DNA of 64,000 bases from a virus (IMGVR_UViG_3300033069_001588:1-64000), one strand, 5' to 3'. Counted from the stretch's first letter, positions 1 to 64,000 are shown. A program made the numbers and translations. The notes: generated by a model not told the origin, from the sequence alone.

Positions 1-1
1 A

Positions 2-58
2 GATAGCTAATCTTTCAAACAATTCTGCTTTTTTAAGGAGAGCCTTAGTATCAACCAT
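2..58 (-). CDS. partial hypothetical protein (N-terminus MVDTKALLKKAELFERLAI..., runs off left end); paralog of 100..264
   Basis: Manual translation from ATG at 58; AAGGA SD-like sequence upstream; N-terminus nearly identical to neighbouring ORF. Confidence 0.75.
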   Translation of the reverse strand, partial: MVDTKALLKKAELFERLAI

Positions 59-99
59 TTTAGTTTATTCCTTCTTTGAATACTACTTTTAATACACTA

Positions 100-264
100 T
101 TATTCCATGTTTAACTGATCATCCGCCATTTCAAAAGACACAATCTCTTCTTCGGCTTCTTTTTCAGCTTGTGCCATAGCAACAAGAAAGCCCTCATGTT
201 TTCCATAAGTAGCGATTTTCTCAAATAAGTTTGCTTTTCTTAGAATAGATTTTGTATCAACCAT
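100..264 (-). CDS. 54-aa hypothetical protein (MVDTKSILRKANLFEKIATYGKHEGFLVAMAQAEKE...)
   Basis: Manual translation, below ORF-track cutoff; AGGT SD upstream; paralogous N-terminus to 2..58. Confidence 0.75.
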   Translation of the reverse strand: MVDTKSILRKANLFEKIATYGKHEGFLVAMAQAEKEAEEEIVSFEMADDQLNME

Positions 265-305
265 ATTTACCTGTAATTGTTATGCCGAATAAGTCAGACA
301 TTTAT

Positions 306-827
306 TTAACTTCTATTAATCCAATCTGGGTTATTATACTCGTTGTCGCAATTTGCATCATGCACCCCACTAAGATCAAATGGGTTGATAAGCATTTGTT
401 GTAATTGTAATGGTAGATCCTTGAAGCAGTTACATCTGCAACCACAATGACATTTTCTACAGGTGAATGTTCGACAAGAAATGTTTTTAATATCCGCCAG
501 TAAATTGAAGATATTAAGGCGCTCCACAGGTAAGGAGAGGGTAGGGGGACCGTAATTATTTTGTAAAACGGTGACCATCCCCTGCTTGACAAACATCACA
601 ACGTCCGCAAGTTGGCGGTTGGTGAAATCTTGCAAAGTTTGGCGGAGCACCAAAATTCTCTGATTATTCAAATGGACTAATACTGGATAGTTAGGGTCAA
701 CTGAAACACGCGCATCAAATTCTACATCACTCATTACTTCGTTAAGTTCCAATTGAGTTTGTAAATTGGTTAAAGTAATCGGCGAAATATCAGCGTTAAT
801 AAAAATAATTGCAGAGAGCATTTCCAT
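306..827 (-). CDS. hypothetical protein with Cys-rich C-terminal cluster
   Basis: 173-aa ORF; CRTFTCRKCHCGCRCNC segment. Confidence 0.7.
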   Translation of the reverse strand: MEMLSAIIFINADISPITLTNLQTQLELNEVMSDVEFDARVSVDPNYPVLVHLNNQRILVLRQTLQDFTNRQLADVVMFVKQGMVTVLQNNYGPPTLSLPVERLNIFNLLADIKNISCRTFTCRKCHCGCRCNCFKDLPLQLQQMLINPFDLSGVHDANCDNEYNNPDWINRS

Positions 828-849
828 AATTATATAGAATTTTATCCAC

Positions 850-877
850 TTGACGACGAATTAGATATAATTATACT
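850..877 (+). promoter_or_regulatory. sigma70-like promoter TTGACG-N16-TATACT
   Basis: Near-consensus -35/-10 upstream of dUTPase; GGAGA SD follows. Confidence 0.65.
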
Positions 878-899
878 GTATAGAAATCTTGGAGAAATA

Positions 900-1475
900 A
901 TGTTAAAATTTGCCACAGCACTATATGATGGTCTTAAGCAGAGAGTCGATGATTTAAATGAGTCTATTGATCTTTTGAATAAAAAACCTGAGTTCAAATT
1001 CGCAGTAAGAGAAGATTTAAAAGATACCGGAGATTTGTTTGTTCCCACTAAAGGGGAACCTTATGCTAGCGGTTATGACGTTCGTGCCGCCCCTTTAGAT
1101 CGAAAAGATATTTTAATTTATCCTAAACAATTTTTTAAGATTCCACTTGGATTTAGAACTCTACCAGAAAAAGGATGGTGGTTTCAATTACATCCTCGTA
1201 GCTCTTCGTTTACCAAAAAATATATGCATAATTTGATAGGTATAATAGATGAGCACTACTCTAATGAATTAATATTTGCTGGACAATTTTTACCAGAAAA
1301 ATTGGAAAATCACGGTCATTTAATAATTAAATTTGGCGATCCAATTGGACAAATAATTCCATTTAAAAGAGTAGATATGAAAATTGAAAATATATCAAAC
1401 GAGGAATTTGATGATTTATGTGGAAAAAGACAATCGGTTAGAAAAGGTGGATTTGGATCAACTGACATTAAATAA
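900..1475 (+). CDS. dut: trimeric dUTPase
   Basis: Motifs ASGYDV, PRSS, GIIDEHY, IGQI, RKGGFGST. Confidence 0.93.
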   Translation: MLKFATALYDGLKQRVDDLNESIDLLNKKPEFKFAVREDLKDTGDLFVPTKGEPYASGYDVRAAPLDRKDILIYPKQFFKIPLGFRTLPEKGWWFQLHPRSSSFTKKYMHNLIGIIDEHYSNELIFAGQFLPEKLENHGHLIIKFGDPIGQIIPFKRVDMKIENISNEEFDDLCGKRQSVRKGGFGSTDIK

Positions 1476-2313
1476 AAATTCACACGTTATTTTTAATGTG
1501 TCATGTGATTTTGGGATTTCTGAAAAATGTCGTCAAAAATATACAATGGAGTTTAGGCAATATGTTAAGTTAACAAAAACAAATAATGGAAAACTTCCTT
1601 GTTTATTTTGCTCGAGATCCTTGAAATTTTCAAATAGAAATAACCCAAATACTAAATATAAATCATTAGATGATAATTTTTTCAAAAAAGTTGATAGTAG
1701 AGAAAAAGCATATCTACTTGGATGGATTGCTAGTGATGGACATATAGGGAAAAGAGGATTTATATTAAGAATTCATAAAAAGGATAAAGATGTCTTACTA
1801 AAATTGAAAAGTATAATTTGTCAAGAAATACCGATAAGATATAAACGTACAACAACTTCAGATTTATGTTCTTTTGAAATTAATTCAAAAGAAATATCTA
1901 AGGATTTATGTAAGCTCTTAAACATTTCTCCAGGAAAGAAAAGTTCTGTTATATCGTTTCCAACGATCGATAAAAAATATCTATGGGATTTTGTAAGAGG
2001 ATATTTTGACGGCGATGGTACGATAAATAATATAGAAAAAACATGTAAAAACTATTTGGTAGTTTCTATAAGAAGCTCTTCTGAAAAAATGTTAAATGGA
2101 TTGAAAAAAAATATTGACGTAAAAAGTTATTTGAACAAGAATCATTCTATTTCTTGGGAAAAAGAAAATGCATATACATTTTGTTCATTTTTGTACAAAG
2201 ATACAGATTTATATTTGAATAGAAAAAAAGAAAGATTAAAAAAATGGTTACAGTTAAAGGGGCGGCAAGTTTTAATTCAGCCGGAAAATAATGAGCAAAA
2301 ACTACGATTTTGA
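1384..2313 (+). CDS. free-standing LAGLIDADG homing endonuclease (true start possibly GTG 1447)
   Basis: Two motifs YLLGWIASDG and FVRGYFDGDG; overlaps 3' end of dut. Confidence 0.85.
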   Translation: MKIYQTRNLMIYVEKDNRLEKVDLDQLTLNKNSHVIFNVSCDFGISEKCRQKYTMEFRQYVKLTKTNNGKLPCLFCSRSLKFSNRNNPNTKYKSLDDNFFKKVDSREKAYLLGWIASDGHIGKRGFILRIHKKDKDVLLKLKSIICQEIPIRYKRTTTSDLCSFEINSKEISKDLCKLLNISPGKKSSVISFPTIDKKYLWDFVRGYFDGDGTINNIEKTCKNYLVVSIRSSSEKMLNGLKKNIDVKSYLNKNHSISWEKENAYTFCSFLYKDTDLYLNRKKERLKKWLQLKGRQVLIQPENNEQKLRF

Positions 2314-3112
2314 TCCGATAGAAGACACAAAACAAGTTCTTCCAGAATATGAAAATTACGATTACAACCTTGATATGTTAAGAGAAAACTATAAATCAGA
2401 AGTTAAATTCATAAAAACTAATACTCCTATTGTCTCAGAAGAAGAAGAATTAGCATTGGAGAAATTTTTTTCGGAACATCCGGAGCTTAAAAGCAAAGAA
2501 TCTCCTTATGATTTAAACAAATTTAATGCTTCTCGTGGTTTCACGCCACGTTACGATGTAGGCTCAGATGAGTTTGATCCTACTGAAGCTTGGATTCAAA
2601 CATTCTCTGGTAAGAGATTTACTCCAACCAATCCAAACCCAGAGGCTATTGTCATTCAAGACATTGCCCATGCATTATCCATGCAATGCAGATTCAGTGG
2701 TCATGTAAAGAAATTCTATTCAGTTGCCCAACATAGTGTTCTCGTTAGTTATCTTTGTAACCAAGAAGATGCTTTATGGGGATTGCTTCATGATGCTACC
2801 GAAGCATATTTAGTAGATATTCCTAGACCATTAAAAAGGTCTGGTAAGTTTGATGCTTATTTAGAATTCGAAAAGAATATGCAAACAGCTGTTTGTCAAA
2901 GATTTGGGCTAGAAGATAAAGAACCGCTTTCAGTTAAAAAAGCTGACTTATTGCTTTTAGCCACTGAAGCTAGAGATTTAATGTCTCCTTTGAGAGAAGA
3001 TTGGATTTATCTAGTGAGACCTTTGCCTATGAAAATAGAATCATTACATCCAGAGGATGCTAAATTGCTATTCTTAAACAGATTTTATGATTTGATCGAA
3101 GAATCAAAGTGA
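2291..3112 (+). CDS. HD-domain 5'-deoxynucleotidase-like phosphohydrolase (YfbR/YfdR-like) with acidic N-terminal extension
   Basis: DIAHALS..CRF.GH..FYSVAQHS, LLHDATEAY..D, KKAD motifs. Confidence 0.85.
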   Translation: MSKNYDFDPIEDTKQVLPEYENYDYNLDMLRENYKSEVKFIKTNTPIVSEEEELALEKFFSEHPELKSKESPYDLNKFNASRGFTPRYDVGSDEFDPTEAWIQTFSGKRFTPTNPNPEAIVIQDIAHALSMQCRFSGHVKKFYSVAQHSVLVSYLCNQEDALWGLLHDATEAYLVDIPRPLKRSGKFDAYLEFEKNMQTAVCQRFGLEDKEPLSVKKADLLLLATEARDLMSPLREDWIYLVRPLPMKIESLHPEDAKLLFLNRFYDLIEESK

Positions 3113-3125
3113 TATAAATATTTTT

Positions 3126-3383
3126 ATGAATCAAAAAGAATTAAAAAAATTGGCGGAACCTAAACCAAAATATTATTTTGATGTCAAAATAGAGTGTATG
3201 CTTCCCGCAACTCTTACTTATAGAGTATTAGCGGAAGATCCTCAACAAGCATCTACAATGCTAAAGAATTTGGCTCCGATCGGAGTCAAATACCGTTTGC
3301 CGGGTCGTAAAGAAATCAAGATGATGATTTACGATGCTGGCAGCTCTATTATTAAGTTAATTTTATATACATGGAACAAATAA
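3126..3383 (+). CDS. hypothetical protein
   Basis: 85-aa ORF in co-oriented run. Confidence 0.65.
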   Translation: MNQKELKKLAEPKPKYYFDVKIECMLPATLTYRVLAEDPQQASTMLKNLAPIGVKYRLPGRKEIKMMIYDAGSSIIKLILYTWNK

Positions 3384-3868
3384 TAATGATATCTAGACAA
3401 TATCTAAAAGTACAGCCTAGTAAATTAGGCGGTAATGGTTTATTCACTACTGTAAAAATAAATGCCAGATATCCTATCATAGAGGTTACTGGTGATATTT
3501 TTACATCATCCACTATTACAGATCATCCTGCAATTTTACAAGTAGCCCGTGATTTATTTATAGGTCCATCTGGGGGTCCCGATGACTACGTTAATCATAG
3601 CTGTAATCCCAATTGTTTTCTTTCTATTATGGGCAAAAGAGCAATATTATATTCTTTGTATGTAATACCGCCAGATACAGAATTAACATTTGATTATTCT
3701 AGTAGCTCTACTGATTCATTAGATATTTGGAAAATGGATTGTGCATGCGGTGATGTTAATTGTCGTAAAGTCATTAGTGGATATCAATACCTCACTGATA
3801 AACAAAAGAAAACATTACTTGATTTAGGAGCGATACCTCAGTTCATCAAGAATGGAATTTTTAAATGA
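3371..3868 (+). CDS. SET-domain protein-lysine methyltransferase with post-SET motif
   Basis: GNGLF, YVNHSCNPN, ELTFDY, CACGDVNCR. Confidence 0.9.
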   Translation: MEQIIMISRQYLKVQPSKLGGNGLFTTVKINARYPIIEVTGDIFTSSTITDHPAILQVARDLFIGPSGGPDDYVNHSCNPNCFLSIMGKRAILYSLYVIPPDTELTFDYSSSSTDSLDIWKMDCACGDVNCRKVISGYQYLTDKQKKTLLDLGAIPQFIKNGIFK

Positions 3869-4146
3869 AATATCCTCATACTAGAGTTCTATTAGTAATT
3901 GAGAAATTTCATAAAATGGTAGATAACATTTATGTTAATGACCCAGCCTCTATTAATGAGATTATAGAAGATTATCGTGCGTTTGATATTGCATGCAATG
4001 ATTTAAGACTTGAAATATTAGCTGGAAAATTAGAAAATTCTCTTGATCAAATTGATGAGATAGGAAATAAACAAAAAATCATTAATCATCTTGATGAAAT
4101 GAGACCAACCATAGAAAAAATGATGAGTTTGAAAGCGTTTTGGTGA
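3865..4146 (+). CDS. hypothetical protein with LKAFW C-terminal tag
   Basis: 93 aa, ATGA overlap with SET gene, ends EKMMSLKAFW. Confidence 0.75.
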   Translation: MKYPHTRVLLVIEKFHKMVDNIYVNDPASINEIIEDYRAFDIACNDLRLEILAGKLENSLDQIDEIGNKQKIINHLDEMRPTIEKMMSLKAFW

Positions 4147-4149
4147 ATT

Positions 4150-4785
4150 ATGTCAGGACTTCAATATTATGTTGTTGACACAGAAACTACAGGATTAAAA
4201 GCTAATTTTCATGAAATAACAGAGGTTGGTATTATACGCGCTAAAGATCGTGTACAAATTCACAGATGTGTTAAGTGTGTATATCCTGAGCGCGCCAATT
4301 TTGATGCTTTAGCTATTACTAAGAAAACTATGGCTGATCTAGATAGAGGTCATGATAAATCTGCTGTTATAGCAGAATGTAATAAATTCTTTGAGGAAGA
4401 TGGCGCTACACCAGCACATAGAGTTATTGTGGCTCACAACGCGCCCTTCGATAGAAGATTTCTACATGCCATGTGGGAATCTGAAGGTTTAGAGTTTCCT
4501 GCACATTTATGGTTAGATACTGTATCTTTAACTAAAGCGTATGCTAAAAAAATCGGACTAATTAAACCCAAAGTAGGTTTGCATGCAGCTTGCGATATAG
4601 TTGGAATAAAAAAACTATCAGACGCACATAATGCTAAAGTGGATAGTAGAAATTGTTATTTACTACATCGTAACTTAGTAGAAGAAAAAAAGATAGATTA
4701 TTTACCTTTTATTAAAACAGCTATTCATACGGTTACTTCAAATCAATATTATGAAGGATTAGATTTATCATTACTTGATGATTAA
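4150..4785 (+). CDS. DEDDh 3'-5' exonuclease (DnaQ/Pol III epsilon-like)
   Basis: DTETTG, AHNAPFD, AHNAKVD. Confidence 0.9.
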   Translation: MSGLQYYVVDTETTGLKANFHEITEVGIIRAKDRVQIHRCVKCVYPERANFDALAITKKTMADLDRGHDKSAVIAECNKFFEEDGATPAHRVIVAHNAPFDRRFLHAMWESEGLEFPAHLWLDTVSLTKAYAKKIGLIKPKVGLHAACDIVGIKKLSDAHNAKVDSRNCYLLHRNLVEEKKIDYLPFIKTAIHTVTSNQYYEGLDLSLLDD

Positions 4786-5441
4786 TGAAAACTCCCAGTT
4801 TAGAAAAATTCTATTTCAATATAGATCGAGCAATACGTTTGGCGCAATCTTACTCTGAAATAAAAGAATTGATGTTTATTTTGAAAAGTTGTAGGATGAA
4901 GCCATATTCTATTTTTTATGGAAAAGAAACGCCCAGACTAAAATTATATAAGCATTGGTTTGATGAATTTGGAAATTCTTTACATATTATTAAACGCAAA
5001 AGAGTAAAAATAATCTATAATGATCTCTTACTAAGAAGAAAAGATATTGTTTGTACAGACTTGTATTATGGATTATCTTTTGATAAAATAGTTAAATTGA
5101 GTAAGTTAGTGCATTTAGTGATTGGGAAAAATGAAGATACTCATGAATATTATTTGATGCTAACATTTTATGGTATAGATAATTATCTTAGATCTTATTT
5201 ATATGATGGAGATTGGAGACAAGTGTCCTCATTTATGCTAGGTATGAAAAGATTAAAAAACATACATAAACATGATGACATTAAGTATTTTCATCAATTA
5301 AAAAATTTAGAAAATTTTATGACCCCTTGTACATCGACCGACGAGTGGATATGTTCATTAACGCAGACTGCGGTAGGAGAATTCGTCAAAATTCTCAAGA
5401 AGAAATACGAAATTGATTTTTCGTTTTTAATGTCAAATTGA
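4785..5441 (+). CDS. hypothetical protein
   Basis: 218-aa ORF, TAATG coupling. Confidence 0.7.
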   Translation: MKTPSLEKFYFNIDRAIRLAQSYSEIKELMFILKSCRMKPYSIFYGKETPRLKLYKHWFDEFGNSLHIIKRKRVKIIYNDLLLRRKDIVCTDLYYGLSFDKIVKLSKLVHLVIGKNEDTHEYYLMLTFYGIDNYLRSYLYDGDWRQVSSFMLGMKRLKNIHKHDDIKYFHQLKNLENFMTPCTSTDEWICSLTQTAVGEFVKILKKKYEIDFSFLMSN

Positions 5442-5458
5442 GGTATGATACAATAATC

Positions 5459-5674
5459 ATGACTAATAGAGATAGATTAGAATTACAGGGTGAAGTTGTT
5501 GATGCAAACAAAGGCAAATTCAAAGTCAAGGTTAATGATGCTTTGACTATTCTTTGTACTTTGAGTGGTAAAATTAGAGTAAATTCTGTCAAAATCTTGA
5601 TAGGAGATAAAGTGACAGTGGAAGTATCAGAGTACGATACTTCCCAAGGTCGTATTATTTATAGACTTAAATAA
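5459..5674 (+). CDS. infA: translation initiation factor IF-1
   Basis: 71 aa; G.V......F.V.......LCTLSGKIR...VKIL.GDKV.VE.S.YD...GRIIYR pattern. Confidence 0.93.
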   Translation: MTNRDRLELQGEVVDANKGKFKVKVNDALTILCTLSGKIRVNSVKILIGDKVTVEVSEYDTSQGRIIYRLK

Positions 5675-5677
5675 ATC

Positions 5678-6595
5678 TTAAGTTTCCTTACCACCAAATT
5701 GATCAAGTAGACTGTCTATTCTTTGTAGTAAAGTTAATCTGCCTGATTGTGGTTTTTGTGGAGTATAAGGTTGTGTAAAATTAGGCTGCTGCTTAATAGC
5801 AGCTATCGGAGCTGGCGCCTGTTGATTAGGCGCCAGCTTTTTATCTTTTCCATACTGTTTAATTTGGATAGAATCTGCAATAGCTCCTGCTAAGTTGGGG
5901 TTTGCCCTTAATTTTTCCATAGTGGAAGTAACTTTTTTACCATTCGGTAAAGTAACAATAACTTCACCATCTATAAAACGAGCATTTAATGCATATTCAG
6001 TATGTGCGCCAGCTTGACCCCTATGAGCATAAGTATAAGGTTGTAAAGGATCTCCAGCAGATCCTTGCCATCCTCCAAAACTAACATCTTGAATACTAGC
6101 ATCTTTATTGGGTTCAGTTATTTCTTTACCATGACCACCAATTAATCCAGGATTCTTATGTTTAGATAATTCTTGATCAGTTAAACTACTATAATACACG
6201 GCAGCATCAGATTGGCTAATTCTATTTTTCACAACGTCTTTGGCAGAATAATGTTTTCCAGTCAATGGACTAGTATATCCAGTTCCAGAGAGTGGAGCAG
6301 CTCTAACTTTAGTTTTGGCTGCATCATAAATCTGTTTAGACATTTTAGATGTAGGTAATACCATACCAAAATGATTAGCAATTCTTTGTGCCGTGACAGG
6401 TGTCATAGGCACTCTAATACCATCAATGATAAGATAGTCTGCCATAGTTTTATAGGTTATCTTGGTTCCTCCAGGACCATCTACGGTTACGGGAACCAAG
6501 TTTTTAGGAGGACCCTGCTTAATAGCAGCTTGATAAACTAATTCCTCTCTAGCGGCACCAGGAGGTAGTTTCATAAATTCATCTTTGAAACTCAT
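5678..6595 (-). CDS. conserved hypothetical protein, paralog of 6600..7319, with Pro/Gln-rich linker and C-terminal helix
   Basis: Shared motifs AQ..A.....LPTSK.S...Y.AA and H...HT(E/D)Y. Confidence 0.75.
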   Translation of the reverse strand: MSFKDEFMKLPPGAAREELVYQAAIKQGPPKNLVPVTVDGPGGTKITYKTMADYLIIDGIRVPMTPVTAQRIANHFGMVLPTSKMSKQIYDAAKTKVRAAPLSGTGYTSPLTGKHYSAKDVVKNRISQSDAAVYYSSLTDQELSKHKNPGLIGGHGKEITEPNKDASIQDVSFGGWQGSAGDPLQPYTYAHRGQAGAHTEYALNARFIDGEVIVTLPNGKKVTSTMEKLRANPNLAGAIADSIQIKQYGKDKKLAPNQQAPAPIAAIKQQPNFTQPYTPQKPQSGRLTLLQRIDSLLDQFGGKET

Positions 6596-6599
6596 TTAA

Positions 6600-7319
6600 T
6601 CATACTCCGGGCTGACGAGTGAAACGCAATACTCCTTCATAACTTAGGAGTGGCGCTAAAATTGAGCTCTTCATAACATCTATAACACTCATAGATTGAC
6701 CATCTACTTCACAAGTCTTACTCATTAGAATAAGTGTTTGACTATAATCAGTATGTGATCTATCGTGTCTAGTTCCTATGGTCTGCCACATTTTTAATCC
6801 GCCAGGTCCGATGTACGGGGCGGACTTGTCATAGAAACCATAATTAATGGCGCTAGTGGAAGTAGTCAAACGATTACTTAAAATCCAAGCTTTTCCACAA
6901 TCACGAAATAGTCCAGTTTTTCCAGAACGTTTACTTTCAACTGATGTATTCCATTGTTTAGATTTGGAAGTAGTAACCATGTCTGGTCCGGCAGGTAATG
7001 TAGTAACTCCTACAACAACCTCGGCAGCTTTATAGGCAAGATCACTTACTTTGGAAGTAACAAAGGAAGCATCCATTAGATCAGCACATTTTTGTGCTAA
7101 AGTAGCAGAGACTTGAAATCTAAATCTTGTACCATCTTCTAGTTCAACACGAGCGGCATCATCGCAAACCTGAAAAGTAGCAGTATGTCCATTAATAGTT
7201 GAAACAACTGGAACCCAATTACATACTACAAGTCCACCATTGATAGCATCCAAAACTGCCTGATCCCTGGCAGAGGAGGGATTTTCTGGTAATGAATTTA
7301 TCCAAGATTGTGCGTCCAT
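6600..7319 (-). CDS. conserved hypothetical protein, paralog of 5678..6595
   Basis: Shared motifs as above; GAGG SD. Confidence 0.75.
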   Translation of the reverse strand: MDAQSWINSLPENPSSARDQAVLDAINGGLVVCNWVPVVSTINGHTATFQVCDDAARVELEDGTRFRFQVSATLAQKCADLMDASFVTSKVSDLAYKAAEVVVGVTTLPAGPDMVTTSKSKQWNTSVESKRSGKTGLFRDCGKAWILSNRLTTSTSAINYGFYDKSAPYIGPGGLKMWQTIGTRHDRSHTDYSQTLILMSKTCEVDGQSMSVIDVMKSSILAPLLSYEGVLRFTRQPGV

Positions 7320-7350
7320 GATTTCCTCATATCATTTTTAATATGCGGGC

Positions 7351-7378
7351 TTGACATTTATTTCCGCACATTTATACT
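7351..7378 (+). promoter_or_regulatory. sigma70-like promoter TTGACA-N16-TATACT
   Basis: Consensus -35, near-consensus -10, in divergent intergenic region upstream of 7417. Confidence 0.7.
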
Positions 7379-7416
7379 ATGTAAGCTATTAGTATGCTCA
7401 AATATGGAGAAAATAA

Positions 7417-8472
7417 ATGCTGATTAAAGAGGGATTGACGTTCGACGATGTATTATTGGTACCTCGCCATTCAGAAATAACAAGTAGGTCATTAGTTTCA
7501 ACTATGGTTTCGCTTCCTAAAATCGGAACCATCAGTCATCCAATTATTCCAGCAAATATGAAAACTATCATAGATTATGAAATGGCAGAAGCCGTCTACA
7601 ATTCTCGTGGTCTAGGAATCCTTCATAGATTTATGCCTTTAGAAGATCAAATTGCGATCTTGAAAAGATTGCAACACAATTATAATGAATACGTTTGGGA
7701 CTATATTGGATTTTCTGTTGGTGTTAAGCCGGAAGATACAAAAAATGTGGATGAATTAGTTAAAGCAGGTGCCAAAATACTTTGTATAGATATCGCTCAT
7801 GGTGATTCAGATTTGTGTTTCAAAATGTGTGAATACATAAAGTATCATCATCCCTTAGTTTTATTGATTGCTGGCAATGTAGCAACAGGTAAAGCTGCCG
7901 CCGATTTATGGTATGCTGGTGCAGATATAGTGAAAGTAGGAGTTGGTCCCGGATCACTTTGCACCACTAGAATAGAAACGGGTAATGGAGTTCCTCAATT
8001 AACTGCTTTGATTGAGGCGGCAGAGGCTAAAGAAGAGGTAGAATCTCATTTCTTAAGAACTAGTAGTTCAGGAAATGAAAATAAGAGATGTCTTATAATC
8101 TCAGATGGTGGTATTAAAAATACTGGAGATATAGTTAAAGCATTATGTTTTGCCGATTTAGTTATGATTGGCAACATGTTTGCTGGTTGTGAAGAAACTC
8201 CCGGAGAAACTTTAACTATTGATGGTAGAAAGTATAAAGAATATGTTGGATCATCAACTCACAAAGCAAATCACATAGAAGGTGTGGCAGCTATTGTTCT
8301 AGCTAAGGGAAGTTTCAAGGTTATTTTAACCAAAATGTTAGAAGGTACCAAATCAGGAATGTCATATCAAGGAGTTTCAAATTTAACAGATCTTAAGAAA
8401 AATCCACAATTTGTTAGAATAACTCATGCTGGATTAATAGAATCTCATCCGCATAATGTTAAGATATTGTGA
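7417..8472 (+). CDS. IMP dehydrogenase/GMP reductase family protein (CBS-less; probably GMP reductase-like)
   Basis: [35 protein letters not shown] (catalytic Cys), [13 protein letters not shown]; short flap [14 protein letters not shown]. Confidence 0.9.
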
Positions 8473-8519
8473 AATAATAAAATCTGGACAGTGGATAAGT
8501 AATATTTTAGTATATATTT

Positions 8520-9296
8520 ATGAGTAAAACAGTAGGCGTGTATAAAATTAGTTGTTCTGTTAACAGTAAGATATATATAGGATCTTCTATCAACATTTAT
8601 AAAAGATGGTTTAATCATCGTTATGAATTAAATAACAACAAACACCACGCTAATTATCTGCAACATGCTTGGAATAAATATGGTAAAGACTGTTTTATAT
8701 TTGAAATACTTGAGAAAATAGAAGATGTTTCTGTTTTAATTGAGCGAGAGCAGTATTGGATGGATTATTATCAATCATACAAGCCGGCATATGGATTTAA
8801 TTCCAATTCTAAAGCAGAAGGCAATCATAAAAGAAAATGGACTAAGCAACAAAGAGAGAAATATTCTAAATCTAGAAAAGGCAAGCCGGCTTCCGAAGCA
8901 CTACAAAACGCTTTAAATAATTCAAGAAAAATAGGGTCAAAATCAAATTTATCATCAATTGATGAAAACAAAGTAATACAAATTGTTAACGATATTAATT
9001 CTGGATTAACACCCAATGAAGTATCTAAATTACACAGTGTTGGAATTTCTATTGTCAGATCAATTTGTCAAAAAAGAAATTGGAAACACATATTACAAAA
9101 CTTGACTATAAGAGAAATAGGCACTAAAAGTCAAAGACAGCGGTGCGCCAAATTGAATGAAGAACAAGTAAGAAATATTAAGAAAAGATTAGCTGAAGGA
9201 GAAAATCATCTGACGATAGCTGAAGAATATAATGTTAGTAGGACAACTATATTAGATATCAAGAAAAATAAAACTTGGAAAGATATTACAATATGA
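8520..9296 (+). CDS. GIY-YIG homing endonuclease with C-terminal HTH repeats
   Basis: GVYKI...KIYIGSS...RW..H; REQYW; two C-terminal HTH-like modules. Confidence 0.88.
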   Translation: MSKTVGVYKISCSVNSKIYIGSSINIYKRWFNHRYELNNNKHHANYLQHAWNKYGKDCFIFEILEKIEDVSVLIEREQYWMDYYQSYKPAYGFNSNSKAEGNHKRKWTKQQREKYSKSRKGKPASEALQNALNNSRKIGSKSNLSSIDENKVIQIVNDINSGLTPNEVSKLHSVGISIVRSICQKRNWKHILQNLTIREIGTKSQRQRCAKLNEEQVRNIKKRLAEGENHLTIAEEYNVSRTTILDIKKNKTWKDITI

Positions 9297-9745
9297 AAAC
9301 AACAGCCATATACAATAATAGGATAGAAGATAAATCCAAACTTGAAAATATTCTAAACCTTCAAGAAGAAGGAGACTTGAATAAGATTTTTCTTTTACCC
9401 AATGGTAAAGTTTTTGCTGAAGGATACAATAGGATTGTATATGGAGATCACGGTCCTTATATAGAATTCAATAAGAGTCACATAAAATGTAAATTATATT
9501 CCAGATTTGGAAACAAAATTGATGAAGAGAATTTGCCAAAAGATAGTAAATATTACTATTTTTGGCTATTTCCTCATGGAAGTGAAAAAACTAAAGTTTA
9601 TCTTCAAATAAAACCTGTTACTGACTTGCCAAATGCTCCCAAAAGAGAAGATGGAAAGAAATCTGCCTTCAATAGAAAAGAAGGATATGCGGATTATAAA
9701 AGTGGAATGTACTATGTTGATCCATATTCGCTCTCTATAAGATAA
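9293..9745 (+). CDS. hypothetical protein
   Basis: ATGA-coupled start at 9293; RIVYGDHGPYIEF and YADYK.G.YYV segments. Confidence 0.7.
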   Translation: MKTTAIYNNRIEDKSKLENILNLQEEGDLNKIFLLPNGKVFAEGYNRIVYGDHGPYIEFNKSHIKCKLYSRFGNKIDEENLPKDSKYYYFWLFPHGSEKTKVYLQIKPVTDLPNAPKREDGKKSAFNRKEGYADYKSGMYYVDPYSLSIR

Positions 9746-9749
9746 ATGT

Positions 9750-9920
9750 ATGAAAAAATCCAAATGGTGCCAGTGGACAGCTTGGGTATTTTTTATCACT
9801 GTATGCATTCATGCTATTTATCGTGCTCATACCTACCATCATTGGTGGGGGCTAGTTATCTTAATTGTAGGTTTTGCAATGGGTATTCTATACGACAAAG
9901 TTTTGAGAAAATTTAGATAA
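9750..9920 (+). CDS. 56-aa two-TM membrane protein
   Basis: Manual translation MKKSKWCQWTAWVFFITVCIHAIY...WWGLVILIVGFAMGILYDKVLRKFR; fills gap between co-oriented genes. Confidence 0.6.
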   Translation: MKKSKWCQWTAWVFFITVCIHAIYRAHTYHHWWGLVILIVGFAMGILYDKVLRKFR

Positions 9921-9929
9921 GGAATTTCT

Positions 9930-10571
9930 ATGTCATTTGACAATGTAGCAACAGAAGCTAAGAAGCTTTTCCCAGTTCAAATAAAGTACAAAAACGAAGA
10001 TACTATGATGAAAATATTAGGTAAACTAATGTTTTTTAGCCCTTCATTCATGACCAATTATATTACAACAATTGGTTATACTGTTTATTATCCAGACAAA
10101 ACTTGGATTCAAAAAAATCCTAAAGAGGCTACTGTATCTTTCATTCACGAATGTGTTCATATGAATGATGAGAAAACAACTAACTCTTTTCTTTGGAAAT
10201 TAGGTTATCTTTTCCCACAATGGTTGAGTTTATTGGTTCCATTTTTACTGTTCTTAGTTAGTTGGAAGATAGTTTTGCCGCTATTTTTATTCTTCTTACT
10301 ACCATTGCCTGCTCCATTTAGAATGTTATTTGAGAAAAAGGCATATTTTATGGGTATGTATGCTGCCCATAAAATATACGGTGTAGATCCATCTTTGCTA
10401 GGAGATGAGTGGTCCGGTGTATTTAAGAACAGTTCTTATTATTGGATGTGGGTTTTTGGTTTAGACAAAGAATTTAAGGATGTGTCTGAGGCTATTAAGG
10501 CGGATCAAAAATTGCCTGTTGATGATAACACATTGAAAGTAGTTAATCAGCTAATCGCTGCGGCTAAATGA
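9930..10571 (+). CDS. membrane-associated HExxH (zincin-like) protein
   Basis: TTIGYTVY, IHECVH, hydrophobic hairpin, FEKKAY (third-ligand E candidate). Confidence 0.7.
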   Translation: MSFDNVATEAKKLFPVQIKYKNEDTMMKILGKLMFFSPSFMTNYITTIGYTVYYPDKTWIQKNPKEATVSFIHECVHMNDEKTTNSFLWKLGYLFPQWLSLLVPFLLFLVSWKIVLPLFLFFLLPLPAPFRMLFEKKAYFMGMYAAHKIYGVDPSLLGDEWSGVFKNSSYYWMWVFGLDKEFKDVSEAIKADQKLPVDDNTLKVVNQLIAAAK

Positions 10572-10578
10572 GGAATAA

Positions 10579-11232
10579 ATGAAAGATCATACAAATAAAG
10601 TAGAGTTGGTTGGTTTTTACGGATCTGATGAGACACACGCCCTGTCTGCTTGGACCTCCACAGCAAGAGAGATAAATGATGAGAAAAGACAAAGAATGGA
10701 TAAACTATTAAACATGCTGGGCTCAGAAGGTCATCATACACCTTTTGAAAAATCTAGCATACATTTTCTAGTTACCACAGAAGTCAGCGCCCACATTCAT
10801 TTGTTAAAACATAGAATTGGTGTATCTATAAATGCAGAATCAGCGCGTTACAAAGAACTTAAAGATGATAAATACTACATCCCAGAGGATTGGATTTCAG
10901 AAGAAAAAAAAATGTTAATTGATCATTGCGAAGAATCAATTAAAAAATATCATGAATGTTTGGCTCGTTTAGTAAAGAATGGAATGGATAGAAAAAGAGC
11001 CAAAGAAAGTGCGAGATTCTATTTACCGTACGCAAACCAAATAACATCGGATGTCATGTTTAATTTCAGATCATTTATGCATTTTATTTCACTACGTAAT
11101 AGCGCTCATGCTCAGCTAGAGATAAGAAAAGTTGCTCAAAAGATGTTGCAATTAACATGGGAAACAGATGCTTTTCCACTCTCGTTGGCAGCTTTTGGCT
11201 GGACAAAAGATAAAATATATAGTGATATATGA
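10579..11232 (+). CDS. thyX: flavin-dependent thymidylate synthase
   Basis: GHHTPFE, KHRIGVSINAESARY, KESARFYLP, NFRSFMHF..LRN..HAQLEIR. Confidence 0.95.
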   Translation: MKDHTNKVELVGFYGSDETHALSAWTSTAREINDEKRQRMDKLLNMLGSEGHHTPFEKSSIHFLVTTEVSAHIHLLKHRIGVSINAESARYKELKDDKYYIPEDWISEEKKMLIDHCEESIKKYHECLARLVKNGMDRKRAKESARFYLPYANQITSDVMFNFRSFMHFISLRNSAHAQLEIRKVAQKMLQLTWETDAFPLSLAAFGWTKDKIYSDI

Positions 11233-11260
11233 ACTCATATGCATATTTGTATATCATATT

Positions 11261-11989
11261 ATGAAAACTTGGTACGTATATCACATTATAGATCCTGTAA
11301 CAAATGAAGTATTTTATATTGGTAAAGGTTGTGGAAAAAGATACTCCATTCATATGATTCGTGCCCTTAAATGGAGAAAAGATGGCACAATAATTCCTGG
11401 TGGAAATCGTCATCTTTACAATAAATTATTAAAAATAGTTGATGCGGGACTTCAACCAAAATATTCTATTGAATTTGAATCAGAAATAGAAAAACAAGTT
11501 CTTGATAGAGAAGTTATGGACATATCAAAATTTGGAATAGAAAATCTTTGTAATCTTACATATGGTGGTGAAGGAGAAACAAGAACAAAAGAATCTCTGG
11601 AAAAATTATCTCAATCATTAAGAGAATTTTGGGATTCAGAAGATGGTTATTTACTTAGAGAAAAATTTTCTCAAGATAAAATGGGTGATAAAAATCCAAT
11701 GTATGGCACAAAAATGTCTGAAAAAGATAAAAGAATACATGTGGACGCTCTATTATCTGTGCCACGATGGAATAAGGGATTAAAGGGTGACCCACGTTCA
11801 AAAGGACATCATAAAGGCACTCCAGCTAATAATGCTTTACATTGTCGTTTGATACATGAAAATGGGCAGATTTTTGAGGCAAAATCTATGAAAGAATTAT
11901 CAATACTATCTGGTATACCATTAATATCTATTAACAGAATGCGTCAAGGCAAGAAGAATAAAAAGGGCTGGAAGCTAGAAATTATATGA
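11261..11989 (+). CDS. GIY-YIG-family homing endonuclease (NUMOD-like C-terminal motifs)
   Basis: WYVY..IDP....FYIGKG...R, LCNLTYGGEG, GDKNPMYG; ATG at 11261 preferred over ORF-track start 11168. Confidence 0.82.
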   Translation: MKTWYVYHIIDPVTNEVFYIGKGCGKRYSIHMIRALKWRKDGTIIPGGNRHLYNKLLKIVDAGLQPKYSIEFESEIEKQVLDREVMDISKFGIENLCNLTYGGEGETRTKESLEKLSQSLREFWDSEDGYLLREKFSQDKMGDKNPMYGTKMSEKDKRIHVDALLSVPRWNKGLKGDPRSKGHHKGTPANNALHCRLIHENGQIFEAKSMKELSILSGIPLISINRMRQGKKNKKGWKLEII

Positions 11990-12477
11990 AGGTATATCAA
12001 ATAATTACTGAGCCATATCAAGATTTTTGTTTTTATAGCCGAAATGGCATTCTTACATTATGTAGTGATCACAAATTCCCACACGTTGCTGGCAACTCTA
12101 TGTATGATGGAAAAACAAAACGGTGGATAAAAATAAACAATCCGATGTCAAAATATGATACCACTGTTTATACAGATGGTCCTAACATTGGAACTTTGGT
12201 TTACTCACCAGATAAAGTAATTTGTCCAAGTTGGTTCGTTAAAAAACAATTTTACATAGAACACGTAAAAGAACAATTGGACCCATTATTGGAAACTTCT
12301 TTGTCAACATATGGTGATGAACCATTTAACCTTTTTGTTTTCAAAAAAGAAATAAAGAAGAATAAAGATATGTTGTCTATTGGCATGTGTGGTAGGACAA
12401 ACTTAAAAGGAATACGTTGTCATCCAATATTTACTAAACACTGTCACAAAATACTGAACTTAAAAGCATTTTGGTAA
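11986..12477 (+). CDS. hypothetical protein with LKAFW C-terminal tag
   Basis: 163 aa, ends HKILNLKAFW. Confidence 0.72.
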   Translation: MKVYQIITEPYQDFCFYSRNGILTLCSDHKFPHVAGNSMYDGKTKRWIKINNPMSKYDTTVYTDGPNIGTLVYSPDKVICPSWFVKKQFYIEHVKEQLDPLLETSLSTYGDEPFNLFVFKKEIKKNKDMLSIGMCGRTNLKGIRCHPIFTKHCHKILNLKAFW

Positions 12478-13148
12478 AAAATCTCAGCAAGTTTCATAGC
12501 TTTTCTTACAGACGCTTTGCCTGACTCATCTGGCGTATAATCAGATAAAATTCCCACCCCAAGAAAATTAGAGTCATTGATGGTATGACTATTGCTAACC
12601 ACTGCGTCCGAGCGTGGACCAGAGTTAGCTTCAATGGAAGTGAAGCTATTGCGACCGTCGAATGACTCTAATACTCCTATATGCCCCTTCCAAGAATCAG
12701 GACCTCCACGGCTCCACACCACAATATTACCTGGTGTCATAGCCTGTGGAGTAATCTTATTTTTTGAAACCCATTTGCCTATTTGTGCAAATTGTCCGGC
12801 AATATTTCTAGCACCTACGGCACCAGGAATAGGTCCGCCCCCTGCTTCTCTCATCCACGCTGACACTGCCGCAGCACACCAATCTTGTCCCCCGCCCATA
12901 TTGAAGTATTTGAAATACTCCCTGATTCTTTTACCATCGTTCTTCCCCAAATCCTCACGCACACCCAAATCAGCTTTAGCATTAGCTAACACTTGGCTTC
13001 CGAAGCCGCCGGTTGGTTGGTGCTCAGCACTAGGAGATTCCTCAAGCAATTTATAGGGATTATCTTCCTCAGAAGCACCGCCACCACGTAGGCTTTGGAG
13101 AACGCCATTTAATAGGTTGTCGAGGTCGTCAAAGGCAAAAGATTTCAT
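12444..13148 (-). CDS. CHAP-domain peptidoglycan amidase/endopeptidase
   Basis: DWCAAAVS (Cys), PGNIVVW, GHIG (His), IEAN. Confidence 0.85.
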   Translation of the reverse strand: MKSFAFDDLDNLLNGVLQSLRGGGASEEDNPYKLLEESPSAEHQPTGGFGSQVLANAKADLGVREDLGKNDGKRIREYFKYFNMGGGQDWCAAAVSAWMREAGGGPIPGAVGARNIAGQFAQIGKWVSKNKITPQAMTPGNIVVWSRGGPDSWKGHIGVLESFDGRNSFTSIEANSGPRSDAVVSNSHTINDSNFLGVGILSDYTPDESGKASVRKAMKLAEIFYQNAFKFSIL

Positions 13149-13173
13149 AACATGAATATCGAATTAACGATAG

Positions 13174-13560
13174 TTATCTGTAAGGGTTATTGCGACAGGA
13201 CCAACATATGAATCTACCATTTTCTTGATTTGGGGCGGCTTGGTAGAAAAAATCTTTGCACTTGTCGCAGGAGCAGCCGTCAATAACGGACTTGACTTTA
13301 TAGACAAAGCCCTCGCGAATATATAGGATATCGTCACCTAGAAATTTTTTGTCTAACGCCAACTGTTTCAACAAAAAAGAATCCACCCTGACACTTCCTT
13401 TCATGAAAGTGTAGGGTGGAATATACAAGTAATATCCAAAATTATCTACGGCTATAATATCGAATGAAGTTTCCTCATCGTAATCTGTGGTATAGGGATT
13501 GACAACAGTTTTTTCTCTAAGACGACAGATAATACGATCACCGATTTTTAGTCTAGCCAT
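13174..13560 (-). CDS. hypothetical protein with C-terminal zinc finger
   Basis: CSCDKC...CWSC. Confidence 0.7.
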   Translation of the reverse strand: MARLKIGDRIICRLREKTVVNPYTTDYDEETSFDIIAVDNFGYYLYIPPYTFMKGSVRVDSFLLKQLALDKKFLGDDILYIREGFVYKVKSVIDGCSCDKCKDFFYQAAPNQENGRFICWSCRNNPYR

Positions 13561-13575
13561 GACTAGAATACTTTA

Positions 13576-14040
13576 TTATGCCGGCTCTTCGTAGAAGTAA
13601 ACGCTAACCCCGTTATCTACAAGATGCTTGGAAAGCATCTCAGTTAACTCTGGTACAGCCTCAGTAATAACACCAGGAACGTGAACTGTTGCCTTTTCAT
13701 ATTTTGCCATTGAGCAAACCTTTTTTAGACACTCTTCTAGTCCTTTAGCATCCGTAACTAGTTTGTCATCTTGGCACAGCATATGAATAACCCAAGTGTC
13801 GCTTTGTACGGCAGTAGTATTAACAGCTCCCAATTTATAGGCTCCGGTTCTGGTATTGAACCAACCTTTGGCATCTTCCTTAACTCTTCTCCATCTCTTA
13901 TCAAAAACTTTATACCAGTCACCATCTACTTTACCAAGTACGTTATTAACTGACAATACAAATCTTAATCCGGCATTCTCAGGAGCTAGGATAGTGCCTT
14001 TGATAATTTTCATCTTGCCTTGTGGTTGAAATCTGTTCAT
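13576..14040 (-). CDS. divergent macrodomain (Appr-1-p/TARG1/DarG-like) protein
   Basis: IIKG.I..P, NN.LG, KRW, LGAV..., WV.HM..Q, LEECL, VHVP match macrodomain pattern; Gly-rich loop degenerate. Confidence 0.6.
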   Translation of the reverse strand: MNRFQPQGKMKIIKGTILAPENAGLRFVLSVNNVLGKVDGDWYKVFDKRWRRVKEDAKGWFNTRTGAYKLGAVNTTAVQSDTWVIHMLCQDDKLVTDAKGLEECLKKVCSMAKYEKATVHVPGVITEAVPELTEMLSKHLVDNGVSVYFYEEPA

Positions 14041-14080
14041 ATTATTCCTTTTATTAACTCCTACCAAAATAGATATATCC

Positions 14081-15076
14081 TCATGAGTAAATTTCTTTTA
14101 GATGTTCATGCAAAAATTTAATTTTATCATTCTTGAACCCCGTCACACTTAATCCAAGATGATCATTTAAATCTACCCGTGTTTCATCATATATCAAAAA
14201 ACTTAAACCTCTTTTTTCAGAAAAAAGAGAATTAGTAATACATTCGATATCTTTCAAATTAGGCATTATAATGGAGTATTTGTTATTATAGAAAGCATCA
14301 GCCAAAAAACTAACTTGCCCTTCGCAGACAAACAAATTACAATTTGTAAGATTACAAAAATATTCTTCCTGATTGGAATAGGATTTCAAAAATACTTTCT
14401 CATAAGATTCTTGATCAAATTCGCTAAAAGTAACACAGTCTGGATACTTACTAAGAAGTGAAAAGATTTTTTTATTGTTGGATAGCATACCTGCAACAAT
14501 ATTATGCTGGCATGGAATGGATAATTTCCCCGTTTGATGATAAGGTCTTATCCATTCAAAGTTGTTTTTTATTTTGGGTACATCTAAGGTGTCACCAAAA
14601 TGAGAATAAACAAAGTTCCTGGCTGAGTTATCCACCATATTGATTATTCTTTGAGATGTTTGGGGGTTTTTGTTAGTTAGATAGGAGTAATTTTTGAATA
14701 GACCCAAATTATACTTTTCTTCTTGGGTCAGCGCTACATTTAATAACGAAGAGCTACATTGCCATAATTCGATGTTGAGAATATTAGCAATATAAGAAGT
14801 GAAGTATTCCAAGTCACTGATAATCAAATCAGGATTGAAATACTTCACTTGTTCAAAATAAGTTATTAAATTGTCGTTGTTATCAATAGAGATATGTTCT
14901 GGATTGAACATATTAAGAAGGGAATCAAGAGTCCAGTCTATGTTGATAGTTGGACTGGATTTTTTATATGCTGCTACCTTGATAAAATACGGTTTGTTTT
15001 CAATGGCTTGTAAAAACCTTGATAACATTATTTTAGCATTTTCATTATTGCCGGCAGCATATAGAATTTTAAGCAT
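14081..15076 (-). CDS. GT-B fold glycosyltransferase-like protein (MJ1255/GT1-GT28-like)
   Basis: MLKILY start, PDLIISDLE, G..SFLADAFY..K..I.MP. Confidence 0.65.
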   Translation of the reverse strand: MLKILYAAGNNENAKIMLSRFLQAIENKPYFIKVAAYKKSSPTINIDWTLDSLLNMFNPEHISIDNNDNLITYFEQVKYFNPDLIISDLEYFTSYIANILNIELWQCSSSLLNVALTQEEKYNLGLFKNYSYLTNKNPQTSQRIINMVDNSARNFVYSHFGDTLDVPKIKNNFEWIRPYHQTGKLSIPCQHNIVAGMLSNNKKIFSLLSKYPDCVTFSEFDQESYEKVFLKSYSNQEEYFCNLTNCNLFVCEGQVSFLADAFYNNKYSIIMPNLKDIECITNSLFSEKRGLSFLIYDETRVDLNDHLGLSVTGFKNDKIKFLHEHLKEIYS

Positions 15077-15656
15077 TCAATATCTTTTTGAAATTCTCTA
15101 CTTGCTTTTCAAATACCTCTTTAGTTGCTTTGGTATCGGCTGTGGAAGAATGAGCTTTTTCGTTCTTTATACCATATTTTTTCACTAAAGCAGATAAACT
15201 ATAACTATCTGCCATAGAGCCTTTACACCAATCTAGGAAAAACTCAATGATCATAGTGTCCATAGTACGTCTGCCAAAAGGAAAAGAATCTTTAGAATTG
15301 CATTTCAGCCAAAGCTGTTCCAGCATGGCTTTGTCAAAACTTATATTTTGACCACATAAAACACGATTTTCTGCGGGAACACCATCATCAGCAATCCAAT
15401 TTTCTATATCAACTATGTTTTTTATGGGGTCAACATATAAATCACGACCAACTTTAGTTTCCAACTTCAAATCTTCTATCTTGTGTCCATTAACTCTTAA
15501 TGCTCCCATATCAATTGTTTCATAATTGATAGGTTTAAACCACCAAGTTTTTTGAACATTATCATTTAATCTATACAATGATAATTCAATAACATCATGA
15601 CTATGGCTATCTAATCCAGTTGTTTCTGTGTCAGCCACGTATATTACATATTCCAT
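15069..15656 (-). CDS. DEDDh 3'-5' exonuclease (second paralog)
   Basis: DTETTG, QNISFD, AHSSTAD. Confidence 0.9.
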   Translation of the reverse strand: MEYVIYVADTETTGLDSHSHDVIELSLYRLNDNVQKTWWFKPINYETIDMGALRVNGHKIEDLKLETKVGRDLYVDPIKNIVDIENWIADDGVPAENRVLCGQNISFDKAMLEQLWLKCNSKDSFPFGRRTMDTMIIEFFLDWCKGSMADSYSLSALVKKYGIKNEKAHSSTADTKATKEVFEKQVENFKKILNA

Positions 15657-15688
15657 TAAATTACACCTTTGTGCTTGCGTCTAAACGT

Positions 15689-15716
15689 AGCATAATCATG
15701 CAAATTTACTTGTCAA
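15689..15716 (-). promoter_or_regulatory. sigma70-like promoter TTGACA-N16-TATGCT
   Basis: Minus strand, upstream of 15656 with AAGGTG SD. Confidence 0.65.
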
Positions 15717-15727
15717 GAGATTTTATT

Positions 15728-16102
15728 TTATTTTATTTTTTTCTTCATCTCAATTTTGAGAAAATTTATAGACTTTAGACCTTGCTTGTATTGAGATATT
15801 AAAAAGTTTACTCCGTCTACTGTTCGTAAAAATTCTTTTTCTTTATTAGTAAGCTTAGTTCCTTCTACAGTAAAAATAAGTTTATTATCATCAAAAATTT
15901 TCCATTTTTCACCTTTATTAGGTATTGATATTCTTTTGACTCTAATAACTTTTTCTACCGTATCATCTTCTTCATGATAAAGATCATATTCAAACTTACT
16001 TAAATTATATTTCAAATTTTGATCTTTAAATTCATCTATAACGGAACCAGAAGATTCAGATTGATTGGAAGAAGATGAATTATTAATCTGATTATTTTTC
16101 AT
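15728..16102 (-). CDS. hypothetical protein
   Basis: 124-aa ORF, Ser-rich N-terminus. Confidence 0.7.
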   Translation of the reverse strand: MKNNQINNSSSSNQSESSGSVIDEFKDQNLKYNLSKFEYDLYHEEDDTVEKVIRVKRISIPNKGEKWKIFDDNKLIFTVEGTKLTNKEKEFLRTVDGVNFLISQYKQGLKSINFLKIEMKKKIK

Positions 16103-16111
16103 TGATATCTC

Positions 16112-17320
16112 TTACTTGCAAGCATTGTCCGCCGCTATTATTCCCATACATGCTGCCGATAATATACCATGTACTCCAGCACTTTCGCCAGCAATAAACA
16201 TACCATCTATCTCTGACTCTAAATTATTACCTATATTTATTTTAGGAGCCATCGGAAGAATTGTAGGGACATGAAAGTAACCTTTGTTATTTATTTCTGG
16301 AAGAACTGCACACAACTCTGCAACAGAATTTTTTAACCAATCATATTCTGGAATAATAGAAATTTTACTTTTACCATTTAAAATAGTAGATATTCTCTCT
16401 TTAATAATTCTATCATTAGATAAAACAAAAGCCAATTTACCTAATCTATCTGTTTGTTCAAATCCATTTCCAGGAAATGTTCTACTTCCAATCATAGAAA
16501 AAGACACCTTATCGGTTTTCCATCTATTTTCATTTGATCTAAAAGCGGAAATAGCCAAATCAACATGATCTTCTGGAATTACAGTCCCAAACCAATTCAA
16601 AGGACCAATTTCTAAATCTTTTTTCAGAATTGTACAATTAGATTTGTTGAAATCTCTCAAATAAGAAGCATTAATTTCTATTCTAATACCATATTTAGCA
16701 ATATCATTATTATCAATGATTCCTAAATTAGCGTACAGTTCTTTGGACCAACGCCAGCCACTTCTACCCACAGCTAGAATAATCTTCTTACATTTATACT
16801 CTTCTTGTTCAGTTGTAATGACAAATAAGTTTTTCTGTTTTGATATTTTCTTTACTTCATTATCAAAACTAAAAGTTACATTTCCACAATTTTCGATTGT
16901 TTCTGCCATGTACTTAGAAAGAGAATGAATATCTTTAGGATAAATTTGAATATAATCATTCAAAACCACATCATATCCGGCTTTCTTTAATTTCTTATCT
17001 AAAGATACTAAAGGAGACTTGTCTTTTGTTATTTTGAAATTTCCCACATTAGAAAGGACATTAGAAAACCAAGTATTAGCAGATTTTACTTTTCTCAATC
17101 CCGTAAGATCAGCAACTTTATTGATATTATTGAGGTATAATTTACCGTCACTATTTGGAAAGCATCCTAACCAACCCTCTAATTGTCTACGACGTTTCAT
17201 GGGTGGACGACCCAAATCAAAAACTATAGCTTTTGAATCTTTATAATCTTTAGCTATTTTTAAAGTAGCAAACGCGCCAGCAACGCCTGCACCAATGATA
17301 CCAATATCAAAATTACTCAT
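16112..17320 (-). CDS. FAD-dependent oxidoreductase (COG2509-like)
   Basis: IIGAGVAG Rossmann motif, SDGKL, LAVGRSG, GMFIAGESAG..GI..A...G. Confidence 0.85.
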   Translation of the reverse strand: MSNFDIGIIGAGVAGAFATLKIAKDYKDSKAIVFDLGRPPMKRRRQLEGWLGCFPNSDGKLYLNNINKVADLTGLRKVKSANTWFSNVLSNVGNFKITKDKSPLVSLDKKLKKAGYDVVLNDYIQIYPKDIHSLSKYMAETIENCGNVTFSFDNEVKKISKQKNLFVITTEQEEYKCKKIILAVGRSGWRWSKELYANLGIIDNNDIAKYGIRIEINASYLRDFNKSNCTILKKDLEIGPLNWFGTVIPEDHVDLAISAFRSNENRWKTDKVSFSMIGSRTFPGNGFEQTDRLGKLAFVLSNDRIIKERISTILNGKSKISIIPEYDWLKNSVAELCAVLPEINNKGYFHVPTILPMAPKINIGNNLESEIDGMFIAGESAGVHGILSAACMGIIAADNACK

Positions 17321-17385
17321 GCAAAGTCCTACGATAGATATATTAGATTACATCGGATATTATATCATAGGACTAATAAACTTAT

Positions 17386-17871
17386 TTATTTTAATTCAAA
17401 ATCGCTTCCATTAATATCTGTTTCATGATTAGTGATTGTTGTGCCTGCCCAACCTTCTTTATCCATTTGAGAAATTCTATTAAACTCTTTTTCTAATTGT
17501 AAAAATATCTTTGCATTCAAAGACGATAAAGCATTTTTAACAATAGTTGATACAGATTTATCACCAATCAACGATCCAGTAATTTTGAAACCACTAGTAC
17601 CTGGATTAATTTTCCATTTTCCTCCAACTAAATTGGCGTTGACAATGAAACTATTGACTATTAAATTGCCTCTTAAATCAGGGTTAGTTTGTATAATTTT
17701 ATTACCTACACCCTGTACAATATTTGCTAATGTAGGATTTTGAGAAATAATTGTATTAACAGTTGGTCTAACAATTAAAGTTACGCTAGTGCTATTTACT
17801 TCTTGAAGAGTCTGCGCTTCTTTTCTAAGTTTATATTCAAAATGATTGGCTAAGATATCTATCTGTCTCAT
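17386..17871 (-). CDS. hypothetical protein with LANHFEYKLRKEAQ leader (possible virion protein)
   Basis: 161-aa ORF, GAGG SD, downstream of fibre genes. Confidence 0.7.
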   Translation of the reverse strand: MRQIDILANHFEYKLRKEAQTLQEVNSTSVTLIVRPTVNTIISQNPTLANIVQGVGNKIIQTNPDLRGNLIVNSFIVNANLVGGKWKINPGTSGFKITGSLIGDKSVSTIVKNALSSLNAKIFLQLEKEFNRISQMDKEGWAGTTITNHETDINGSDFELK

Positions 17872-17891
17872 ATTTATATTTCCTCTATTAA

Positions 17892-19406
17892 TTACGCTGT
17901 TGTCCCATTTGTTATAATTCCGGCGGTTTGTAAAATTGATAAAAGAGATACTAAAGCATCTCCGGATGCTCTAGAACCAGTTACAGTAGGTTTATCTCCT
18001 AGAGTTACAGTATTAGCACCGGATCTAATTTTAGCTACTCCAGATGATGAATAAAGCGCAAATCCGCCGCTAGGATTAGATATAGGCGCTGTTGTAGTAT
18101 TAGCAACATATAAACAAAGCTGACCATTAGCGCTACTTGCTGCTGGGGCATTCATGTTAAATCCAATGTTTCCACTAAAATTTGAACCAGATCCTGCTTT
18201 TAATGATAATCCACCACCTACGGCGCTACCTATAGTTGCAGTACCAGCAGTTAAAATTAAATTATCTCCTGCAGCTGTTCCATTATCTAATACTGATATG
18301 GTAAATTGACCTCCTTCGCCATGTAATACTGTTGGACCAGTAATATCAATTCCAAGAGGTGAATATATACTTACTGATGTTCCATTTGATGAGTCAACTT
18401 GTAAACCAGCAGTAATAAAAAAACTACCATCTGATGTTAAATTAACATCACCTGCACTAGTAAAAGTAATTGGTGTACCAGTTAAAGATAAAGTAGTTAC
18501 AGCATTTAAAGATATTTCACCAGATGACTCTATTGCTAATGACGAAGAAGTAATTTTACCATTAGGACTTAATGAATAAACTGCCTGAGTACTTCCAGAA
18601 CTATATGTAAAAGAATGACGATCTTGACCATTAAAGTTAAGGTCAATACGTCCTAAATTAGTAGTCTGCATCTCTACTTCAGGTGCTGCAACAACAGCTT
18701 TAGTACCAGCTATTACTTGTATATCTGCTCCTGAAGTAACTGTTACTGTCCCAGACACCGATCCTATACCTAAATTGCTTGAATCAGATAAGGCAATTAA
18801 AGTGCCAGTTTTTATTGTATTTGCAGTAATTTCATCTACTTCAAGTATAGGAGTAGCAATATAGCCATCAACTGTAAGATTTTGTGTTATTTGAAGATTA
18901 GTAAAACTAGCGCTAGGAACCCAATTAGTACCATTCCAAATTAAAGTCTGACCAATTATTGGAGCTATAGTAGAAATAGGATTTCCCCGAATACCAGAAA
19001 CATTTGGATTTGGAAGAGACCCAATTAAATCACCGCCAACAATATTGCTAAATACAGGCGTAAATGGAGACCACGATATTCCATTCCATCCTAAAACTTG
19101 ATTAAGTATTGGAGCAGCAGATGATAAAGGTCTACCATATAGAGATGTTACTTCAGTAGAGCTAAATGTACCAATCACATCACCGCTTAAATTAATGGCT
19201 GATACATTAGTAAGATTATCTTCTATTGTTTCCAATCTAGTTTTGATATTAGTGTATACAGAACTTGGTTTAGTTCCTAGCTCTGCCTCTATAGCTAATA
19301 CAGCATCTCTTAATCTATTGAAAATAATTCCATGAACAGGAGTTTGACCATCAATAGCTGTAGGTAAAGATAAAGTTGTATCTATTTGCGCAGGGTAATT
19401 TGACAT
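17892..19406 (-). CDS. tail fibre-like structural protein
   Basis: Duplicated GD.IG...V..(L/I).G.P.S..AP...Q.L.WNG..W.P repeats; Gly/Ser/Thr-rich beta-repeat composition. Confidence 0.7.
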   Translation of the reverse strand: MSNYPAQIDTTLSLPTAIDGQTPVHGIIFNRLRDAVLAIEAELGTKPSSVYTNIKTRLETIEDNLTNVSAINLSGDVIGTFSSTEVTSLYGRPLSSAAPILNQVLGWNGISWSPFTPVFSNIVGGDLIGSLPNPNVSGIRGNPISTIAPIIGQTLIWNGTNWVPSASFTNLQITQNLTVDGYIATPILEVDEITANTIKTGTLIALSDSSNLGIGSVSGTVTVTSGADIQVIAGTKAVVAAPEVEMQTTNLGRIDLNFNGQDRHSFTYSSGSTQAVYSLSPNGKITSSSLAIESSGEISLNAVTTLSLTGTPITFTSAGDVNLTSDGSFFITAGLQVDSSNGTSVSIYSPLGIDITGPTVLHGEGGQFTISVLDNGTAAGDNLILTAGTATIGSAVGGGLSLKAGSGSNFSGNIGFNMNAPAASSANGQLCLYVANTTTAPISNPSGGFALYSSSGVAKIRSGANTVTLGDKPTVTGSRASGDALVSLLSILQTAGIITNGTTA

Positions 19407-19608
19407 TGATCGCCTTATACAGTATTATTGAACATATTAGATAGTGTTGGAGTATATAAAGAATAACCATCATCTATATTTATAATGTATCCAGTGTGGT
19501 TATTGATCTTGAATGCCCTCATATTATATTATGTTATAAAACCTTAGAAACATCATTAAATGATATATCGATATTATAACTGGTATGTATTAGATATATA
19601 CTTTCTTT

Positions 19609-21435
19609 TTACACATCTCCCGGAACCATTTCAGCACTACTATTCGTATCACGAATTCCCGAACCAAGAGTAGATGTTACAGTGGAACCTATTTTGAATT
19701 TGTTTGTAGGCAATGTTCCTGAAAAAATTGGCGTTGTCGCAGAAGGATAATATATTCCTCCGCCCGGTCGCACATAAAACCCATTAGTAAGAGAAGGACT
19801 TTCTATTATTAAGAATTTAGATCCAATCACAAGATTGGATCTATTGAATACAATAATTGCATTATTGTTAACAGAATTTACGTGACTTACTACAAATGGA
19901 CCAACGGCACAAAACATACCCCCACCATCTGAGGCATTTCCAATAGAAAAAGTATTGCCATAAACCCAAGATCTAGTATAAGAATTCGCAGTAGCATTAT
20001 TTCTTACATCCAATAATGCTCCACCACCACTTTGCATTATAGTACCATACAAAGTTAAAAAACTATATGCTCTCAAATCATAAGTCGCACAGACAGTTAA
20101 TGATAATTGATTAACTCCGGGTTGCACATCACAGCCTCTAAGAATACATGCTATGCATGATACGGAACCAGAACCTATAGTTACACTATGATTTGATCCT
20201 ACAATTCCCATATCTACATCTTGAAAATAAATCCCGCCTCCGCTATTAAAAACCACAGGATTAGAGTTAATAACTATATTTCCACCTAATTTAGTCAATG
20301 TATATATTTGTATAGTATCGCCAACAATAGGTTCGGCAACTAAAGTAGTTGATTGATCAATAAAATTACCATTGAATACTCCAGTACTTGGAGTACGTAC
20401 AATTAATGTTTTTCTACCTATAGCAGAAGAGTTGGCGCTTGCGCTAATTCTAGCAAACATTCCTACATTTGAAGATAAATTAGGAGAACCCGTTAAAGTA
20501 TAAGCCCCGATAACACCTGTAATTTCATCCCATTGAGTAACGGAACTAATTATGTGGGTAGCTTGAATATTCTTTTGACCAATAAAAGCTATTCCGCCAT
20601 CATGTATGAAATTGAAGTTAAATGAATATTGTCTACCATCATTGAAATCACTCAATAAATTAACAAATACAATTCCAACAGTATTACCATCAATAGGTTG
20701 ATTTCCAATTCTATATTGTAATTCTTCTATACTAGCTAAAGCAGTTATGTTCGTTAATCCATCATTATTATCATTACCAACACTAGAAGACACATACCAA
20801 TTTAATACTTCACATGCTCCAGGCGCGCCAGCCGCAATATCTCTAATCCAAATACCAGATGGTGTGGCTGCAAAATATCTTAAATTATCCGCTATTATGG
20901 TACTATTTTTGTCCAATACGCAAGTCATGGATCTTGGGAAAGTTACCATAACTTTAGTGCCATTAAGAAAATATGTAGTGTCAGTATTAAGCATAGTGTT
21001 GACACTATTAAATACAATACTACTTTCACTTTGTGAAGCGGCAGGTATTACGGCAATACCTGAATTGATAGTTGTGTTTGGAGGAGGATATGTGTATAAG
21101 ACAGGTCCAATATAGCCTAAATTTGTCAAAATTACGACAGTGGGAGAACTAACAGTATTAACAGAATAATATCCTGCGCCTTGAACAAATACAATTTGTC
21201 CTTCAGACATCCAAGAGGTATCTGCTACATCAACATCAACTGAGTTGTATTGCGTTGGTTGAGTATATGGGGAGGTAACATATGTAAATGATGATATTCC
21301 GGCAGGACCTGCTGGACCAACTGGACCAACTAAACCAGGCGGTCCAGCAGGTCCTGTAATTTCAACATCCGAATCTAAAGTGTATTTAAATCCATCCCAC
21401 CTTAAATATCCGGGGTTTAATACATTACTACTCAT
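19609..21435 (-). CDS. tail fibre/tailspike-like protein with short collagen segment and probable beta-helix
   Basis: GPAGPPGLVGPVGPAGPAG; WYVSSSVGNDNNDG motif typical of beta-helix caps; beta-rich composition. Confidence 0.7.
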   Translation of the reverse strand: MSSNVLNPGYLRWDGFKYTLDSDVEITGPAGPPGLVGPVGPAGPAGISSFTYVTSPYTQPTQYNSVDVDVADTSWMSEGQIVFVQGAGYYSVNTVSSPTVVILTNLGYIGPVLYTYPPPNTTINSGIAVIPAASQSESSIVFNSVNTMLNTDTTYFLNGTKVMVTFPRSMTCVLDKNSTIIADNLRYFAATPSGIWIRDIAAGAPGACEVLNWYVSSSVGNDNNDGLTNITALASIEELQYRIGNQPIDGNTVGIVFVNLLSDFNDGRQYSFNFNFIHDGGIAFIGQKNIQATHIISSVTQWDEITGVIGAYTLTGSPNLSSNVGMFARISASANSSAIGRKTLIVRTPSTGVFNGNFIDQSTTLVAEPIVGDTIQIYTLTKLGGNIVINSNPVVFNSGGGIYFQDVDMGIVGSNHSVTIGSGSVSCIACILRGCDVQPGVNQLSLTVCATYDLRAYSFLTLYGTIMQSGGGALLDVRNNATANSYTRSWVYGNTFSIGNASDGGGMFCAVGPFVVSHVNSVNNNAIIVFNRSNLVIGSKFLIIESPSLTNGFYVRPGGGIYYPSATTPIFSGTLPTNKFKIGSTVTSTLGSGIRDTNSSAEMVPGDV

Positions 21436-21494
21436 TCGACCTCTCTTGAATTATACTCAAGAGAATATCAAAAATTTAGTATATATTAAATTAG

Positions 21495-22043
21495 TTAAGC
21501 GCGCAAAGACAAAATAGAATCTATTAATCTAACTCTTTCTTGCATACTGTCAGTATTAATTTGAAAATATCTTAATTGAAACATTTCGCATAAGAATTTA
21601 ACCTGCGCATCAATAGCGATAATTCCATCCCATGAAAGAGATTCTCTGATTCCATCTTCTTTTAATGTAACTTTAGATGGTCTAACAAAAAAAATATATG
21701 AATCAGGACTTTTCAAATCATTAATATATAATTCTAATTCTTTTGATTTCAATAATTTAGGAAGTATACGAGAATGCTGGGCGGCATAAGCCAAACAATC
21801 AAAACTTCTATCTGAAACAAAACTATCATATTTATTTTCTTGTTCAACTTGTCTGTTGAATATATTAAATTGATAATCGTCCACGACATCTAGATTAGTT
21901 CTCAAAGAATCTAGATGTAGTTCTTTCTCAGATAGAATCATACGAGCCACTTCTGTAATCATAGGCACATCATATTTTTCAGAAACATAACGTGCTAATG
22001 TTGTTTTTCCGCAACTGTGTGCGCCGCATATATACACTTTCAT
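21495..22043 (-). CDS. P-loop NTPase/kinase (AAA_28/NadR-type)
   Basis: GAHSCGKTT, EVAR, SDRS..D..AY, EDGIR. Confidence 0.82.
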   Translation of the reverse strand: MKVYICGAHSCGKTTLARYVSEKYDVPMITEVARMILSEKELHLDSLRTNLDVVDDYQFNIFNRQVEQENKYDSFVSDRSFDCLAYAAQHSRILPKLLKSKELELYINDLKSPDSYIFFVRPSKVTLKEDGIRESLSWDGIIAIDAQVKFLCEMFQLRYFQINTDSMQERVRLIDSILSLRA

Positions 22044-22888
22044 TTTATTAAACCTTTCACTAAATTATATTTTCTATCCATATGGATGGTTGAATTTTCA
22101 TACAAAAAATTAGAAATTTTTTCTACGTGACCATTACCAGAATATTTTAGTTGATCTATTCCATTATTGAATTTGGGAATTGAATTTGTTGCTATTTTTT
22201 TATGAGAAAGTATATCTTTAAAAGAATATAAAAATGATTCAGTTCCACGAAGCGCAAATGTCATTTTACTATAAATTTTTAAACCATATTTTTTGGTTAA
22301 CCTATTTTCTGAAGTTGTGTAAAATGAGCCATCACCATCAACATAACCTCTCATATAATGGTTAACTAATGGATGAGATTTTAACCATTCTGGAAATTCA
22401 TACGTTAAACTTTTTTTAGGACCAATTCCAAATCTTTTTAAATCATTGATAATTTGTTTTGAATAAATATCTATTCTGCATTGCTCAACATCATTCCATT
22501 TTTTATTTAATTTAGAATGTTTCGCTACAGTTATTTTAATTGGTCCTGTAAATTGCAATATATTTTTAATTTTCAATAAAAAATCTTCATCTTTTCTTGA
22601 TAAACATATTGATATATAATTAGGATCGTAACTTTTATTTCTATTTATACTGCCATCAGCAGCAATAAATCCAGCCAAATAAAAACTTTCTTCTATATCA
22701 GTACTAAATAAACTATGATTTACATCATAACTTATTTTTGGTGTAGTTTTTATGTCGAAGATTTTACAATATCTCTCAACGGTTGATCGTGGAATATGAT
22801 ATTTCTCCGCGATCAATTTAAAATTACCTAATTCTGAATAATCTTTTTCCAACACTTCTTTAGTTAACCATTCATATTTGTTCGACAT
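22040..22888 (-). CDS. free-standing LAGLIDADG homing endonuclease with N-terminal HTH
   Basis: YLAGFIAADG and YMRGYVDGDG. Confidence 0.87.
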   Translation of the reverse strand: MSNKYEWLTKEVLEKDYSELGNFKLIAEKYHIPRSTVERYCKIFDIKTTPKISYDVNHSLFSTDIEESFYLAGFIAADGSINRNKSYDPNYISICLSRKDEDFLLKIKNILQFTGPIKITVAKHSKLNKKWNDVEQCRIDIYSKQIINDLKRFGIGPKKSLTYEFPEWLKSHPLVNHYMRGYVDGDGSFYTTSENRLTKKYGLKIYSKMTFALRGTESFLYSFKDILSHKKIATNSIPKFNNGIDQLKYSGNGHVEKISNFLYENSTIHMDRKYNLVKGLIK

Positions 22889-22947
22889 ACGATCTCCTTA
22901 ATCATAATATCAAATTATTGGTAGCTGTTCTACCGGAAAAACTAAAT

Positions 22948-23376
22948 TCACCAAAATACTTTCAATTTTATGGCTCGTGAAATTAAATTAGGATCGATAG
23001 AAAAAATATCAATATATTTTTTGAATGGTTTTATCTGTTCGGCAGACATTCCATGCATAAATCCACCTAACAATTCTTCAATGACAATATCATAATCTTT
23101 TCTAGATGTTCCAATACAACAAATATCACCTAGTCTATGTAAAATGGATTTTCCGTATATTTGTATTGAATCCTGATTTTCTTCTTCAGATTCATAAATA
23201 ATGATAATATCTTCTTGTTTCCACTGTGAGCGATGCATGTGCGGCGCATTTGGTATAAAATATATTTTTGAAGTGTCTATATTAAAATCAAAAATAGTTT
23301 TATGAAACATTAGTGTGCTTAAAACTAAATTAATACATCTCATTTCAGCATCTTGTTGTTTCCAATTTAAATCCAT
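22948..23376 (-). CDS. hypothetical protein with LKAFW-type tag
   Basis: Ends SRAIKLKVFW. Confidence 0.72.
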   Translation of the reverse strand: MDLNWKQQDAEMRCINLVLSTLMFHKTIFDFNIDTSKIYFIPNAPHMHRSQWKQEDIIIIYESEEENQDSIQIYGKSILHRLGDICCIGTSRKDYDIVIEELLGGFMHGMSAEQIKPFKKYIDIFSIDPNLISRAIKLKVFW

Positions 23377-23384
23377 AAATTTCC

Positions 23385-23867
23385 TTATACGAACGCCTTT
23401 AGCTTTTCAAATTTTTGTAGAATGTAGAGAGTTTCATCTTCACTTAACGTGAACACCATTAAGTACACGTCTTTGTATTCATCGCCATGAGGACAATCAT
23501 AATCATTTGCAAATTGATAATCGACATAATATATGGGTATTTTGTCTTTACCATACTTTTCATAAATAGATCCTGACCAACCTCTTTTATTCAAACATTG
23601 TAATATATCTTTGCCAGCATTTACTTTATCTTGAGTCTTGTAGATAGCGGTAATACAGAAATTTTCATCAAATTTCTTATGAAAATCTACAAACTCTTTT
23701 AGATATCCATAAGTAATAGGCTTTCTATTTTTTAACAAATCAGTAATGGATAATGATTCTGTCAGTAAATACTTAGATGTTAACTCTCGCCATAAATCTT
23801 TGGCTTTTTCTTCAGCCTTTTGATTTATGAATTCATCATTGTGTTTCAGTGATTTACGTCTGGACAT
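23385..23867 (-). CDS. hypothetical protein with LKAFW-type tag
   Basis: Ends QKFEKLKAFV. Confidence 0.72.
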   Translation of the reverse strand: MSRRKSLKHNDEFINQKAEEKAKDLWRELTSKYLLTESLSITDLLKNRKPITYGYLKEFVDFHKKFDENFCITAIYKTQDKVNAGKDILQCLNKRGWSGSIYEKYGKDKIPIYYVDYQFANDYDCPHGDEYKDVYLMVFTLSEDETLYILQKFEKLKAFV

Positions 23868-24027
23868 CTGAAATTAGCTTCTTGAAATCTTCAATTGATA
23901 GTTCAACTGAATTAGTAATCTTCTTCAACGGATTATCATAATCTTTGGCGGAAACAATAATAACTATCTTACCATCTTCCGATTTATGACAATCTATATA
24001 GCTTTTATCATCGAATTGAATTTTCAT
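23854..24027 (-). CDS. 57-aa hypothetical protein
   Basis: Manual translation MKIQFDDKSYIDCHKSEDGKIVIIVSAKD...LISDVQT; fills gap. Confidence 0.65.
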   Translation of the reverse strand: MKIQFDDKSYIDCHKSEDGKIVIIVSAKDYDNPLKKITNSVELSIEDFKKLISDVQT

Positions 24028-24033
24028 AATGTC

Positions 24034-24363
24034 TCACAAGAATAGCTTAAGCTTTTTGAATCTATTCCATCTATGCCAAAAATCTTTTACATCTGCACAA
24101 ATAACATGTTTCTCTTTGTTATCAGGTAATTGATACAGCCAAGGATATAAATGACTAGACCAAATAATAGACGGAAATGTTGTAGCTCCCACTTGTCGTC
24201 CTTTAACAATTACCTTGATATTGGGATCAGGTTTGAAAACTTTCTTGGGAATAGGTATAAAGAAATTCTTTCTTTCACAGGGCAAAAGTTTCATAAACTC
24301 AATCCACAATTCATGAGGGTATCTTTCTATTTCTTGTTTGATTTCAATCCACGGATCATTCAT
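24034..24363 (-). CDS. hypothetical protein with terminase-like Walker A fragment and LKAFW-type tag
   Basis: ATGA-coupled start at 24363; VIVKGRQVGATT; ends DFWHRWNRFKKLKLFL. Confidence 0.68.
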   Translation of the reverse strand: MNDPWIEIKQEIERYPHELWIEFMKLLPCERKNFFIPIPKKVFKPDPNIKVIVKGRQVGATTFPSIIWSSHLYPWLYQLPDNKEKHVICADVKDFWHRWNRFKKLKLFL

Positions 24364-24719
24364 ACAAATGACCTCACTCTGGAAAACTTTTTCCATCTCT
24401 TCCAAAATTCTTCTGGAGTCTCATATCTAATATGTTCAGTCGTATATTCTTCTTTTATCGTTTTTAATTCTACACCTTGATTTTTAGCAACCTTCATCTT
24501 GACAGCAATAATATTTTGCTCAGTTACATACTCTTTGTTTCTTACTTCTATGGTATGCGCCGGATTCTTACAAGGGAAAAGCTCTTCGAATTTTCTTATG
24601 ATTTTCCAGGAGACTTTAGACAATTCTTCGTCGATGAGCCTATTCGCTCTGCGTGCCTCACGATGCTCTTCGCCATACTTTTCGTCATCTTCTGTATAAA
24701 TTACAACATCATCAGCCAT
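24360..24719 (-). CDS. hypothetical protein with LKAFW-type tag variant
   Basis: Ends EFWKRWKKFSRVRSFV. Confidence 0.68.
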   Translation of the reverse strand: MADDVVIYTEDDEKYGEEHREARRANRLIDEELSKVSWKIIRKFEELFPCKNPAHTIEVRNKEYVTEQNIIAVKMKVAKNQGVELKTIKEEYTTEHIRYETPEEFWKRWKKFSRVRSFV

Positions 24720-25069
24720 GTCAACACCTTATTCCTTACATTTGTTGGGGAAATTGCTAAACATTGATCGTACGAATATATTACGCCACCCTGAACCAAA
24801 TTGGTTTTGTTCTTCAATAAATCTAATTCAACGGTGTAATTCTTTTCGTTACTTTGGGTATCAATTTCTATTCTAACCAGAATATCATTCAATCCAATAT
24901 ACTGACAACTACAAGATTTACAATAGTAATATGATTTGATCGGTGATAGTAGATGAGCTTTTATACTGTTTTTACAGTACAAACAATCAAAATACTTACC
25001 CTTTCTTTCTTTGATTTTATCTGGAGAATTATTTTCTCCAGATACAAATACTAAATCAGATTCCATCAT
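24701..25069 (-). CDS. zinc-ribbon hypothetical protein
   Basis: CLYC...CKSC; hydrophobic C-terminus KVLTWLMML. Confidence 0.65.
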   Translation of the reverse strand: MMESDLVFVSGENNSPDKIKERKGKYFDCLYCKNSIKAHLLSPIKSYYYCKSCSCQYIGLNDILVRIEIDTQSNEKNYTVELDLLKNKTNLVQGGVIYSYDQCLAISPTNVRNKVLTWLMML

Positions 25070-25859
25070 CTCTCCTTGTGATTATTTCTACCCTATCTTC
25101 ATGAACAAACACAGAATGTTCAAAGTGGGCACTGATATTTTGTGCCCATACTGTCCATCCATCTTTATCAACATAAGTATAGGTATCTCCAATCACCAAC
25201 ATGGGTTCAATAGCAATAGCTAAACCTGGTTGAATTCTAATACCTTGTTCTGGATCAGCTTTATTATCCACAAATGGGGCAGCATGCGGATGATTCCAAT
25301 CCAACCCGTGTCCACCATACTTAGTAATCAATCCAAAACCATATTTCTTATTAGTTTTGGAAATAGCATTCCCAATACATCCTAATTTCTTGTTTACTTG
25401 AATGGCGTTTATTCCTGCCATTAAAGCTTCTTCCGTAGCCTGAAGAAGTAATATGTGAACTGAAGATTTAGGCTCTCCAAAAATACATGTGATAGCAGAA
25501 TCAGCTATAGCTCCCTTATGAGTTGCGCCCAAATCAAAACTAACTACATCACCGTCTTGTAGATGATAGTCTGTGGGGATACCGTGAACTAATTGTTTAT
25601 TGACAGAAATACAAACTCCTGCCGGAAATCCCTTGTATCCTTTGAAAGTTAATTCGCAATCCTGATCAAGAATAAACTGTTCTGCCAATTTATTCATTTC
25701 TATTAGAGATAGATCGTTTTTGGATTTAACTAAATCTTGTAATAACAAAAGGGCGCCAGCTACTACCTTGCCGGCAACCCTTTGTTTTTCAAGCCAATCC
25801 CGATCTTTGAGTGTAACAAAACTATCGGGGGCGAATGCCCCATGGGACGAGATTCTCAT
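25056..25859 (-). CDS. map: methionine aminopeptidase type I
   Basis: FKGYKGFP, CISVN..VHGIP, D.G...AIADSA, GHG, IEPM, SAHFEH. Confidence 0.95.
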   Translation of the reverse strand: MRISSHGAFAPDSFVTLKDRDWLEKQRVAGKVVAGALLLLQDLVKSKNDLSLIEMNKLAEQFILDQDCELTFKGYKGFPAGVCISVNKQLVHGIPTDYHLQDGDVVSFDLGATHKGAIADSAITCIFGEPKSSVHILLLQATEEALMAGINAIQVNKKLGCIGNAISKTNKKYGFGLITKYGGHGLDWNHPHAAPFVDNKADPEQGIRIQPGLAIAIEPMLVIGDTYTYVDKDGWTVWAQNISAHFEHSVFVHEDRVEIITRRDDGI

Positions 25860-25884
25860 TTCAACTTACCTTAAATGAAAGATC

Positions 25885-26130
25885 TTACTTTTTGAGACCT
25901 GATTTGATATTTGTGATACGAACTACATCTTCAATCGCTTGCTTAACGCCTTGATATCCAATGTAATCCTTGAATTCAGGACCTTTCAAGATTCCAACAA
26001 TTTTTTTATCTAAAAGAATAAGCATACCATTTAATTCATTTACTGTTGGTCTATCTAAAGTCATGTTACCAGTAGAATTCACTACATATTGTCTGATGGC
26101 TATAAGCTCAGTTAATTCTTTGAGGTCCAT
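25885..26130 (-). CDS. hypothetical protein
   Basis: 81-aa ORF in run. Confidence 0.7.
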   Translation of the reverse strand: MDLKELTELIAIRQYVVNSTGNMTLDRPTVNELNGMLILLDKKIVGILKGPEFKDYIGYQGVKQAIEDVVRITNIKSGLKK

Positions 26131-26132
26131 TA

Positions 26133-26405
26133 TTAAGCCTTTGGTACTGCTCCACCTTTGATAATCTCGCCGGCTTCGGTAATAGCATCTGCTTCTGTCA
26201 AACCATACTTCATATAAAGTTGAAGAACCATATATTTATATGCTAATTCTGAAGTTTCATTTTGAGCTAACGCCTTTTCAGCATTAGCTAAAGCCACCTT
26301 ACGATTAGCTTTAGCTAATTCCAAAGTCATTCTATCTACTTCTTGCAATTTAGGTGTCGCTACTTGTTCAACCACTACTGGTGTATCTTTCTCTTCTGAA
26401 GTCAT
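26133..26405 (-). CDS. hypothetical coiled-coil protein
   Basis: 90-aa Ala/Glu-rich helical ORF. Confidence 0.7.
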   Translation of the reverse strand: MTSEEKDTPVVVEQVATPKLQEVDRMTLELAKANRKVALANAEKALAQNETSELAYKYMVLQLYMKYGLTEADAITEAGEIIKGGAVPKA

Positions 26406-26416
26406 CTTAAAACCCT

Positions 26417-27742
26417 TTACAAAATTTCTGCTGCCTTAGATGCCAACTTGCTTCTTTCGCCCTGAACGAAAGTAACGTGTCCTGCTAATTCAGAATCCTT
26501 AAACTTTTCAATTACATAAGTTAAGCCGTTACTAGTGGCATCCAACGATGAATTATCAATTTGCTCTATATCGCCAGTTAAGATTATTTTTGTACCCTCA
26601 CCAGCACGTGTTAAGATAGTCTTGACTTCATCTTTCGTCAAGTTCTGGCACTCATCAATCAAAATGATTGAATTTGGAATGCTTCTTCCGCGAATATAGG
26701 TAATTGCTTCCATCTCAATGGCGCCCTTTTTATGGAACATTTCTAAGTCTTTTTTCCAATCATGAGAGCCGCCCTTGGCTGATTTGTTAGCAAATAAGAA
26801 TTCAAAGTTATCCATGACAGCTTGGAACCAAGGAGCCAATTTCTCTTCCATAGTACCAGGAAGATATCCAATGTCATTACCAACTGGTTGAATTGGTCTA
26901 TAGATAACAAACTTTTCGTACTCTTTTCTATTCAATACCAATTCAAGAGCAGTAGCTAATACCATTAAGCTTTTACCTGTACCAGCTTTACCAATTAAAG
27001 TTACTAAATCAACACTTCTATCCATCATTAAATCAACAGCAAATGACTGCTCTTTGTTTCTAGATGAAATACCCCATGGAAAATGCTTCTTCAAAAGCTT
27101 AACTTTATCGCCCGGCATCTTGCGACCCATAGCAATACCATCGCCCTGTTCATTTTGAAATAGAATGCATTCGTGTGGATGCAACTCGGTTAGACCAAAG
27201 TCTTTTGGATTTATAGCGCCAAATTGTTGAATAGCATATCCAGCCTCTTCATTAACTATTGTTTGAAGACCGGTGTATAGCTCGCTTAGAGAATACTTAA
27301 CATCTTCATGAGACTGAGCATCTACGCCTCTGGATTTAGCTTTAATTCTTAGATTGATATCATTACTTACTAAGGTTACATCACGAAATGGGTGTTCTTT
27401 CCAAGTAATATACAAACAAGCTAAAATCTGAGTATCTCCATAATCGGGATCTCCAAATCCAGCAAAGGTTGGATTACCTAAATCATAATAAGTGGCATCT
27501 ATTTTCAATAAAGCATCATTATCTAATAATATTCCGGTGCTGATATCTCCTAAATTAGAGATTTCATCTATCATACGAGAAGCAACTCTTGCATTTTTAC
27601 CAGCTTCATTAAGCTGTTTTTTCAACTTATCTAGTTCAGTCAACACAGCAATAGGAATAACAACATCGCTGTGTGAAAAATGCTTGTAAGCGCCCGGGTC
27701 TTGAATCAATGCGGATGTATCTAAGACGTATGTTTTTCTCAT
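26417..27742 (-). CDS. phoH: PIN-domain + PhoH ATPase (PhoH2-type)
   Basis: YVLDTS, ELDKLK, SNDINLR (PIN); GKAGTGKS, IGYLPG, IRGRS, IDECQN, LTRAG, GDIEQID; TAATG-coupled start at 27742. Confidence 0.92.
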   Translation of the reverse strand: MRKTYVLDTSALIQDPGAYKHFSHSDVVIPIAVLTELDKLKKQLNEAGKNARVASRMIDEISNLGDISTGILLDNDALLKIDATYYDLGNPTFAGFGDPDYGDTQILACLYITWKEHPFRDVTLVSNDINLRIKAKSRGVDAQSHEDVKYSLSELYTGLQTIVNEEAGYAIQQFGAINPKDFGLTELHPHECILFQNEQGDGIAMGRKMPGDKVKLLKKHFPWGISSRNKEQSFAVDLMMDRSVDLVTLIGKAGTGKSLMVLATALELVLNRKEYEKFVIYRPIQPVGNDIGYLPGTMEEKLAPWFQAVMDNFEFLFANKSAKGGSHDWKKDLEMFHKKGAIEMEAITYIRGRSIPNSIILIDECQNLTKDEVKTILTRAGEGTKIILTGDIEQIDNSSLDATSNGLTYVIEKFKDSELAGHVTFVQGERSKLASKAAEIL

Positions 27743-28131
27743 TAAAGGTTCTCTTCTATGGTTTCTTCTTGTTCTTCGAATAGTGACCAACAATTAATAT
27801 CCATTTCTAAATATAATTGCTTCTTAGGATCAATTTGACTAAGATCCCTTTTTAACTTATAATTACACCTACGCCACTCTCCAACTAACTCTTTTTCAAC
27901 GTACACTGCTAAGTATCCGTCTGAATCATCTATAACTTGGATAGCGTAATTAGAGAGTATACTTCTCAATTTCATTTTTTGTTCAATAGATAATGTTAAT
28001 TCATCTTCTTTCCAAAATTCTTTAATTGGAAGACCCATTTCCTCCAGCAGATATCGAAGAAATCTATTTTTCTCTTCTTTCTCAATCTGCTGGAGATTTT
28101 CATTGTATTTGAGTTGGATGATAGCTTGCAT
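27742..28131 (-). CDS. hypothetical protein
   Basis: 129-aa ORF. Confidence 0.7.
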   Translation of the reverse strand: MQAIIQLKYNENLQQIEKEEKNRFLRYLLEEMGLPIKEFWKEDELTLSIEQKMKLRSILSNYAIQVIDDSDGYLAVYVEKELVGEWRRCNYKLKRDLSQIDPKKQLYLEMDINCWSLFEEQEETIEENL

Positions 28132-28173
28132 TTACTTAGAGAATATCTTTTAATTAGTAACTTATAAAAATCT

Positions 28174-30696
28174 TCATCCACATTTACTGTACTTACAAGA
28201 AGTGCAAGTTATACAACCTTCCTGGTATACCAAAGTTCCCTCTGCATTGCAGGAAACACAAACTTTCTCGGCACCAGATTTACTACCATCTTTAATGTAA
28301 GATTTTAATACTCTAGCTACAACTTTAGAAAATGATGTCATTTCGGCATATTTATCTTTGGTTAATTGTTCTGCCACATACTGTATTGGAGTACCATGTC
28401 TAAGATTTAAAGAAATCATTCTAGTGAAAGCTTCATGAGTTTTATTCTCAAAAATATTAGCAATATCTTTAATAATCATCTTATCATCTGGTGAACTTTC
28501 ACCAATTACCAAATTATAAGTAGTTAATCCGTCAGAGTTTTTGCCATTTTTAAGTATTTTTCCAGTCTTGTATTTATTAGGAATATCCAAAAATTTAGAA
28601 AGACCGCCAAAAACTTCATAAGGTTTCCCATTTAATAATCCCACAAATATAGTCCAAGCTTCTCCATTAACCTTAGCTTTTTTAATATCACAAGGCAATT
28701 CTATAGGTCTCTTGGGAGCCATAACATAGTCTACGTCAGCAGGTCTCTCGCCAGGAGTTTTAACCTTCTTAGCCGCCTCTTCACTAATTAAAACGCCAGT
28801 ACGACAACCATCACGATAAACCGTAAATCCTTTACAACCAGATTCCCAAGCTCTCATATAGACTTGAGATACAATATCTCTTGTTGCATCATTTGGCAAG
28901 TTACAAGTCTTGCTAATGCTATGATCAACAGATTGTTGTGCGGCTGCTTGTAGATCTACAGAGGCAACCCAATCTACATCATTAGAAGTAGCTTTCCAAT
29001 ATGGAGATTTAGCAATATCTGATTCTCCAGTAACATCCATCCACTTCTTTACACCATGATGGTAAATAGTGAATTCTTGCCACCTATCACCTAGAGTATC
29101 TACAAAATCTACTCTGGCATTTTTATCCGATGGATTTATCTTCTTACGTCTTACATAAGATAGAAGGTAAGCTGGCTCAATACCAGATGTTGTTTGTGTT
29201 AATGTAGATACCGAGCCAGTTGGAGCGGTGGTAGTCAAAGCAATATTGCGACGACCATATTTTTTCCACATTGTTGCAACTGACTTACCAGCATCACTCA
29301 TAATGCCTTTTAGGTAAGCATGATTTTTTTCTTTGGTATAATTGAAAGTTGGAAAAGCTCCTCTTTCTTTTGCCATCACACATGAAGAAGTGTGGGCGCC
29401 GATTGCTAAAGCACGATAAATCTTACGAGTTAATTCAATAGATTCAATAGAGCCATATCTAACACCTAACATAGCAATGCAGTCGCCTAAAGCAGTGATA
29501 CCTAATCCTGTTCTACGTCCGCCAATGTTAGCAGCGCGGATCTTCTTCCAAAGATTCAGTTCGGTTTGTTTTGCTTCTTCAGGTTCAGGATCTAATTTAA
29601 CTTTTTCAATGATACGATCAATACATTCTATTTCTAAATCAATAATATCATCCATCAGTTTTTGTGCAACAATTGTATGTTTATGAAATAAATCAAAATC
29701 AAACTTAGCATCAACTGTAAATGGATTTGTAACATAGCTCGACAAATTCAAAACCAACAAACGACAAGCATCATAAGCTGATAATACAATTTCACCGCAA
29801 GGATTAGTAGAAATAGAGCCATATCCTTCTTCTTCATAAATATCAGCGGGCGTAGTAGCTTTAACATTATCCCAAAACAAAACGCCTGGCTCAGCAGAAG
29901 TCCAAGCGGCATCAATTACTTGATCCCAAATGTTTTTAGCATCAACTATCTTAGTGATTTTGGCATTTTCAGGCGTTGCATCAACTGGCCAACGCAAAGT
30001 GTATTTTTCACTTTTTTTAACAGCCTTCATGAATTGATCATTGAAACGAATAGAAATATTCGCCCCAGTAACTTTCTTCAAGTTTCTTTTGATATTGATA
30101 AATGTTTCAATTTCTGGATGATTAACTGAAATAGTGATCATTTCGGCGCCGCGCCTACCATTTTGGGCTACTTCGCGGCAAGTATTACTAAATCTTTCCA
30201 TGAACACGCCAATACCATCAGTAGTCTTAGCCGCATTAGCAGTTAAGGTATCTTTAGGTCTAATACCAGAAATATCAAGACCTACTCCACCACGACGTTT
30301 CATAATTTGAGCTAATTCCTGATCGGCTAACATAATGCCACCATAAGAATCCAGCTTATTAGAATAAACACCTTGTACTACAAAGCAATTAGATAAGCTT
30401 TGTAATTGATAAGGGTTACCAATAGCAGACATAGGACTGCCTTGTGGGACAATGTATTGAAAACGGTCAATTAGACTAAAAATATAATCTTCTGATAGAG
30501 GGTTAGGATACTTTTTCTCAATCCTAGCAAACTCTTTTGCCAAACGATGATGCATGTCAACAGGGGTTAGCTCTAAATATTCACCATCTGTAGTTTGCAA
30601 CGCATATTTATCAACGAATACTTTGGCAGCAAAATCGTCTCCATTAAAGTATTCTATAGACTTTTCCAAAACCTGAGCGTAAGTATATCCCTGCAT
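28174..30696 (-). CDS. nrdJ: class II (adenosylcobalamin-dependent) ribonucleotide reductase
   Basis: SLSNCF, RRGGVG, TNPCGE, RRTGLG, APTGS, SISKT.N, KG.TVYRDG, C-terminal CxxC...CxxC; no R2 gene adjacent. Confidence 0.92.
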   Translation of the reverse strand: MQGYTYAQVLEKSIEYFNGDDFAAKVFVDKYALQTTDGEYLELTPVDMHHRLAKEFARIEKKYPNPLSEDYIFSLIDRFQYIVPQGSPMSAIGNPYQLQSLSNCFVVQGVYSNKLDSYGGIMLADQELAQIMKRRGGVGLDISGIRPKDTLTANAAKTTDGIGVFMERFSNTCREVAQNGRRGAEMITISVNHPEIETFINIKRNLKKVTGANISIRFNDQFMKAVKKSEKYTLRWPVDATPENAKITKIVDAKNIWDQVIDAAWTSAEPGVLFWDNVKATTPADIYEEEGYGSISTNPCGEIVLSAYDACRLLVLNLSSYVTNPFTVDAKFDFDLFHKHTIVAQKLMDDIIDLEIECIDRIIEKVKLDPEPEEAKQTELNLWKKIRAANIGGRRTGLGITALGDCIAMLGVRYGSIESIELTRKIYRALAIGAHTSSCVMAKERGAFPTFNYTKEKNHAYLKGIMSDAGKSVATMWKKYGRRNIALTTTAPTGSVSTLTQTTSGIEPAYLLSYVRRKKINPSDKNARVDFVDTLGDRWQEFTIYHHGVKKWMDVTGESDIAKSPYWKATSNDVDWVASVDLQAAAQQSVDHSISKTCNLPNDATRDIVSQVYMRAWESGCKGFTVYRDGCRTGVLISEEAAKKVKTPGERPADVDYVMAPKRPIELPCDIKKAKVNGEAWTIFVGLLNGKPYEVFGGLSKFLDIPNKYKTGKILKNGKNSDGLTTYNLVIGESSPDDKMIIKDIANIFENKTHEAFTRMISLNLRHGTPIQYVAEQLTKDKYAEMTSFSKVVARVLKSYIKDGSKSGAEKVCVSCNAEGTLVYQEGCITCTSCKYSKCG

Positions 30697-30747
30697 AATT
30701 CACCTTGTGAGAATTAAGTTCCTTGAAATTCATGTTATGTTAATTGC

Positions 30748-31371
30748 TTATACTGCAATATTGTTCTTCATAATAGCAAGCGCGTTGTTGATTGTTTTAA
30801 TGCAGCTTAGCCTAGATATGCTTAACTTTTTACATATCTTATTAATAGATATTGGTTTGTCTCCATCAAACCCATATGCCAAATTGATAATTTCTTTTTG
30901 TTCACCTGTTAAGACAGAAAAAGCATTTTGAATAGCATTATTCAATTGAGATTCTTCTAATTCTTTGTCTGGACAATATCTTTCTTCTATCAAAGTAGGC
31001 ATAATAGCCTCTTTGTGTGGAGTATTGTTCTTTGCAACCTTCAAAGGATATCTAATAGTAGTGTGTAAATTGGCACTTCTGGAAATACGAGTATCAATAT
31101 ACTTATGCGCCCACCAAAAGAAAGAGCCCTTTTTTGGGTTGTAATTATTCATGGCTTTGATTAAAGCCTCAAAACCTTCTTGATTCAAATCATCGTAATT
31201 GCTAAATGCTTTATAACGACCAGTTTTCATAGTAACTAAATACTTAAAATTCTGAATACAAATCTTTTCATGTTTTTTAAGCTCTACCTCAATTTGAGGA
31301 TCAGTCTTAGATTTAGATCTTAGATCTATTAATTTGATCATTAAGTCTTGTGCTTCTTGTTCTGTTAACAT
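30748..31371 (-). CDS. RNA polymerase sigma factor (sigma-70 family, regions 2 and 4)
   Basis: DDLNQEG..ALIKA..NYNPKKGSF.WWA; region 4 L...QKEII.L.YG...I.KKL.ISR. Confidence 0.88.
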   Translation of the reverse strand: MLTEQEAQDLMIKLIDLRSKSKTDPQIEVELKKHEKICIQNFKYLVTMKTGRYKAFSNYDDLNQEGFEALIKAMNNYNPKKGSFFWWAHKYIDTRISRSANLHTTIRYPLKVAKNNTPHKEAIMPTLIEERYCPDKELEESQLNNAIQNAFSVLTGEQKEIINLAYGFDGDKPISINKICKKLSISRLSCIKTINNALAIMKNNIAV

Positions 31372-31433
31372 TTATATACTCGCTCTTTAAGCCAATGGAA
31401 GTACCTATTATACTCAATTATTGATACACATTA

Positions 31434-31580
31434 TTACTTGTTACTTATGTCCTCTAAAGTTTCAATAACTGATTCAATAGTTGATTTGATTAGTTCCTCA
31501 TCATCTAATGATAGAACAAATTTAAGCAGATTAATAATCTGCTTAATTTTAGCTTTTTGATTTATTTTACTAGAAGTCAT
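31434..31580 (-). CDS. 48-aa hypothetical helical protein
   Basis: Manual translation MTSSKINQKAKIKQIINLLKFVLSLDDEELIKSTIESVIETLEDISNK. Confidence 0.55.
   Translation of the reverse strand: MTSSKINQKAKIKQIINLLKFVLSLDDEELIKSTIESVIETLEDISNK
31518..31550. repeat. near-perfect palindrome (12-bp perfect arms TTAAGCAGATTA-A-TAATCTGCTTAA)
   Basis: 31522-31533 is the exact reverse complement of 31535-31546; extends 3 more bp after one mismatch. Confidence 0.85.
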
Positions 31581-31582
31581 GT

Positions 31583-31774
31583 TCAACTATAATTATCTCG
31601 TGCCCAACCTGATCCATTTAGAATAAACCCGTTACTATTACAAATCAATCTAACTACAGTTAGTGGGTCTGATCCCTCTTCTTCACATTTGGGACAAGTT
31701 TCTAATTTATCTTTAATGGAGTGTTCAAACTCGAATTCTCCATGTTTTTCACATTTGTATAAATATGTGGGCAT
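31583..31774 (-). CDS. FmdB-family zinc-ribbon protein
   Basis: MPTYLYKC..HG.FE, CPKC, GF.L.GSGW. Confidence 0.85.
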   Translation of the reverse strand: MPTYLYKCEKHGEFEFEHSIKDKLETCPKCEEEGSDPLTVVRLICNSNGFILNGSGWARDNYS

Positions 31775-31802
31775 TTTCTACAGTCTCCCGGTTTCACAGC
31801 AT

Positions 31803-31830
31803 AATGTAAATTGTTTTTTTAGGATGTCAA
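31803..31830 (-). promoter_or_regulatory. sigma70-like promoter TTGACA-N16-TACATT
   Basis: Minus strand, upstream of 31774. Confidence 0.6.
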
Positions 31831-31870
31831 TTCGGCGCAATCTTTTTTTATTCCTCAAAGATTTTTAATA

Positions 31871-32182
31871 TCAGCCGCGCTTTCTACTATCCATTCGTGA
31901 TTGCATAGATTGATACCTATCTTCTCCCAAAAGATTAGCATATACCTTTTCGCTCTTGGCAGCATCCTTTTGCAAAGCTTTTGCATCATCTTTTAACTTA
32001 GCTACTAATTCATTGACGCCAAGTTCTACTGTACCTCTACCGCTGCCACCACTAACTAATCTCTTAGCAGTTTCTTTTTGGCATTTAGGGCACACCTTAG
32101 GTGGGTCTTGTTTAATAGAATATTCATCTTCCCATTCGTGTTGACAATCTGTATCTTGGCATTTGTGCTCGTATGTCGGCAT
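31871..32182 (-). CDS. FmdB-family zinc-ribbon protein
   Basis: MPTYEHKC...C.HEWE, CPKC, KRLVS. Confidence 0.85.
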   Translation of the reverse strand: MPTYEHKCQDTDCQHEWEDEYSIKQDPPKVCPKCQKETAKRLVSGGSGRGTVELGVNELVAKLKDDAKALQKDAAKSEKVYANLLGEDRYQSMQSRMDSRKRG

Positions 32183-32184
32183 AA

Positions 32185-32991
32185 TTAATACTCCTGTATC
32201 ATTTTCAAAATGTCAGCGTCAGACATTTTATTTATCTGCTCATCAGTAATACGCAATAGTCTTATACTATTATTTTTAGCATACTGATTAAGTTTTTCAT
32301 CTCTCAAGATTTGCTTATATATCTTCCTATCTTGGGAGGTTTTTTGCAAAGCAATTATTTCTTTTGGTCTATTGAGACCGTGCCAATAGACACCATCTAT
32401 TTGTATATAAAGATTCAATATTGGAATATAAAAATCTACCCACTGTCTTATCATTAAAACTTGTCTCTCAACCTTACTATAAAATGAAGCTAATATATCA
32501 AATATTCTGTCTTCAACTTTTGATTTAGAACAAGTTCCATTCTTTATTTTAGTTTTCCAAGCTTTTTCAGCTATCTGAACATAATCTAATTTTGATTGAT
32601 GTTCTTTGGAGCCCGCAAAAGTCTCTTGACCATATTTAGATAAGTTAGTTTTTCTTATCTTTTCTAAAATCTCCTCTGACTCTAAACGACTTTTAACCCC
32701 ATACTTTTGAAAACACATGGTTTTTTGATTCTCTTTGAATTCAGTGAGTTCAACATAAGAACAACCATATTTCTCTTTTATAGAGTTTTGGAATTTATCT
32801 TTCAATTTACCGTTTGAAGAAGATAACTTTCTACAATCTATAGAACAAAAATGCAATGTGCTTTTCAAAGCCCTATTTTTATATCTAGGTTCACAAAGAT
32901 ATACATTAAGACATTCATCACATTTGAGTTTTATTTCCCTTTTCTTATATTTACTCCCTCGAGATTCTTCATATATATGTACTATAGTCAT
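32185..32991 (-). CDS. DUF559/Vsr-like PD-(D/E)xK endonuclease with KYG repeats (homing endonuclease-like)
   Basis: SKVE, VDFYIP..NLYIQIDGVYWH, RD, LLRITD; three KYG repeats; N-terminal Cys motifs. Confidence 0.75.
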   Translation of the reverse strand: MTIVHIYEESRGSKYKKREIKLKCDECLNVYLCEPRYKNRALKSTLHFCSIDCRKLSSSNGKLKDKFQNSIKEKYGCSYVELTEFKENQKTMCFQKYGVKSRLESEEILEKIRKTNLSKYGQETFAGSKEHQSKLDYVQIAEKAWKTKIKNGTCSKSKVEDRIFDILASFYSKVERQVLMIRQWVDFYIPILNLYIQIDGVYWHGLNRPKEIIALQKTSQDRKIYKQILRDEKLNQYAKNNSIRLLRITDEQINKMSDADILKMIQEY

Positions 32992-33022
32992 ATTTTAATA
33001 CATATATATTCATAGAATGAAT

Positions 33023-33403
33023 TTACAAAAATACTAATAAACCTCTTTCATAAATATCTACAAATTTATGAAACTCTTGTAATGAATTACAATCAAATCT
33101 TTTGCCCTTGTAACACCAATTCAATGGATATCCGTTAATTTCTTGTGCGGGACCGTCATTACGATGTAATAACCCATTTTCGTAATAGTTAATAATACCT
33201 TCTTTAGGTTGTATAAAAGCTGGTGCGCCTACTCTATGAAGTTTACCATATTGAAGCCACGCTTTAGCACCAGGTAATGCCAAACAATTTTCACTATATT
33301 CAATTGCTGGAAGATCATCATCTCTATGTACATAACCATCTTTATAATACACTTTGGTGCCATCTTCTAATATTTCTATGCCATTTTTAGTTTCATTCGT
33401 CAT
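33023..33403 (-). CDS. LHRxDGPA-repeat (MORN-variant-like) protein with tag variant
   Basis: VHRDDDLPAI, LHRVGAPA, LHRNDGPA; ends EFHKFVDIYERGLLVFL. Confidence 0.75.
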   Translation of the reverse strand: MTNETKNGIEILEDGTKVYYKDGYVHRDDDLPAIEYSENCLALPGAKAWLQYGKLHRVGAPAFIQPKEGIINYYENGLLHRNDGPAQEINGYPLNWCYKGKRFDCNSLQEFHKFVDIYERGLLVFL

Positions 33404-33575
33404 TTATCACCAAATGTTTATCTACAATCTTATATTCAATATCCTTGGTCCAGTTCTTCTTTATATCTTGTTTTAGCTTTTCGTTTGTCACTTCAAATAC
33501 AATAAATAACTGACCAGTTTTTTCTTCATATTCTATACGGACCGCTTCTGCTATTACTTCTTGATCTGGTTTCAT
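33393..33575 (-). CDS. hypothetical protein
   Basis: 60-aa ORF with GAGG SD. Confidence 0.65.
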   Translation of the reverse strand: MKPDQEVIAEAVRIEYEEKTGQLFIVFEVTNEKLKQDIKKNWTKDIEYKIVDKHLVINDE

Positions 33576-33581
33576 TTTTCC

Positions 33582-33926
33582 TCACCAAAATGCTTTTAAT
33601 TCAAAATATCTTTGTAGATCTATAACAGATTGTTTGACACAAAGATTAATTATATGACTTAATTCTGCTCTTTTATCAGAAGAAATTACTTGGCTTTCTA
33701 GGAATGCTCTACAATGTTCGCTGATCTCAGTGTTCTCTGGTAACAGTTTGCTGCGTTTAAGATCAGCCAATCTAAATAGATAAAGCTCATCACAACAACT
33801 AAAACCAATCAGTAATCTTTTATGCTGATCATTTGATAAAAATTTATGATCAACAGACTCAATTCGTAGATGATTAACGTATTTCTCAATCATATCAAAA
33901 AATGATACACACATTATTTCGTTCAT
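33582..33926 (-). CDS. hypothetical protein with LKAFW C-terminal tag
   Basis: Ends QRYFELKAFW. Confidence 0.72.
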   Translation of the reverse strand: MNEIMCVSFFDMIEKYVNHLRIESVDHKFLSNDQHKRLLIGFSCCDELYLFRLADLKRSKLLPENTEISEHCRAFLESQVISSDKRAELSHIINLCVKQSVIDLQRYFELKAFW

Positions 33927-33941
33927 ACATTTACCTTCACA

Positions 33942-35351
33942 TCATAAATCTAACAAATCTAATTTCTCAGAAATATCATCTGGATCTCTGTCGTAGAATT
34001 CTGTATCATCATCGTCAATCTTATCATCTAGCAAAGTACCGCAAGCTAAATTCTTGATAAGCTTACCCTTACCTAATTCACCATCTCTATTCTTGATCAA
34101 ATGATAATACATATCTGGATATTGTTTCTCATTTGGGCGGGTTTCAATTTGAATAGCAATGTTAGCATTCTGCATGATCAAAGCAGAACGACCAATTCTG
34201 TGTAAACCAATCTTATCTTCCATTTCTTTACCACCTTTTGCTCTGTTTAGCTGAACAGCACTTAATACAATAAGGTTATGAACTCTGGCGAACTCATGAA
34301 TCTTTTCGGCAATTTTTCCTAATTTCAACCAATCATCCAACTCGGCACTTTCGTAATCCATTAGACCTAGATAGTCGATAACCACAATCTTGGGGTCATA
34401 ATGGACTTTCGCTTCCTCATATATTAATTCCAAACTTTCCATAGTAGCCCCTCTAGGGATATCTACTATTTCAAATTGATGAGGATACTTGGTAATAAAC
34501 TTAAGAGATCTCTTAAGCTTACTAGCCTCTTCCGGATTCAATTTGGCATTTCTAATCAATTTTGAAGGTGCAGATGACATTCTAGCTAGAACACGATTCA
34601 AACAAGGTTTAAAAGGCATTTCTAGCGAAAAATACAATACACTGTTTCCGCCAGTAAAATTAGCTTCATCTGTATAAATAGTATTCTCTTGCATCCAAAG
34701 CTGGACCGCCATGTTCATTAGTAACATGGACTTACCACCGCCTGATTCACCACCAATCAATACTAATTCTCCGGGTCTTAAACCATCAGTTACATGGTCA
34801 AAATAGGAATACCCTGTTTTGATACCACGATCAAAATGGGGGTCATCCATCTTGGCATTATATTCTTCCCTAAAAATAGGTACAGCTTCTTTTAAAGTTT
34901 TTCTTTCATAAGCCCTAGTTTGATTAAGACTTTTTATAGATTGTACTGTTTTTTGAAGTTCTCCAACTGCACGATTTATGTCCATTGAACCTGGTTCAAT
35001 GGATGCTAGTTTTTCTTTGACAGCTATAATTTGTTTCTCAGCAAAACGTTTTTTGATTTTCTCCAAATCATGTTTATATTCTTTGTCGTTGTACTCCACG
35101 CTATCTAGAGATGACCAGACCTTTTTGACGCTTTCAATGAGTCTATCATTGGATCCTTTTTCTAACTTCTCTACAATTACTCTCAGTGTAGGTAATTCTT
35201 TGTAGGTTTTAACATATCCTACAACAAGATTAGCAAAGTTCCACACATCAGGAGAAAATAACTTGGGATCGCATTCGGTAGCAAAATCTAAAGCATGTTT
35301 TTTGTTGGTGATAAGAGTTTTTAAGATAACCAAATCTAAATTGTAATTCAT
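33942..35351 (-). CDS. dnaB: replicative DNA helicase (DnaB family)
   Basis: GESGGGKS, YFSLEM, VIDYLGLM, SAVQLNR, IKNRDG. Confidence 0.92.
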   Translation of the reverse strand: MNYNLDLVILKTLITNKKHALDFATECDPKLFSPDVWNFANLVVGYVKTYKELPTLRVIVEKLEKGSNDRLIESVKKVWSSLDSVEYNDKEYKHDLEKIKKRFAEKQIIAVKEKLASIEPGSMDINRAVGELQKTVQSIKSLNQTRAYERKTLKEAVPIFREEYNAKMDDPHFDRGIKTGYSYFDHVTDGLRPGELVLIGGESGGGKSMLLMNMAVQLWMQENTIYTDEANFTGGNSVLYFSLEMPFKPCLNRVLARMSSAPSKLIRNAKLNPEEASKLKRSLKFITKYPHQFEIVDIPRGATMESLELIYEEAKVHYDPKIVVIDYLGLMDYESAELDDWLKLGKIAEKIHEFARVHNLIVLSAVQLNRAKGGKEMEDKIGLHRIGRSALIMQNANIAIQIETRPNEKQYPDMYYHLIKNRDGELGKGKLIKNLACGTLLDDKIDDDDTEFYDRDPDDISEKLDLLDL

Positions 35352-36052
35352 ACTCTCTTCTTTCTAAAATCTTCACCCAGAACTGGAAATGTTTTTGTAT
35401 AACCCTTCATTAAACTATCTACACTTTGTTTCAAAGGTCCATTGAATGATTCAACAATATTAGGACTATTTGTACACATTAATGTAGGTAGTTTATTTTG
35501 GCTACGTGTTCTAAAAACTCCCTCCAAACTTCTGGCATATAAATCTGCCGCATTTTCAGAAGGCATAAATCTAGAATCAAATTCGTCAATCACTAAAAAA
35601 TCTACTAAAATCAATTCTCTTCTAGAAAAATACTTATCTTCTCCAGAAGATTGTGTTAATACATTTACAATATCACTAAGCGTAGTGTACAAACAACTAT
35701 AGTTCTTGCTACATGCTCTTTTAAGAATGCAGCATACAGTCATGGTCTTACCTAAACCATGACCACCAGCAAAACAAATGGAATTGCCATTGATGTATGA
35801 GTTTTTCAAATCACTAATGTACTCATTGTACTTAGTTAATAATCTGGGATCTCCATGAAAATCTCTTTCCATCTTCAACCCCCAATATTCAATAGGAATA
35901 TTGCTTTCTGCATATCTATTGATAGCAATCAGTTTAATATTTTTGGAAGATAAATCTAATTCGGAGTTGTTAATCTCATTCAGTTTTTCTTGCAGCTTTT
36001 TTTGTGGAACGTTATTGAGCGCGCGGCTTCGGGAAAAATCCAGGTTGTTCAT
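35348..36052 (-). CDS. DnaC/IstB-like AAA+ helicase loader
   Basis: GGHGLGKT, FLVIDE, R....LPTLMCTN, GEDFR; coupled to dnaB. Confidence 0.85.
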   Translation of the reverse strand: MNNLDFSRSRALNNVPQKKLQEKLNEINNSELDLSSKNIKLIAINRYAESNIPIEYWGLKMERDFHGDPRLLTKYNEYISDLKNSYINGNSICFAGGHGLGKTMTVCCILKRACSKNYSCLYTTLSDIVNVLTQSSGEDKYFSRRELILVDFLVIDEFDSRFMPSENAADLYARSLEGVFRTRSQNKLPTLMCTNSPNIVESFNGPLKQSVDSLMKGYTKTFPVLGEDFRKKRV

Positions 36053-36416
36053 AGGTCACTTTCTTTACATCACCATTAACATGATGATCCTTAAGCTTTT
36101 CTGCAATGATTTTCTTTTCCTGTTCATTCAAAAGTGTTTTCAACTCAGCCATGTTTTTGAGTCTTAATTCATCATTACTTGGTTTGGTTAATTCTTCTTC
36201 AAATTGAGTAGATAAATCATTTTTTATTTTAATGGGTTCTTTTAGTATAATTTTGATTACCACTATATCTTGTGCTGAATGCTGGATAATATAAACAGAT
36301 GTATCATCTAAAGATCGTAATACTGATTTAGCATCCGACCATGATTCCACAATTCCATCAATTATCAAATTGTTGCGCAATAAACATCTAATATGTTGTC
36401 CTTTTTGCGGAATCAT
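36012..36416 (-). CDS. hypothetical protein
   Basis: 134-aa ORF; beta-rich N-terminus plus coiled coil. Confidence 0.7.
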   Translation of the reverse strand: MIPQKGQHIRCLLRNNLIIDGIVESWSDAKSVLRSLDDTSVYIIQHSAQDIVVIKIILKEPIKIKNDLSTQFEEELTKPSNDELRLKNMAELKTLLNEQEKKIIAEKLKDHHVNGDVKKVTYEQPGFFPKPRAQ

Positions 36417-36754
36417 ATGAATGCCTTTATGTTTACTATTCTTTCCATTTTGACAAGCAAGTTATCAAGAGTTTCCTCAGTATGTACAAAACAACAAATC
36501 ACATCATCAGATATCTGTGGATTGTGTATGTAAAAACATATAATCTTATCAAAACTTTGATCTAAGTCATCTGGAAAATCTAGAAAAGATGTTAAGAACT
36601 TCATGTTACCTTGTATGTAACTCTTAACATCTTCTTCTATTGTTTCTAGTTTGGCAGTTGCCATACCCCACTTGATATTCAGTGAAGGTAATATTTGATG
36701 AGGCGACATTCCACTAAGTTTTTTGGCATGCTTTGCATAAGATTCTAAAATCAT
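36413..36754 (-). CDS. hypothetical protein with LKAFW-type tag
   Basis: ATGA-coupled both sides; ends ERIVNIKAFI. Confidence 0.72.
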   Translation of the reverse strand: MILESYAKHAKKLSGMSPHQILPSLNIKWGMATAKLETIEEDVKSYIQGNMKFLTSFLDFPDDLDQSFDKIICFYIHNPQISDDVICCFVHTEETLDNLLVKMERIVNIKAFI

Positions 36755-37356
36755 ACGATTCTTCCCAAAACTTCCTTATCAAAACCCATTTCTTCTATGG
36801 CAGAGAAAGCTGTTTTAAGTTCATCGGACATATCACTCATCTGAGAGACAAACGCCAAATCACCATAAGTGCTAATTGATACACCGGCTCCTGAAAAAAC
36901 GGTCTTATACTTATCGGGAAGAGGCGTTGACCTATCGACATTGAGATTTCTTTTACCTGCGAGAAGTACATTGAACTTGTATTCATTTACAATTCCTTCA
37001 TTAGTCATAAAAGAAATAGAGGTTAATCTTCTTTTAGCTTTAACTACTTTATTATCATACACCCAATCTATGTATTCTTTCAGTAACGTCGGATTAGCAG
37101 TCAAATGCATTGCCAACTTCTTTACTTGAAAAACCTCGAAACATTTCATAGGAGACGGACTATTGAATTTGAACTGATATTTCTTGTCGTAAGCTTCTTG
37201 ATACTTCTTACAGAAATACCCCAATATATGAACTGGTTTCCAATTCTCTGGACTCAGAGTATCTACTTCGGCGAACTTATCAAAAAACTTCTTGTATTGT
37301 TCATTAGGAACATCTGTTAATTCGCCGCCAGTTAAATCTTCTTTTTTCTTAACCAT
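36751..37356 (-). CDS. hypothetical protein in replication module
   Basis: 201-aa ORF between SF2 helicase and dnaC-like/dnaB. Confidence 0.72.
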   Translation of the reverse strand: MVKKKEDLTGGELTDVPNEQYKKFFDKFAEVDTLSPENWKPVHILGYFCKKYQEAYDKKYQFKFNSPSPMKCFEVFQVKKLAMHLTANPTLLKEYIDWVYDNKVVKAKRRLTSISFMTNEGIVNEYKFNVLLAGKRNLNVDRSTPLPDKYKTVFSGAGVSISTYGDLAFVSQMSDMSDELKTAFSAIEEMGFDKEVLGRIV

Positions 37357-37366
37357 ATTTCACCAA

Positions 37367-38884
37367 TCATTGTTCACTAGACAATTTACCTTTTCTCCAC
37401 TTTACAGAGCTAGGCAGTTGAACATCAAAGCCATCTTCGGATGAATAGATTTTGTATCTAATCTTAGAATGTTCTTGTAAGAAATGAGCCTGGTCCACGA
37501 AATCTATAATGACAGAAAACTTCTTTCCAGGATACTTTCTAATAACTCTACCTACTCTTTGCAAAGCTTTAACTGTAGATTTTCCACCACAAGCTATTAC
37601 TAAGCCAGATAAGCTAGGTATATCAACACCAATATCAAAAATCTTAGACGCTAAAACACAATCTATCTTGTGCTCCATTAAGTCTTTCTTGACTTTATCT
37701 CTCTCTTCCTGATCATTATTGCCATCAAGAAGAGCACAATTCATATGCTCTTGAAACAACTCATATAAAATCTTACCGTGTTTCAAGCTGTTAAAAAGAA
37801 CTAATGTTTGATATCCTTTTTCAACCATGGTTTTGGCGGCGTCCAGAACCAAACCATTTCTTACTTCATTTTCAACAACATACTTCTTGTAAACAGAAGG
37901 ATAGACTTTATCCAAAAACAATGGATAAGGCGGCACAACTCTAAATCTAATCAAAGGCTGAGCCAAGAATCCTTGCTTAATCAATTGTGAAGCAGAGATA
38001 TTAACAATGTACTTGCCTAATATTGATTCGATCAATAAATCGGCACCGTCATCTCTCCAGGGCGAACCACTTAATCCATAAATGTGCTCTGCTTTAGATG
38101 TTTTGAAAATCTGTTGAATAGTATCGCAAGCCGACATATGGCATTCATCAATGATGTGAACTTTAGTTTCTTTCATCATCTTATTGATTTCAATGTACTT
38201 GCTCTTTACAACTTCTTTCTCATCTCCGTTTTCATCCAGCAGAATATCTTTCTTGTCCAAACCAATGGCTTGACCAACAGACCAAATGCTGGCAATGTTG
38301 ATATCTTTGATAACACATTTGCCATCACCAATAATACCAATCTCTTCGTCAAACACTTCGGAGAAAAATTCGTGAAATTGATAAAGCAAATCTTTACCAA
38401 TTACATAGATTATGGTCTTCTTGCCCAATTTTGCGGCAATAAGAGCGGCGATCAGGCTCTTTCCTCCACCCGTTGCTACCTTAATAATTCCTCGATCATT
38501 GTTGTCAATGACCTTGAGAATTTCCATCTGATAGGGGCGGGGCTCCTTCTCTAATTTCTTCAAATTTTCTAATATGTGTCTCTCGGTGCCAATGGATTTA
38601 GCAGGGCGCTTATCAACTACTTCATAAGTTTTGCCAGCTTCGTCGTAGAACGCTTTGACTCTTTCTAATAGTCCAGATGGAAAAAGCAAAGTGGGAGTCA
38701 GCAGTTTTTTCATGCCGTCCCACTTTACGAAATCGCCACCCTTGTTAAAAAATCCTCTGTAGGCAGCAGTGTGCTCTGCCCCTTGGACCTTGAATGACAA
38801 ATGTTTATCTAATGCAAGAATGTGATTGACATCAGATTCTTCTGTAATTTGCGAATTGTTGCCTTTGATGATTATCTTAGTCAT
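37367..38884 (-). CDS. superfamily 2 helicase (UvsW/Rad25-like)
   Basis: PRPYQ, ATGGGKS, IDECH, GLSGSP.R.D, GVDIP, QRVGRVIR; ATG at 38884 preferred. Confidence 0.9.
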   Translation of the reverse strand: MTKIIIKGNNSQITEESDVNHILALDKHLSFKVQGAEHTAAYRGFFNKGGDFVKWDGMKKLLTPTLLFPSGLLERVKAFYDEAGKTYEVVDKRPAKSIGTERHILENLKKLEKEPRPYQMEILKVIDNNDRGIIKVATGGGKSLIAALIAAKLGKKTIIYVIGKDLLYQFHEFFSEVFDEEIGIIGDGKCVIKDINIASIWSVGQAIGLDKKDILLDENGDEKEVVKSKYIEINKMMKETKVHIIDECHMSACDTIQQIFKTSKAEHIYGLSGSPWRDDGADLLIESILGKYIVNISASQLIKQGFLAQPLIRFRVVPPYPLFLDKVYPSVYKKYVVENEVRNGLVLDAAKTMVEKGYQTLVLFNSLKHGKILYELFQEHMNCALLDGNNDQEERDKVKKDLMEHKIDCVLASKIFDIGVDIPSLSGLVIACGGKSTVKALQRVGRVIRKYPGKKFSVIIDFVDQAHFLQEHSKIRYKIYSSEDGFDVQLPSSVKWRKGKLSSEQ

Positions 38885-38940
38885 ATGGATACTGTAGTTA
38901 ATATATAACCAGTACCCATATTTCAACAAAATATCAATTA

Positions 38941-39156
38941 TTAACTGAGAAGACTTGTAGAAGTTGCGAGTAGTACAGAATTAACTTGCATTTCATCCAT
39001 GTTTTCAACATGTGGTACCACCGTAAAATTCTTTTCTACAACACGTACATGTACATTATTTCCATCTGCCGATTCAGTATGAAAAGAATATAATAACTCT
39101 ATTTCCGCCTCTTTATCAAATTCAGATAATTGGGCAATTAACTCTTTGATCTTCAT
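38941..39156 (-). CDS. hypothetical protein
   Basis: MKIKELIAQLSEFD.. start with GGAG SD. Confidence 0.65.
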   Translation of the reverse strand: MKIKELIAQLSEFDKEAEIELLYSFHTESADGNNVHVRVVEKNFTVVPHVENMDEMQVNSVLLATSTSLLS

Positions 39157-39799
39157 TATTTTCTCCCATATGACGGACCATGTTTGCTCCATCTATAATA
39201 TTTTGTTTAGCAGAATAAGGTCTTAAATTTTCCAATGACCAACACTTCTTGAAATTTTCATCTTCCATAGAAGCATATGGCAAATCTGAACGTGGAATAA
39301 TGTGATCTATATTCCATTTCCACGTAGATGAATCATTGTCTTTCCATATTCTATGATCATAAATTCCTTGATTTTCCCAATTCATCCAAGATTCAAATTG
39401 TTTTTCCAAATGTAACTTCAATTCTTGAATTGTATATGGTAAAAATTTAGATTTCGAATTACCATTTTTAGAAGTATTATATTTTTTAAGAGATTTATTT
39501 ATGACTGATGATATAATGCCATTTAACCTAAATACAGGGTCTAACTTTCTTCTCTCATTAACATAACTTCGTCTATTTTTAGCAACTGATTCTTTATTAT
39601 TTTTCCTATATTTTCTAAGGTATTCTTTTAGAGAATCAGTATGAACCGAATCATACTGATTCTTGTATTTTTTAATGTGATCGGAATTATTTCTTCTCCA
39701 TTGATCTTTATACTGCTTATTGCAAAATCGACACCAAGTTTGATTTTTCCCAAAATCAAACTCATTTTTATCAAGATTACAACGAGAACAGTATTTCAT
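39122..39799 (-). CDS. HNH-family homing endonuclease with N-terminal CxxC motifs
   Basis: CSRC...CRFC; WNIDHIIP...CWSLENLRP....N. Confidence 0.82.
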   Translation of the reverse strand: MKYCSRCNLDKNEFDFGKNQTWCRFCNKQYKDQWRRNNSDHIKKYKNQYDSVHTDSLKEYLRKYRKNNKESVAKNRRSYVNERRKLDPVFRLNGIISSVINKSLKKYNTSKNGNSKSKFLPYTIQELKLHLEKQFESWMNWENQGIYDHRIWKDNDSSTWKWNIDHIIPRSDLPYASMEDENFKKCWSLENLRPYSAKQNIIDGANMVRHMGENNEDQRVNCPII

Positions 39800-41163
39800 T
39801 TGCGACGATCTACAACTCCACCCATAAGCTTACCAAATGCGGAAGACTTGGCAGCGATTTTTTCCTTGATTTTTTGGGCGGCAGACACGGTGTCATTAGT
39901 TCCAGTATCCAACTGTAAAGTTAGGTTTCTGGATTCATCCTTAGTCTTAACCTTGGATTGTAATTCTTTAGTCTCACTCTTAAGTTGCTCAACTCTAACA
40001 GAAGGCAAACCTAATCCGGAGAACATAGAATAAACTTTGACTGTATCTTCTGGAGAATCAATCACATACATACCCTTGAACACACCCTTTGGATTTCCAC
40101 ACAAATCATTGATCATGCTGCTAGCATAGTTAACACTAGATGCTGGAATTTTTGACCAAACATTTTTGTTGGCGGCAATAATGAATCCAACATACTTTGA
40201 TTGCTTAAGATCAAATCCTTCAGCCAAAAGATTTCCAGAAAGGTTGTTGATAACAGCCTCAGCAATAGCGGTATCTTCTTGATAATTCTCTACAGAGAAT
40301 TCTCCATAGACACTTAATCCTTCACCATCAATGAAGAGCTTTGACCATTCCATAGGATCCAATGCTTTGGTTGAAGATGGCATGGAGGAAAGAGTATTGA
40401 ACATATCAATTGGGTCTACGATAGCTTTATTAGCTACACTGTAGAAATCCATTTGACCAACATGATGATAGATAGTTTCTATCTTGGCATTATCTACCAC
40501 AATCAAATTATTCACTTTTTTGGATTGTGCCATCTTAGCCAATTTGGATAAGGTTTCTAAAGCATTGCTTTTGGTTTGAGCATCTTCCGTGTCCATTGGT
40601 AAAACGGTAATAACTACCAATGGTTTGCCTAATTCTGACAATAGCTCAACCAAAGTTTCGCATGAACCTGCGCCAGAGCCTCCACCCAAACTCAAGCATA
40701 ATAGATTGACTTGAGAAGAGCTTAGCTTATCATTGACTAATTGTAAAATCTCACCACGATGAGCTTCGGCGGCGGCTTTTCCAATTTCAATTTCCTTGGC
40801 AGCGCCACCCAAACCATACTCTAACAATAGCTTATTAGAATCTGGAATATCAATAAACTTAAGATCCTGCATAGCGGTGTTTACTACTATTGAATCGTAT
40901 CCAAGTTTGTAAAATGCTTCTGCAATTCTTGAACCAGCCTGACCAGAGCCTAACACTCCTAGTGCTAGACTTCTTTCCTTCTTTGAAACAATCTTAGATG
41001 CCATCTTTGCCTCGGCTTTTGCTTGATTTTCTTGTTGTCTTGCTTGACTTTTTGCTTTAAGTGCGGCTAATTTATCTTGTTGTTCTTTTTCTTCGTTGTT
41101 ATCTGTCATATCATCAATCACTTCTTCTGGTTTGTCTTGTTGTATAGAATGTTTAACTGACAT
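39796..41163 (-). CDS. tubulin/FtsZ-family GTPase (PhuZ/TubZ/CetZ-like)
   Basis: GSGQAGSRIA, VNTA..D, GGAAKE...G, signature LGGGSGAG, LP...E, VDN, LDPME. Confidence 0.9.
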   Translation of the reverse strand: MSVKHSIQQDKPEEVIDDMTDNNEEKEQQDKLAALKAKSQARQQENQAKAEAKMASKIVSKKERSLALGVLGSGQAGSRIAEAFYKLGYDSIVVNTAMQDLKFIDIPDSNKLLLEYGLGGAAKEIEIGKAAAEAHRGEILQLVNDKLSSSQVNLLCLSLGGGSGAGSCETLVELLSELGKPLVVITVLPMDTEDAQTKSNALETLSKLAKMAQSKKVNNLIVVDNAKIETIYHHVGQMDFYSVANKAIVDPIDMFNTLSSMPSSTKALDPMEWSKLFIDGEGLSVYGEFSVENYQEDTAIAEAVINNLSGNLLAEGFDLKQSKYVGFIIAANKNVWSKIPASSVNYASSMINDLCGNPKGVFKGMYVIDSPEDTVKVYSMFSGLGLPSVRVEQLKSETKELQSKVKTKDESRNLTLQLDTGTNDTVSAAQKIKEKIAAKSSAFGKLMGGVVDRRK

Positions 41164-41164
41164 T

Positions 41165-41422
41165 TCAATTCATCTCTTTCAAAAGGTCTGCCGTTTCCCT
41201 CTCCAAAAATCCCACGATTTCCAGAATTAACTCTTGCGGATCTTTTACCAGGTCTGCCTCATCTAATAGGAAATTTTTGAACTCATAACCTGTGTTAATT
41301 GTGAGTACCAAAGTGCCATTTTCCAACGTTAAAGCATGCTTACCTTTACCGAAAGGACCATTCTTGATTTCTATACTATTATGCGCTATTTGTAATAGTT
41401 CAATTGCAGATTTTAAGGACAT
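41165..41422 (-). CDS. hypothetical protein
   Basis: 85-aa ORF. Confidence 0.65.
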   Translation of the reverse strand: MSLKSAIELLQIAHNSIEIKNGPFGKGKHALTLENGTLVLTINTGYEFKNFLLDEADLVKDPQELILEIVGFLERETADLLKEMN

Positions 41423-41739
41423 ATTTCACTCTTAATTAAAGAATTGCATTTCGTTGTTTCTATATATCGATCAAGTTGTTGAACTAATAAATCAATAAAA
41501 GGAACCACGATAGATCCTTCCAAATATGGTTGATCTTTGTAATTAAATTCACAAGAATCTTCCGACATTGGTTTTGATACTGTTATGTTAGTATCTTTAG
41601 CGATTAGCTTAAATATTCTTATAGTTTCTTCCTTTTTATTCTCATCATTACCGATAGCTGCGGCTAGATTTTGCCAACCTTCAACTGATGATAAGGCGCG
41701 CCTTATCATATTAATTTTTGATTCATCATCTATTATCAT
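41413..41739 (-). CDS. hypothetical protein
   Basis: ORF in run; ATG at 41739 with GGAG SD. Confidence 0.65.
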   Translation of the reverse strand: MIIDDESKINMIRRALSSVEGWQNLAAAIGNDENKKEETIRIFKLIAKDTNITVSKPMSEDSCEFNYKDQPYLEGSIVVPFIDLLVQQLDRYIETTKCNSLIKSEICP

Positions 41740-41741
41740 AA

Positions 41742-42431
41742 TTATCTCCAAGTCTTACCAGAAACTATATTTCCTATTGTTGTTGCAGTAACATTATATT
41801 TCTTACTAAGATCCACTTTTGTATAATTACCAGTTTTCCACTCTTCTCTAATTTTCAAAACTATCTCTAGATTAAGTTTAGCATGAGGGTTATTTTCCCC
41901 GGCAACCCTATTTTTTGAAGATTTCCCTATCTTTTTCTTAGTTTCATCAGAATGTATTCTACCATAGAACGGGTTTCCAGATCCAGAAAATTTCTTGCTT
42001 AACTTATTTTTTGTATCTTGTGCATGTGTTTTGCCATACATTGGATTTTTCTCACTGCCTACTCGCAGGGACATTCTTTCTTTATCTTCACTGGATAAAA
42101 TTACGGTATGTGTAGATCCACTTTTTTCGTTATATCCATATGTATCATCACATGAATTATAAAAATTGATCCAATACAATTCTTTTTCACATGATTCATA
42201 ATAATTATCAACTTTTTCGAAAACTTCAAAAGTAAAATTATTATGTCCTAATTCATTTATTGCTTTATGAATTTTTTGGACTTTTGATGATATTGGGTTA
42301 ATACCAAAGGATAAATGTTGTCTTTTTCTATAAGAAGGTACTTTTGTTCTGCCAATATAAATCTTATTATTTACAGTATTAGTTATTTTGTATATGTAAA
42401 AGGTCTCTTCAAAAGGACAAATATAATTCAT
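41742..42431 (-). CDS. GIY-YIG homing endonuclease with NUMOD3 motifs
   Basis: YIYKITN..N.KIYIG.T, GYN, NPMYGKTH, NPFYGRIHS.ETKKKI; ATGA-coupled start. Confidence 0.88.
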   Translation of the reverse strand: MNYICPFEETFYIYKITNTVNNKIYIGRTKVPSYRKRQHLSFGINPISSKVQKIHKAINELGHNNFTFEVFEKVDNYYESCEKELYWINFYNSCDDTYGYNEKSGSTHTVILSSEDKERMSLRVGSEKNPMYGKTHAQDTKNKLSKKFSGSGNPFYGRIHSDETKKKIGKSSKNRVAGENNPHAKLNLEIVLKIREEWKTGNYTKVDLSKKYNVTATTIGNIVSGKTWR

Positions 42432-43387
42432 TTCAAAAACCACTGATTGTTCAAATACCATTGAACCGTATCTTGTATACCATCTTTGAACTTGTAAGAT
42501 GGTATCCAGCCCAATTCTCTAATTTTCTGAGAATTAACACCATGTCTGAAATCATGTCCAGATCTAGGATCGGTTATATGATTTATCAAATTATGCCCAT
42601 ATCCCACAGCATTACAAACTTTTTGAACCACCTCTATATTCGTTAATTCCTGACCGGCTGAAATGTTATAGATTTGATTAGGCTCACCTTTATTCAAGAC
42701 TGTCAGAATTGCCGAACAATTGTCAAATACATGAGTCCAATCTCTTATCTGCAATCCCCGACCATAGATAGGGATCTTATTCTCATGCAGAATACCCTTA
42801 ATCGCCTTGGGAATCAACTTTTCCGGCGTCTGGCGTGGACCATAGTTATTGGAGCTTCTGGTAATGTTATAAATTAGACCATGAGATTGGTGGGCTGCTT
42901 TAACCAACATCTCTCCAGCAGCTTTAGTGACAGCATAGGGGCTTCTTGGATTTAAGGACGAATCTTCGGTCCAGAGAGGATCATGTTCACTCTTTAACTG
43001 TCCATAAACACTATCTGTGGAAACATAAATTAATCTTTCTACTTTGTGTTTTAGACAAGCATTGATAATAACCTGCGTCCCCAAAACATTAGAAGTGACG
43101 AAAGAATTAGGGTCACTTAAAGATGAATCTATAAAAGTTTCAGCCGCCCCATGAATCACAATATCAGGCTTCTCGAATTGAAAAATGACATCTATGATAT
43201 GTTGGTCTCTTATATCAGCTACATGAAAAGTATGATTCTTATTCCAATACATAGAGTTAATGGCATTAGCACTTACTCTATCTAAACTAACAAATTGATA
43301 TGGATGTTTTTCATAAATGGCTTTTCTAACGAAATTGCCAAAGATGAAACCACAAGAACCAGTTATTAAAACTTTTTTCTTACTCAT
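42428..43387 (-). CDS. rfbB: dTDP-glucose 4,6-dehydratase-like extended SDR
   Basis: ITGSCGFI, H.AAE, TSNVLGT, STDSVYG, PRSPYAVTKA, SNNYGP.Q.PEKLIP, IRDW, R.GHD.R. Confidence 0.85.
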   Translation of the reverse strand: MSKKKVLITGSCGFIFGNFVRKAIYEKHPYQFVSLDRVSANAINSMYWNKNHTFHVADIRDQHIIDVIFQFEKPDIVIHGAAETFIDSSLSDPNSFVTSNVLGTQVIINACLKHKVERLIYVSTDSVYGQLKSEHDPLWTEDSSLNPRSPYAVTKAAGEMLVKAAHQSHGLIYNITRSSNNYGPRQTPEKLIPKAIKGILHENKIPIYGRGLQIRDWTHVFDNCSAILTVLNKGEPNQIYNISAGQELTNIEVVQKVCNAVGYGHNLINHITDPRSGHDFRHGVNSQKIRELGWIPSYKFKDGIQDTVQWYLNNQWFLK

Positions 43388-43581
43388 ATTGCCTTTTCAA
43401 ATCTGGGAACCCAAACACCATCAACCTCTACTTGTTCTAAAAACATTGACAAAGGTCGAGCCCAATATTGATCTTTGAGATCCCTATAAACAACCATTTC
43501 TTCCAAAGTTTCAGTATGTTTAGCAGTTGCGGTTACTTCGTATAGTTTGCCTTTGTAATGCCTGTAAATTCCAAGTTCCAT
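43384..43581 (-). CDS. DUF1653-like protein
   Basis: G.YRHYKG..Y.V...A.HTET.E.MVVY....W.RP..MF. Confidence 0.85.
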   Translation of the reverse strand: MELGIYRHYKGKLYEVTATAKHTETLEEMVVYRDLKDQYWARPLSMFLEQVEVDGVWVPRFEKAI

Positions 43582-43586
43582 GTTTG

Positions 43587-44552
43587 TTATAGTCCTACTC
43601 TTAATCCCGCCATGACTGAAAAACTACCATCTGTACTAACAGATACAGAAGGCGCAATGTAAGTATTATTCATCAGCGGAATATGTTTACCAATATTATA
43701 AGCTCCAGGCGTTAGAATGAATTGTGGTCTTTGTGATACTACTCCTACGCCCACACCTACCTGTAATACAGAGAAATCTGGTGAAGTTTTGTATTGACCA
43801 TAAGACATAATACCTAAGTTAAGGCTAGGAGTAAATTCTCCCTTCACCTTGCTAACATTAACTCCACCGTCGGCGGCAATAAACAATCTAGGATTCCACC
43901 AACTCCACTTAGCAGTTGGATACTCTTGTTTGGTTTCTGCCTTAGCTATCTTAACCTCATAATCTTTGTTGTCAACAGTCACCACAAATTTATTATAAAC
44001 GTATGTTCTTTGATTATCATCCGTCCCAATAACATTTGTTACTTTATATGCTCTTGGGGAGACGTTAATATTCCATGGATTTTGTTGCCACGCAGAAAAA
44101 CCAACCTGACCAATTGGTACTGGTGTGCCCGAAAAGTCTTCGTGGAGATTCAATAATTGGGCGTTTTTTAGATAACCATAAGTATCTATAGTGGTAGGAG
44201 TAGGATTAACTGCGCCAGTTGAACTACTAGGCAAATTACCTACTACTTGCCCAGAACTCATCACTACTACCGTATTGGCTGCACTAATAGAGGCATGTAA
44301 TTTACTCAAATCATCTTGAATAGCTTTTAGATTTATACCATTGTCTTTGACAAATTTTTCAATATCATTTTTGGTGGCATAACCACTTTGTGAGCGCATG
44401 ATATTGTTAGCCAATTCTTTTTGCTGAACAATTTGTGTTTCAATGGCTTGCTGACGAGTTGAGATTTCATTTTGTTTATAAATGATGAATCCTAGTCCAA
44501 GAATGACTAGGATTGCTCCGAGGGCAATTAATATTTTAGTTGATAGCGACAT
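43587..44552 (-). CDS. N-terminally membrane-anchored protein with coiled coil and amphipathic beta-rich C-terminus
   Basis: TM ILIALGAILVILGLGFII; Gln-rich coil; C-terminal alternating strands ending FSVMAGLRVGL. Confidence 0.7.
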   Translation of the reverse strand: MSLSTKILIALGAILVILGLGFIIYKQNEISTRQQAIETQIVQQKELANNIMRSQSGYATKNDIEKFVKDNGINLKAIQDDLSKLHASISAANTVVVMSSGQVVGNLPSSSTGAVNPTPTTIDTYGYLKNAQLLNLHEDFSGTPVPIGQVGFSAWQQNPWNINVSPRAYKVTNVIGTDDNQRTYVYNKFVVTVDNKDYEVKIAKAETKQEYPTAKWSWWNPRLFIAADGGVNVSKVKGEFTPSLNLGIMSYGQYKTSPDFSVLQVGVGVGVVSQRPQFILTPGAYNIGKHIPLMNNTYIAPSVSVSTDGSFSVMAGLRVGL

Positions 44553-44602
44553 ATTTCATCTCTTTATGAAAGTTCGCTACCTCTATATCTTGTAGATAAA
44601 GA

Positions 44603-45466
44603 TTATTTTTGGATTGTAGGACACCAGTGAATAGTTCTTCCTTCTGGTGTTGACTCAGATTTTATGGGGTTGCCTAATGAATCTGTAGTCTTACCGTAAA
44701 CCTTAAAACAGGAAGAATATTTGCCCTCATTACCGTATGCATCTTTGTAAGTAAGAAGTGTGGCACCCTGATGCTCATACGACTCTTTCATAACTTTTAT
44801 GATTGATTCACATAGAGTATCAACTTCTATATTTGACATGTTTTTGCATAACTTCCAAGGAGAAATCTTGGCATCATATAAAGCTTCTGCCCTAATGTAA
44901 TTACCAACTCCCGCAAAGACAGATTGATCCAATAGAACTTGTCCAATTGGCTTCTTTGATTTTTTCAATTCGGCTTTTATCCAATCTGACCACTTATCTA
45001 ATGGGGTTTGTAATGGATCCCAACCAAATTCTCCAAGCTTTTCTTTGAGTTCTTTCTCAGATGAAACGAATTTAATGGAGCCAAAGTGTCTAGGATCATT
45101 GAAATAAACATCACTAAACTTACCCGCATCATCATATAGTTTCATGGTCATACAGATATGTTTACCAGGATTTGGAGACCATTGACCTGTCATACCAAAA
45201 GTACAAAACATATACCAGCCATTATCAAATTGCCAGTACATGAATTTGCCTTTAGATTTCACATCAACAATCTTCAAAGGCGAAACGACATATCCAATAT
45301 CTTCTAACTTCCTAAAAGAATCCAGAAATTCTTTATAACCTTCTGCCTCTGGTTTATTGTATCCATATCTACTATCATCATCAAAACGAACTTTACTTAC
45401 GTATTTGTTTTGAACTAATGGTTTTATTAGCTCGCTGCTAATCTTTACCTCGACCCCCTCTGGCAT
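44603..45466 (-). CDS. Fpg/Nei-family DNA glycosylase/AP lyase
   Basis: N-terminal PEG, KGK, FGMTG, DPRHFG, H2TH LLDQ..FAGVGNYIRAE.L, GRT.HWCP..Q. Confidence 0.92.
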   Translation of the reverse strand: MPEGVEVKISSELIKPLVQNKYVSKVRFDDDSRYGYNKPEAEGYKEFLDSFRKLEDIGYVVSPLKIVDVKSKGKFMYWQFDNGWYMFCTFGMTGQWSPNPGKHICMTMKLYDDAGKFSDVYFNDPRHFGSIKFVSSEKELKEKLGEFGWDPLQTPLDKWSDWIKAELKKSKKPIGQVLLDQSVFAGVGNYIRAEALYDAKISPWKLCKNMSNIEVDTLCESIIKVMKESYEHQGATLLTYKDAYGNEGKYSSCFKVYGKTTDSLGNPIKSESTPEGRTIHWCPTIQK

Positions 45467-45481
45467 AATATAATCTCCAAT

Positions 45482-45820
45482 TTAGAAAAATAATTTCAAA
45501 TCATGAATACGAATCAGAAAACTGTCCAGCTTCTTCCGAACACTTTCTATATGAGTCATTCCAGATAAATCCGGAGATCCGCATTTGTTCAATACGTTAC
45601 ACTTACCAGCAAATCTAATTTTGTAATTGTATTCGTATGTAGAATCATCTAAACGTTTAACGCTTCTTTTCAGTTCCAAAAAATTATTGTAATCAACATT
45701 CTCGCACGAATCAGAAGCCAATAAAGGTTTTATCCACATATCTTCTCTCATAGAGGTGGAATACAATTTCCATTTACCAAACTGGAAACTGCCAACTTTT
45801 ATAGTTTGCTGCTCTTCCAT
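45482..45820 (-). CDS. hypothetical protein with LKAFW-type tag
   Basis: Ends FLIRIHDLKLFF. Confidence 0.7.
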   Translation of the reverse strand: MEEQQTIKVGSFQFGKWKLYSTSMREDMWIKPLLASDSCENVDYNNFLELKRSVKRLDDSTYEYNYKIRFAGKCNVLNKCGSPDLSGMTHIESVRKKLDSFLIRIHDLKLFF

Positions 45821-45822
45821 TA

Positions 45823-46038
45823 TTAACCTATGATGACAGATTTATTACCTTTTGAAATTCCTCTACTATTGATAACTGCAATACCTATTGTTTCTCTGAC
45901 TGTAAATCCTATTTTGCCAGTATTTTTTTTGACGCGGAATTTACCATCAGATGTAATCACAAGGCGACGATGTGCTGCCAAATGAACCATACCAGGATCA
46001 GCGTGCAAAACAATTAATTCTTGTCTAATAGGTTCCAT
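45823..46038 (-). CDS. hypothetical basic protein
   Basis: 71-aa ORF filling gap. Confidence 0.6.
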   Translation of the reverse strand: MEPIRQELIVLHADPGMVHLAAHRRLVITSDGKFRVKKNTGKIGFTVRETIGIAVINSRGISKGNKSVIIG

Positions 46039-46041
46039 AAT

Positions 46042-47178
46042 TCATTCACACAAAGAAACAATTCTCTCAGTTACATTTCTCCAAGTATACTGAGGCAAGA
46101 TTTCTTGCATCTTGGGAGAGAATTTAGCTAGATAATCATCGTAGTTAGCAATAACATCTTTCAATTTAGTTGCGCATTCATCAACATCTGGGGCAAATAC
46201 TTTTGCATAAGCAGATGGCTCCCAATATTGCATTTTGATGTCAGCACGAATCTCTTTTCCACCAATTAAAATGGAATTATCATCATTCATGTAATCCAGC
46301 TGTCCACCATAACGAGGTGCAACTACAATCTTGTTGGCGGCAAATCCCTCCAACCCAGGCATCCAAAAACACTCACTATTAGCCATGGTGATTACCATAT
46401 CACAAGCATTGTAAAGACATTCAATATCTACAATGAATTTATCGAGAATCTCTATGTCTCCATGGTTCTTGAATTTGGTTTTGAATTCTTTGTAAATCTC
46501 ATCAAAATTAACTTCGAAAGAAGTTTTACTATTACGTTTTGAAATCTTCAAAACCAAACATACATCGTCATTTTTAGTGAACGCTTTGCCATAAGTTTTC
46601 AGCAAATTAGGAATGTTTTTTCTCAAATGCGGCTGGGCAATGTTGGCAAGTATCTTATACTTCTTTTTGGTTTTAAGAGGATATTTGGATAGGTTTTGAA
46701 ATCTATCTAAATGAATACCATGTGGTATCATCACTTGATTCTCGGCAGGAATACCATTGTCCACGAATATCTTCTTCGAAAAAGAAGAAGAGGGTAATAC
46801 TTTATCTACAGCTTTATAACATTTTGCAAAAGCTGTTGGTAATACCGTGGTTTCGTAGTTCCAAATACCAAATCTATTTTTGTTTCCTCTAACGAAATAG
46901 TGAGGAAAATTCTTCAAAGCAGTGTATGATAGTTGCATATCATACTTAGTGTCTAATTTGCCGCCGATTATAGATTGATAATTGTTTGCCGTAATTTGTG
47001 TAGATTCTTCTATAAAGCCTTTGAGATATGGTTTTAGATCTTCTGGAAAATGTTCTAAACCATTAGTAGAAAACAAATCTACTTCATGTCCCAATCTAAT
47101 CAATTCTCTAGAGATATTTTGGGCAACGATGCTCCACGACATGTTGCGGGAAAGAAATCCAAACCAGCAAATTTTCAT
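46042..47178 (-). CDS. glycosyltransferase (GT4-like)
   Basis: LGHEV, PS.F, IPHGI, RKN, SECFWMPGLE, YGGQLDY. Confidence 0.87.
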   Translation of the reverse strand: MKICWFGFLSRNMSWSIVAQNISRELIRLGHEVDLFSTNGLEHFPEDLKPYLKGFIEESTQITANNYQSIIGGKLDTKYDMQLSYTALKNFPHYFVRGNKNRFGIWNYETTVLPTAFAKCYKAVDKVLPSSSFSKKIFVDNGIPAENQVMIPHGIHLDRFQNLSKYPLKTKKKYKILANIAQPHLRKNIPNLLKTYGKAFTKNDDVCLVLKISKRNSKTSFEVNFDEIYKEFKTKFKNHGDIEILDKFIVDIECLYNACDMVITMANSECFWMPGLEGFAANKIVVAPRYGGQLDYMNDDNSILIGGKEIRADIKMQYWEPSAYAKVFAPDVDECATKLKDVIANYDDYLAKFSPKMQEILPQYTWRNVTERIVSLCE

Positions 47179-47224
47179 TTGATACCTATCAATATTTGTT
47201 CATAAATCATAAGGAGTACAAAGT

Positions 47225-48079
47225 ATGGGGAGACCTTCCAAATTAAATATAGCACAACAAAATAGAATTATTAACCTTTATGTAAAAGATAAGTTGTCAA
47301 CAAATAAAATTTCAAAAATGTTTGGCGTAGCAACGGCAACAATAAATAATATCTTAACAAGGCATAATATACAACTTAGAAGTGGTTCAGAAACTAATAA
47401 ATTATCAACAAAATTTACATTTACCACTATGAATGAAGAAAAATCTTTTCTCCTGGGATTAATATATGGTGATGGTTCAATTAGTAAGAGAAATGATTAT
47501 ATCAATATCACATCTGGTGATTTAGATTTATTAGAGAAATCTAAACTCATTTTAGGAGATAAATTCAAAATTAGAAAAGTTGCCGATCAGAATTGTCATC
47601 GCGGCATTATCAATAGTCATAAATTATGTGAAGAATTATTTTTGCTTTTCAAATTAACAAATAACAAAAGTGATAAGCTTGCGTTTCCTAATCTAGAACC
47701 ACAACTTTATCCATCTTTCATTTCAGGATATTTAGCCACCGATGGATGCATAAATATTAACAAAAAAGACAATTTAATTGTATTATCTTTTTATTCTTGT
47801 TCTAAACAATTCTTAGAAGATTTGAATGTATTTTTGTGTGATAAAACACAACAAAAATATCGAACCATATACGAAAGAAAAACTATCAAAGGTCATTTGG
47901 GTAAAAAACCATTATACACATTAGTTTTTAATGGTGCCAAAGCAGAAAAAGCACTTGAGTATATTTTTTCAGATAAAGATAAATCGATTAGATGTGATAG
48001 AAAATACAATATATATGAAAAATTCATTCAAACAAAGATTAACAAATTAAGCACTCGGATAAATTCGGATTCGGAATAA
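47225..48079 (+). CDS. free-standing LAGLIDADG homing endonuclease with N-terminal HTH, opposite orientation to neighbours
   Basis: FLLGLIYGDG and FISGYLATDG; AAGGAG SD. Confidence 0.87.
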   Translation: MGRPSKLNIAQQNRIINLYVKDKLSTNKISKMFGVATATINNILTRHNIQLRSGSETNKLSTKFTFTTMNEEKSFLLGLIYGDGSISKRNDYINITSGDLDLLEKSKLILGDKFKIRKVADQNCHRGIINSHKLCEELFLLFKLTNNKSDKLAFPNLEPQLYPSFISGYLATDGCININKKDNLIVLSFYSCSKQFLEDLNVFLCDKTQQKYRTIYERKTIKGHLGKKPLYTLVFNGAKAEKALEYIFSDKDKSIRCDRKYNIYEKFIQTKINKLSTRINSDSE

Positions 48080-48294
48080 TTCTTACCTTCAAATAAGAAT
48101 ATGTTATCAACAACGTCGTGAATTAAAAATGGTACAGAATCAGAATTAATAGTTCTATAATAATACGTATATCTATACACCTCTTCTTTGAAAATAGGTA
48201 ATCCGAAAGCAATTTTTATGATTTTATCTATCCCTTCAATTTCTTTCATATCTAGATCAAATCTTTTATCAATAATATAAAAAATATTAGTCAT
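48028..48294 (-). CDS. small hypothetical protein, tandem paralog 3, tag variant
   Basis: Ends YSESEFIRVLNLLIFV. Confidence 0.7.
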   Translation of the reverse strand: MTNIFYIIDKRFDLDMKEIEGIDKIIKIAFGLPIFKEEVYRYTYYYRTINSDSVPFLIHDVVDNIFLFEGKNYSESEFIRVLNLLIFV

Positions 48295-48515
48295 ACAAAA
48301 ATTAATAGATCCAAAATTCTAGAAAATTCCTTTTCCGGGAATTCTTTATCAGAAAACAATACTTTTTGATTTTTCAGATCATGAATTATTGTACAATGTC
48401 TCTTATTAGAAGTAACACAATTATAATACACATATCTTTTATCCGAAGACAAAAATGTATAAATTTCTTTGCTGAATTTATTGTTTATTAACTTGTACAA
48501 AGTAAAATAGTTCAT
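48291..48515 (-). CDS. small hypothetical protein, tandem paralog 2, tag variant
   Basis: Ends FPEKEFSRILDLLIFV. Confidence 0.7.
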   Translation of the reverse strand: MNYFTLYKLINNKFSKEIYTFLSSDKRYVYYNCVTSNKRHCTIIHDLKNQKVLFSDKEFPEKEFSRILDLLIFV

Positions 48516-48531
48516 GTCGAACCCTATATCA

Positions 48532-48771
48532 TCAGGTAAAAACTAATAGATCGAGCAGCCTGCAAAACTCATCTTCAGAGTAAACTTGCTGTTCATACTC
48601 GAAAGTATTGTTTACTGTATTTTGTACGAAAAATGGTTTAGTATTCGGAGTTATTTTGTTAAAACTCTCCGTATAAACCATAATCAGCTTCTTGTCGTTT
48701 GGGTTAAAACCAAACAAAAAAAAATATGGCAATACTTTTTCCATCTTTTCTCTGACTTTTCCATAAATCAT
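48532..48771 (-). CDS. small hypothetical protein, tandem paralog 1, tag variant
   Basis: Ends YSEDEFCRLLDLLVFT; the ORF-track TTG start at 48816 is the -35 box, so a downstream ATG (48771) is preferred. Confidence 0.68.
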   Translation of the reverse strand: MIYGKVREKMEKVLPYFFLFGFNPNDKKLIMVYTESFNKITPNTKPFFVQNTVNNTFEYEQQVYSEDEFCRLLDLLVFT

Positions 48772-48779
48772 AAGTTTAC

Positions 48780-48824
48780 CCGCCCACCAAAGTAATTCTC
48801 GCAAATTACCTGTCAAGTGGGCGG
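48780..48824 (-). promoter_or_regulatory. TTGACA-N16-TACTTT promoter (48816-48789) nested in a GC-rich inverted repeat
   Basis: CCGCCCAC (48780-87)/GTGGGCGG (48817-24) plus inner GTAATT/AATTAC arms. Confidence 0.6.
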
Positions 48825-48831
48825 AATTAAA

Positions 48832-51800
48832 TTACATTGGGGTTGGAGATGGTAGATAAGGAACAAAGTTGGAACTATGAGCCAATGGAGGGGCTGCTCC
48901 AACTGGATTGTTGTAAGTCATTACCAAACGTGCCATCTTACATACCGCAATATCTGAGCCGCTAGATGGAGACAAGTTCAAATGAACTTCGTATATAAAA
49001 TTCGTTGCGCCTTCAGATAATAACGACTTAATATCATTAGATATTAATAATGTTGGTACCATAGCTGTAGTTGATAAAATAGTTCCACTGCCATTGATAT
49101 TAAGATAAGAAGCTGTTGCAATATTGAATAATTGAATTTGCGCCGTATTCAAACTGTTAGTAGTTTCCAATATTACTTCTAAATTAATACTCTGCAATCC
49201 TTCTAAAATATAAGAATCAAATCTAAATGGAAACGCCCCGATTACAATTGGGGTAGCGCTTCCATTTGAAAAGACTCCGGCAGTACCATATATGTATATT
49301 GGATTTTTATACATGAAGCTTGGATCTAATAATCCATATCCATCTGTTTTTGGAATTCTATCTGCATCTGAGGTACCATTAGAGAAAGGAATAACACCTA
49401 CCATATCAAAAATGAATTGATAACTTAAACCGCTTCCGTTACTGGTTAACACCGTTCCGAAAGTTCCCACATCATTTAATCCGGTACCGCCATGAATGAT
49501 TGGTAATACTCCTGTTACATCGTTTTGTAAATCTACCAAAGCAGATGGTCCACCATCGACGGCTCCGCTAAATACGCTGATAAGCTTCAACATATTTTGC
49601 ATCTTGCCGGAATCCACAAATAGTGTTTGATTATTAAAGCCACCTTTCTTCAAGAAAACGTTGATTTGAATCTTAGTACTTAGAGTTTGTAGAACGGCGT
49701 CTTGATACAAGTTTGTAAAGTTAAGTGTTAACAATCCAGTATTATAATCAATTGAGACGCCAATCTTACCATCTACAATAGCTCCACCATATCCATCAAC
49801 ACTTAATCCATTTGTATTTGGTGAGAAAGATTGTACTGCTACAGAGAATCTTAGTTGATCATTGGTTAAAGCATCTGACTTAACTAATGAACAATCTGCA
49901 AATCTCATGGCGGGGAAACCTAAACGAGTTCTTCCGTCTCCAGCATAATCAGCAATGAAATCATCCAAAACATTAATGGTGCGTTCGGATCCAAATAATC
50001 CATCAGGTATTTCTAGAACAATGGTTCCAACTTCAAAATCTACTTTATAGAAATTACCATCTGATCTATGTAATTCGCCACCTTTACCAATGATTAAGTT
50101 ATTTGGAATAAATACATCTACTCGACCCTGATCAAAATCTGGTTGCGACTCATATACATCAATAGTTACACCATCTACATGGCAACTATTGTTTTGGTAT
50201 CCAGACAAGCTGGTAAAAACTGTGGGGGCGGCGCGGGGTCTACTGTTAGTAACTATAAGTGATTCATCCCATGTTAATTGTTTTTGAATTGACCAGGCTA
50301 CAGAATTTAGATAGAAATCATGACCTGCAAAATATCCATCTGATAAGAAAATATCTGGGGCAGGATGGACAACTAAAGCTCTATCTATAGTAGCCGTAGA
50401 ATAGTCATCCGCCCTATCTATAAACTCTTCTAATTTGAATCTGATAACATTGAATCTAGTACCAATTTTTGTGAACGGATTGGTAGAAGGTCCAGGATAA
50501 GTACTAGTTGGAGATGAGGTTAATACGGCTCTATCTATATAGTTTTGTAGTAAATATCCATCTGTGTAAGTAACATGGAAATCACCATCAATATCTGCTC
50601 TCAACATTTGCATCAACACATCACCAGTCAAGAAAACTTTTCTGAGTGTTAAAACATCTGTCAAAGAATCTATAGAAGTGATATCAAATCCACCATAATT
50701 TTCTTGATTTGATGGTACTAGAAGAACAAGTTTGAAAGAACCTAAACCAATAATTGTGCTAAAAGAAACGCTAGCGCTGGTGAATTGTGCCAATCTATTA
50801 TCATTTGGATTGGCTACTAAAACTCCATCATTTCCGCTTGCTATTACCGCATTAGTGGCAGGATCTACCAACTGGAAGCTAATACCGAAAGCATTACTAA
50901 ACGGAGCAGTGTAAGTATTGTAACTATTAGTAAAAGTAGTAGTAATACCATCAGTGTTTACTATTGTATTGACTGGTAAACCAGTATTCAAATCATAATT
51001 TAGATATGTATTTAATAGATTCAAATCATTGACATCAATAATGCCATTACCATCAACATCTCCTAAAATACATGACGCTAACTTAGCTGAAGCAATTCTA
51101 AAATAATTTCCAGTATTACTTGTGTGTGGGAAGATTTGAGCGCCGACAAAATCTCCATTTAGTAAATTGGTAATCAATCCGCTAACTGATGAATCAAACC
51201 TAACTACATCTGTTGAGTCATCTACGATTTTGATAATTAATTCATCATGTACCATAGTGGCAGAGTACAAATTAGAATTAACAATAGATGAAATAGAATT
51301 GAAAAATTTAATATTCTTGTCTGCAATTGCACCAACAATCAATGGCTCAGAAGCCTTTTCTAGATTGGTAATATCAATTGTATTTAGCAATTTGACATTT
51401 GGTACAAATTGTTGTCTGGATAAAATTGGATTACCTGTACGTTGATCTGGTACAGGAATGGTTTCCTCAGTAGAAGCCGCAACTACAGCTCTAAATACAC
51501 CATTACCTGTGAATTGCAAATCTTCTAAAGAGTAATCCACAGTTGCCGAAGTATTTGGATCTTGAGCGGTTTTTGGAAGAACAACGCCATGACCATTCTC
51601 GTAGATTTGTCCGTCTGATACTTTTGCAGCATCAGTCCAAACCCTGAACCACAAATCTTGGTCTGGAATATCTGCCCACAAAGTACCAGTAAAAGTCGTA
51701 ATTCTGGAATCTGGAACTCTATCAGATCCAACGGCTATTAGAATGTCGCATTTATTTGCAGAACCAGATCTCTTAATGGTTACAGCATAATAGTGTCCGA

Positions 51801-52833
51801 CAGTTAATACATTTCCAGAAGCAACCAAAGTATTGCTAAATACAAAATCAACAGGTTGTGGCACAGGGCTTAAGATTATGCCAGAAGACTGCAATGTATT
51901 ATAGTTGACACTCAATTGTGCTACTGGAATATTGGATGGTGAGAAATCTATTGGTAGACTTGGTGCGATATCAGAAGCGCATTCAATAGTGGATTGTAGT
52001 GGGTAAATGCTTATTACTAAATCACCATTCCAAACCAAATCATTTTCGTCTCCTACATCTGTATTTCTAACAGAAAGTAGTAGGCTAACCTTTTGAATAT
52101 TATTGGTGGAGGCAACAAACTTTTGTCCAATTTGAGTAGTCACATCTCCATTCAACAAAACCTGATTATCCAAAGGGGCGGTAAAAATCCCCAAAGTATC
52201 TATGTTGTAAAATGGAAGAGCGGCACTTAGTAATGCCTGTAAAGAAAGATATCCTTCCAAAAAGAAATCTCTGAAAAATAGATTTGGCTCAACATCTTGA
52301 GCAATCATCAAAGGACTTCTAGATAATGAAAATGGATTAGCTTCACGAATAACAATTCTGCCACCCAAATTCAATGACAAGGTTGGATCGCCCACGAAAT
52401 CATTGAAAAGAATAAGCAAAATGTTAGTGAAGTGTTTGTGACTAACTTGTATTTCATTGGTTCTAAAATAGAAAGTTTCATATTGTAGATTGCTTTCAAA
52501 ATCCAAACCAATAATGCAAACTTTGATAGCCTTTTTGCCTGCAACTTGAGAGCCTGTTAACTCAATCTCAAGTTGATTTCCCAAATTATTATCGGCAGGC
52601 TGATGTTGTGCTTGAACGATTGTACCATCTAAAAAGCCCGTAGATAGCGCAGAATCAAAAATAACATTCTGTTCTAATACCTCTGGTAATACACCGGAAC
52701 CAACATGGTTACCGATTATACCAGAAGTTATAGTATTGTTGTAGTCTTGCTCCAAAGTTAAATCAGTATCGTCAACCTGTTGAGCATCGAACCAGATATT
52801 TTGTGGAGCAGAAATTGGGCTTCTTTTTGTCAT
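48832..52833 (-). CDS. large virion structural protein with split dockerin/EF-hand-like loops
   Basis: 1333 aa, beta-rich; GDVDGNGIIDVND and ADIDGDFHVTYTD; GVLPIIHGGTG fibre-type motif. Confidence 0.72.
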   Translation of the reverse strand: MTKRSPISAPQNIWFDAQQVDDTDLTLEQDYNNTITSGIIGNHVGSGVLPEVLEQNVIFDSALSTGFLDGTIVQAQHQPADNNLGNQLEIELTGSQVAGKKAIKVCIIGLDFESNLQYETFYFRTNEIQVSHKHFTNILLILFNDFVGDPTLSLNLGGRIVIREANPFSLSRSPLMIAQDVEPNLFFRDFFLEGYLSLQALLSAALPFYNIDTLGIFTAPLDNQVLLNGDVTTQIGQKFVASTNNIQKVSLLLSVRNTDVGDENDLVWNGDLVISIYPLQSTIECASDIAPSLPIDFSPSNIPVAQLSVNYNTLQSSGIILSPVPQPVDFVFSNTLVASGNVLTVGHYYAVTIKRSGSANKCDILIAVGSDRVPDSRITTFTGTLWADIPDQDLWFRVWTDAAKVSDGQIYENGHGVVLPKTAQDPNTSATVDYSLEDLQFTGNGVFRAVVAASTEETIPVPDQRTGNPILSRQQFVPNVKLLNTIDITNLEKASEPLIVGAIADKNIKFFNSISSIVNSNLYSATMVHDELIIKIVDDSTDVVRFDSSVSGLITNLLNGDFVGAQIFPHTSNTGNYFRIASAKLASCILGDVDGNGIIDVNDLNLLNTYLNYDLNTGLPVNTIVNTDGITTTFTNSYNTYTAPFSNAFGISFQLVDPATNAVIASGNDGVLVANPNDNRLAQFTSASVSFSTIIGLGSFKLVLLVPSNQENYGGFDITSIDSLTDVLTLRKVFLTGDVLMQMLRADIDGDFHVTYTDGYLLQNYIDRAVLTSSPTSTYPGPSTNPFTKIGTRFNVIRFKLEEFIDRADDYSTATIDRALVVHPAPDIFLSDGYFAGHDFYLNSVAWSIQKQLTWDESLIVTNSRPRAAPTVFTSLSGYQNNSCHVDGVTIDVYESQPDFDQGRVDVFIPNNLIIGKGGELHRSDGNFYKVDFEVGTIVLEIPDGLFGSERTINVLDDFIADYAGDGRTRLGFPAMRFADCSLVKSDALTNDQLRFSVAVQSFSPNTNGLSVDGYGGAIVDGKIGVSIDYNTGLLTLNFTNLYQDAVLQTLSTKIQINVFLKKGGFNNQTLFVDSGKMQNMLKLISVFSGAVDGGPSALVDLQNDVTGVLPIIHGGTGLNDVGTFGTVLTSNGSGLSYQFIFDMVGVIPFSNGTSDADRIPKTDGYGLLDPSFMYKNPIYIYGTAGVFSNGSATPIVIGAFPFRFDSYILEGLQSINLEVILETTNSLNTAQIQLFNIATASYLNINGSGTILSTTAMVPTLLISNDIKSLLSEGATNFIYEVHLNLSPSSGSDIAVCKMARLVMTYNNPVGAAPPLAHSSNFVPYLPSPTPM

Positions 52834-52840
52834 CGTTTTC

Positions 52841-53755
52841 TCATTTCAAATTATATTGTTTACAATACTTTCTAACAGTAATTCTAGAAACATTATATTT
52901 TTTAGCAATTTCAGTTAGATTTAATTTGTCTAATTCCACCGCTAATAATTCTTTGGTTAAAATATTATTTTTTGAAATTTTATTATTCAAATGACATTTT
53001 AAACACCATGAATTATATTTCATAATAGAAGTTGGCGAAGTTTCCCATATATGATTATTTCTGCACTTAAATTTCATTTTATAAGGATTATATTCATTTG
53101 ACAAGCAAAAACCATTTTTGCTTGTAGCTACCGATATAATATCATTGAATGTATATTTTGTTTTTATATGATTTGTTTTATATATTTCATTAATATCTAT
53201 ATTAATTAGATCAAAATTATTTGGTATATCAATTTTAAGTTTCTTACATTCTTCTTTTATTACTTCTTTTAATCTATTTATTTTAGTCTTTTTGAATAAT
53301 TCAGGAATAATAATTAATTTTACATCATTATTTTTACACATATCTTTTTTCAAAGAATCATTTTTTAGTAATTGGTTAAATGACTCTTTTGATTGATTAA
53401 ATTTTCTATAATAATGTTGAGATCCATTATGTTCAAATGCTATTCCTAATTTTTTACTATAGCCATCTAATTCAAGTGGATAATGTTTATACCCAATTAA
53501 CCAATTTGGTTTAACGGTTGGAAACTCTGTTTGAAAAATTTTTTCAAAAAATAATCTACATATTCTTTCACTAATTGATTTTGAACATAATGGACACCAC
53601 TGCCCTTGTTGTATTTTATTCCAACACATATAAAAATCATGATTATTATGACATTTAAGATGTAATTTTGCTCTACTATTCTCATATGTAGATATCAGGT
53701 GTCCGCCTCTATTTTTTATTTCATTTAATACATATTTGAAAAATTCATTTCTCAT
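52841..53755 (-). CDS. zinc-ribbon PD-(D/E)xK endonuclease (homing endonuclease-like)
   Basis: C.NNH....WCP.C repeated, SERICR, LELDGY, AFEHNG.QHY. Confidence 0.78.
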   Translation of the reverse strand: MRNEFFKYVLNEIKNRGGHLISTYENSRAKLHLKCHNNHDFYMCWNKIQQGQWCPLCSKSISERICRLFFEKIFQTEFPTVKPNWLIGYKHYPLELDGYSKKLGIAFEHNGSQHYYRKFNQSKESFNQLLKNDSLKKDMCKNNDVKLIIIPELFKKTKINRLKEVIKEECKKLKIDIPNNFDLINIDINEIYKTNHIKTKYTFNDIISVATSKNGFCLSNEYNPYKMKFKCRNNHIWETSPTSIMKYNSWCLKCHLNNKISKNNILTKELLAVELDKLNLTEIAKKYNVSRITVRKYCKQYNLK

Positions 53756-56700
53756 AATGAATAAATACTCTACTATTGGCAGGTTTCAGTATTTTTATCA
53801 ATTTCTCTAGAGCTTCTTTAGACTTTATACTACTATTAACTATACCTAAAGAATCTATTATATTTACTGAAAAATCAAACAAACCAGTTTCTCTGTTCTT
53901 TAATATAGCGAAATCAGTATTGATTGAAGATACTATATCAGAATTTAATAAATACGTTGTAAATAAGTCTGCTGTTACAGGGAACACTACATCCAAATTG
54001 GAGGAGTAATTGACATCTATTGCCTCACCATACGGAGCATAGATAGGTCTAGACATATTGCTTATTCTCAAGTTATCCAACAAAGTGAATGTTGGGAACT
54101 GCTCATCAAATTGGGTTCCGATAAACAATTGATTAATGGAGTCTTTGAATTTGATATTTCCCAGAGTGGCATAACCATCTCCTACTATAACAGATCCCAT
54201 GATAGCTGGTGAAGTACCACAGATTAAATCAGTTCCAAATAGGACATTGTTATATTGGTAACCATCCAAGAACAATCTCATTTCATCAGTAGTTGGTCCG
54301 CTGTTTACGCGGTAACTAGCCTTTACTCTATGCCAAGTATTTCTAGACCAATACGTTGGTGCTCTTAATACATAGTCCTTGCCCGAAGCAGTAATAGCGA
54401 AGTTCATGTATCCCACTTCATCTTTGAAGATGGCTATGCGATCGCCTTGCAATCCCTTTGGCACATAGTTTACAGTCACATGTGACTTATGATAGGGCAG
54501 TTTTCTATTAAGTCTTACAACTTGTGTATTGATGTTTTGATTATTATTCTCTGTAGATTGATAAGTTACAACAACTGGTACATTGTTTGCTGGCAACAAC
54601 CTTCCTAAATAGATAGTCTTCATATCTGTACCAATAGCGCCATCAACAAAATAATCCGTATTGGTTGGATCGTTGGCTATTTTAACAGTAATTACTTGTA
54701 GAATTGGATGAGAGACAACAACTGAGTTATTACCAACACTAGTGCTAGTTTCTTGTGTAGCATTTTGTGTATCAATTTCTATCTTTCCTCCGGCAAAATA
54801 ATCTATACGGGGGTCTCCGCTCTTCAAATGAACGCTTAAAATTTGGTTAGCTGGCGCAGATAGCTTTAATGAAACACTGTTTGTACTTATTACATCTTCT
54901 GTTACGGCTCCGAAAGCATCAAAATAAAATCTCTTATGAGGATCATTGGATGTATCAAACAATGGGCTCATCCAGAACTCTATGGTGCCTTCTTTTCTGG
55001 TATTCAAAATACCGTCATTGGACAAGATAATAGGCTCATCCAACAAAACCAAACTATTTCCAAAATTCTCATTTACTACCAAAGAAGAATAGAAATGATT
55101 TTTGGTTGGAGTCGGGGAAACATAAAAGTCTGCTTGATTGCTGAATGGGAAGCTATCAAAACTAATCAACATCAAAGTATTAGAATCCTTAGTCAATGCT
55201 TTCAAGGAGTTAAAATCTTTGGTAATGGAGCGCTGATTAGTTGGAATGCTCTCTCCGATTCTAGTATCAGTTAGCATGACTGAGTATATTTTAACTTGAT
55301 CCATCAATCCATGTAATTGTAGTTGACCATTAAAATCACTACCTACAAATACCTTGGCGTTTATTGGATCCAAACTCATTCTCGTATAAGTGAAGTATTC
55401 AAACTCATAGAATCCCTTATTCAAGTAGTATGGTACTCCTGGCATATCTTTAATTTCGAAAGTAAAGAATCCATTTTGCAAACCGCTTCTATAAGCATTG
55501 ACGTTGAGAATTTGATATGTTCCATTGCTAAAAACTGGAACGTCGCCACCTAATGTTGGCTCTACAAATAAAGTCTTTCTATCTGAAGAAATACCAGTAA
55601 TCAAATAGAAGCCCGCAGCATTTGATGGAGACGAAATGACTAAGTAGTTATTTATGTCTAATGCGCTGAATAACTTATTATCATCTGTGACAGAATTAAT
55701 GTCACTTTGATGCAAAGTATAACCATATCCAATTGGATAACTGAATCTAACAACTGGTGCATAACCATCATTATTTTCTGCGTGAATAATAGAGTATTTT
55801 TCTTTCACTGTAACGGTACATGCTGCCCTGTTAAGCATCAATGGCTGAACAACTACATTGACGAAATTAACAGAAAGATATTGATTTACAGAATCTAGTG
55901 TGCCATAATCATTGAAAGTAATTATTTCATTGGCTGGTCCACCAAGTGTAGTTCCATCAATAGTAACGTGAACGGCGGTTGAGAAATCTACATTGGTTCC
56001 AGCAATAGTGGCGCTTAATGTTCTGCCAGTTAAAGAAAGAGAAGGTTGATCGACTACCAAATCAAAAGAAGTAAGTATGCCGCCTGATTCTGTTGAATTA
56101 GAAGTGCTGATAGAAGTATTTTGCAATATTACTTTTGTAATATCTACTTCATCCAATGAAATTGGTGCCGGCAATCTGGTCATCAAAATATTTTCAACGT
56201 CACTACTCCATACATAATAATTTCTCTTCACTCTTCTGTGATTTATTCCAAGTGTTCTTATAAGAATCAAATCATAAATAGTTACTTTATCAGAGATGGT
56301 TAGTATGTTATTGAAATTGACATCTTTAGATATGCTATAAGCCGGACTCAAAGCACGAACGCCTGGTATTTCCTGTTCTGTATCCACATTGTAGATAATG
56401 TATGGTGTATTGGTGATATTAACTGGCAATTCACCATTGATTATCAAGGCATTTCCAGATACTTGTAGAATAGTGTATACGTCAGTAACTGAGATGTCTT
56501 CTATCTTTAATAAATAACCTACTTGTACTTCTGCTGCTCCAAAATCTAATGATGAAGAGGTGACAATATTAGAGCCAATGAAACCATTGATATCTGAACC
56601 AACTATAAATGAATGTATAGTTGACACCGCGATATTCGGAGATACATCAATATCAGAAACAACGGTAAATTGAGTTCTGTTAATAGAGAATCTACCATTG

Positions 56701-59700
56701 GTCAATGTTTGTGGCATTGAGGAAGATAAAGTTAAATTCTGCCCGTCGATTATTAATATCGTGTAACCGGAACTAGAGAATCCAACTTCATCTATATAAA
56801 TTGTATTACCTACAAATATGTTGTATGAACTGAAGTTTATACTGGATGTAACAACTGGGCTTCCAGCATTGGTTTGCAAATCAGTCGAAGCAATTATGTC
56901 ACCATTGGTTGAACCAACTATTTCTTCCGGGTTAACTGTTCTGAACTTTTCATGTAAATATGGTCTTAGTTTCTGTCCTGATTTTATGATATTAGGAACT
57001 TCAAAACCATCTACAAACAAATGTATTTCGTCTCTACCATTTCTAGTATTCAACTTCCAAGACGCAGCTACATGATGTAAATCACCAGCTTTCCATCCAG
57101 ACACATCCGCACTTACTATGTAAGGAATCTTGTCTTTATCGAACACTCTGAAATTCAAATAACCACTGATATCCTTAAAAATGGAAATTCTGTTTCTACT
57201 TTTCTCTTCTCCGGTATCCAAAATGTAATGATCAACATCTGAAACGAAAGTAAGACCTTCGTCAATTGGTGGTCCACCTATTATACTGAAACTAATTGTA
57301 CTGGTTCCAGTAGTAATTTTAAGATTTGAGGGCTTTGGAATTACCAAACTTTTGGCATCATAGAATGCGCCGCTAGAAGTAATTTTGAAACTGTAATTTG
57401 AACTGGAAGACGCAACATATCCATCAATAATTTCTACATACCATCTCAAGAAACTACCAGAAATATCTTTGTCATAGTAGATGAAGATTCCATCTTTGTT
57501 TTTATTTGGAACACCTACTGCATCACTTAGCTTAGTAAGTGAAAAAATTCCATCATTTATTACTGGATGATTTTCCCCGGCGCCAATAAAGACAAAAGCG
57601 GGGTTAACAGCATAACCATCTTTTTGAATATTGAAAGTCAAGGAAGCATCATTATCCAAACCATTCCAGAATGGACTGATCCAAGTTTCGAAAGTTCCTT
57701 CTTCCAATCTAATATTAGAATTGAAAGGGAAACTAACTGATTGATCTGCGGAATCTAATAGAACACCATTATCATATTTTGCTGGAAGCAATTGAAATGA
57801 ACCTGTGGTACTAATAGATTCCGGATTTAGTAGGCTGCTACCCAAAGACCAATTTTGGAAAACAGATTCTATTACTTCTGGCTCGATATGAGAAATAGTT
57901 TTGCCTATATTCTTGATGGCTGTTAAAGTGGGTCCTTGAATAAAAGAAGTTAATGCTGCTGTCAAAGCATCACGATATCTTTCACGATTGAAATCTATAT
58001 CGAAATTGGCTAATTCCGGAACATTTACCAATGTTCCGAAGTTTCTCAACAAAGCATCTCTAAGTGCCCCAACCTTGTAACTAACAAAGTAACGAGTATT
58101 GGTTGGTAGATTCTTGTTTTTTCTAAAATCAATAACATTATCACCGTATTCGTAGCTAAGAATAATTTCATCAGCCACATAGGTGTAATCAATATAGTAT
58201 TCTCCTTTATTGTAATCTACAACAATTCTTGAAAGATCATTGATTGTAAAAGTAAAGGTTACTTCAACCAAATCACCAACTATAGGAGAACCAATACCTG
58301 GTAGGATCAACTTAACAGGATTTCCAGGAACTACGATTCCAGAACCATCCCACAAAGAAACAGAATCAGACACCCTAACAATCTGAAAAGAATAACTGAT
58401 ATTTGATGATAAATATGGAATATTCTGATCAACCATTACATAATAATCAGATCCATCAAATTGTACATTTTCGAATGATTGACCTGTCAATGAATCTACT
58501 TGGATATTAAATCCGCTACTGGTGCTAGCAAAAGCAAAATTCAAAGGTTTTGTGCTGAAGAATAAATCTTCATATTCAAACACCGATCTAACAAACTTAA
58601 CTTGATTTGTTACCCCTGTAATAAAACTAGCATCTACAAAAGTTCCAACAGCCTTATTACTTATTTGGTAAACAGAATTTGTATCATTGTTTAACGACAA
58701 TTCATCAGAGTAATCTAAAGTCTGTGGAATAATAAAACCATCCCCGAAAGAATCGTAGGAGAATTTCTTATTCTTTTGATCCAAAACGCTGATTTGATAA
58801 TAGATATCATCTACACTAATCAAGTGTGGGAACTGTGGAATAATGCTATTATTTTTGTAGGAAGCCGTGCCAATGTTAAAGTTTTGCGGATTTGCTACGG
58901 CACAGTAAATGATACCATGAGTATAATCAACAAGGTACTCCCCTAAATTAGATAGCCTATTAATGTTGGTAGCTTCATCCAATTGTCTATTGAACCACTT
59001 TTCGGAGGAGAAAATAGTTACATCAGAAAATGTCAAACTAGTGTTGAAAAAGGAGGCAATGCCATCTTCTGTTCCATCAATAATAGAATTGTTAGCCAAG
59101 AATATTTTAATGACATCAAGCGCACCAGAATTGACCATAGAAGTATTGACATACAATAATTCATTGATAACGTTATTGAAACTAACTCTTTCTCCAACCA
59201 ATTGTTCTATAGCTGGTGGAGTATTGTATCTGAAATAAACTTTATCATTATTCCATCTGTCTAATGTATAGATTTCTCCAGATGTTTCATTGTAGATTCT
59301 GAATACATTAGTGACGGGGGCATTTTGTACTCTAATAGCATTAGCAGCAACTAGATTGTTTGCAATTCTTTCAGTCAAAACTTCTTGATGTATGTTTGCA
59401 ACATAATCTACGCCTGGAACTAAAACTTCCTCGTAATTGAAATTAACATTTCCTTGAGCAGTTCTCAAGTTTCCATTTGGCAATGTAACTAAATCCAACA
59501 AATCAGAATCATATACATAATCCTGTTCTGGCTTGTATGTCAATAGATAATTATATGTAGCCAATGGTGGATATGGTCCCGTACCATCGTTGGTTAAATC
59601 GGCGCCATAAACATAAACTGTACCAGTAGTATAATCAACGCTGTATTGACCTGGACTAAATGGAAGCCCATTTAATCTAAATGGCAATTCGTACAGGAAC

Positions 59701-60881
59701 GCCGGATGTTTCGTACTTCCGGCAGCATTTGGATCAATGAAGGAAATTCCTCCAGTGGTAGTAATAATATCACCATTGAAATTCGTTATAGGGGCATGTT
59801 GTAGATTGAAAATATTAATAACAGGAGGAAGAACTTCTCTGGAAGAAGACTTGACAGTAGTAACTGTTACCGTAGTCTCATCTACTACTCTGCCTAAATC
59901 CTTAGATTCATATTCCACTTGAACATTGAAAATATTAGTTAGGGAGAAATTAGGATCCTCTAATATCTTGTCGCTTATTCTAATTTGATTATCAGATAGT
60001 AAAGCATAATCAAAAGCAAATTCTTGATCATATCTAGAATTTTTGATTTGATATCCGTACTTGTCAATATCATAAGTGTAAGTGGGATTTATGGTCAACA
60101 AAGTGAACACAATGCTATTTACTTTTGTGACTGGCGAAGCTGATAGTGTCAAAACCAAACTATTAATGTTGAAATAGCCCACTTGATCAGTTGAGCTGGG
60201 TTTCAATTGCTCTACATTATCTTGTTTTTGTAAAGTAATTGGGAAAGCCGGGAAATTGTCAATAGGAAATACCAAGTGAGCATTTGCGGTACTAACGCCC
60301 CTGCCGACTCTAGTAATTTCATATGCACATTCTTGATTAAGTCTATCAGTTGGACCACTTCCTCTGGTTTGTGGTTCATCAGTGACGGTGAAACTTAAGT
60401 AGTTTTCATTCTTAACTTGATTGATATCATATAAGGCTCTAGATAAAGCAATTGATAAAGAATCAATATACTTAGAGATTAATCCATTGCTATCAGCTAA
60501 ATCATATAGATTGTCTTGGAAATATGATTTGAAGTATTCTCTTACAATATTATCGGAAGGGAGTGGACCCGTAATTAGATATCTGTTTTGTACGCCATCT
60601 TCAAACATTTTAGCCTCTCCATTTACGGAGGTAAATGGATTGGTTGGCGTAGAGGAGAAGACAATGAAATATGAAGCAAGTGGCGTCAAAGGCTGACAGG
60701 TGATGCTGAGAACATTTCCAGTAATTTTAAGAATCAATGGATCTGAATCTGGTACACCTGTGGTTTCGGATATGATAGCAGCGTTAGATGTGACAAGACC
60801 CATTGTCAAATTTTCTGTGAAAGTGACATCAATATTTGAGCTATCATTTATCTGTACGTTAACTATTCTAAGATTTTGCAT
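53745..60881 (-). CDS. giant virion structural (baseplate/tail-associated) protein with two LamG/ConA-like domains
   Basis: 2378 aa; GT.E.W.SP, (H/W)H.V.AS, LF.DG, F.G......(G)..D...I motifs twice; structural gene block. Confidence 0.75.
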   Translation of the reverse strand: MQNLRIVNVQINDSSNIDVTFTENLTMGLVTSNAAIISETTGVPDSDPLILKITGNVLSITCQPLTPLASYFIVFSSTPTNPFTSVNGEAKMFEDGVQNRYLITGPLPSDNIVREYFKSYFQDNLYDLADSNGLISKYIDSLSIALSRALYDINQVKNENYLSFTVTDEPQTRGSGPTDRLNQECAYEITRVGRGVSTANAHLVFPIDNFPAFPITLQKQDNVEQLKPSSTDQVGYFNINSLVLTLSASPVTKVNSIVFTLLTINPTYTYDIDKYGYQIKNSRYDQEFAFDYALLSDNQIRISDKILEDPNFSLTNIFNVQVEYESKDLGRVVDETTVTVTTVKSSSREVLPPVINIFNLQHAPITNFNGDIITTTGGISFIDPNAAGSTKHPAFLYELPFRLNGLPFSPGQYSVDYTTGTVYVYGADLTNDGTGPYPPLATYNYLLTYKPEQDYVYDSDLLDLVTLPNGNLRTAQGNVNFNYEEVLVPGVDYVANIHQEVLTERIANNLVAANAIRVQNAPVTNVFRIYNETSGEIYTLDRWNNDKVYFRYNTPPAIEQLVGERVSFNNVINELLYVNTSMVNSGALDVIKIFLANNSIIDGTEDGIASFFNTSLTFSDVTIFSSEKWFNRQLDEATNINRLSNLGEYLVDYTHGIIYCAVANPQNFNIGTASYKNNSIIPQFPHLISVDDIYYQISVLDQKNKKFSYDSFGDGFIIPQTLDYSDELSLNNDTNSVYQISNKAVGTFVDASFITGVTNQVKFVRSVFEYEDLFFSTKPLNFAFASTSSGFNIQVDSLTGQSFENVQFDGSDYYVMVDQNIPYLSSNISYSFQIVRVSDSVSLWDGSGIVVPGNPVKLILPGIGSPIVGDLVEVTFTFTINDLSRIVVDYNKGEYYIDYTYVADEIILSYEYGDNVIDFRKNKNLPTNTRYFVSYKVGALRDALLRNFGTLVNVPELANFDIDFNRERYRDALTAALTSFIQGPTLTAIKNIGKTISHIEPEVIESVFQNWSLGSSLLNPESISTTGSFQLLPAKYDNGVLLDSADQSVSFPFNSNIRLEEGTFETWISPFWNGLDNDASLTFNIQKDGYAVNPAFVFIGAGENHPVINDGIFSLTKLSDAVGVPNKNKDGIFIYYDKDISGSFLRWYVEIIDGYVASSSSNYSFKITSSGAFYDAKSLVIPKPSNLKITTGTSTISFSIIGGPPIDEGLTFVSDVDHYILDTGEEKSRNRISIFKDISGYLNFRVFDKDKIPYIVSADVSGWKAGDLHHVAASWKLNTRNGRDEIHLFVDGFEVPNIIKSGQKLRPYLHEKFRTVNPEEIVGSTNGDIIASTDLQTNAGSPVVTSSINFSSYNIFVGNTIYIDEVGFSSSGYTILIIDGQNLTLSSSMPQTLTNGRFSINRTQFTVVSDIDVSPNIAVSTIHSFIVGSDINGFIGSNIVTSSSLDFGAAEVQVGYLLKIEDISVTDVYTILQVSGNALIINGELPVNITNTPYIIYNVDTEQEIPGVRALSPAYSISKDVNFNNILTISDKVTIYDLILIRTLGINHRRVKRNYYVWSSDVENILMTRLPAPISLDEVDITKVILQNTSISTSNSTESGGILTSFDLVVDQPSLSLTGRTLSATIAGTNVDFSTAVHVTIDGTTLGGPANEIITFNDYGTLDSVNQYLSVNFVNVVVQPLMLNRAACTVTVKEKYSIIHAENNDGYAPVVRFSYPIGYGYTLHQSDINSVTDDNKLFSALDINNYLVISSPSNAAGFYLITGISSDRKTLFVEPTLGGDVPVFSNGTYQILNVNAYRSGLQNGFFTFEIKDMPGVPYYLNKGFYEFEYFTYTRMSLDPINAKVFVGSDFNGQLQLHGLMDQVKIYSVMLTDTRIGESIPTNQRSITKDFNSLKALTKDSNTLMLISFDSFPFSNQADFYVSPTPTKNHFYSSLVVNENFGNSLVLLDEPIILSNDGILNTRKEGTIEFWMSPLFDTSNDPHKRFYFDAFGAVTEDVISTNSVSLKLSAPANQILSVHLKSGDPRIDYFAGGKIEIDTQNATQETSTSVGNNSVVVSHPILQVITVKIANDPTNTDYFVDGAIGTDMKTIYLGRLLPANNVPVVVTYQSTENNNQNINTQVVRLNRKLPYHKSHVTVNYVPKGLQGDRIAIFKDEVGYMNFAITASGKDYVLRAPTYWSRNTWHRVKASYRVNSGPTTDEMRLFLDGYQYNNVLFGTDLICGTSPAIMGSVIVGDGYATLGNIKFKDSINQLFIGTQFDEQFPTFTLLDNLRISNMSRPIYAPYGEAIDVNYSSNLDVVFPVTADLFTTYLLNSDIVSSINTDFAILKNRETGLFDFSVNIIDSLGIVNSSIKSKEALEKLIKILKPANSRVFIHYEK

Positions 60882-60882
60882 A

Positions 60883-63800
60883 TTATCTAGTCTCTGTGTT
60901 GATAACTACATTATTAGGAGTTAGATATTCATCTTTTTGTGCCTGAATACTCTGAACTTGACCTTGATTACCTGTCTTATTGAAATATAAGATTCTTGCT
61001 CTTGCAATACCATTAACAGCTTGTGCTACGTTAATCAACGTTGGTGCGTCAACAATTTGACCAAGTTTGGTAGTAGTCATAGCAGAGACTAACTGGTCTC
61101 TTAGGTTCTGCAATACAGTTGTTGAGGAAGAAAGGAAACTATCTGCAATAACAACATTCATAGTCAAATCTGTTAGTACTTGTTTTGCTTGGCGCACCAA
61201 CACATCCGCATTGATAGGTCTAGTATTTTCTATACTAAAAGTGACATCAGTGATGATTTTGTTGTAATTGTATCTGACTACAATCCTCTCATTTGGTTTA
61301 GGTCCAAGATAGTTATAGAAGACCTTGTATCTAGATCCCAAGCTGGGTTGTGTAAAGGAAGCTCCAGTGAATTTAGTAGACTGTGATGCCTTAAATCCGC
61401 TAGAAATATAGACCTTATTAATTGAAGAGAATTTCTTGTTAGTATATAACGCACCGTTTCTAGTATAAGAAAGATTTTCAGAATCACCGTCAACAGTATA
61501 ATAGAAGGTAATTCTAATTTTATCTCCTAACGTAGGTAGATTATGAGTATTGGTATTCAGTGTATTGTTGCTAGTGCTTGGTAAGACTATATCTAGATTG
61601 TGAAGTGTCGGATCAGACAACAATTCATTAGCGTATAACAAATTATTCTGAATGGTAGTATTTTTTAAATCGTATGTAGTAAGTACTTGCAATACTTCGT
61701 CATTGCTAGCACTGGCTGTAATTACTTTTTCTAATTTGGTTATTCTAGCTACTTTTATGTTGTTAGGTATTGTCGTAGCACTTGAAATACTTAAAGCTTT
61801 TCTCAAAGCTTCAGAGATATTTAGCTTCAATCCAGTATTAGTAGCTGTAAAAACAATATCTTGAGCTTTGAATAAAGTAGTACCAGTGATAGTAATAACA
61901 CCAGTGTTTACTACTTGATCAACTGTAATGCCGGTAATTTTGGTAGGAGTTTTTCTCAAGTTGTTAAAATTAAACAACATGACATAAACCTTATCATTTG
62001 TACTAGTAAAATTACTGACGGGCAAAAGTAATTTATTGTTGCTAACATCAATTACTCCGCCATAGTTCCAAACTTCTTTTCCATCTATCACTTTAATAAT
62101 ACAGATTTGATCGGCAGTAATCTTATCTACGATATTAGTGATAGTAAGAGTGTTTAATGTCAAATCATATCCAGTAATATCATATAATCCATTATTGAAT
62201 ACGTTAGCTGCTCCTGTGATGCGTACCTTTTTGTTTGTTAAATCCAACAGAGTAGAAAAAGATGTAGCGCTTGTTAAAGATGCTGTGGAACCATTATCTA
62301 TTAACTGACCATCAGAGACTGTAAACAAAGCAATATCTGTATTTGGTTCTATTATAGAAAAGGTGACTGATGACTGAGTGGTAAACTTATTGATTGGTAC
62401 GAAAAGTTTATTGGTGCCCGGGTCCACTTTCAAAGTATCTATTCTACTGCTGATTAAACTATTGTAGTAGCTGAATGGTTGGAATTTTCTCAAATCATAA
62501 GTATAGTAGATAACTAATACCTTATCTCCGACTGCTGGAGTGTGTACACCATTCAAAACTAATTGATAATTTCCGGTGTTACTAACTATGACGCTACCCA
62601 AATTATCAGAATTCCATAGTTCTAAATTATCAGAAAGCCTAATTACTGAAACAATCTGTGATGGAGCTAATGAGAAATCGATAACCAAAGCAGTCAAGTC
62701 TATATAGAATTGATTGCTAGTGTTTTTTTGAACAGATTGGTTCTCTCTTCTTGACAAATTAACTGGACTAAAATTATTGAATCCAATATTGGAATTCAAT
62801 ATGAATCCGTTACCGATCCTGCTAATAGGCAATGCAGTGGTTGCCAAAGAAAATAGGTCAGAGATATTGGCAATGTAAGTGACTTTCAAAACAATCATAT
62901 TGGCGGTAGTATTTACCAAAGAACTTGGAATAGTAATTTGGGTTCCGCTAGAACTACCGTTAATATTGGTGCCATGAAACACATCAGCACTATTTAAGAT
63001 AACAGTTACATTATCACCATTTTGTGCCACCGTGTCGTTTGGTAGAATGATAGTTGTGCTGTACACAATATTGATACCAGATACTACTGTAACATTGCTA
63101 AAACTTCCATTCCCTTGAGCCGTGGCGAACAATTCAGAATTATTATTCTTGAAAGTTATACTATCAACAGATTGCGTTGGAATTGCCAAATTGTTAATAG
63201 TAACGGATAACCTGTTGACAAAAATACCAGAAGTAATCTTAGAAACCACCCCATTTATTTCCAAAAATGTTCTAGCATTCAATACCGTGCTAATTGGATG
63301 GCTGGATACACCAGTGAAAAATCCATTGGAAAGATCTCTTGTGAAAGAAATTTTCTCATCATTTACTATTGATGCAAATCCCCAATCAATGCTATCGGTA
63401 ACTGGTCTAGCATTTTGAGTATTGTACAAACCATCATAATCAGAGTACTGGTCATAGTTAACAATCCAACTATAATCTACCTGTAACTGATCGCTTGGAG
63501 AAGGCAAAGTGTTTCCAGAAATTTGTATTCTACCACTGGTATTAAAAGTTCCAGTATTATCCAAATTTTGATTTGTTACAATATACCTTTCACCTGTATG
63601 AACATTGAATACTCTTGTGACGTTAGTTGACGGGGTATGTAATAATTGAATAATTGATCTATCAGAGGTAACAATACTGTTTTCATTGGTGATAGAGATA
63701 TTTTGTTGTACTTGTGGTATGGTTAAAACATCTGTAAAAGTAACAGCATCCTGTCCATTTAGTTGACCCTTAATAATATCTTCGCTGAATTTAATTTGAT

Positions 63801-63999
63801 TATTAATCCAAACAAATGTATCAAATCCCCATGGGCTGCCGCCATAAATACCAGTATCTTTTACTAAATCATAATTTCCAGATACTCTACCTAATGAATC
63901 AACAGATTTTGGTAAGAAATTAGATCCACTACTTGAACCTGTAACTTCGAGAATTCCATTAATTGGTTGTATGGGTAGAATGCCATTAGCAAGATTATC
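60883..63999 (-). CDS. baseplate wedge/baseplate J-like large structural protein (partial; start beyond window)
   Basis: Frame is open from 63999 through the ORF-track start at 63564; C-terminal RPINADVLVR...LGQIVD..LI..AQAVNGI resembles baseplate-J C-termini. Confidence 0.68.
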   Translation of the reverse strand, partial: DNLANGILPIQPINGILEVTGSSSGSNFLPKSVDSLGRVSGNYDLVKDTGIYGGSPWGFDTFVWINNQIKFSEDIIKGQLNGQDAVTFTDVLTIPQVQQNISITNENSIVTSDRSIIQLLHTPSTNVTRVFNVHTGERYIVTNQNLDNTGTFNTSGRIQISGNTLPSPSDQLQVDYSWIVNYDQYSDYDGLYNTQNARPVTDSIDWGFASIVNDEKISFTRDLSNGFFTGVSSHPISTVLNARTFLEINGVVSKITSGIFVNRLSVTINNLAIPTQSVDSITFKNNNSELFATAQGNGSFSNVTVVSGINIVYSTTIILPNDTVAQNGDNVTVILNSADVFHGTNINGSSSGTQITIPSSLVNTTANMIVLKVTYIANISDLFSLATTALPISRIGNGFILNSNIGFNNFSPVNLSRRENQSVQKNTSNQFYIDLTALVIDFSLAPSQIVSVIRLSDNLELWNSDNLGSVIVSNTGNYQLVLNGVHTPAVGDKVLVIYYTYDLRKFQPFSYYNSLISSRIDTLKVDPGTNKLFVPINKFTTQSSVTFSIIEPNTDIALFTVSDGQLIDNGSTASLTSATSFSTLLDLTNKKVRITGAANVFNNGLYDITGYDLTLNTLTITNIVDKITADQICIIKVIDGKEVWNYGGVIDVSNNKLLLPVSNFTSTNDKVYVMLFNFNNLRKTPTKITGITVDQVVNTGVITITGTTLFKAQDIVFTATNTGLKLNISEALRKALSISSATTIPNNIKVARITKLEKVITASASNDEVLQVLTTYDLKNTTIQNNLLYANELLSDPTLHNLDIVLPSTSNNTLNTNTHNLPTLGDKIRITFYYTVDGDSENLSYTRNGALYTNKKFSSINKVYISSGFKASQSTKFTGASFTQPSLGSRYKVFYNYLGPKPNERIVVRYNYNKIITDVTFSIENTRPINADVLVRQAKQVLTDLTMNVVIADSFLSSSTTVLQNLRDQLVSAMTTTKLGQIVDAPTLINVAQAVNGIARARILYFNKTGNQGQVQSIQAQKDEYLTPNNVVINTETR

Positions 64000-64000
64000 A

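What the first reader, a model, noticed from the sequence alone, without database searches (positions are those of the whole stretch)
3865..48771. A shared C-terminal 'LKAFW' peptide tag on at least 13 mostly unrelated small phage proteins: candidate undescribed protein-sorting or degradation system
Seen: ORFs with no other similarity (apart from the 48028-48771 triplet and the tails of 24034/24360) end in the same pattern right before the stop: 3865 EKMMSLKAFW; 11986 HKILNLKAFW; 22948 SRAIKLKVFW; 23385 QKFEKLKAFV; 24034 NRFKKLKLFL; 24360 KKFSRVRSFV; 33023 YERGLLVFL; 33582 QRYFELKAFW; 36413 ERIVNIKAFI; 45482 IRIHDLKLFF; 48028 EFIRVLNLLIFV; 48291 EFSRILDLLIFV; 48532 EFCRLLDLLVFT; 24701 KVLTWLMML is a weaker variant. 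Consensus: amphipathic helix (often E/D-F-x-R/K-h-h) then L-K/L-A/V/I/L-F-hydrophobic-COOH, with Phe penultimate in all 13. Codons vary synonymously (TTG/TTA/CTA/CTT; AAA/AAG; GCG/GCA; TTT/TTC; TAA/TGA), so selection acts on the peptide, not on a DNA site. No recognisable enzyme or structural gene here carries it; only 70-165-aa accessory proteins do, interspersed among core genes on both strands. Established: free hydrophobic C-termini are read by PDZ/TPR domains and tail-specific proteases, and T4 uses C-terminal hydrophobic clamp-binding motifs. Inference: one receptor (phage capsid-loading, ejection or compartment-import factor, hub protein or host protease) handles a whole class of effectors through this tag. 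I know of no description of this motif.
Basis: partly seen in the sequence, partly recalled or inferred. Interest (0 to 1): 0.92.

Follow-up and report, generated by a model that had tools for sequence, protein, structure and literature searches.

The report
Shared C-terminal tag on megaphage proteins
Thirteen small, mostly unrelated proteins in this fragment of a ~450-kb phage, and 4-12% of all genes in its complete relatives, end in the same strictly C-terminal peptide (…L-K-A-F-W/L), which behaves like an address label read by a partner that I could not identify.

Summary
In the 101-kb contig, L-K-[AVLI]-F-Φ ends 7 of 106 ORFs and occurs at 0 of 32,322 internal positions. The looser form ends 13 ORFs against 0.1 expected. 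All carriers are 74-163 aa.

The contig is a quarter of a ~450-kb myovirus. Complete relatives carry the tag on 30/719, 22/743 and 94/770 genes. One 473-kb relative has none, and one 435-kb relative has its own variant (C-x-[RK]-L-x-V-[MF]-L) on 35/700 genes.

The tag sits at the very end, has a nearly invariant penultimate Phe and a basic residue at -9, varies in its codons, and was found in viral but not cellular contigs. The 159 carriers fall into 107 body families, and two predicted folds differ. Only the last ~23 residues are shared.

I found no reader. The phages encode no PDZ domain, sliding clamp or proteasome. They do encode tandem ClpP and a YjoB-like AAA+ protein, whose presence only loosely tracks the tag.

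Best reading: a docking or address tag read by one cytoplasmic partner, perhaps an AAA+/Clp machine. This is inference only.

The scan has noted analogous shared tails with other motifs in other phages, and part of this one on the same genome (e1-5938389).

The parts
3865..4146 (+). tagged ORF, 93 aa, ends LKAFW
   Evidence: orthologues in G1 and G3 keep the tag at 58% and 32% identity
11986..12477 (+). tagged ORF, 163 aa, ends LKAFW
   Evidence: a 187-aa relative in G002 ends the same way; no Pfam or PHROG match
22948..23376 (-). tagged ORF, 142 aa, ends LKVFW
23385..23867 (-). tagged ORF, 160 aa, ends LKAFV
   Evidence: 91% identical orthologue in G1 carries the same tail
24034..24405 (-). 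tagged ORF, up to 123 aa (TTG start; overlaps the next ORF), ends LKLFL; paralogue of 24360
   Evidence: (E 2e-6 to 24360)
24360..24719 (-). tagged ORF, 119 aa, ends RSFV
   Evidence: AF2 model gives an alpha/beta fold with helix 102-115 and the last 4 residues as coil
33023..33403 (-). tagged ORF, 126 aa, MORN-like HRxDGPA repeats, ends LVFL
   Evidence: AF2 mean pLDDT 93, beta hairpins plus helix 108-119, last ~7 residues coil; weak MORN fold matches
33582..33926 (-). tagged ORF, 114 aa, ends LKAFW, next to the DnaB-like helicase
36413..36754 (-). tagged ORF, 113 aa, ends IKAFI; its ends overlap the neighbouring genes between the helicase loader and a helicase
45482..45820 (-). tagged ORF, 112 aa, ends LKLFF
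48028..48294 (-). tagged ORF, 88 aa, ends LLIFV; one of three tandem paralogues
   Evidence: E 1e-10 to 1e-11
48291..48515 (-). tagged ORF, 74 aa, ends LLIFV; tandem paralogue
48532..48816 (-). tagged ORF, 94 aa, ends LLVFT; tandem paralogue

Best explanation
The tail is a short linear docking ('address') motif. It consists of the last turn of a C-terminal helix carrying R/K at -9, K/N at -6, L/M at -5 and K at -4, followed by an extended small-residue, Phe, hydrophobic-residue ending with a free carboxylate. One cytoplasmic reader recognises it and so handles a large, fast-turning-over set of otherwise unrelated small accessory proteins as a class. I put this general claim at about 65%. Shown: strict terminality, position-specific conservation, peptide-level selection, diversity of the protein bodies, restriction to viruses, and a lineage-specific variant. 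Inferred: that a reader exists at all. The tag would then work like the ssrA degron or an HbYX-type tail, marking early accessory proteins for timed unfolding, degradation or chaperoning. The phage lineage encodes tandem ClpP1/ClpP2 and a YjoB-like single-ring AAA+ protein.
For: Tag properties expected of a motif read at a free C-terminus:
- It sits at the end in 35 cases, against 0-1 cases when followed by 1-5 residues.
- F at -2 is nearly invariant while -1 varies, which is the Hb-Y-X logic.
- A conserved basic residue at -9 makes the tag bipartite, like ssrA.
- Two AF2 models place the final 4-7 residues outside the helix with lower confidence.

A class of carriers rather than one family:
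- 159 carriers fall into 107 jackhmmer body families.
- The two models have different folds, and profile comparison aligns only the last 23 columns.
- 144 carriers have almost no Pfam or PHROG match.

Co-variation with lineage:
- 94/770 genes in G026 and 30/719 in G001 carry the tag, against 0/768 in G004.
- G014 has its own consensus on 35/700 genes against 0.47 expected.

Carriers are cytoplasmic: none has a TM segment and 1 of 159 has a signal-peptide-like start.

Candidate machine:
- Full-length tandem ClpP genes (E about 1e-48) lie away from the head genes in relatives.
- The YjoB-like AAA+ protein is present in all five tag-rich complete genomes and absent from tagless G004 and from G017, which shows no tag excess.
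- 5 of the 29 genes shared by tag-bearing genomes but absent from G004 lie in the 14-kb ClpP neighbourhood.
Against: No binding, stability or localisation data exist. ClpP1/P2 are also present in tagless G004. The YjoB-like AAA+ protein is also present in tag-poor G011, has no IGF/LGF-type ClpP-docking loop that I could see, and resembles YjoB only over the AAA domain. No ClpX- or ClpA-like unfoldase was found in the tag-bearing genomes. The phyletic test rests on very few independent genomes.
Confidence: 0.3

Rival explanations
1. Docking on one host hub. The tagged proteins are host-takeover effectors that all bind a single host protein, such as the beta sliding clamp, FtsZ/FtsA, RNA polymerase or a host protease adaptor. 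The lineage-specific tag variants would follow different hosts.
For: The carriers are small, fast-evolving and sit in early-type operons with replication genes. The lineage with the variant tag has 48% GC against 30-36% for the others, which suggests another host. The L(-5)-x-x-F(-2)-Φ(-1) spacing resembles a PIP box. No phage-encoded reader was found.
Against: It is hard to see why up to 94 different proteins in one genome should compete for one host site. The motif lacks the Gln of clamp-binding motifs. No replication enzyme carries it. The host is unknown.
Confidence: 0.2
2. Sorting signal. The tag loads the proteins into the capsid for co-injection, as the T4 capsid-targeting sequence or an encapsulin cargo peptide does, or into another phage-built compartment.
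For: T-even internal proteins are the closest phage precedent: a highly diverse set of defence-countering proteins that share only a conserved targeting sequence (PMC3012670). The carriers here are small, diverse and turn over quickly. The phage has a very large head and a tubulin homologue.
Against: The tagged genes lie in replication and nucleotide-metabolism operons, and none lies in the structural module. Some overlap replisome genes at their start and stop codons. The tag is C-terminal and shows no sign of a protease site. No virion proteome exists.
Confidence: 0.15
3. No common reader. The tail is the only conserved piece (a strand-helix-tail structural or self-association module) of rapidly diversifying multigene families that expanded separately in each lineage.
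For: Many carriers form tandem arrays, up to ten in a row in G026. The shared module extends to about 23 residues and may be homologous (hhalign probability 86%). The helix is modelled with high confidence (block-mean pLDDT about 90-95). The S-x-E-E-F helix start is intrinsic to the wider MORN-like family.
Against: A structural role does not explain why the motif must be the exact C-terminus, or why the most conserved residues lie in the part modelled as unstructured. Two different folds carry it. Most members of the wider MORN-like family lack the tag proper. Orthologues in G004 lack it.
Confidence: 0.15
4. Membrane-targeting amphipathic helix of the MinD/FtsA type.
For: The tail has basic and aromatic residues at a C-terminus, with a mean net charge of +2 over the last 12 residues.
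Against: The helical hydrophobic moment of the last 12 residues is 0.28, against 0.26 for internal 12-mers of the same proteins. The tag is strictly terminal and its positions are conserved individually (F at -2, R/K at -9), which a lipid-binding helix does not need.
Confidence: 0.04
5. A nucleic-acid signal (ribosome-binding site, terminator or recombination site) that happens to be translated.
For: The W codon followed by a TGA stop gives GGTGA, which resembles a Shine-Dalgarno sequence ahead of some downstream starts.
Against: Every position uses several synonymous codons, Ser appears as both TCN and AGT, and all three stop codons occur. The reversed-pattern control gave zero hits in all 26 genomes.
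Confidence: 0.01

Closest known systems
ssrA tag and other C-terminal ClpX/ClpA degrons (with the SspB adaptor)
   Same: A short peptide that must sit at the free C-terminus, has a non-polar end, is bipartite (an upstream part plus the terminal residues), and directs unrelated proteins to one AAA+ machine. The phage lineage encodes ClpP1/P2.
   Different: The sequence is unrelated to …LAA. The tag is encoded in the genes rather than added by tmRNA, and no tmRNA was found. No ClpX-like partner was identified. Degradation has not been shown.
HbYX motif of proteasome activators (PMC10349142, PMC12352868)
   Same: Hydrophobic residue, aromatic residue, then almost any residue at the exact C-terminus, carried by unrelated proteins that dock into one pocket. 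The penultimate aromatic residue is the invariant one.
   Different: Phe replaces Tyr (1 Tyr in 53). No proteasome or HslV homologue is present in five complete genomes. The conserved part here extends to -9.
Capsid-targeting sequence of T-even internal proteins (PMC3012670)
   Same: In a large myovirus, a diverse and fast-changing set of small proteins shares only a short terminal tag.
   Different: The T4 tag is N-terminal, binds the scaffolding core and is cleaved off. Here the tag is C-terminal, the genes sit among replication genes, and packaging is untested.
PIP box and other sliding-clamp-binding peptides (own knowledge)
   Same: Often C-terminal; the spacing L-x-x-aromatic-aromatic/hydrophobic matches; many clients share one hub.
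   Different: There is no Gln at the first position. No clamp gene was found in the phages. None of the carriers is a recognisable DNA enzyme.
PTS1 (…SKL-COOH, read by the Pex5 TPR domain), encapsulin cargo-loading peptides and microcompartment encapsulation peptides (own knowledge)
   Same: Terminal peptides or short helices that sort unrelated proteins into a compartment. PTS1 also requires the free carboxylate.
   Different: The sequences differ. No compartment, TPR-type receptor or shell protein has been linked to this tag.

Membership tests
ssrA-like / ClpX C-terminal degron | Signal works only at the free C-terminus | tested here: met
   35 tags at the exact end, against 0-1 tags followed by 1-5 residues
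ssrA-like / ClpX C-terminal degron | Terminal residues of the LAA type (or the MuA-type basic …KKAI ending) | tested here: not met
   The consensus is K-[AV]-F-[WLI]; no LAA-type ending was seen
ssrA-like / ClpX C-terminal degron | A cognate unfoldase and protease are available | tested here: inconclusive
   ClpP1/P2 are present in relatives. No ClpX- or ClpA-like gene is present in the tag-bearing genomes. The host is unknown.
ssrA-like / ClpX C-terminal degron | Tag-dependent degradation | not testable with these tools
   Needs a stability assay
HbYX motif | Hydrophobic-Tyr-any at the C-terminus | tested here: not met
   Position -3 is A/V/L/I and -1 is variable, as in HbYX, but -2 is Phe in 45 of 53 and Tyr in 1
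HbYX motif | A 20S proteasome or HslV ring as partner | tested here: not met
   PF00227 has no match in G001, G003, G026, G014 or G004. A host partner cannot be excluded.
PIP box / clamp-binding motif | Q-x-x-[LIM]-x-x-[FY]-[FY], or QL[SD]LF | tested here: not met
   L/M at -5 and F at -2 fit, but -8 is hydrophobic rather than Gln
PIP box / clamp-binding motif | A clamp is encoded and the clients are DNA enzymes | tested here: not met
   No beta-clamp, gp45 or PCNA match. Of 144 carriers, only one matches an HNH/endonuclease VII family.
T4-type capsid-targeting sequence | N-terminal leader removed by the prohead protease | tested here: not met
   The tag is at the C-terminus
T4-type capsid-targeting sequence | Carriers are found in the virion | not testable with these tools
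   No proteome exists. The genes lie outside the structural module.
   P-1 (Phe) is the most conserved position. PDZ_2 has no match in five genomes. 1 of 159 carriers has a signal-peptide-like start.
MinD/FtsA-type membrane-targeting helix | Strongly amphipathic terminal helix whose exact sequence and end position are free to vary | tested here: not met
   Hydrophobic moment is 0.28, against 0.26 for the internal control. Terminality is strict.
MORN-like HRxDGPA repeat proteins (applies to ORF 33023 only) | Repeats of the HRxDGPA type forming beta hairpins | tested here: met
   Alignment A1; AF2 model; weak MORN1/MORN4 fold matches; 32,902 relatives in the profile search, most of them without the tag

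The most novel reading that the evidence does not exclude
A clade of ~450-kb phages runs its own proteome-wide address system. Between 4% and 12% of its genes carry a lineage-specific, strictly C-terminal tag. A dedicated phage-encoded machine reads the tag and either sorts the carriers (into the capsid or another compartment) or destroys them on schedule.
Probability: 0.2. Interest if true: 0.9.

Novelty: new variant of a known kind. Interest (0 to 1): 0.66.

Why it matters
If one reader handles this class, the tag gives a direct handle on dozens of proteins of unknown function in huge phages. A single peptide pull-down could identify the machine, and every tagged gene would then be a candidate client. 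It would also be a natural, portable C-terminal tag of about 12 residues for targeting proteins during phage infection. The contrast between genomes with 0%, 4% and 12% tagged genes, together with a variant tag in a sister lineage, provides a ready comparative system for studying how a tag and its reader co-evolve.

Tried and rejected
- **Function of the carriers:** Pfam and PHROGs on the window's carriers gave nothing. On 144 carriers from relatives they gave one HNH/endonuclease VII hit and one zinc ribbon. The ESM Atlas search on ORF 11986 gave only weak glycosyltransferase leads.
- **Cultured relatives:** megablast and tblastn against the cultured-phage collection found no close relative.
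- **Literature:** a search for the motif string returned only noise, and a search on huge phages with shared motifs found nothing relevant.
- **tmRNA carrying a similar tag:** none found.
- **Reader candidates searched and not found:** beta clamp, PDZ_2, gp45 clamp and PCNA, proteasome/HslV.
it was first weakened because it is present in G014. It was then partly rescued when G014 proved to have a variant tag. It is still present in tag-poor G011.
- **Differential gene content:** the top genes conserved between G1 and G3 but absent from G4 are HNH, a Dam-like methylase, a 2H phosphoesterase and ThyX. The shortlist of genes shared by tag-bearing genomes but absent from G4 contains NAMPT and ADP-ribosylglycohydrolases. 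None is a plausible reader.
- **Degenerate K-x-F-Φ-stop DNA pattern across 26 genomes:** too noisy in AT-rich DNA to score weakly tagged genomes.
- **dN/dS of tail versus body:** not obtained, because the script machine was lost.


Full report
**What the window is.** The window is the first 64 kb of a 101,449-bp IMG/VR viral contig that CheckV rates 24% complete. It has 31-36% GC. Its genes include:
- a DnaB-like helicase, a helicase loader, a second helicase, ribonucleotide reductase, PhoH, ThyX and a sigma-like protein;
- a tubulin/PhuZ-like protein;
- many homing endonucleases;
- beyond 48.8 kb, very large ORFs of 1,333-2,378 aa that another first-stage note on this genome reads as tail and baseplate genes.

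The helicase finds relatives on contigs of 433-473 kb, three of them rated 100% complete and one with terminal repeats. The window is therefore a quarter of a ~450-kb myovirus. It has no close cultured relative.

- L-K-[AVLI]-F-[WVLIF] ends 7 of 106 ORFs and occurs at none of 32,322 internal positions.
- The loose form ends 13 ORFs against 0.11 expected. All 13 are among the 47 ORFs of 170 aa or less.
- I defined the tag by four positions and read the fifth. Phe fills -2 in 45 of 53 cases.
- The tag is at the exact end 35 times, and 0-1 times when followed by one to five residues.
- Position -9, never part of a search pattern, is Arg or Lys in 46 of 51.
- Codons vary at every position, including Ser as TCN and AGT and all three stop codons. 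Selection therefore acts on the peptide.

**The carriers are not one gene family.**
- Within the window only two paralogue groups exist: 24034/24360 and the 48-kb triplet.
- Over four genomes, 159 carriers fall into 119 BLAST families and 107 jackhmmer families once the tail is removed. Of these, 95 are singletons.
- AF2 gives ORF 33023 a MORN-like all-beta fold (mean pLDDT 93) and ORF 24360 an alpha/beta fold (mean pLDDT 69).
- A profile-profile comparison of their two families aligns only the last 23 columns (probability 86%).
- Of 144 carriers, one matches an HNH/endonuclease VII family and one a zinc ribbon. The rest match nothing.

**Anatomy of the tag.**
- Reading from the end: Φ(-11), R/K(-9), Φ(-8), K/N(-6), L/M(-5), K or L(-4), A/V(-3), F(-2), W/L/I/V(-1). 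There is often an acidic helix cap of the S-x-E-E-F type further upstream.
- In both models a helix ends 4-7 residues before the C-terminus. The last residues are coil with lower confidence.
- The carriers have no transmembrane segment, and only 1 of 159 has a signal-peptide-like start.
- The tail has a mean net charge of +2. Its helical hydrophobic moment (0.28) equals that of internal 12-mers (0.26).
- The proteins are therefore cytoplasmic, and the tail is not a lipid-binding helix.

**Relatives.** A 12-residue scoring matrix (threshold 8 bits) gave the following:

| Genome | Tagged genes |
|---|---|
| This contig | 11 (plus 2 overlapped ORFs) |
| G001 (97% helicase identity) | 30/719 |
| G003 | 22/743 |
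| G026 | 94/770 (12%, often in tandem arrays) |
| G004 (473 kb, 48% helicase identity) | 0/768 |

- Internal windows reach the threshold 10-16 times per ~130,000 in the complete genomes (once in 31,293 in this contig).
- Orthologues at 30-40% identity keep the tail. Pooled identity is 56% in the last 12 residues, against 37% in the body.
- Two homologues in G004 lack the tail.
- Only about nine of the carriers in G001 have a detectable orthologue in G003, so the carrier set turns over quickly.
- G014 (435 kb, 48% GC, 48% helicase identity) scored as tagless at first. It then proved to have its own variant, C(-8)-x-[RK]-[LF]-x-[VA]-[MF]-L, on 35 of 700 genes against 0.47 expected. G004 has 0 by the same pattern.
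- G011 (73% helicase identity, 79% complete) has only a few tags, of an L-L-[IV]-F-S type.
- The consensus is therefore uniform within a lineage and differs between lineages.

**Restriction to viruses.**
- One codon version of L-K-A-F-W-stop has 93 matches in IMG/VR. Of the 80 read, 32 end ORFs of at least 40 aa, and 29 of those have R/K at -9.
- The K-A-F-W-stop pattern is present in seven of 26 related contigs. It is absent from every relative with 59% helicise identity or less. The reversed control gave zero hits everywhere.
- A recurrent carrier family is a small MORN-like HRxDGPA-repeat protein.
- That repeat family is huge (32,902 representatives). Most members, including the long ones, lack the tag proper although they may keep the helix start.
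- The tag is thus a specialisation of the phage members.

- *Families not found.* The phage genomes have no match to the beta clamp, gp45 clamp, PCNA, PDZ_2 or proteasome/HslV families. No tmRNA was found.
- *Clp and AAA+ genes.* All four complete genomes searched (G001-G004) encode two tandem, full-length ClpP genes next to an FtsK-like ATPase and a type IA topoisomerase. Only G004 has a ClpC/ClpB-like unfoldase.
- *The YjoB-like AAA+ protein.* A 438-aa AAA+ protein has the B. subtilis chambered chaperone YjoB as its best solved relative (PMC9565160).
  - It is present in G001, G002, G003, G026 and G014.
  - It is absent from G004 and G017.
  - It is also present in tag-poor G011.
  - It has no obvious ClpP-docking loop.
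- *Differential gene content.* Of 29 genes shared by tag-bearing genomes and absent from G004, five lie in the 14-kb ClpP neighbourhood. The others I examined are NAMPT and ADP-ribosylglycohydrolases.
- *Verdict.* This is a weak lead, not an identification.

**Mechanism.** Three properties are what a docking motif read at a free C-terminus by one partner would show:
- strict terminality;
- an invariant penultimate aromatic residue beside a variable last residue;
- a second conserved basic position nine residues from the end.

I put that general reading at about 65%.

| Reading | My estimate | Main grounds |
|---|---|---|
| AAA+/Clp-type handling (degron or chaperone hand-over) | about 30% | Formal likeness to the ssrA and HbYX tags, plus the phage's own ClpP and AAA+ genes |
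| Docking on a host hub | about 20% | See rival explanations |
| Sorting into the capsid or a compartment | about 15% | See rival explanations |
| A purely structural module without a reader | about 15% | Fits poorly with the requirement for the exact end, and with the fact that the most conserved residues are the unstructured ones |
| Membrane targeting | a few percent | Effectively excluded |
| A nucleic-acid signal | about 1% | Effectively excluded |

**Comparison and novelty.** The principle of a shared terminal peptide read by one partner is well known from ssrA, HbYX, the PIP box, PTS1, the T4 capsid-targeting sequence (PMC3012670) and encapsulin cargo peptides. This motif meets the defining sequence of none of them. 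I found no description of it. This scan has reported analogous shared tails with different sequences in other phages, and part of this one on the same genome. Later checks of those reports upheld the observations, though not always in full, and priced the single-reader reading low. I share that caution.

**Limits.**
- Genes were called by a simple longest-ORF rule.
- Only five relatives were read in full and one (G011) as a 79%-complete contig.
- The host is unknown.
- The script machine was lost before dN/dS could be computed.

Noticed in passing
relatives G001 (L011-L016, 0-120 kb) and G003 (L034-L037 and L054-L056): A segment of roughly 120-130 kb in these ~450-kb genomes has 42-55% GC, against 31-36% in most of the rest. 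It holds short ORFs on mixed strands and no tagged genes. IMG/VR labels G001 a 'provirus'. The segment could be foreign DNA, a misassembly or a differently coded region.
   Followed up: no
relatives G001 and G003 (whole records): ARAGORN finds 56 and 41 tRNA genes, including two and one tRNAs with a CUA anticodon (amber suppressors). It finds none in this 101-kb contig, only 6 in G004, and no tmRNA anywhere. The large ORFs of the window are intact under the standard code.
   Followed up: no
G001 301-312 kb (L026); syntenic in G002, G003 and G004: A cluster holds two tandem full-length ClpP genes, a DUF192 protein, an FtsK/SpoIIIE-like ATPase, a type IA topoisomerase and a YjoB-like AAA+ protein. 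The last is missing at the syntenic site in G004.
   Followed up: partly
window 39796-41163 (-): A 455-aa protein has a weak match to the phage tubulin PhuZ family (PHROG E 3e-8), in a phage that also has a sigma-like gene at 30748-31371.
   Followed up: no
window 1384-2313, 8520-9296, 11168-11989, 22040-22888, 41742-42461, 47225-48079, 52841-53755: Homing-endonuclease-like genes are unusually dense: HNH-type, GIY-YIG and LAGLIDADG. One of them (52841-53755) sits between two giant ORFs of the late, structural-looking region.
   Followed up: no
window 3371-3868 (+) and 25056-25859 (-): The window holds a SET-domain protein (E 4e-11) and an M24 methionine-aminopeptidase-like protein (E 3e-30). 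Both lie directly beside tagged ORFs.
   Followed up: no
G001 382.5-386.2 kb and 405.9-406.5 kb (L030, L031): There is a nicotinamide phosphoribosyltransferase (E 7e-173 to solved NAMPT-family proteins) and two ADP-ribosylglycohydrolase-like genes. They are present in G003, G026 and G014 and absent from G004 and G011. They may serve NAD salvage or reversal of ADP-ribosylation.
   Followed up: partly
G026 429-433 kb (L415) and 51-53 kb (L396): Tandem arrays of up to ten consecutive tagged genes of about 90-115 aa. This looks like local gene-family expansion of tag carriers.
   Followed up: partly
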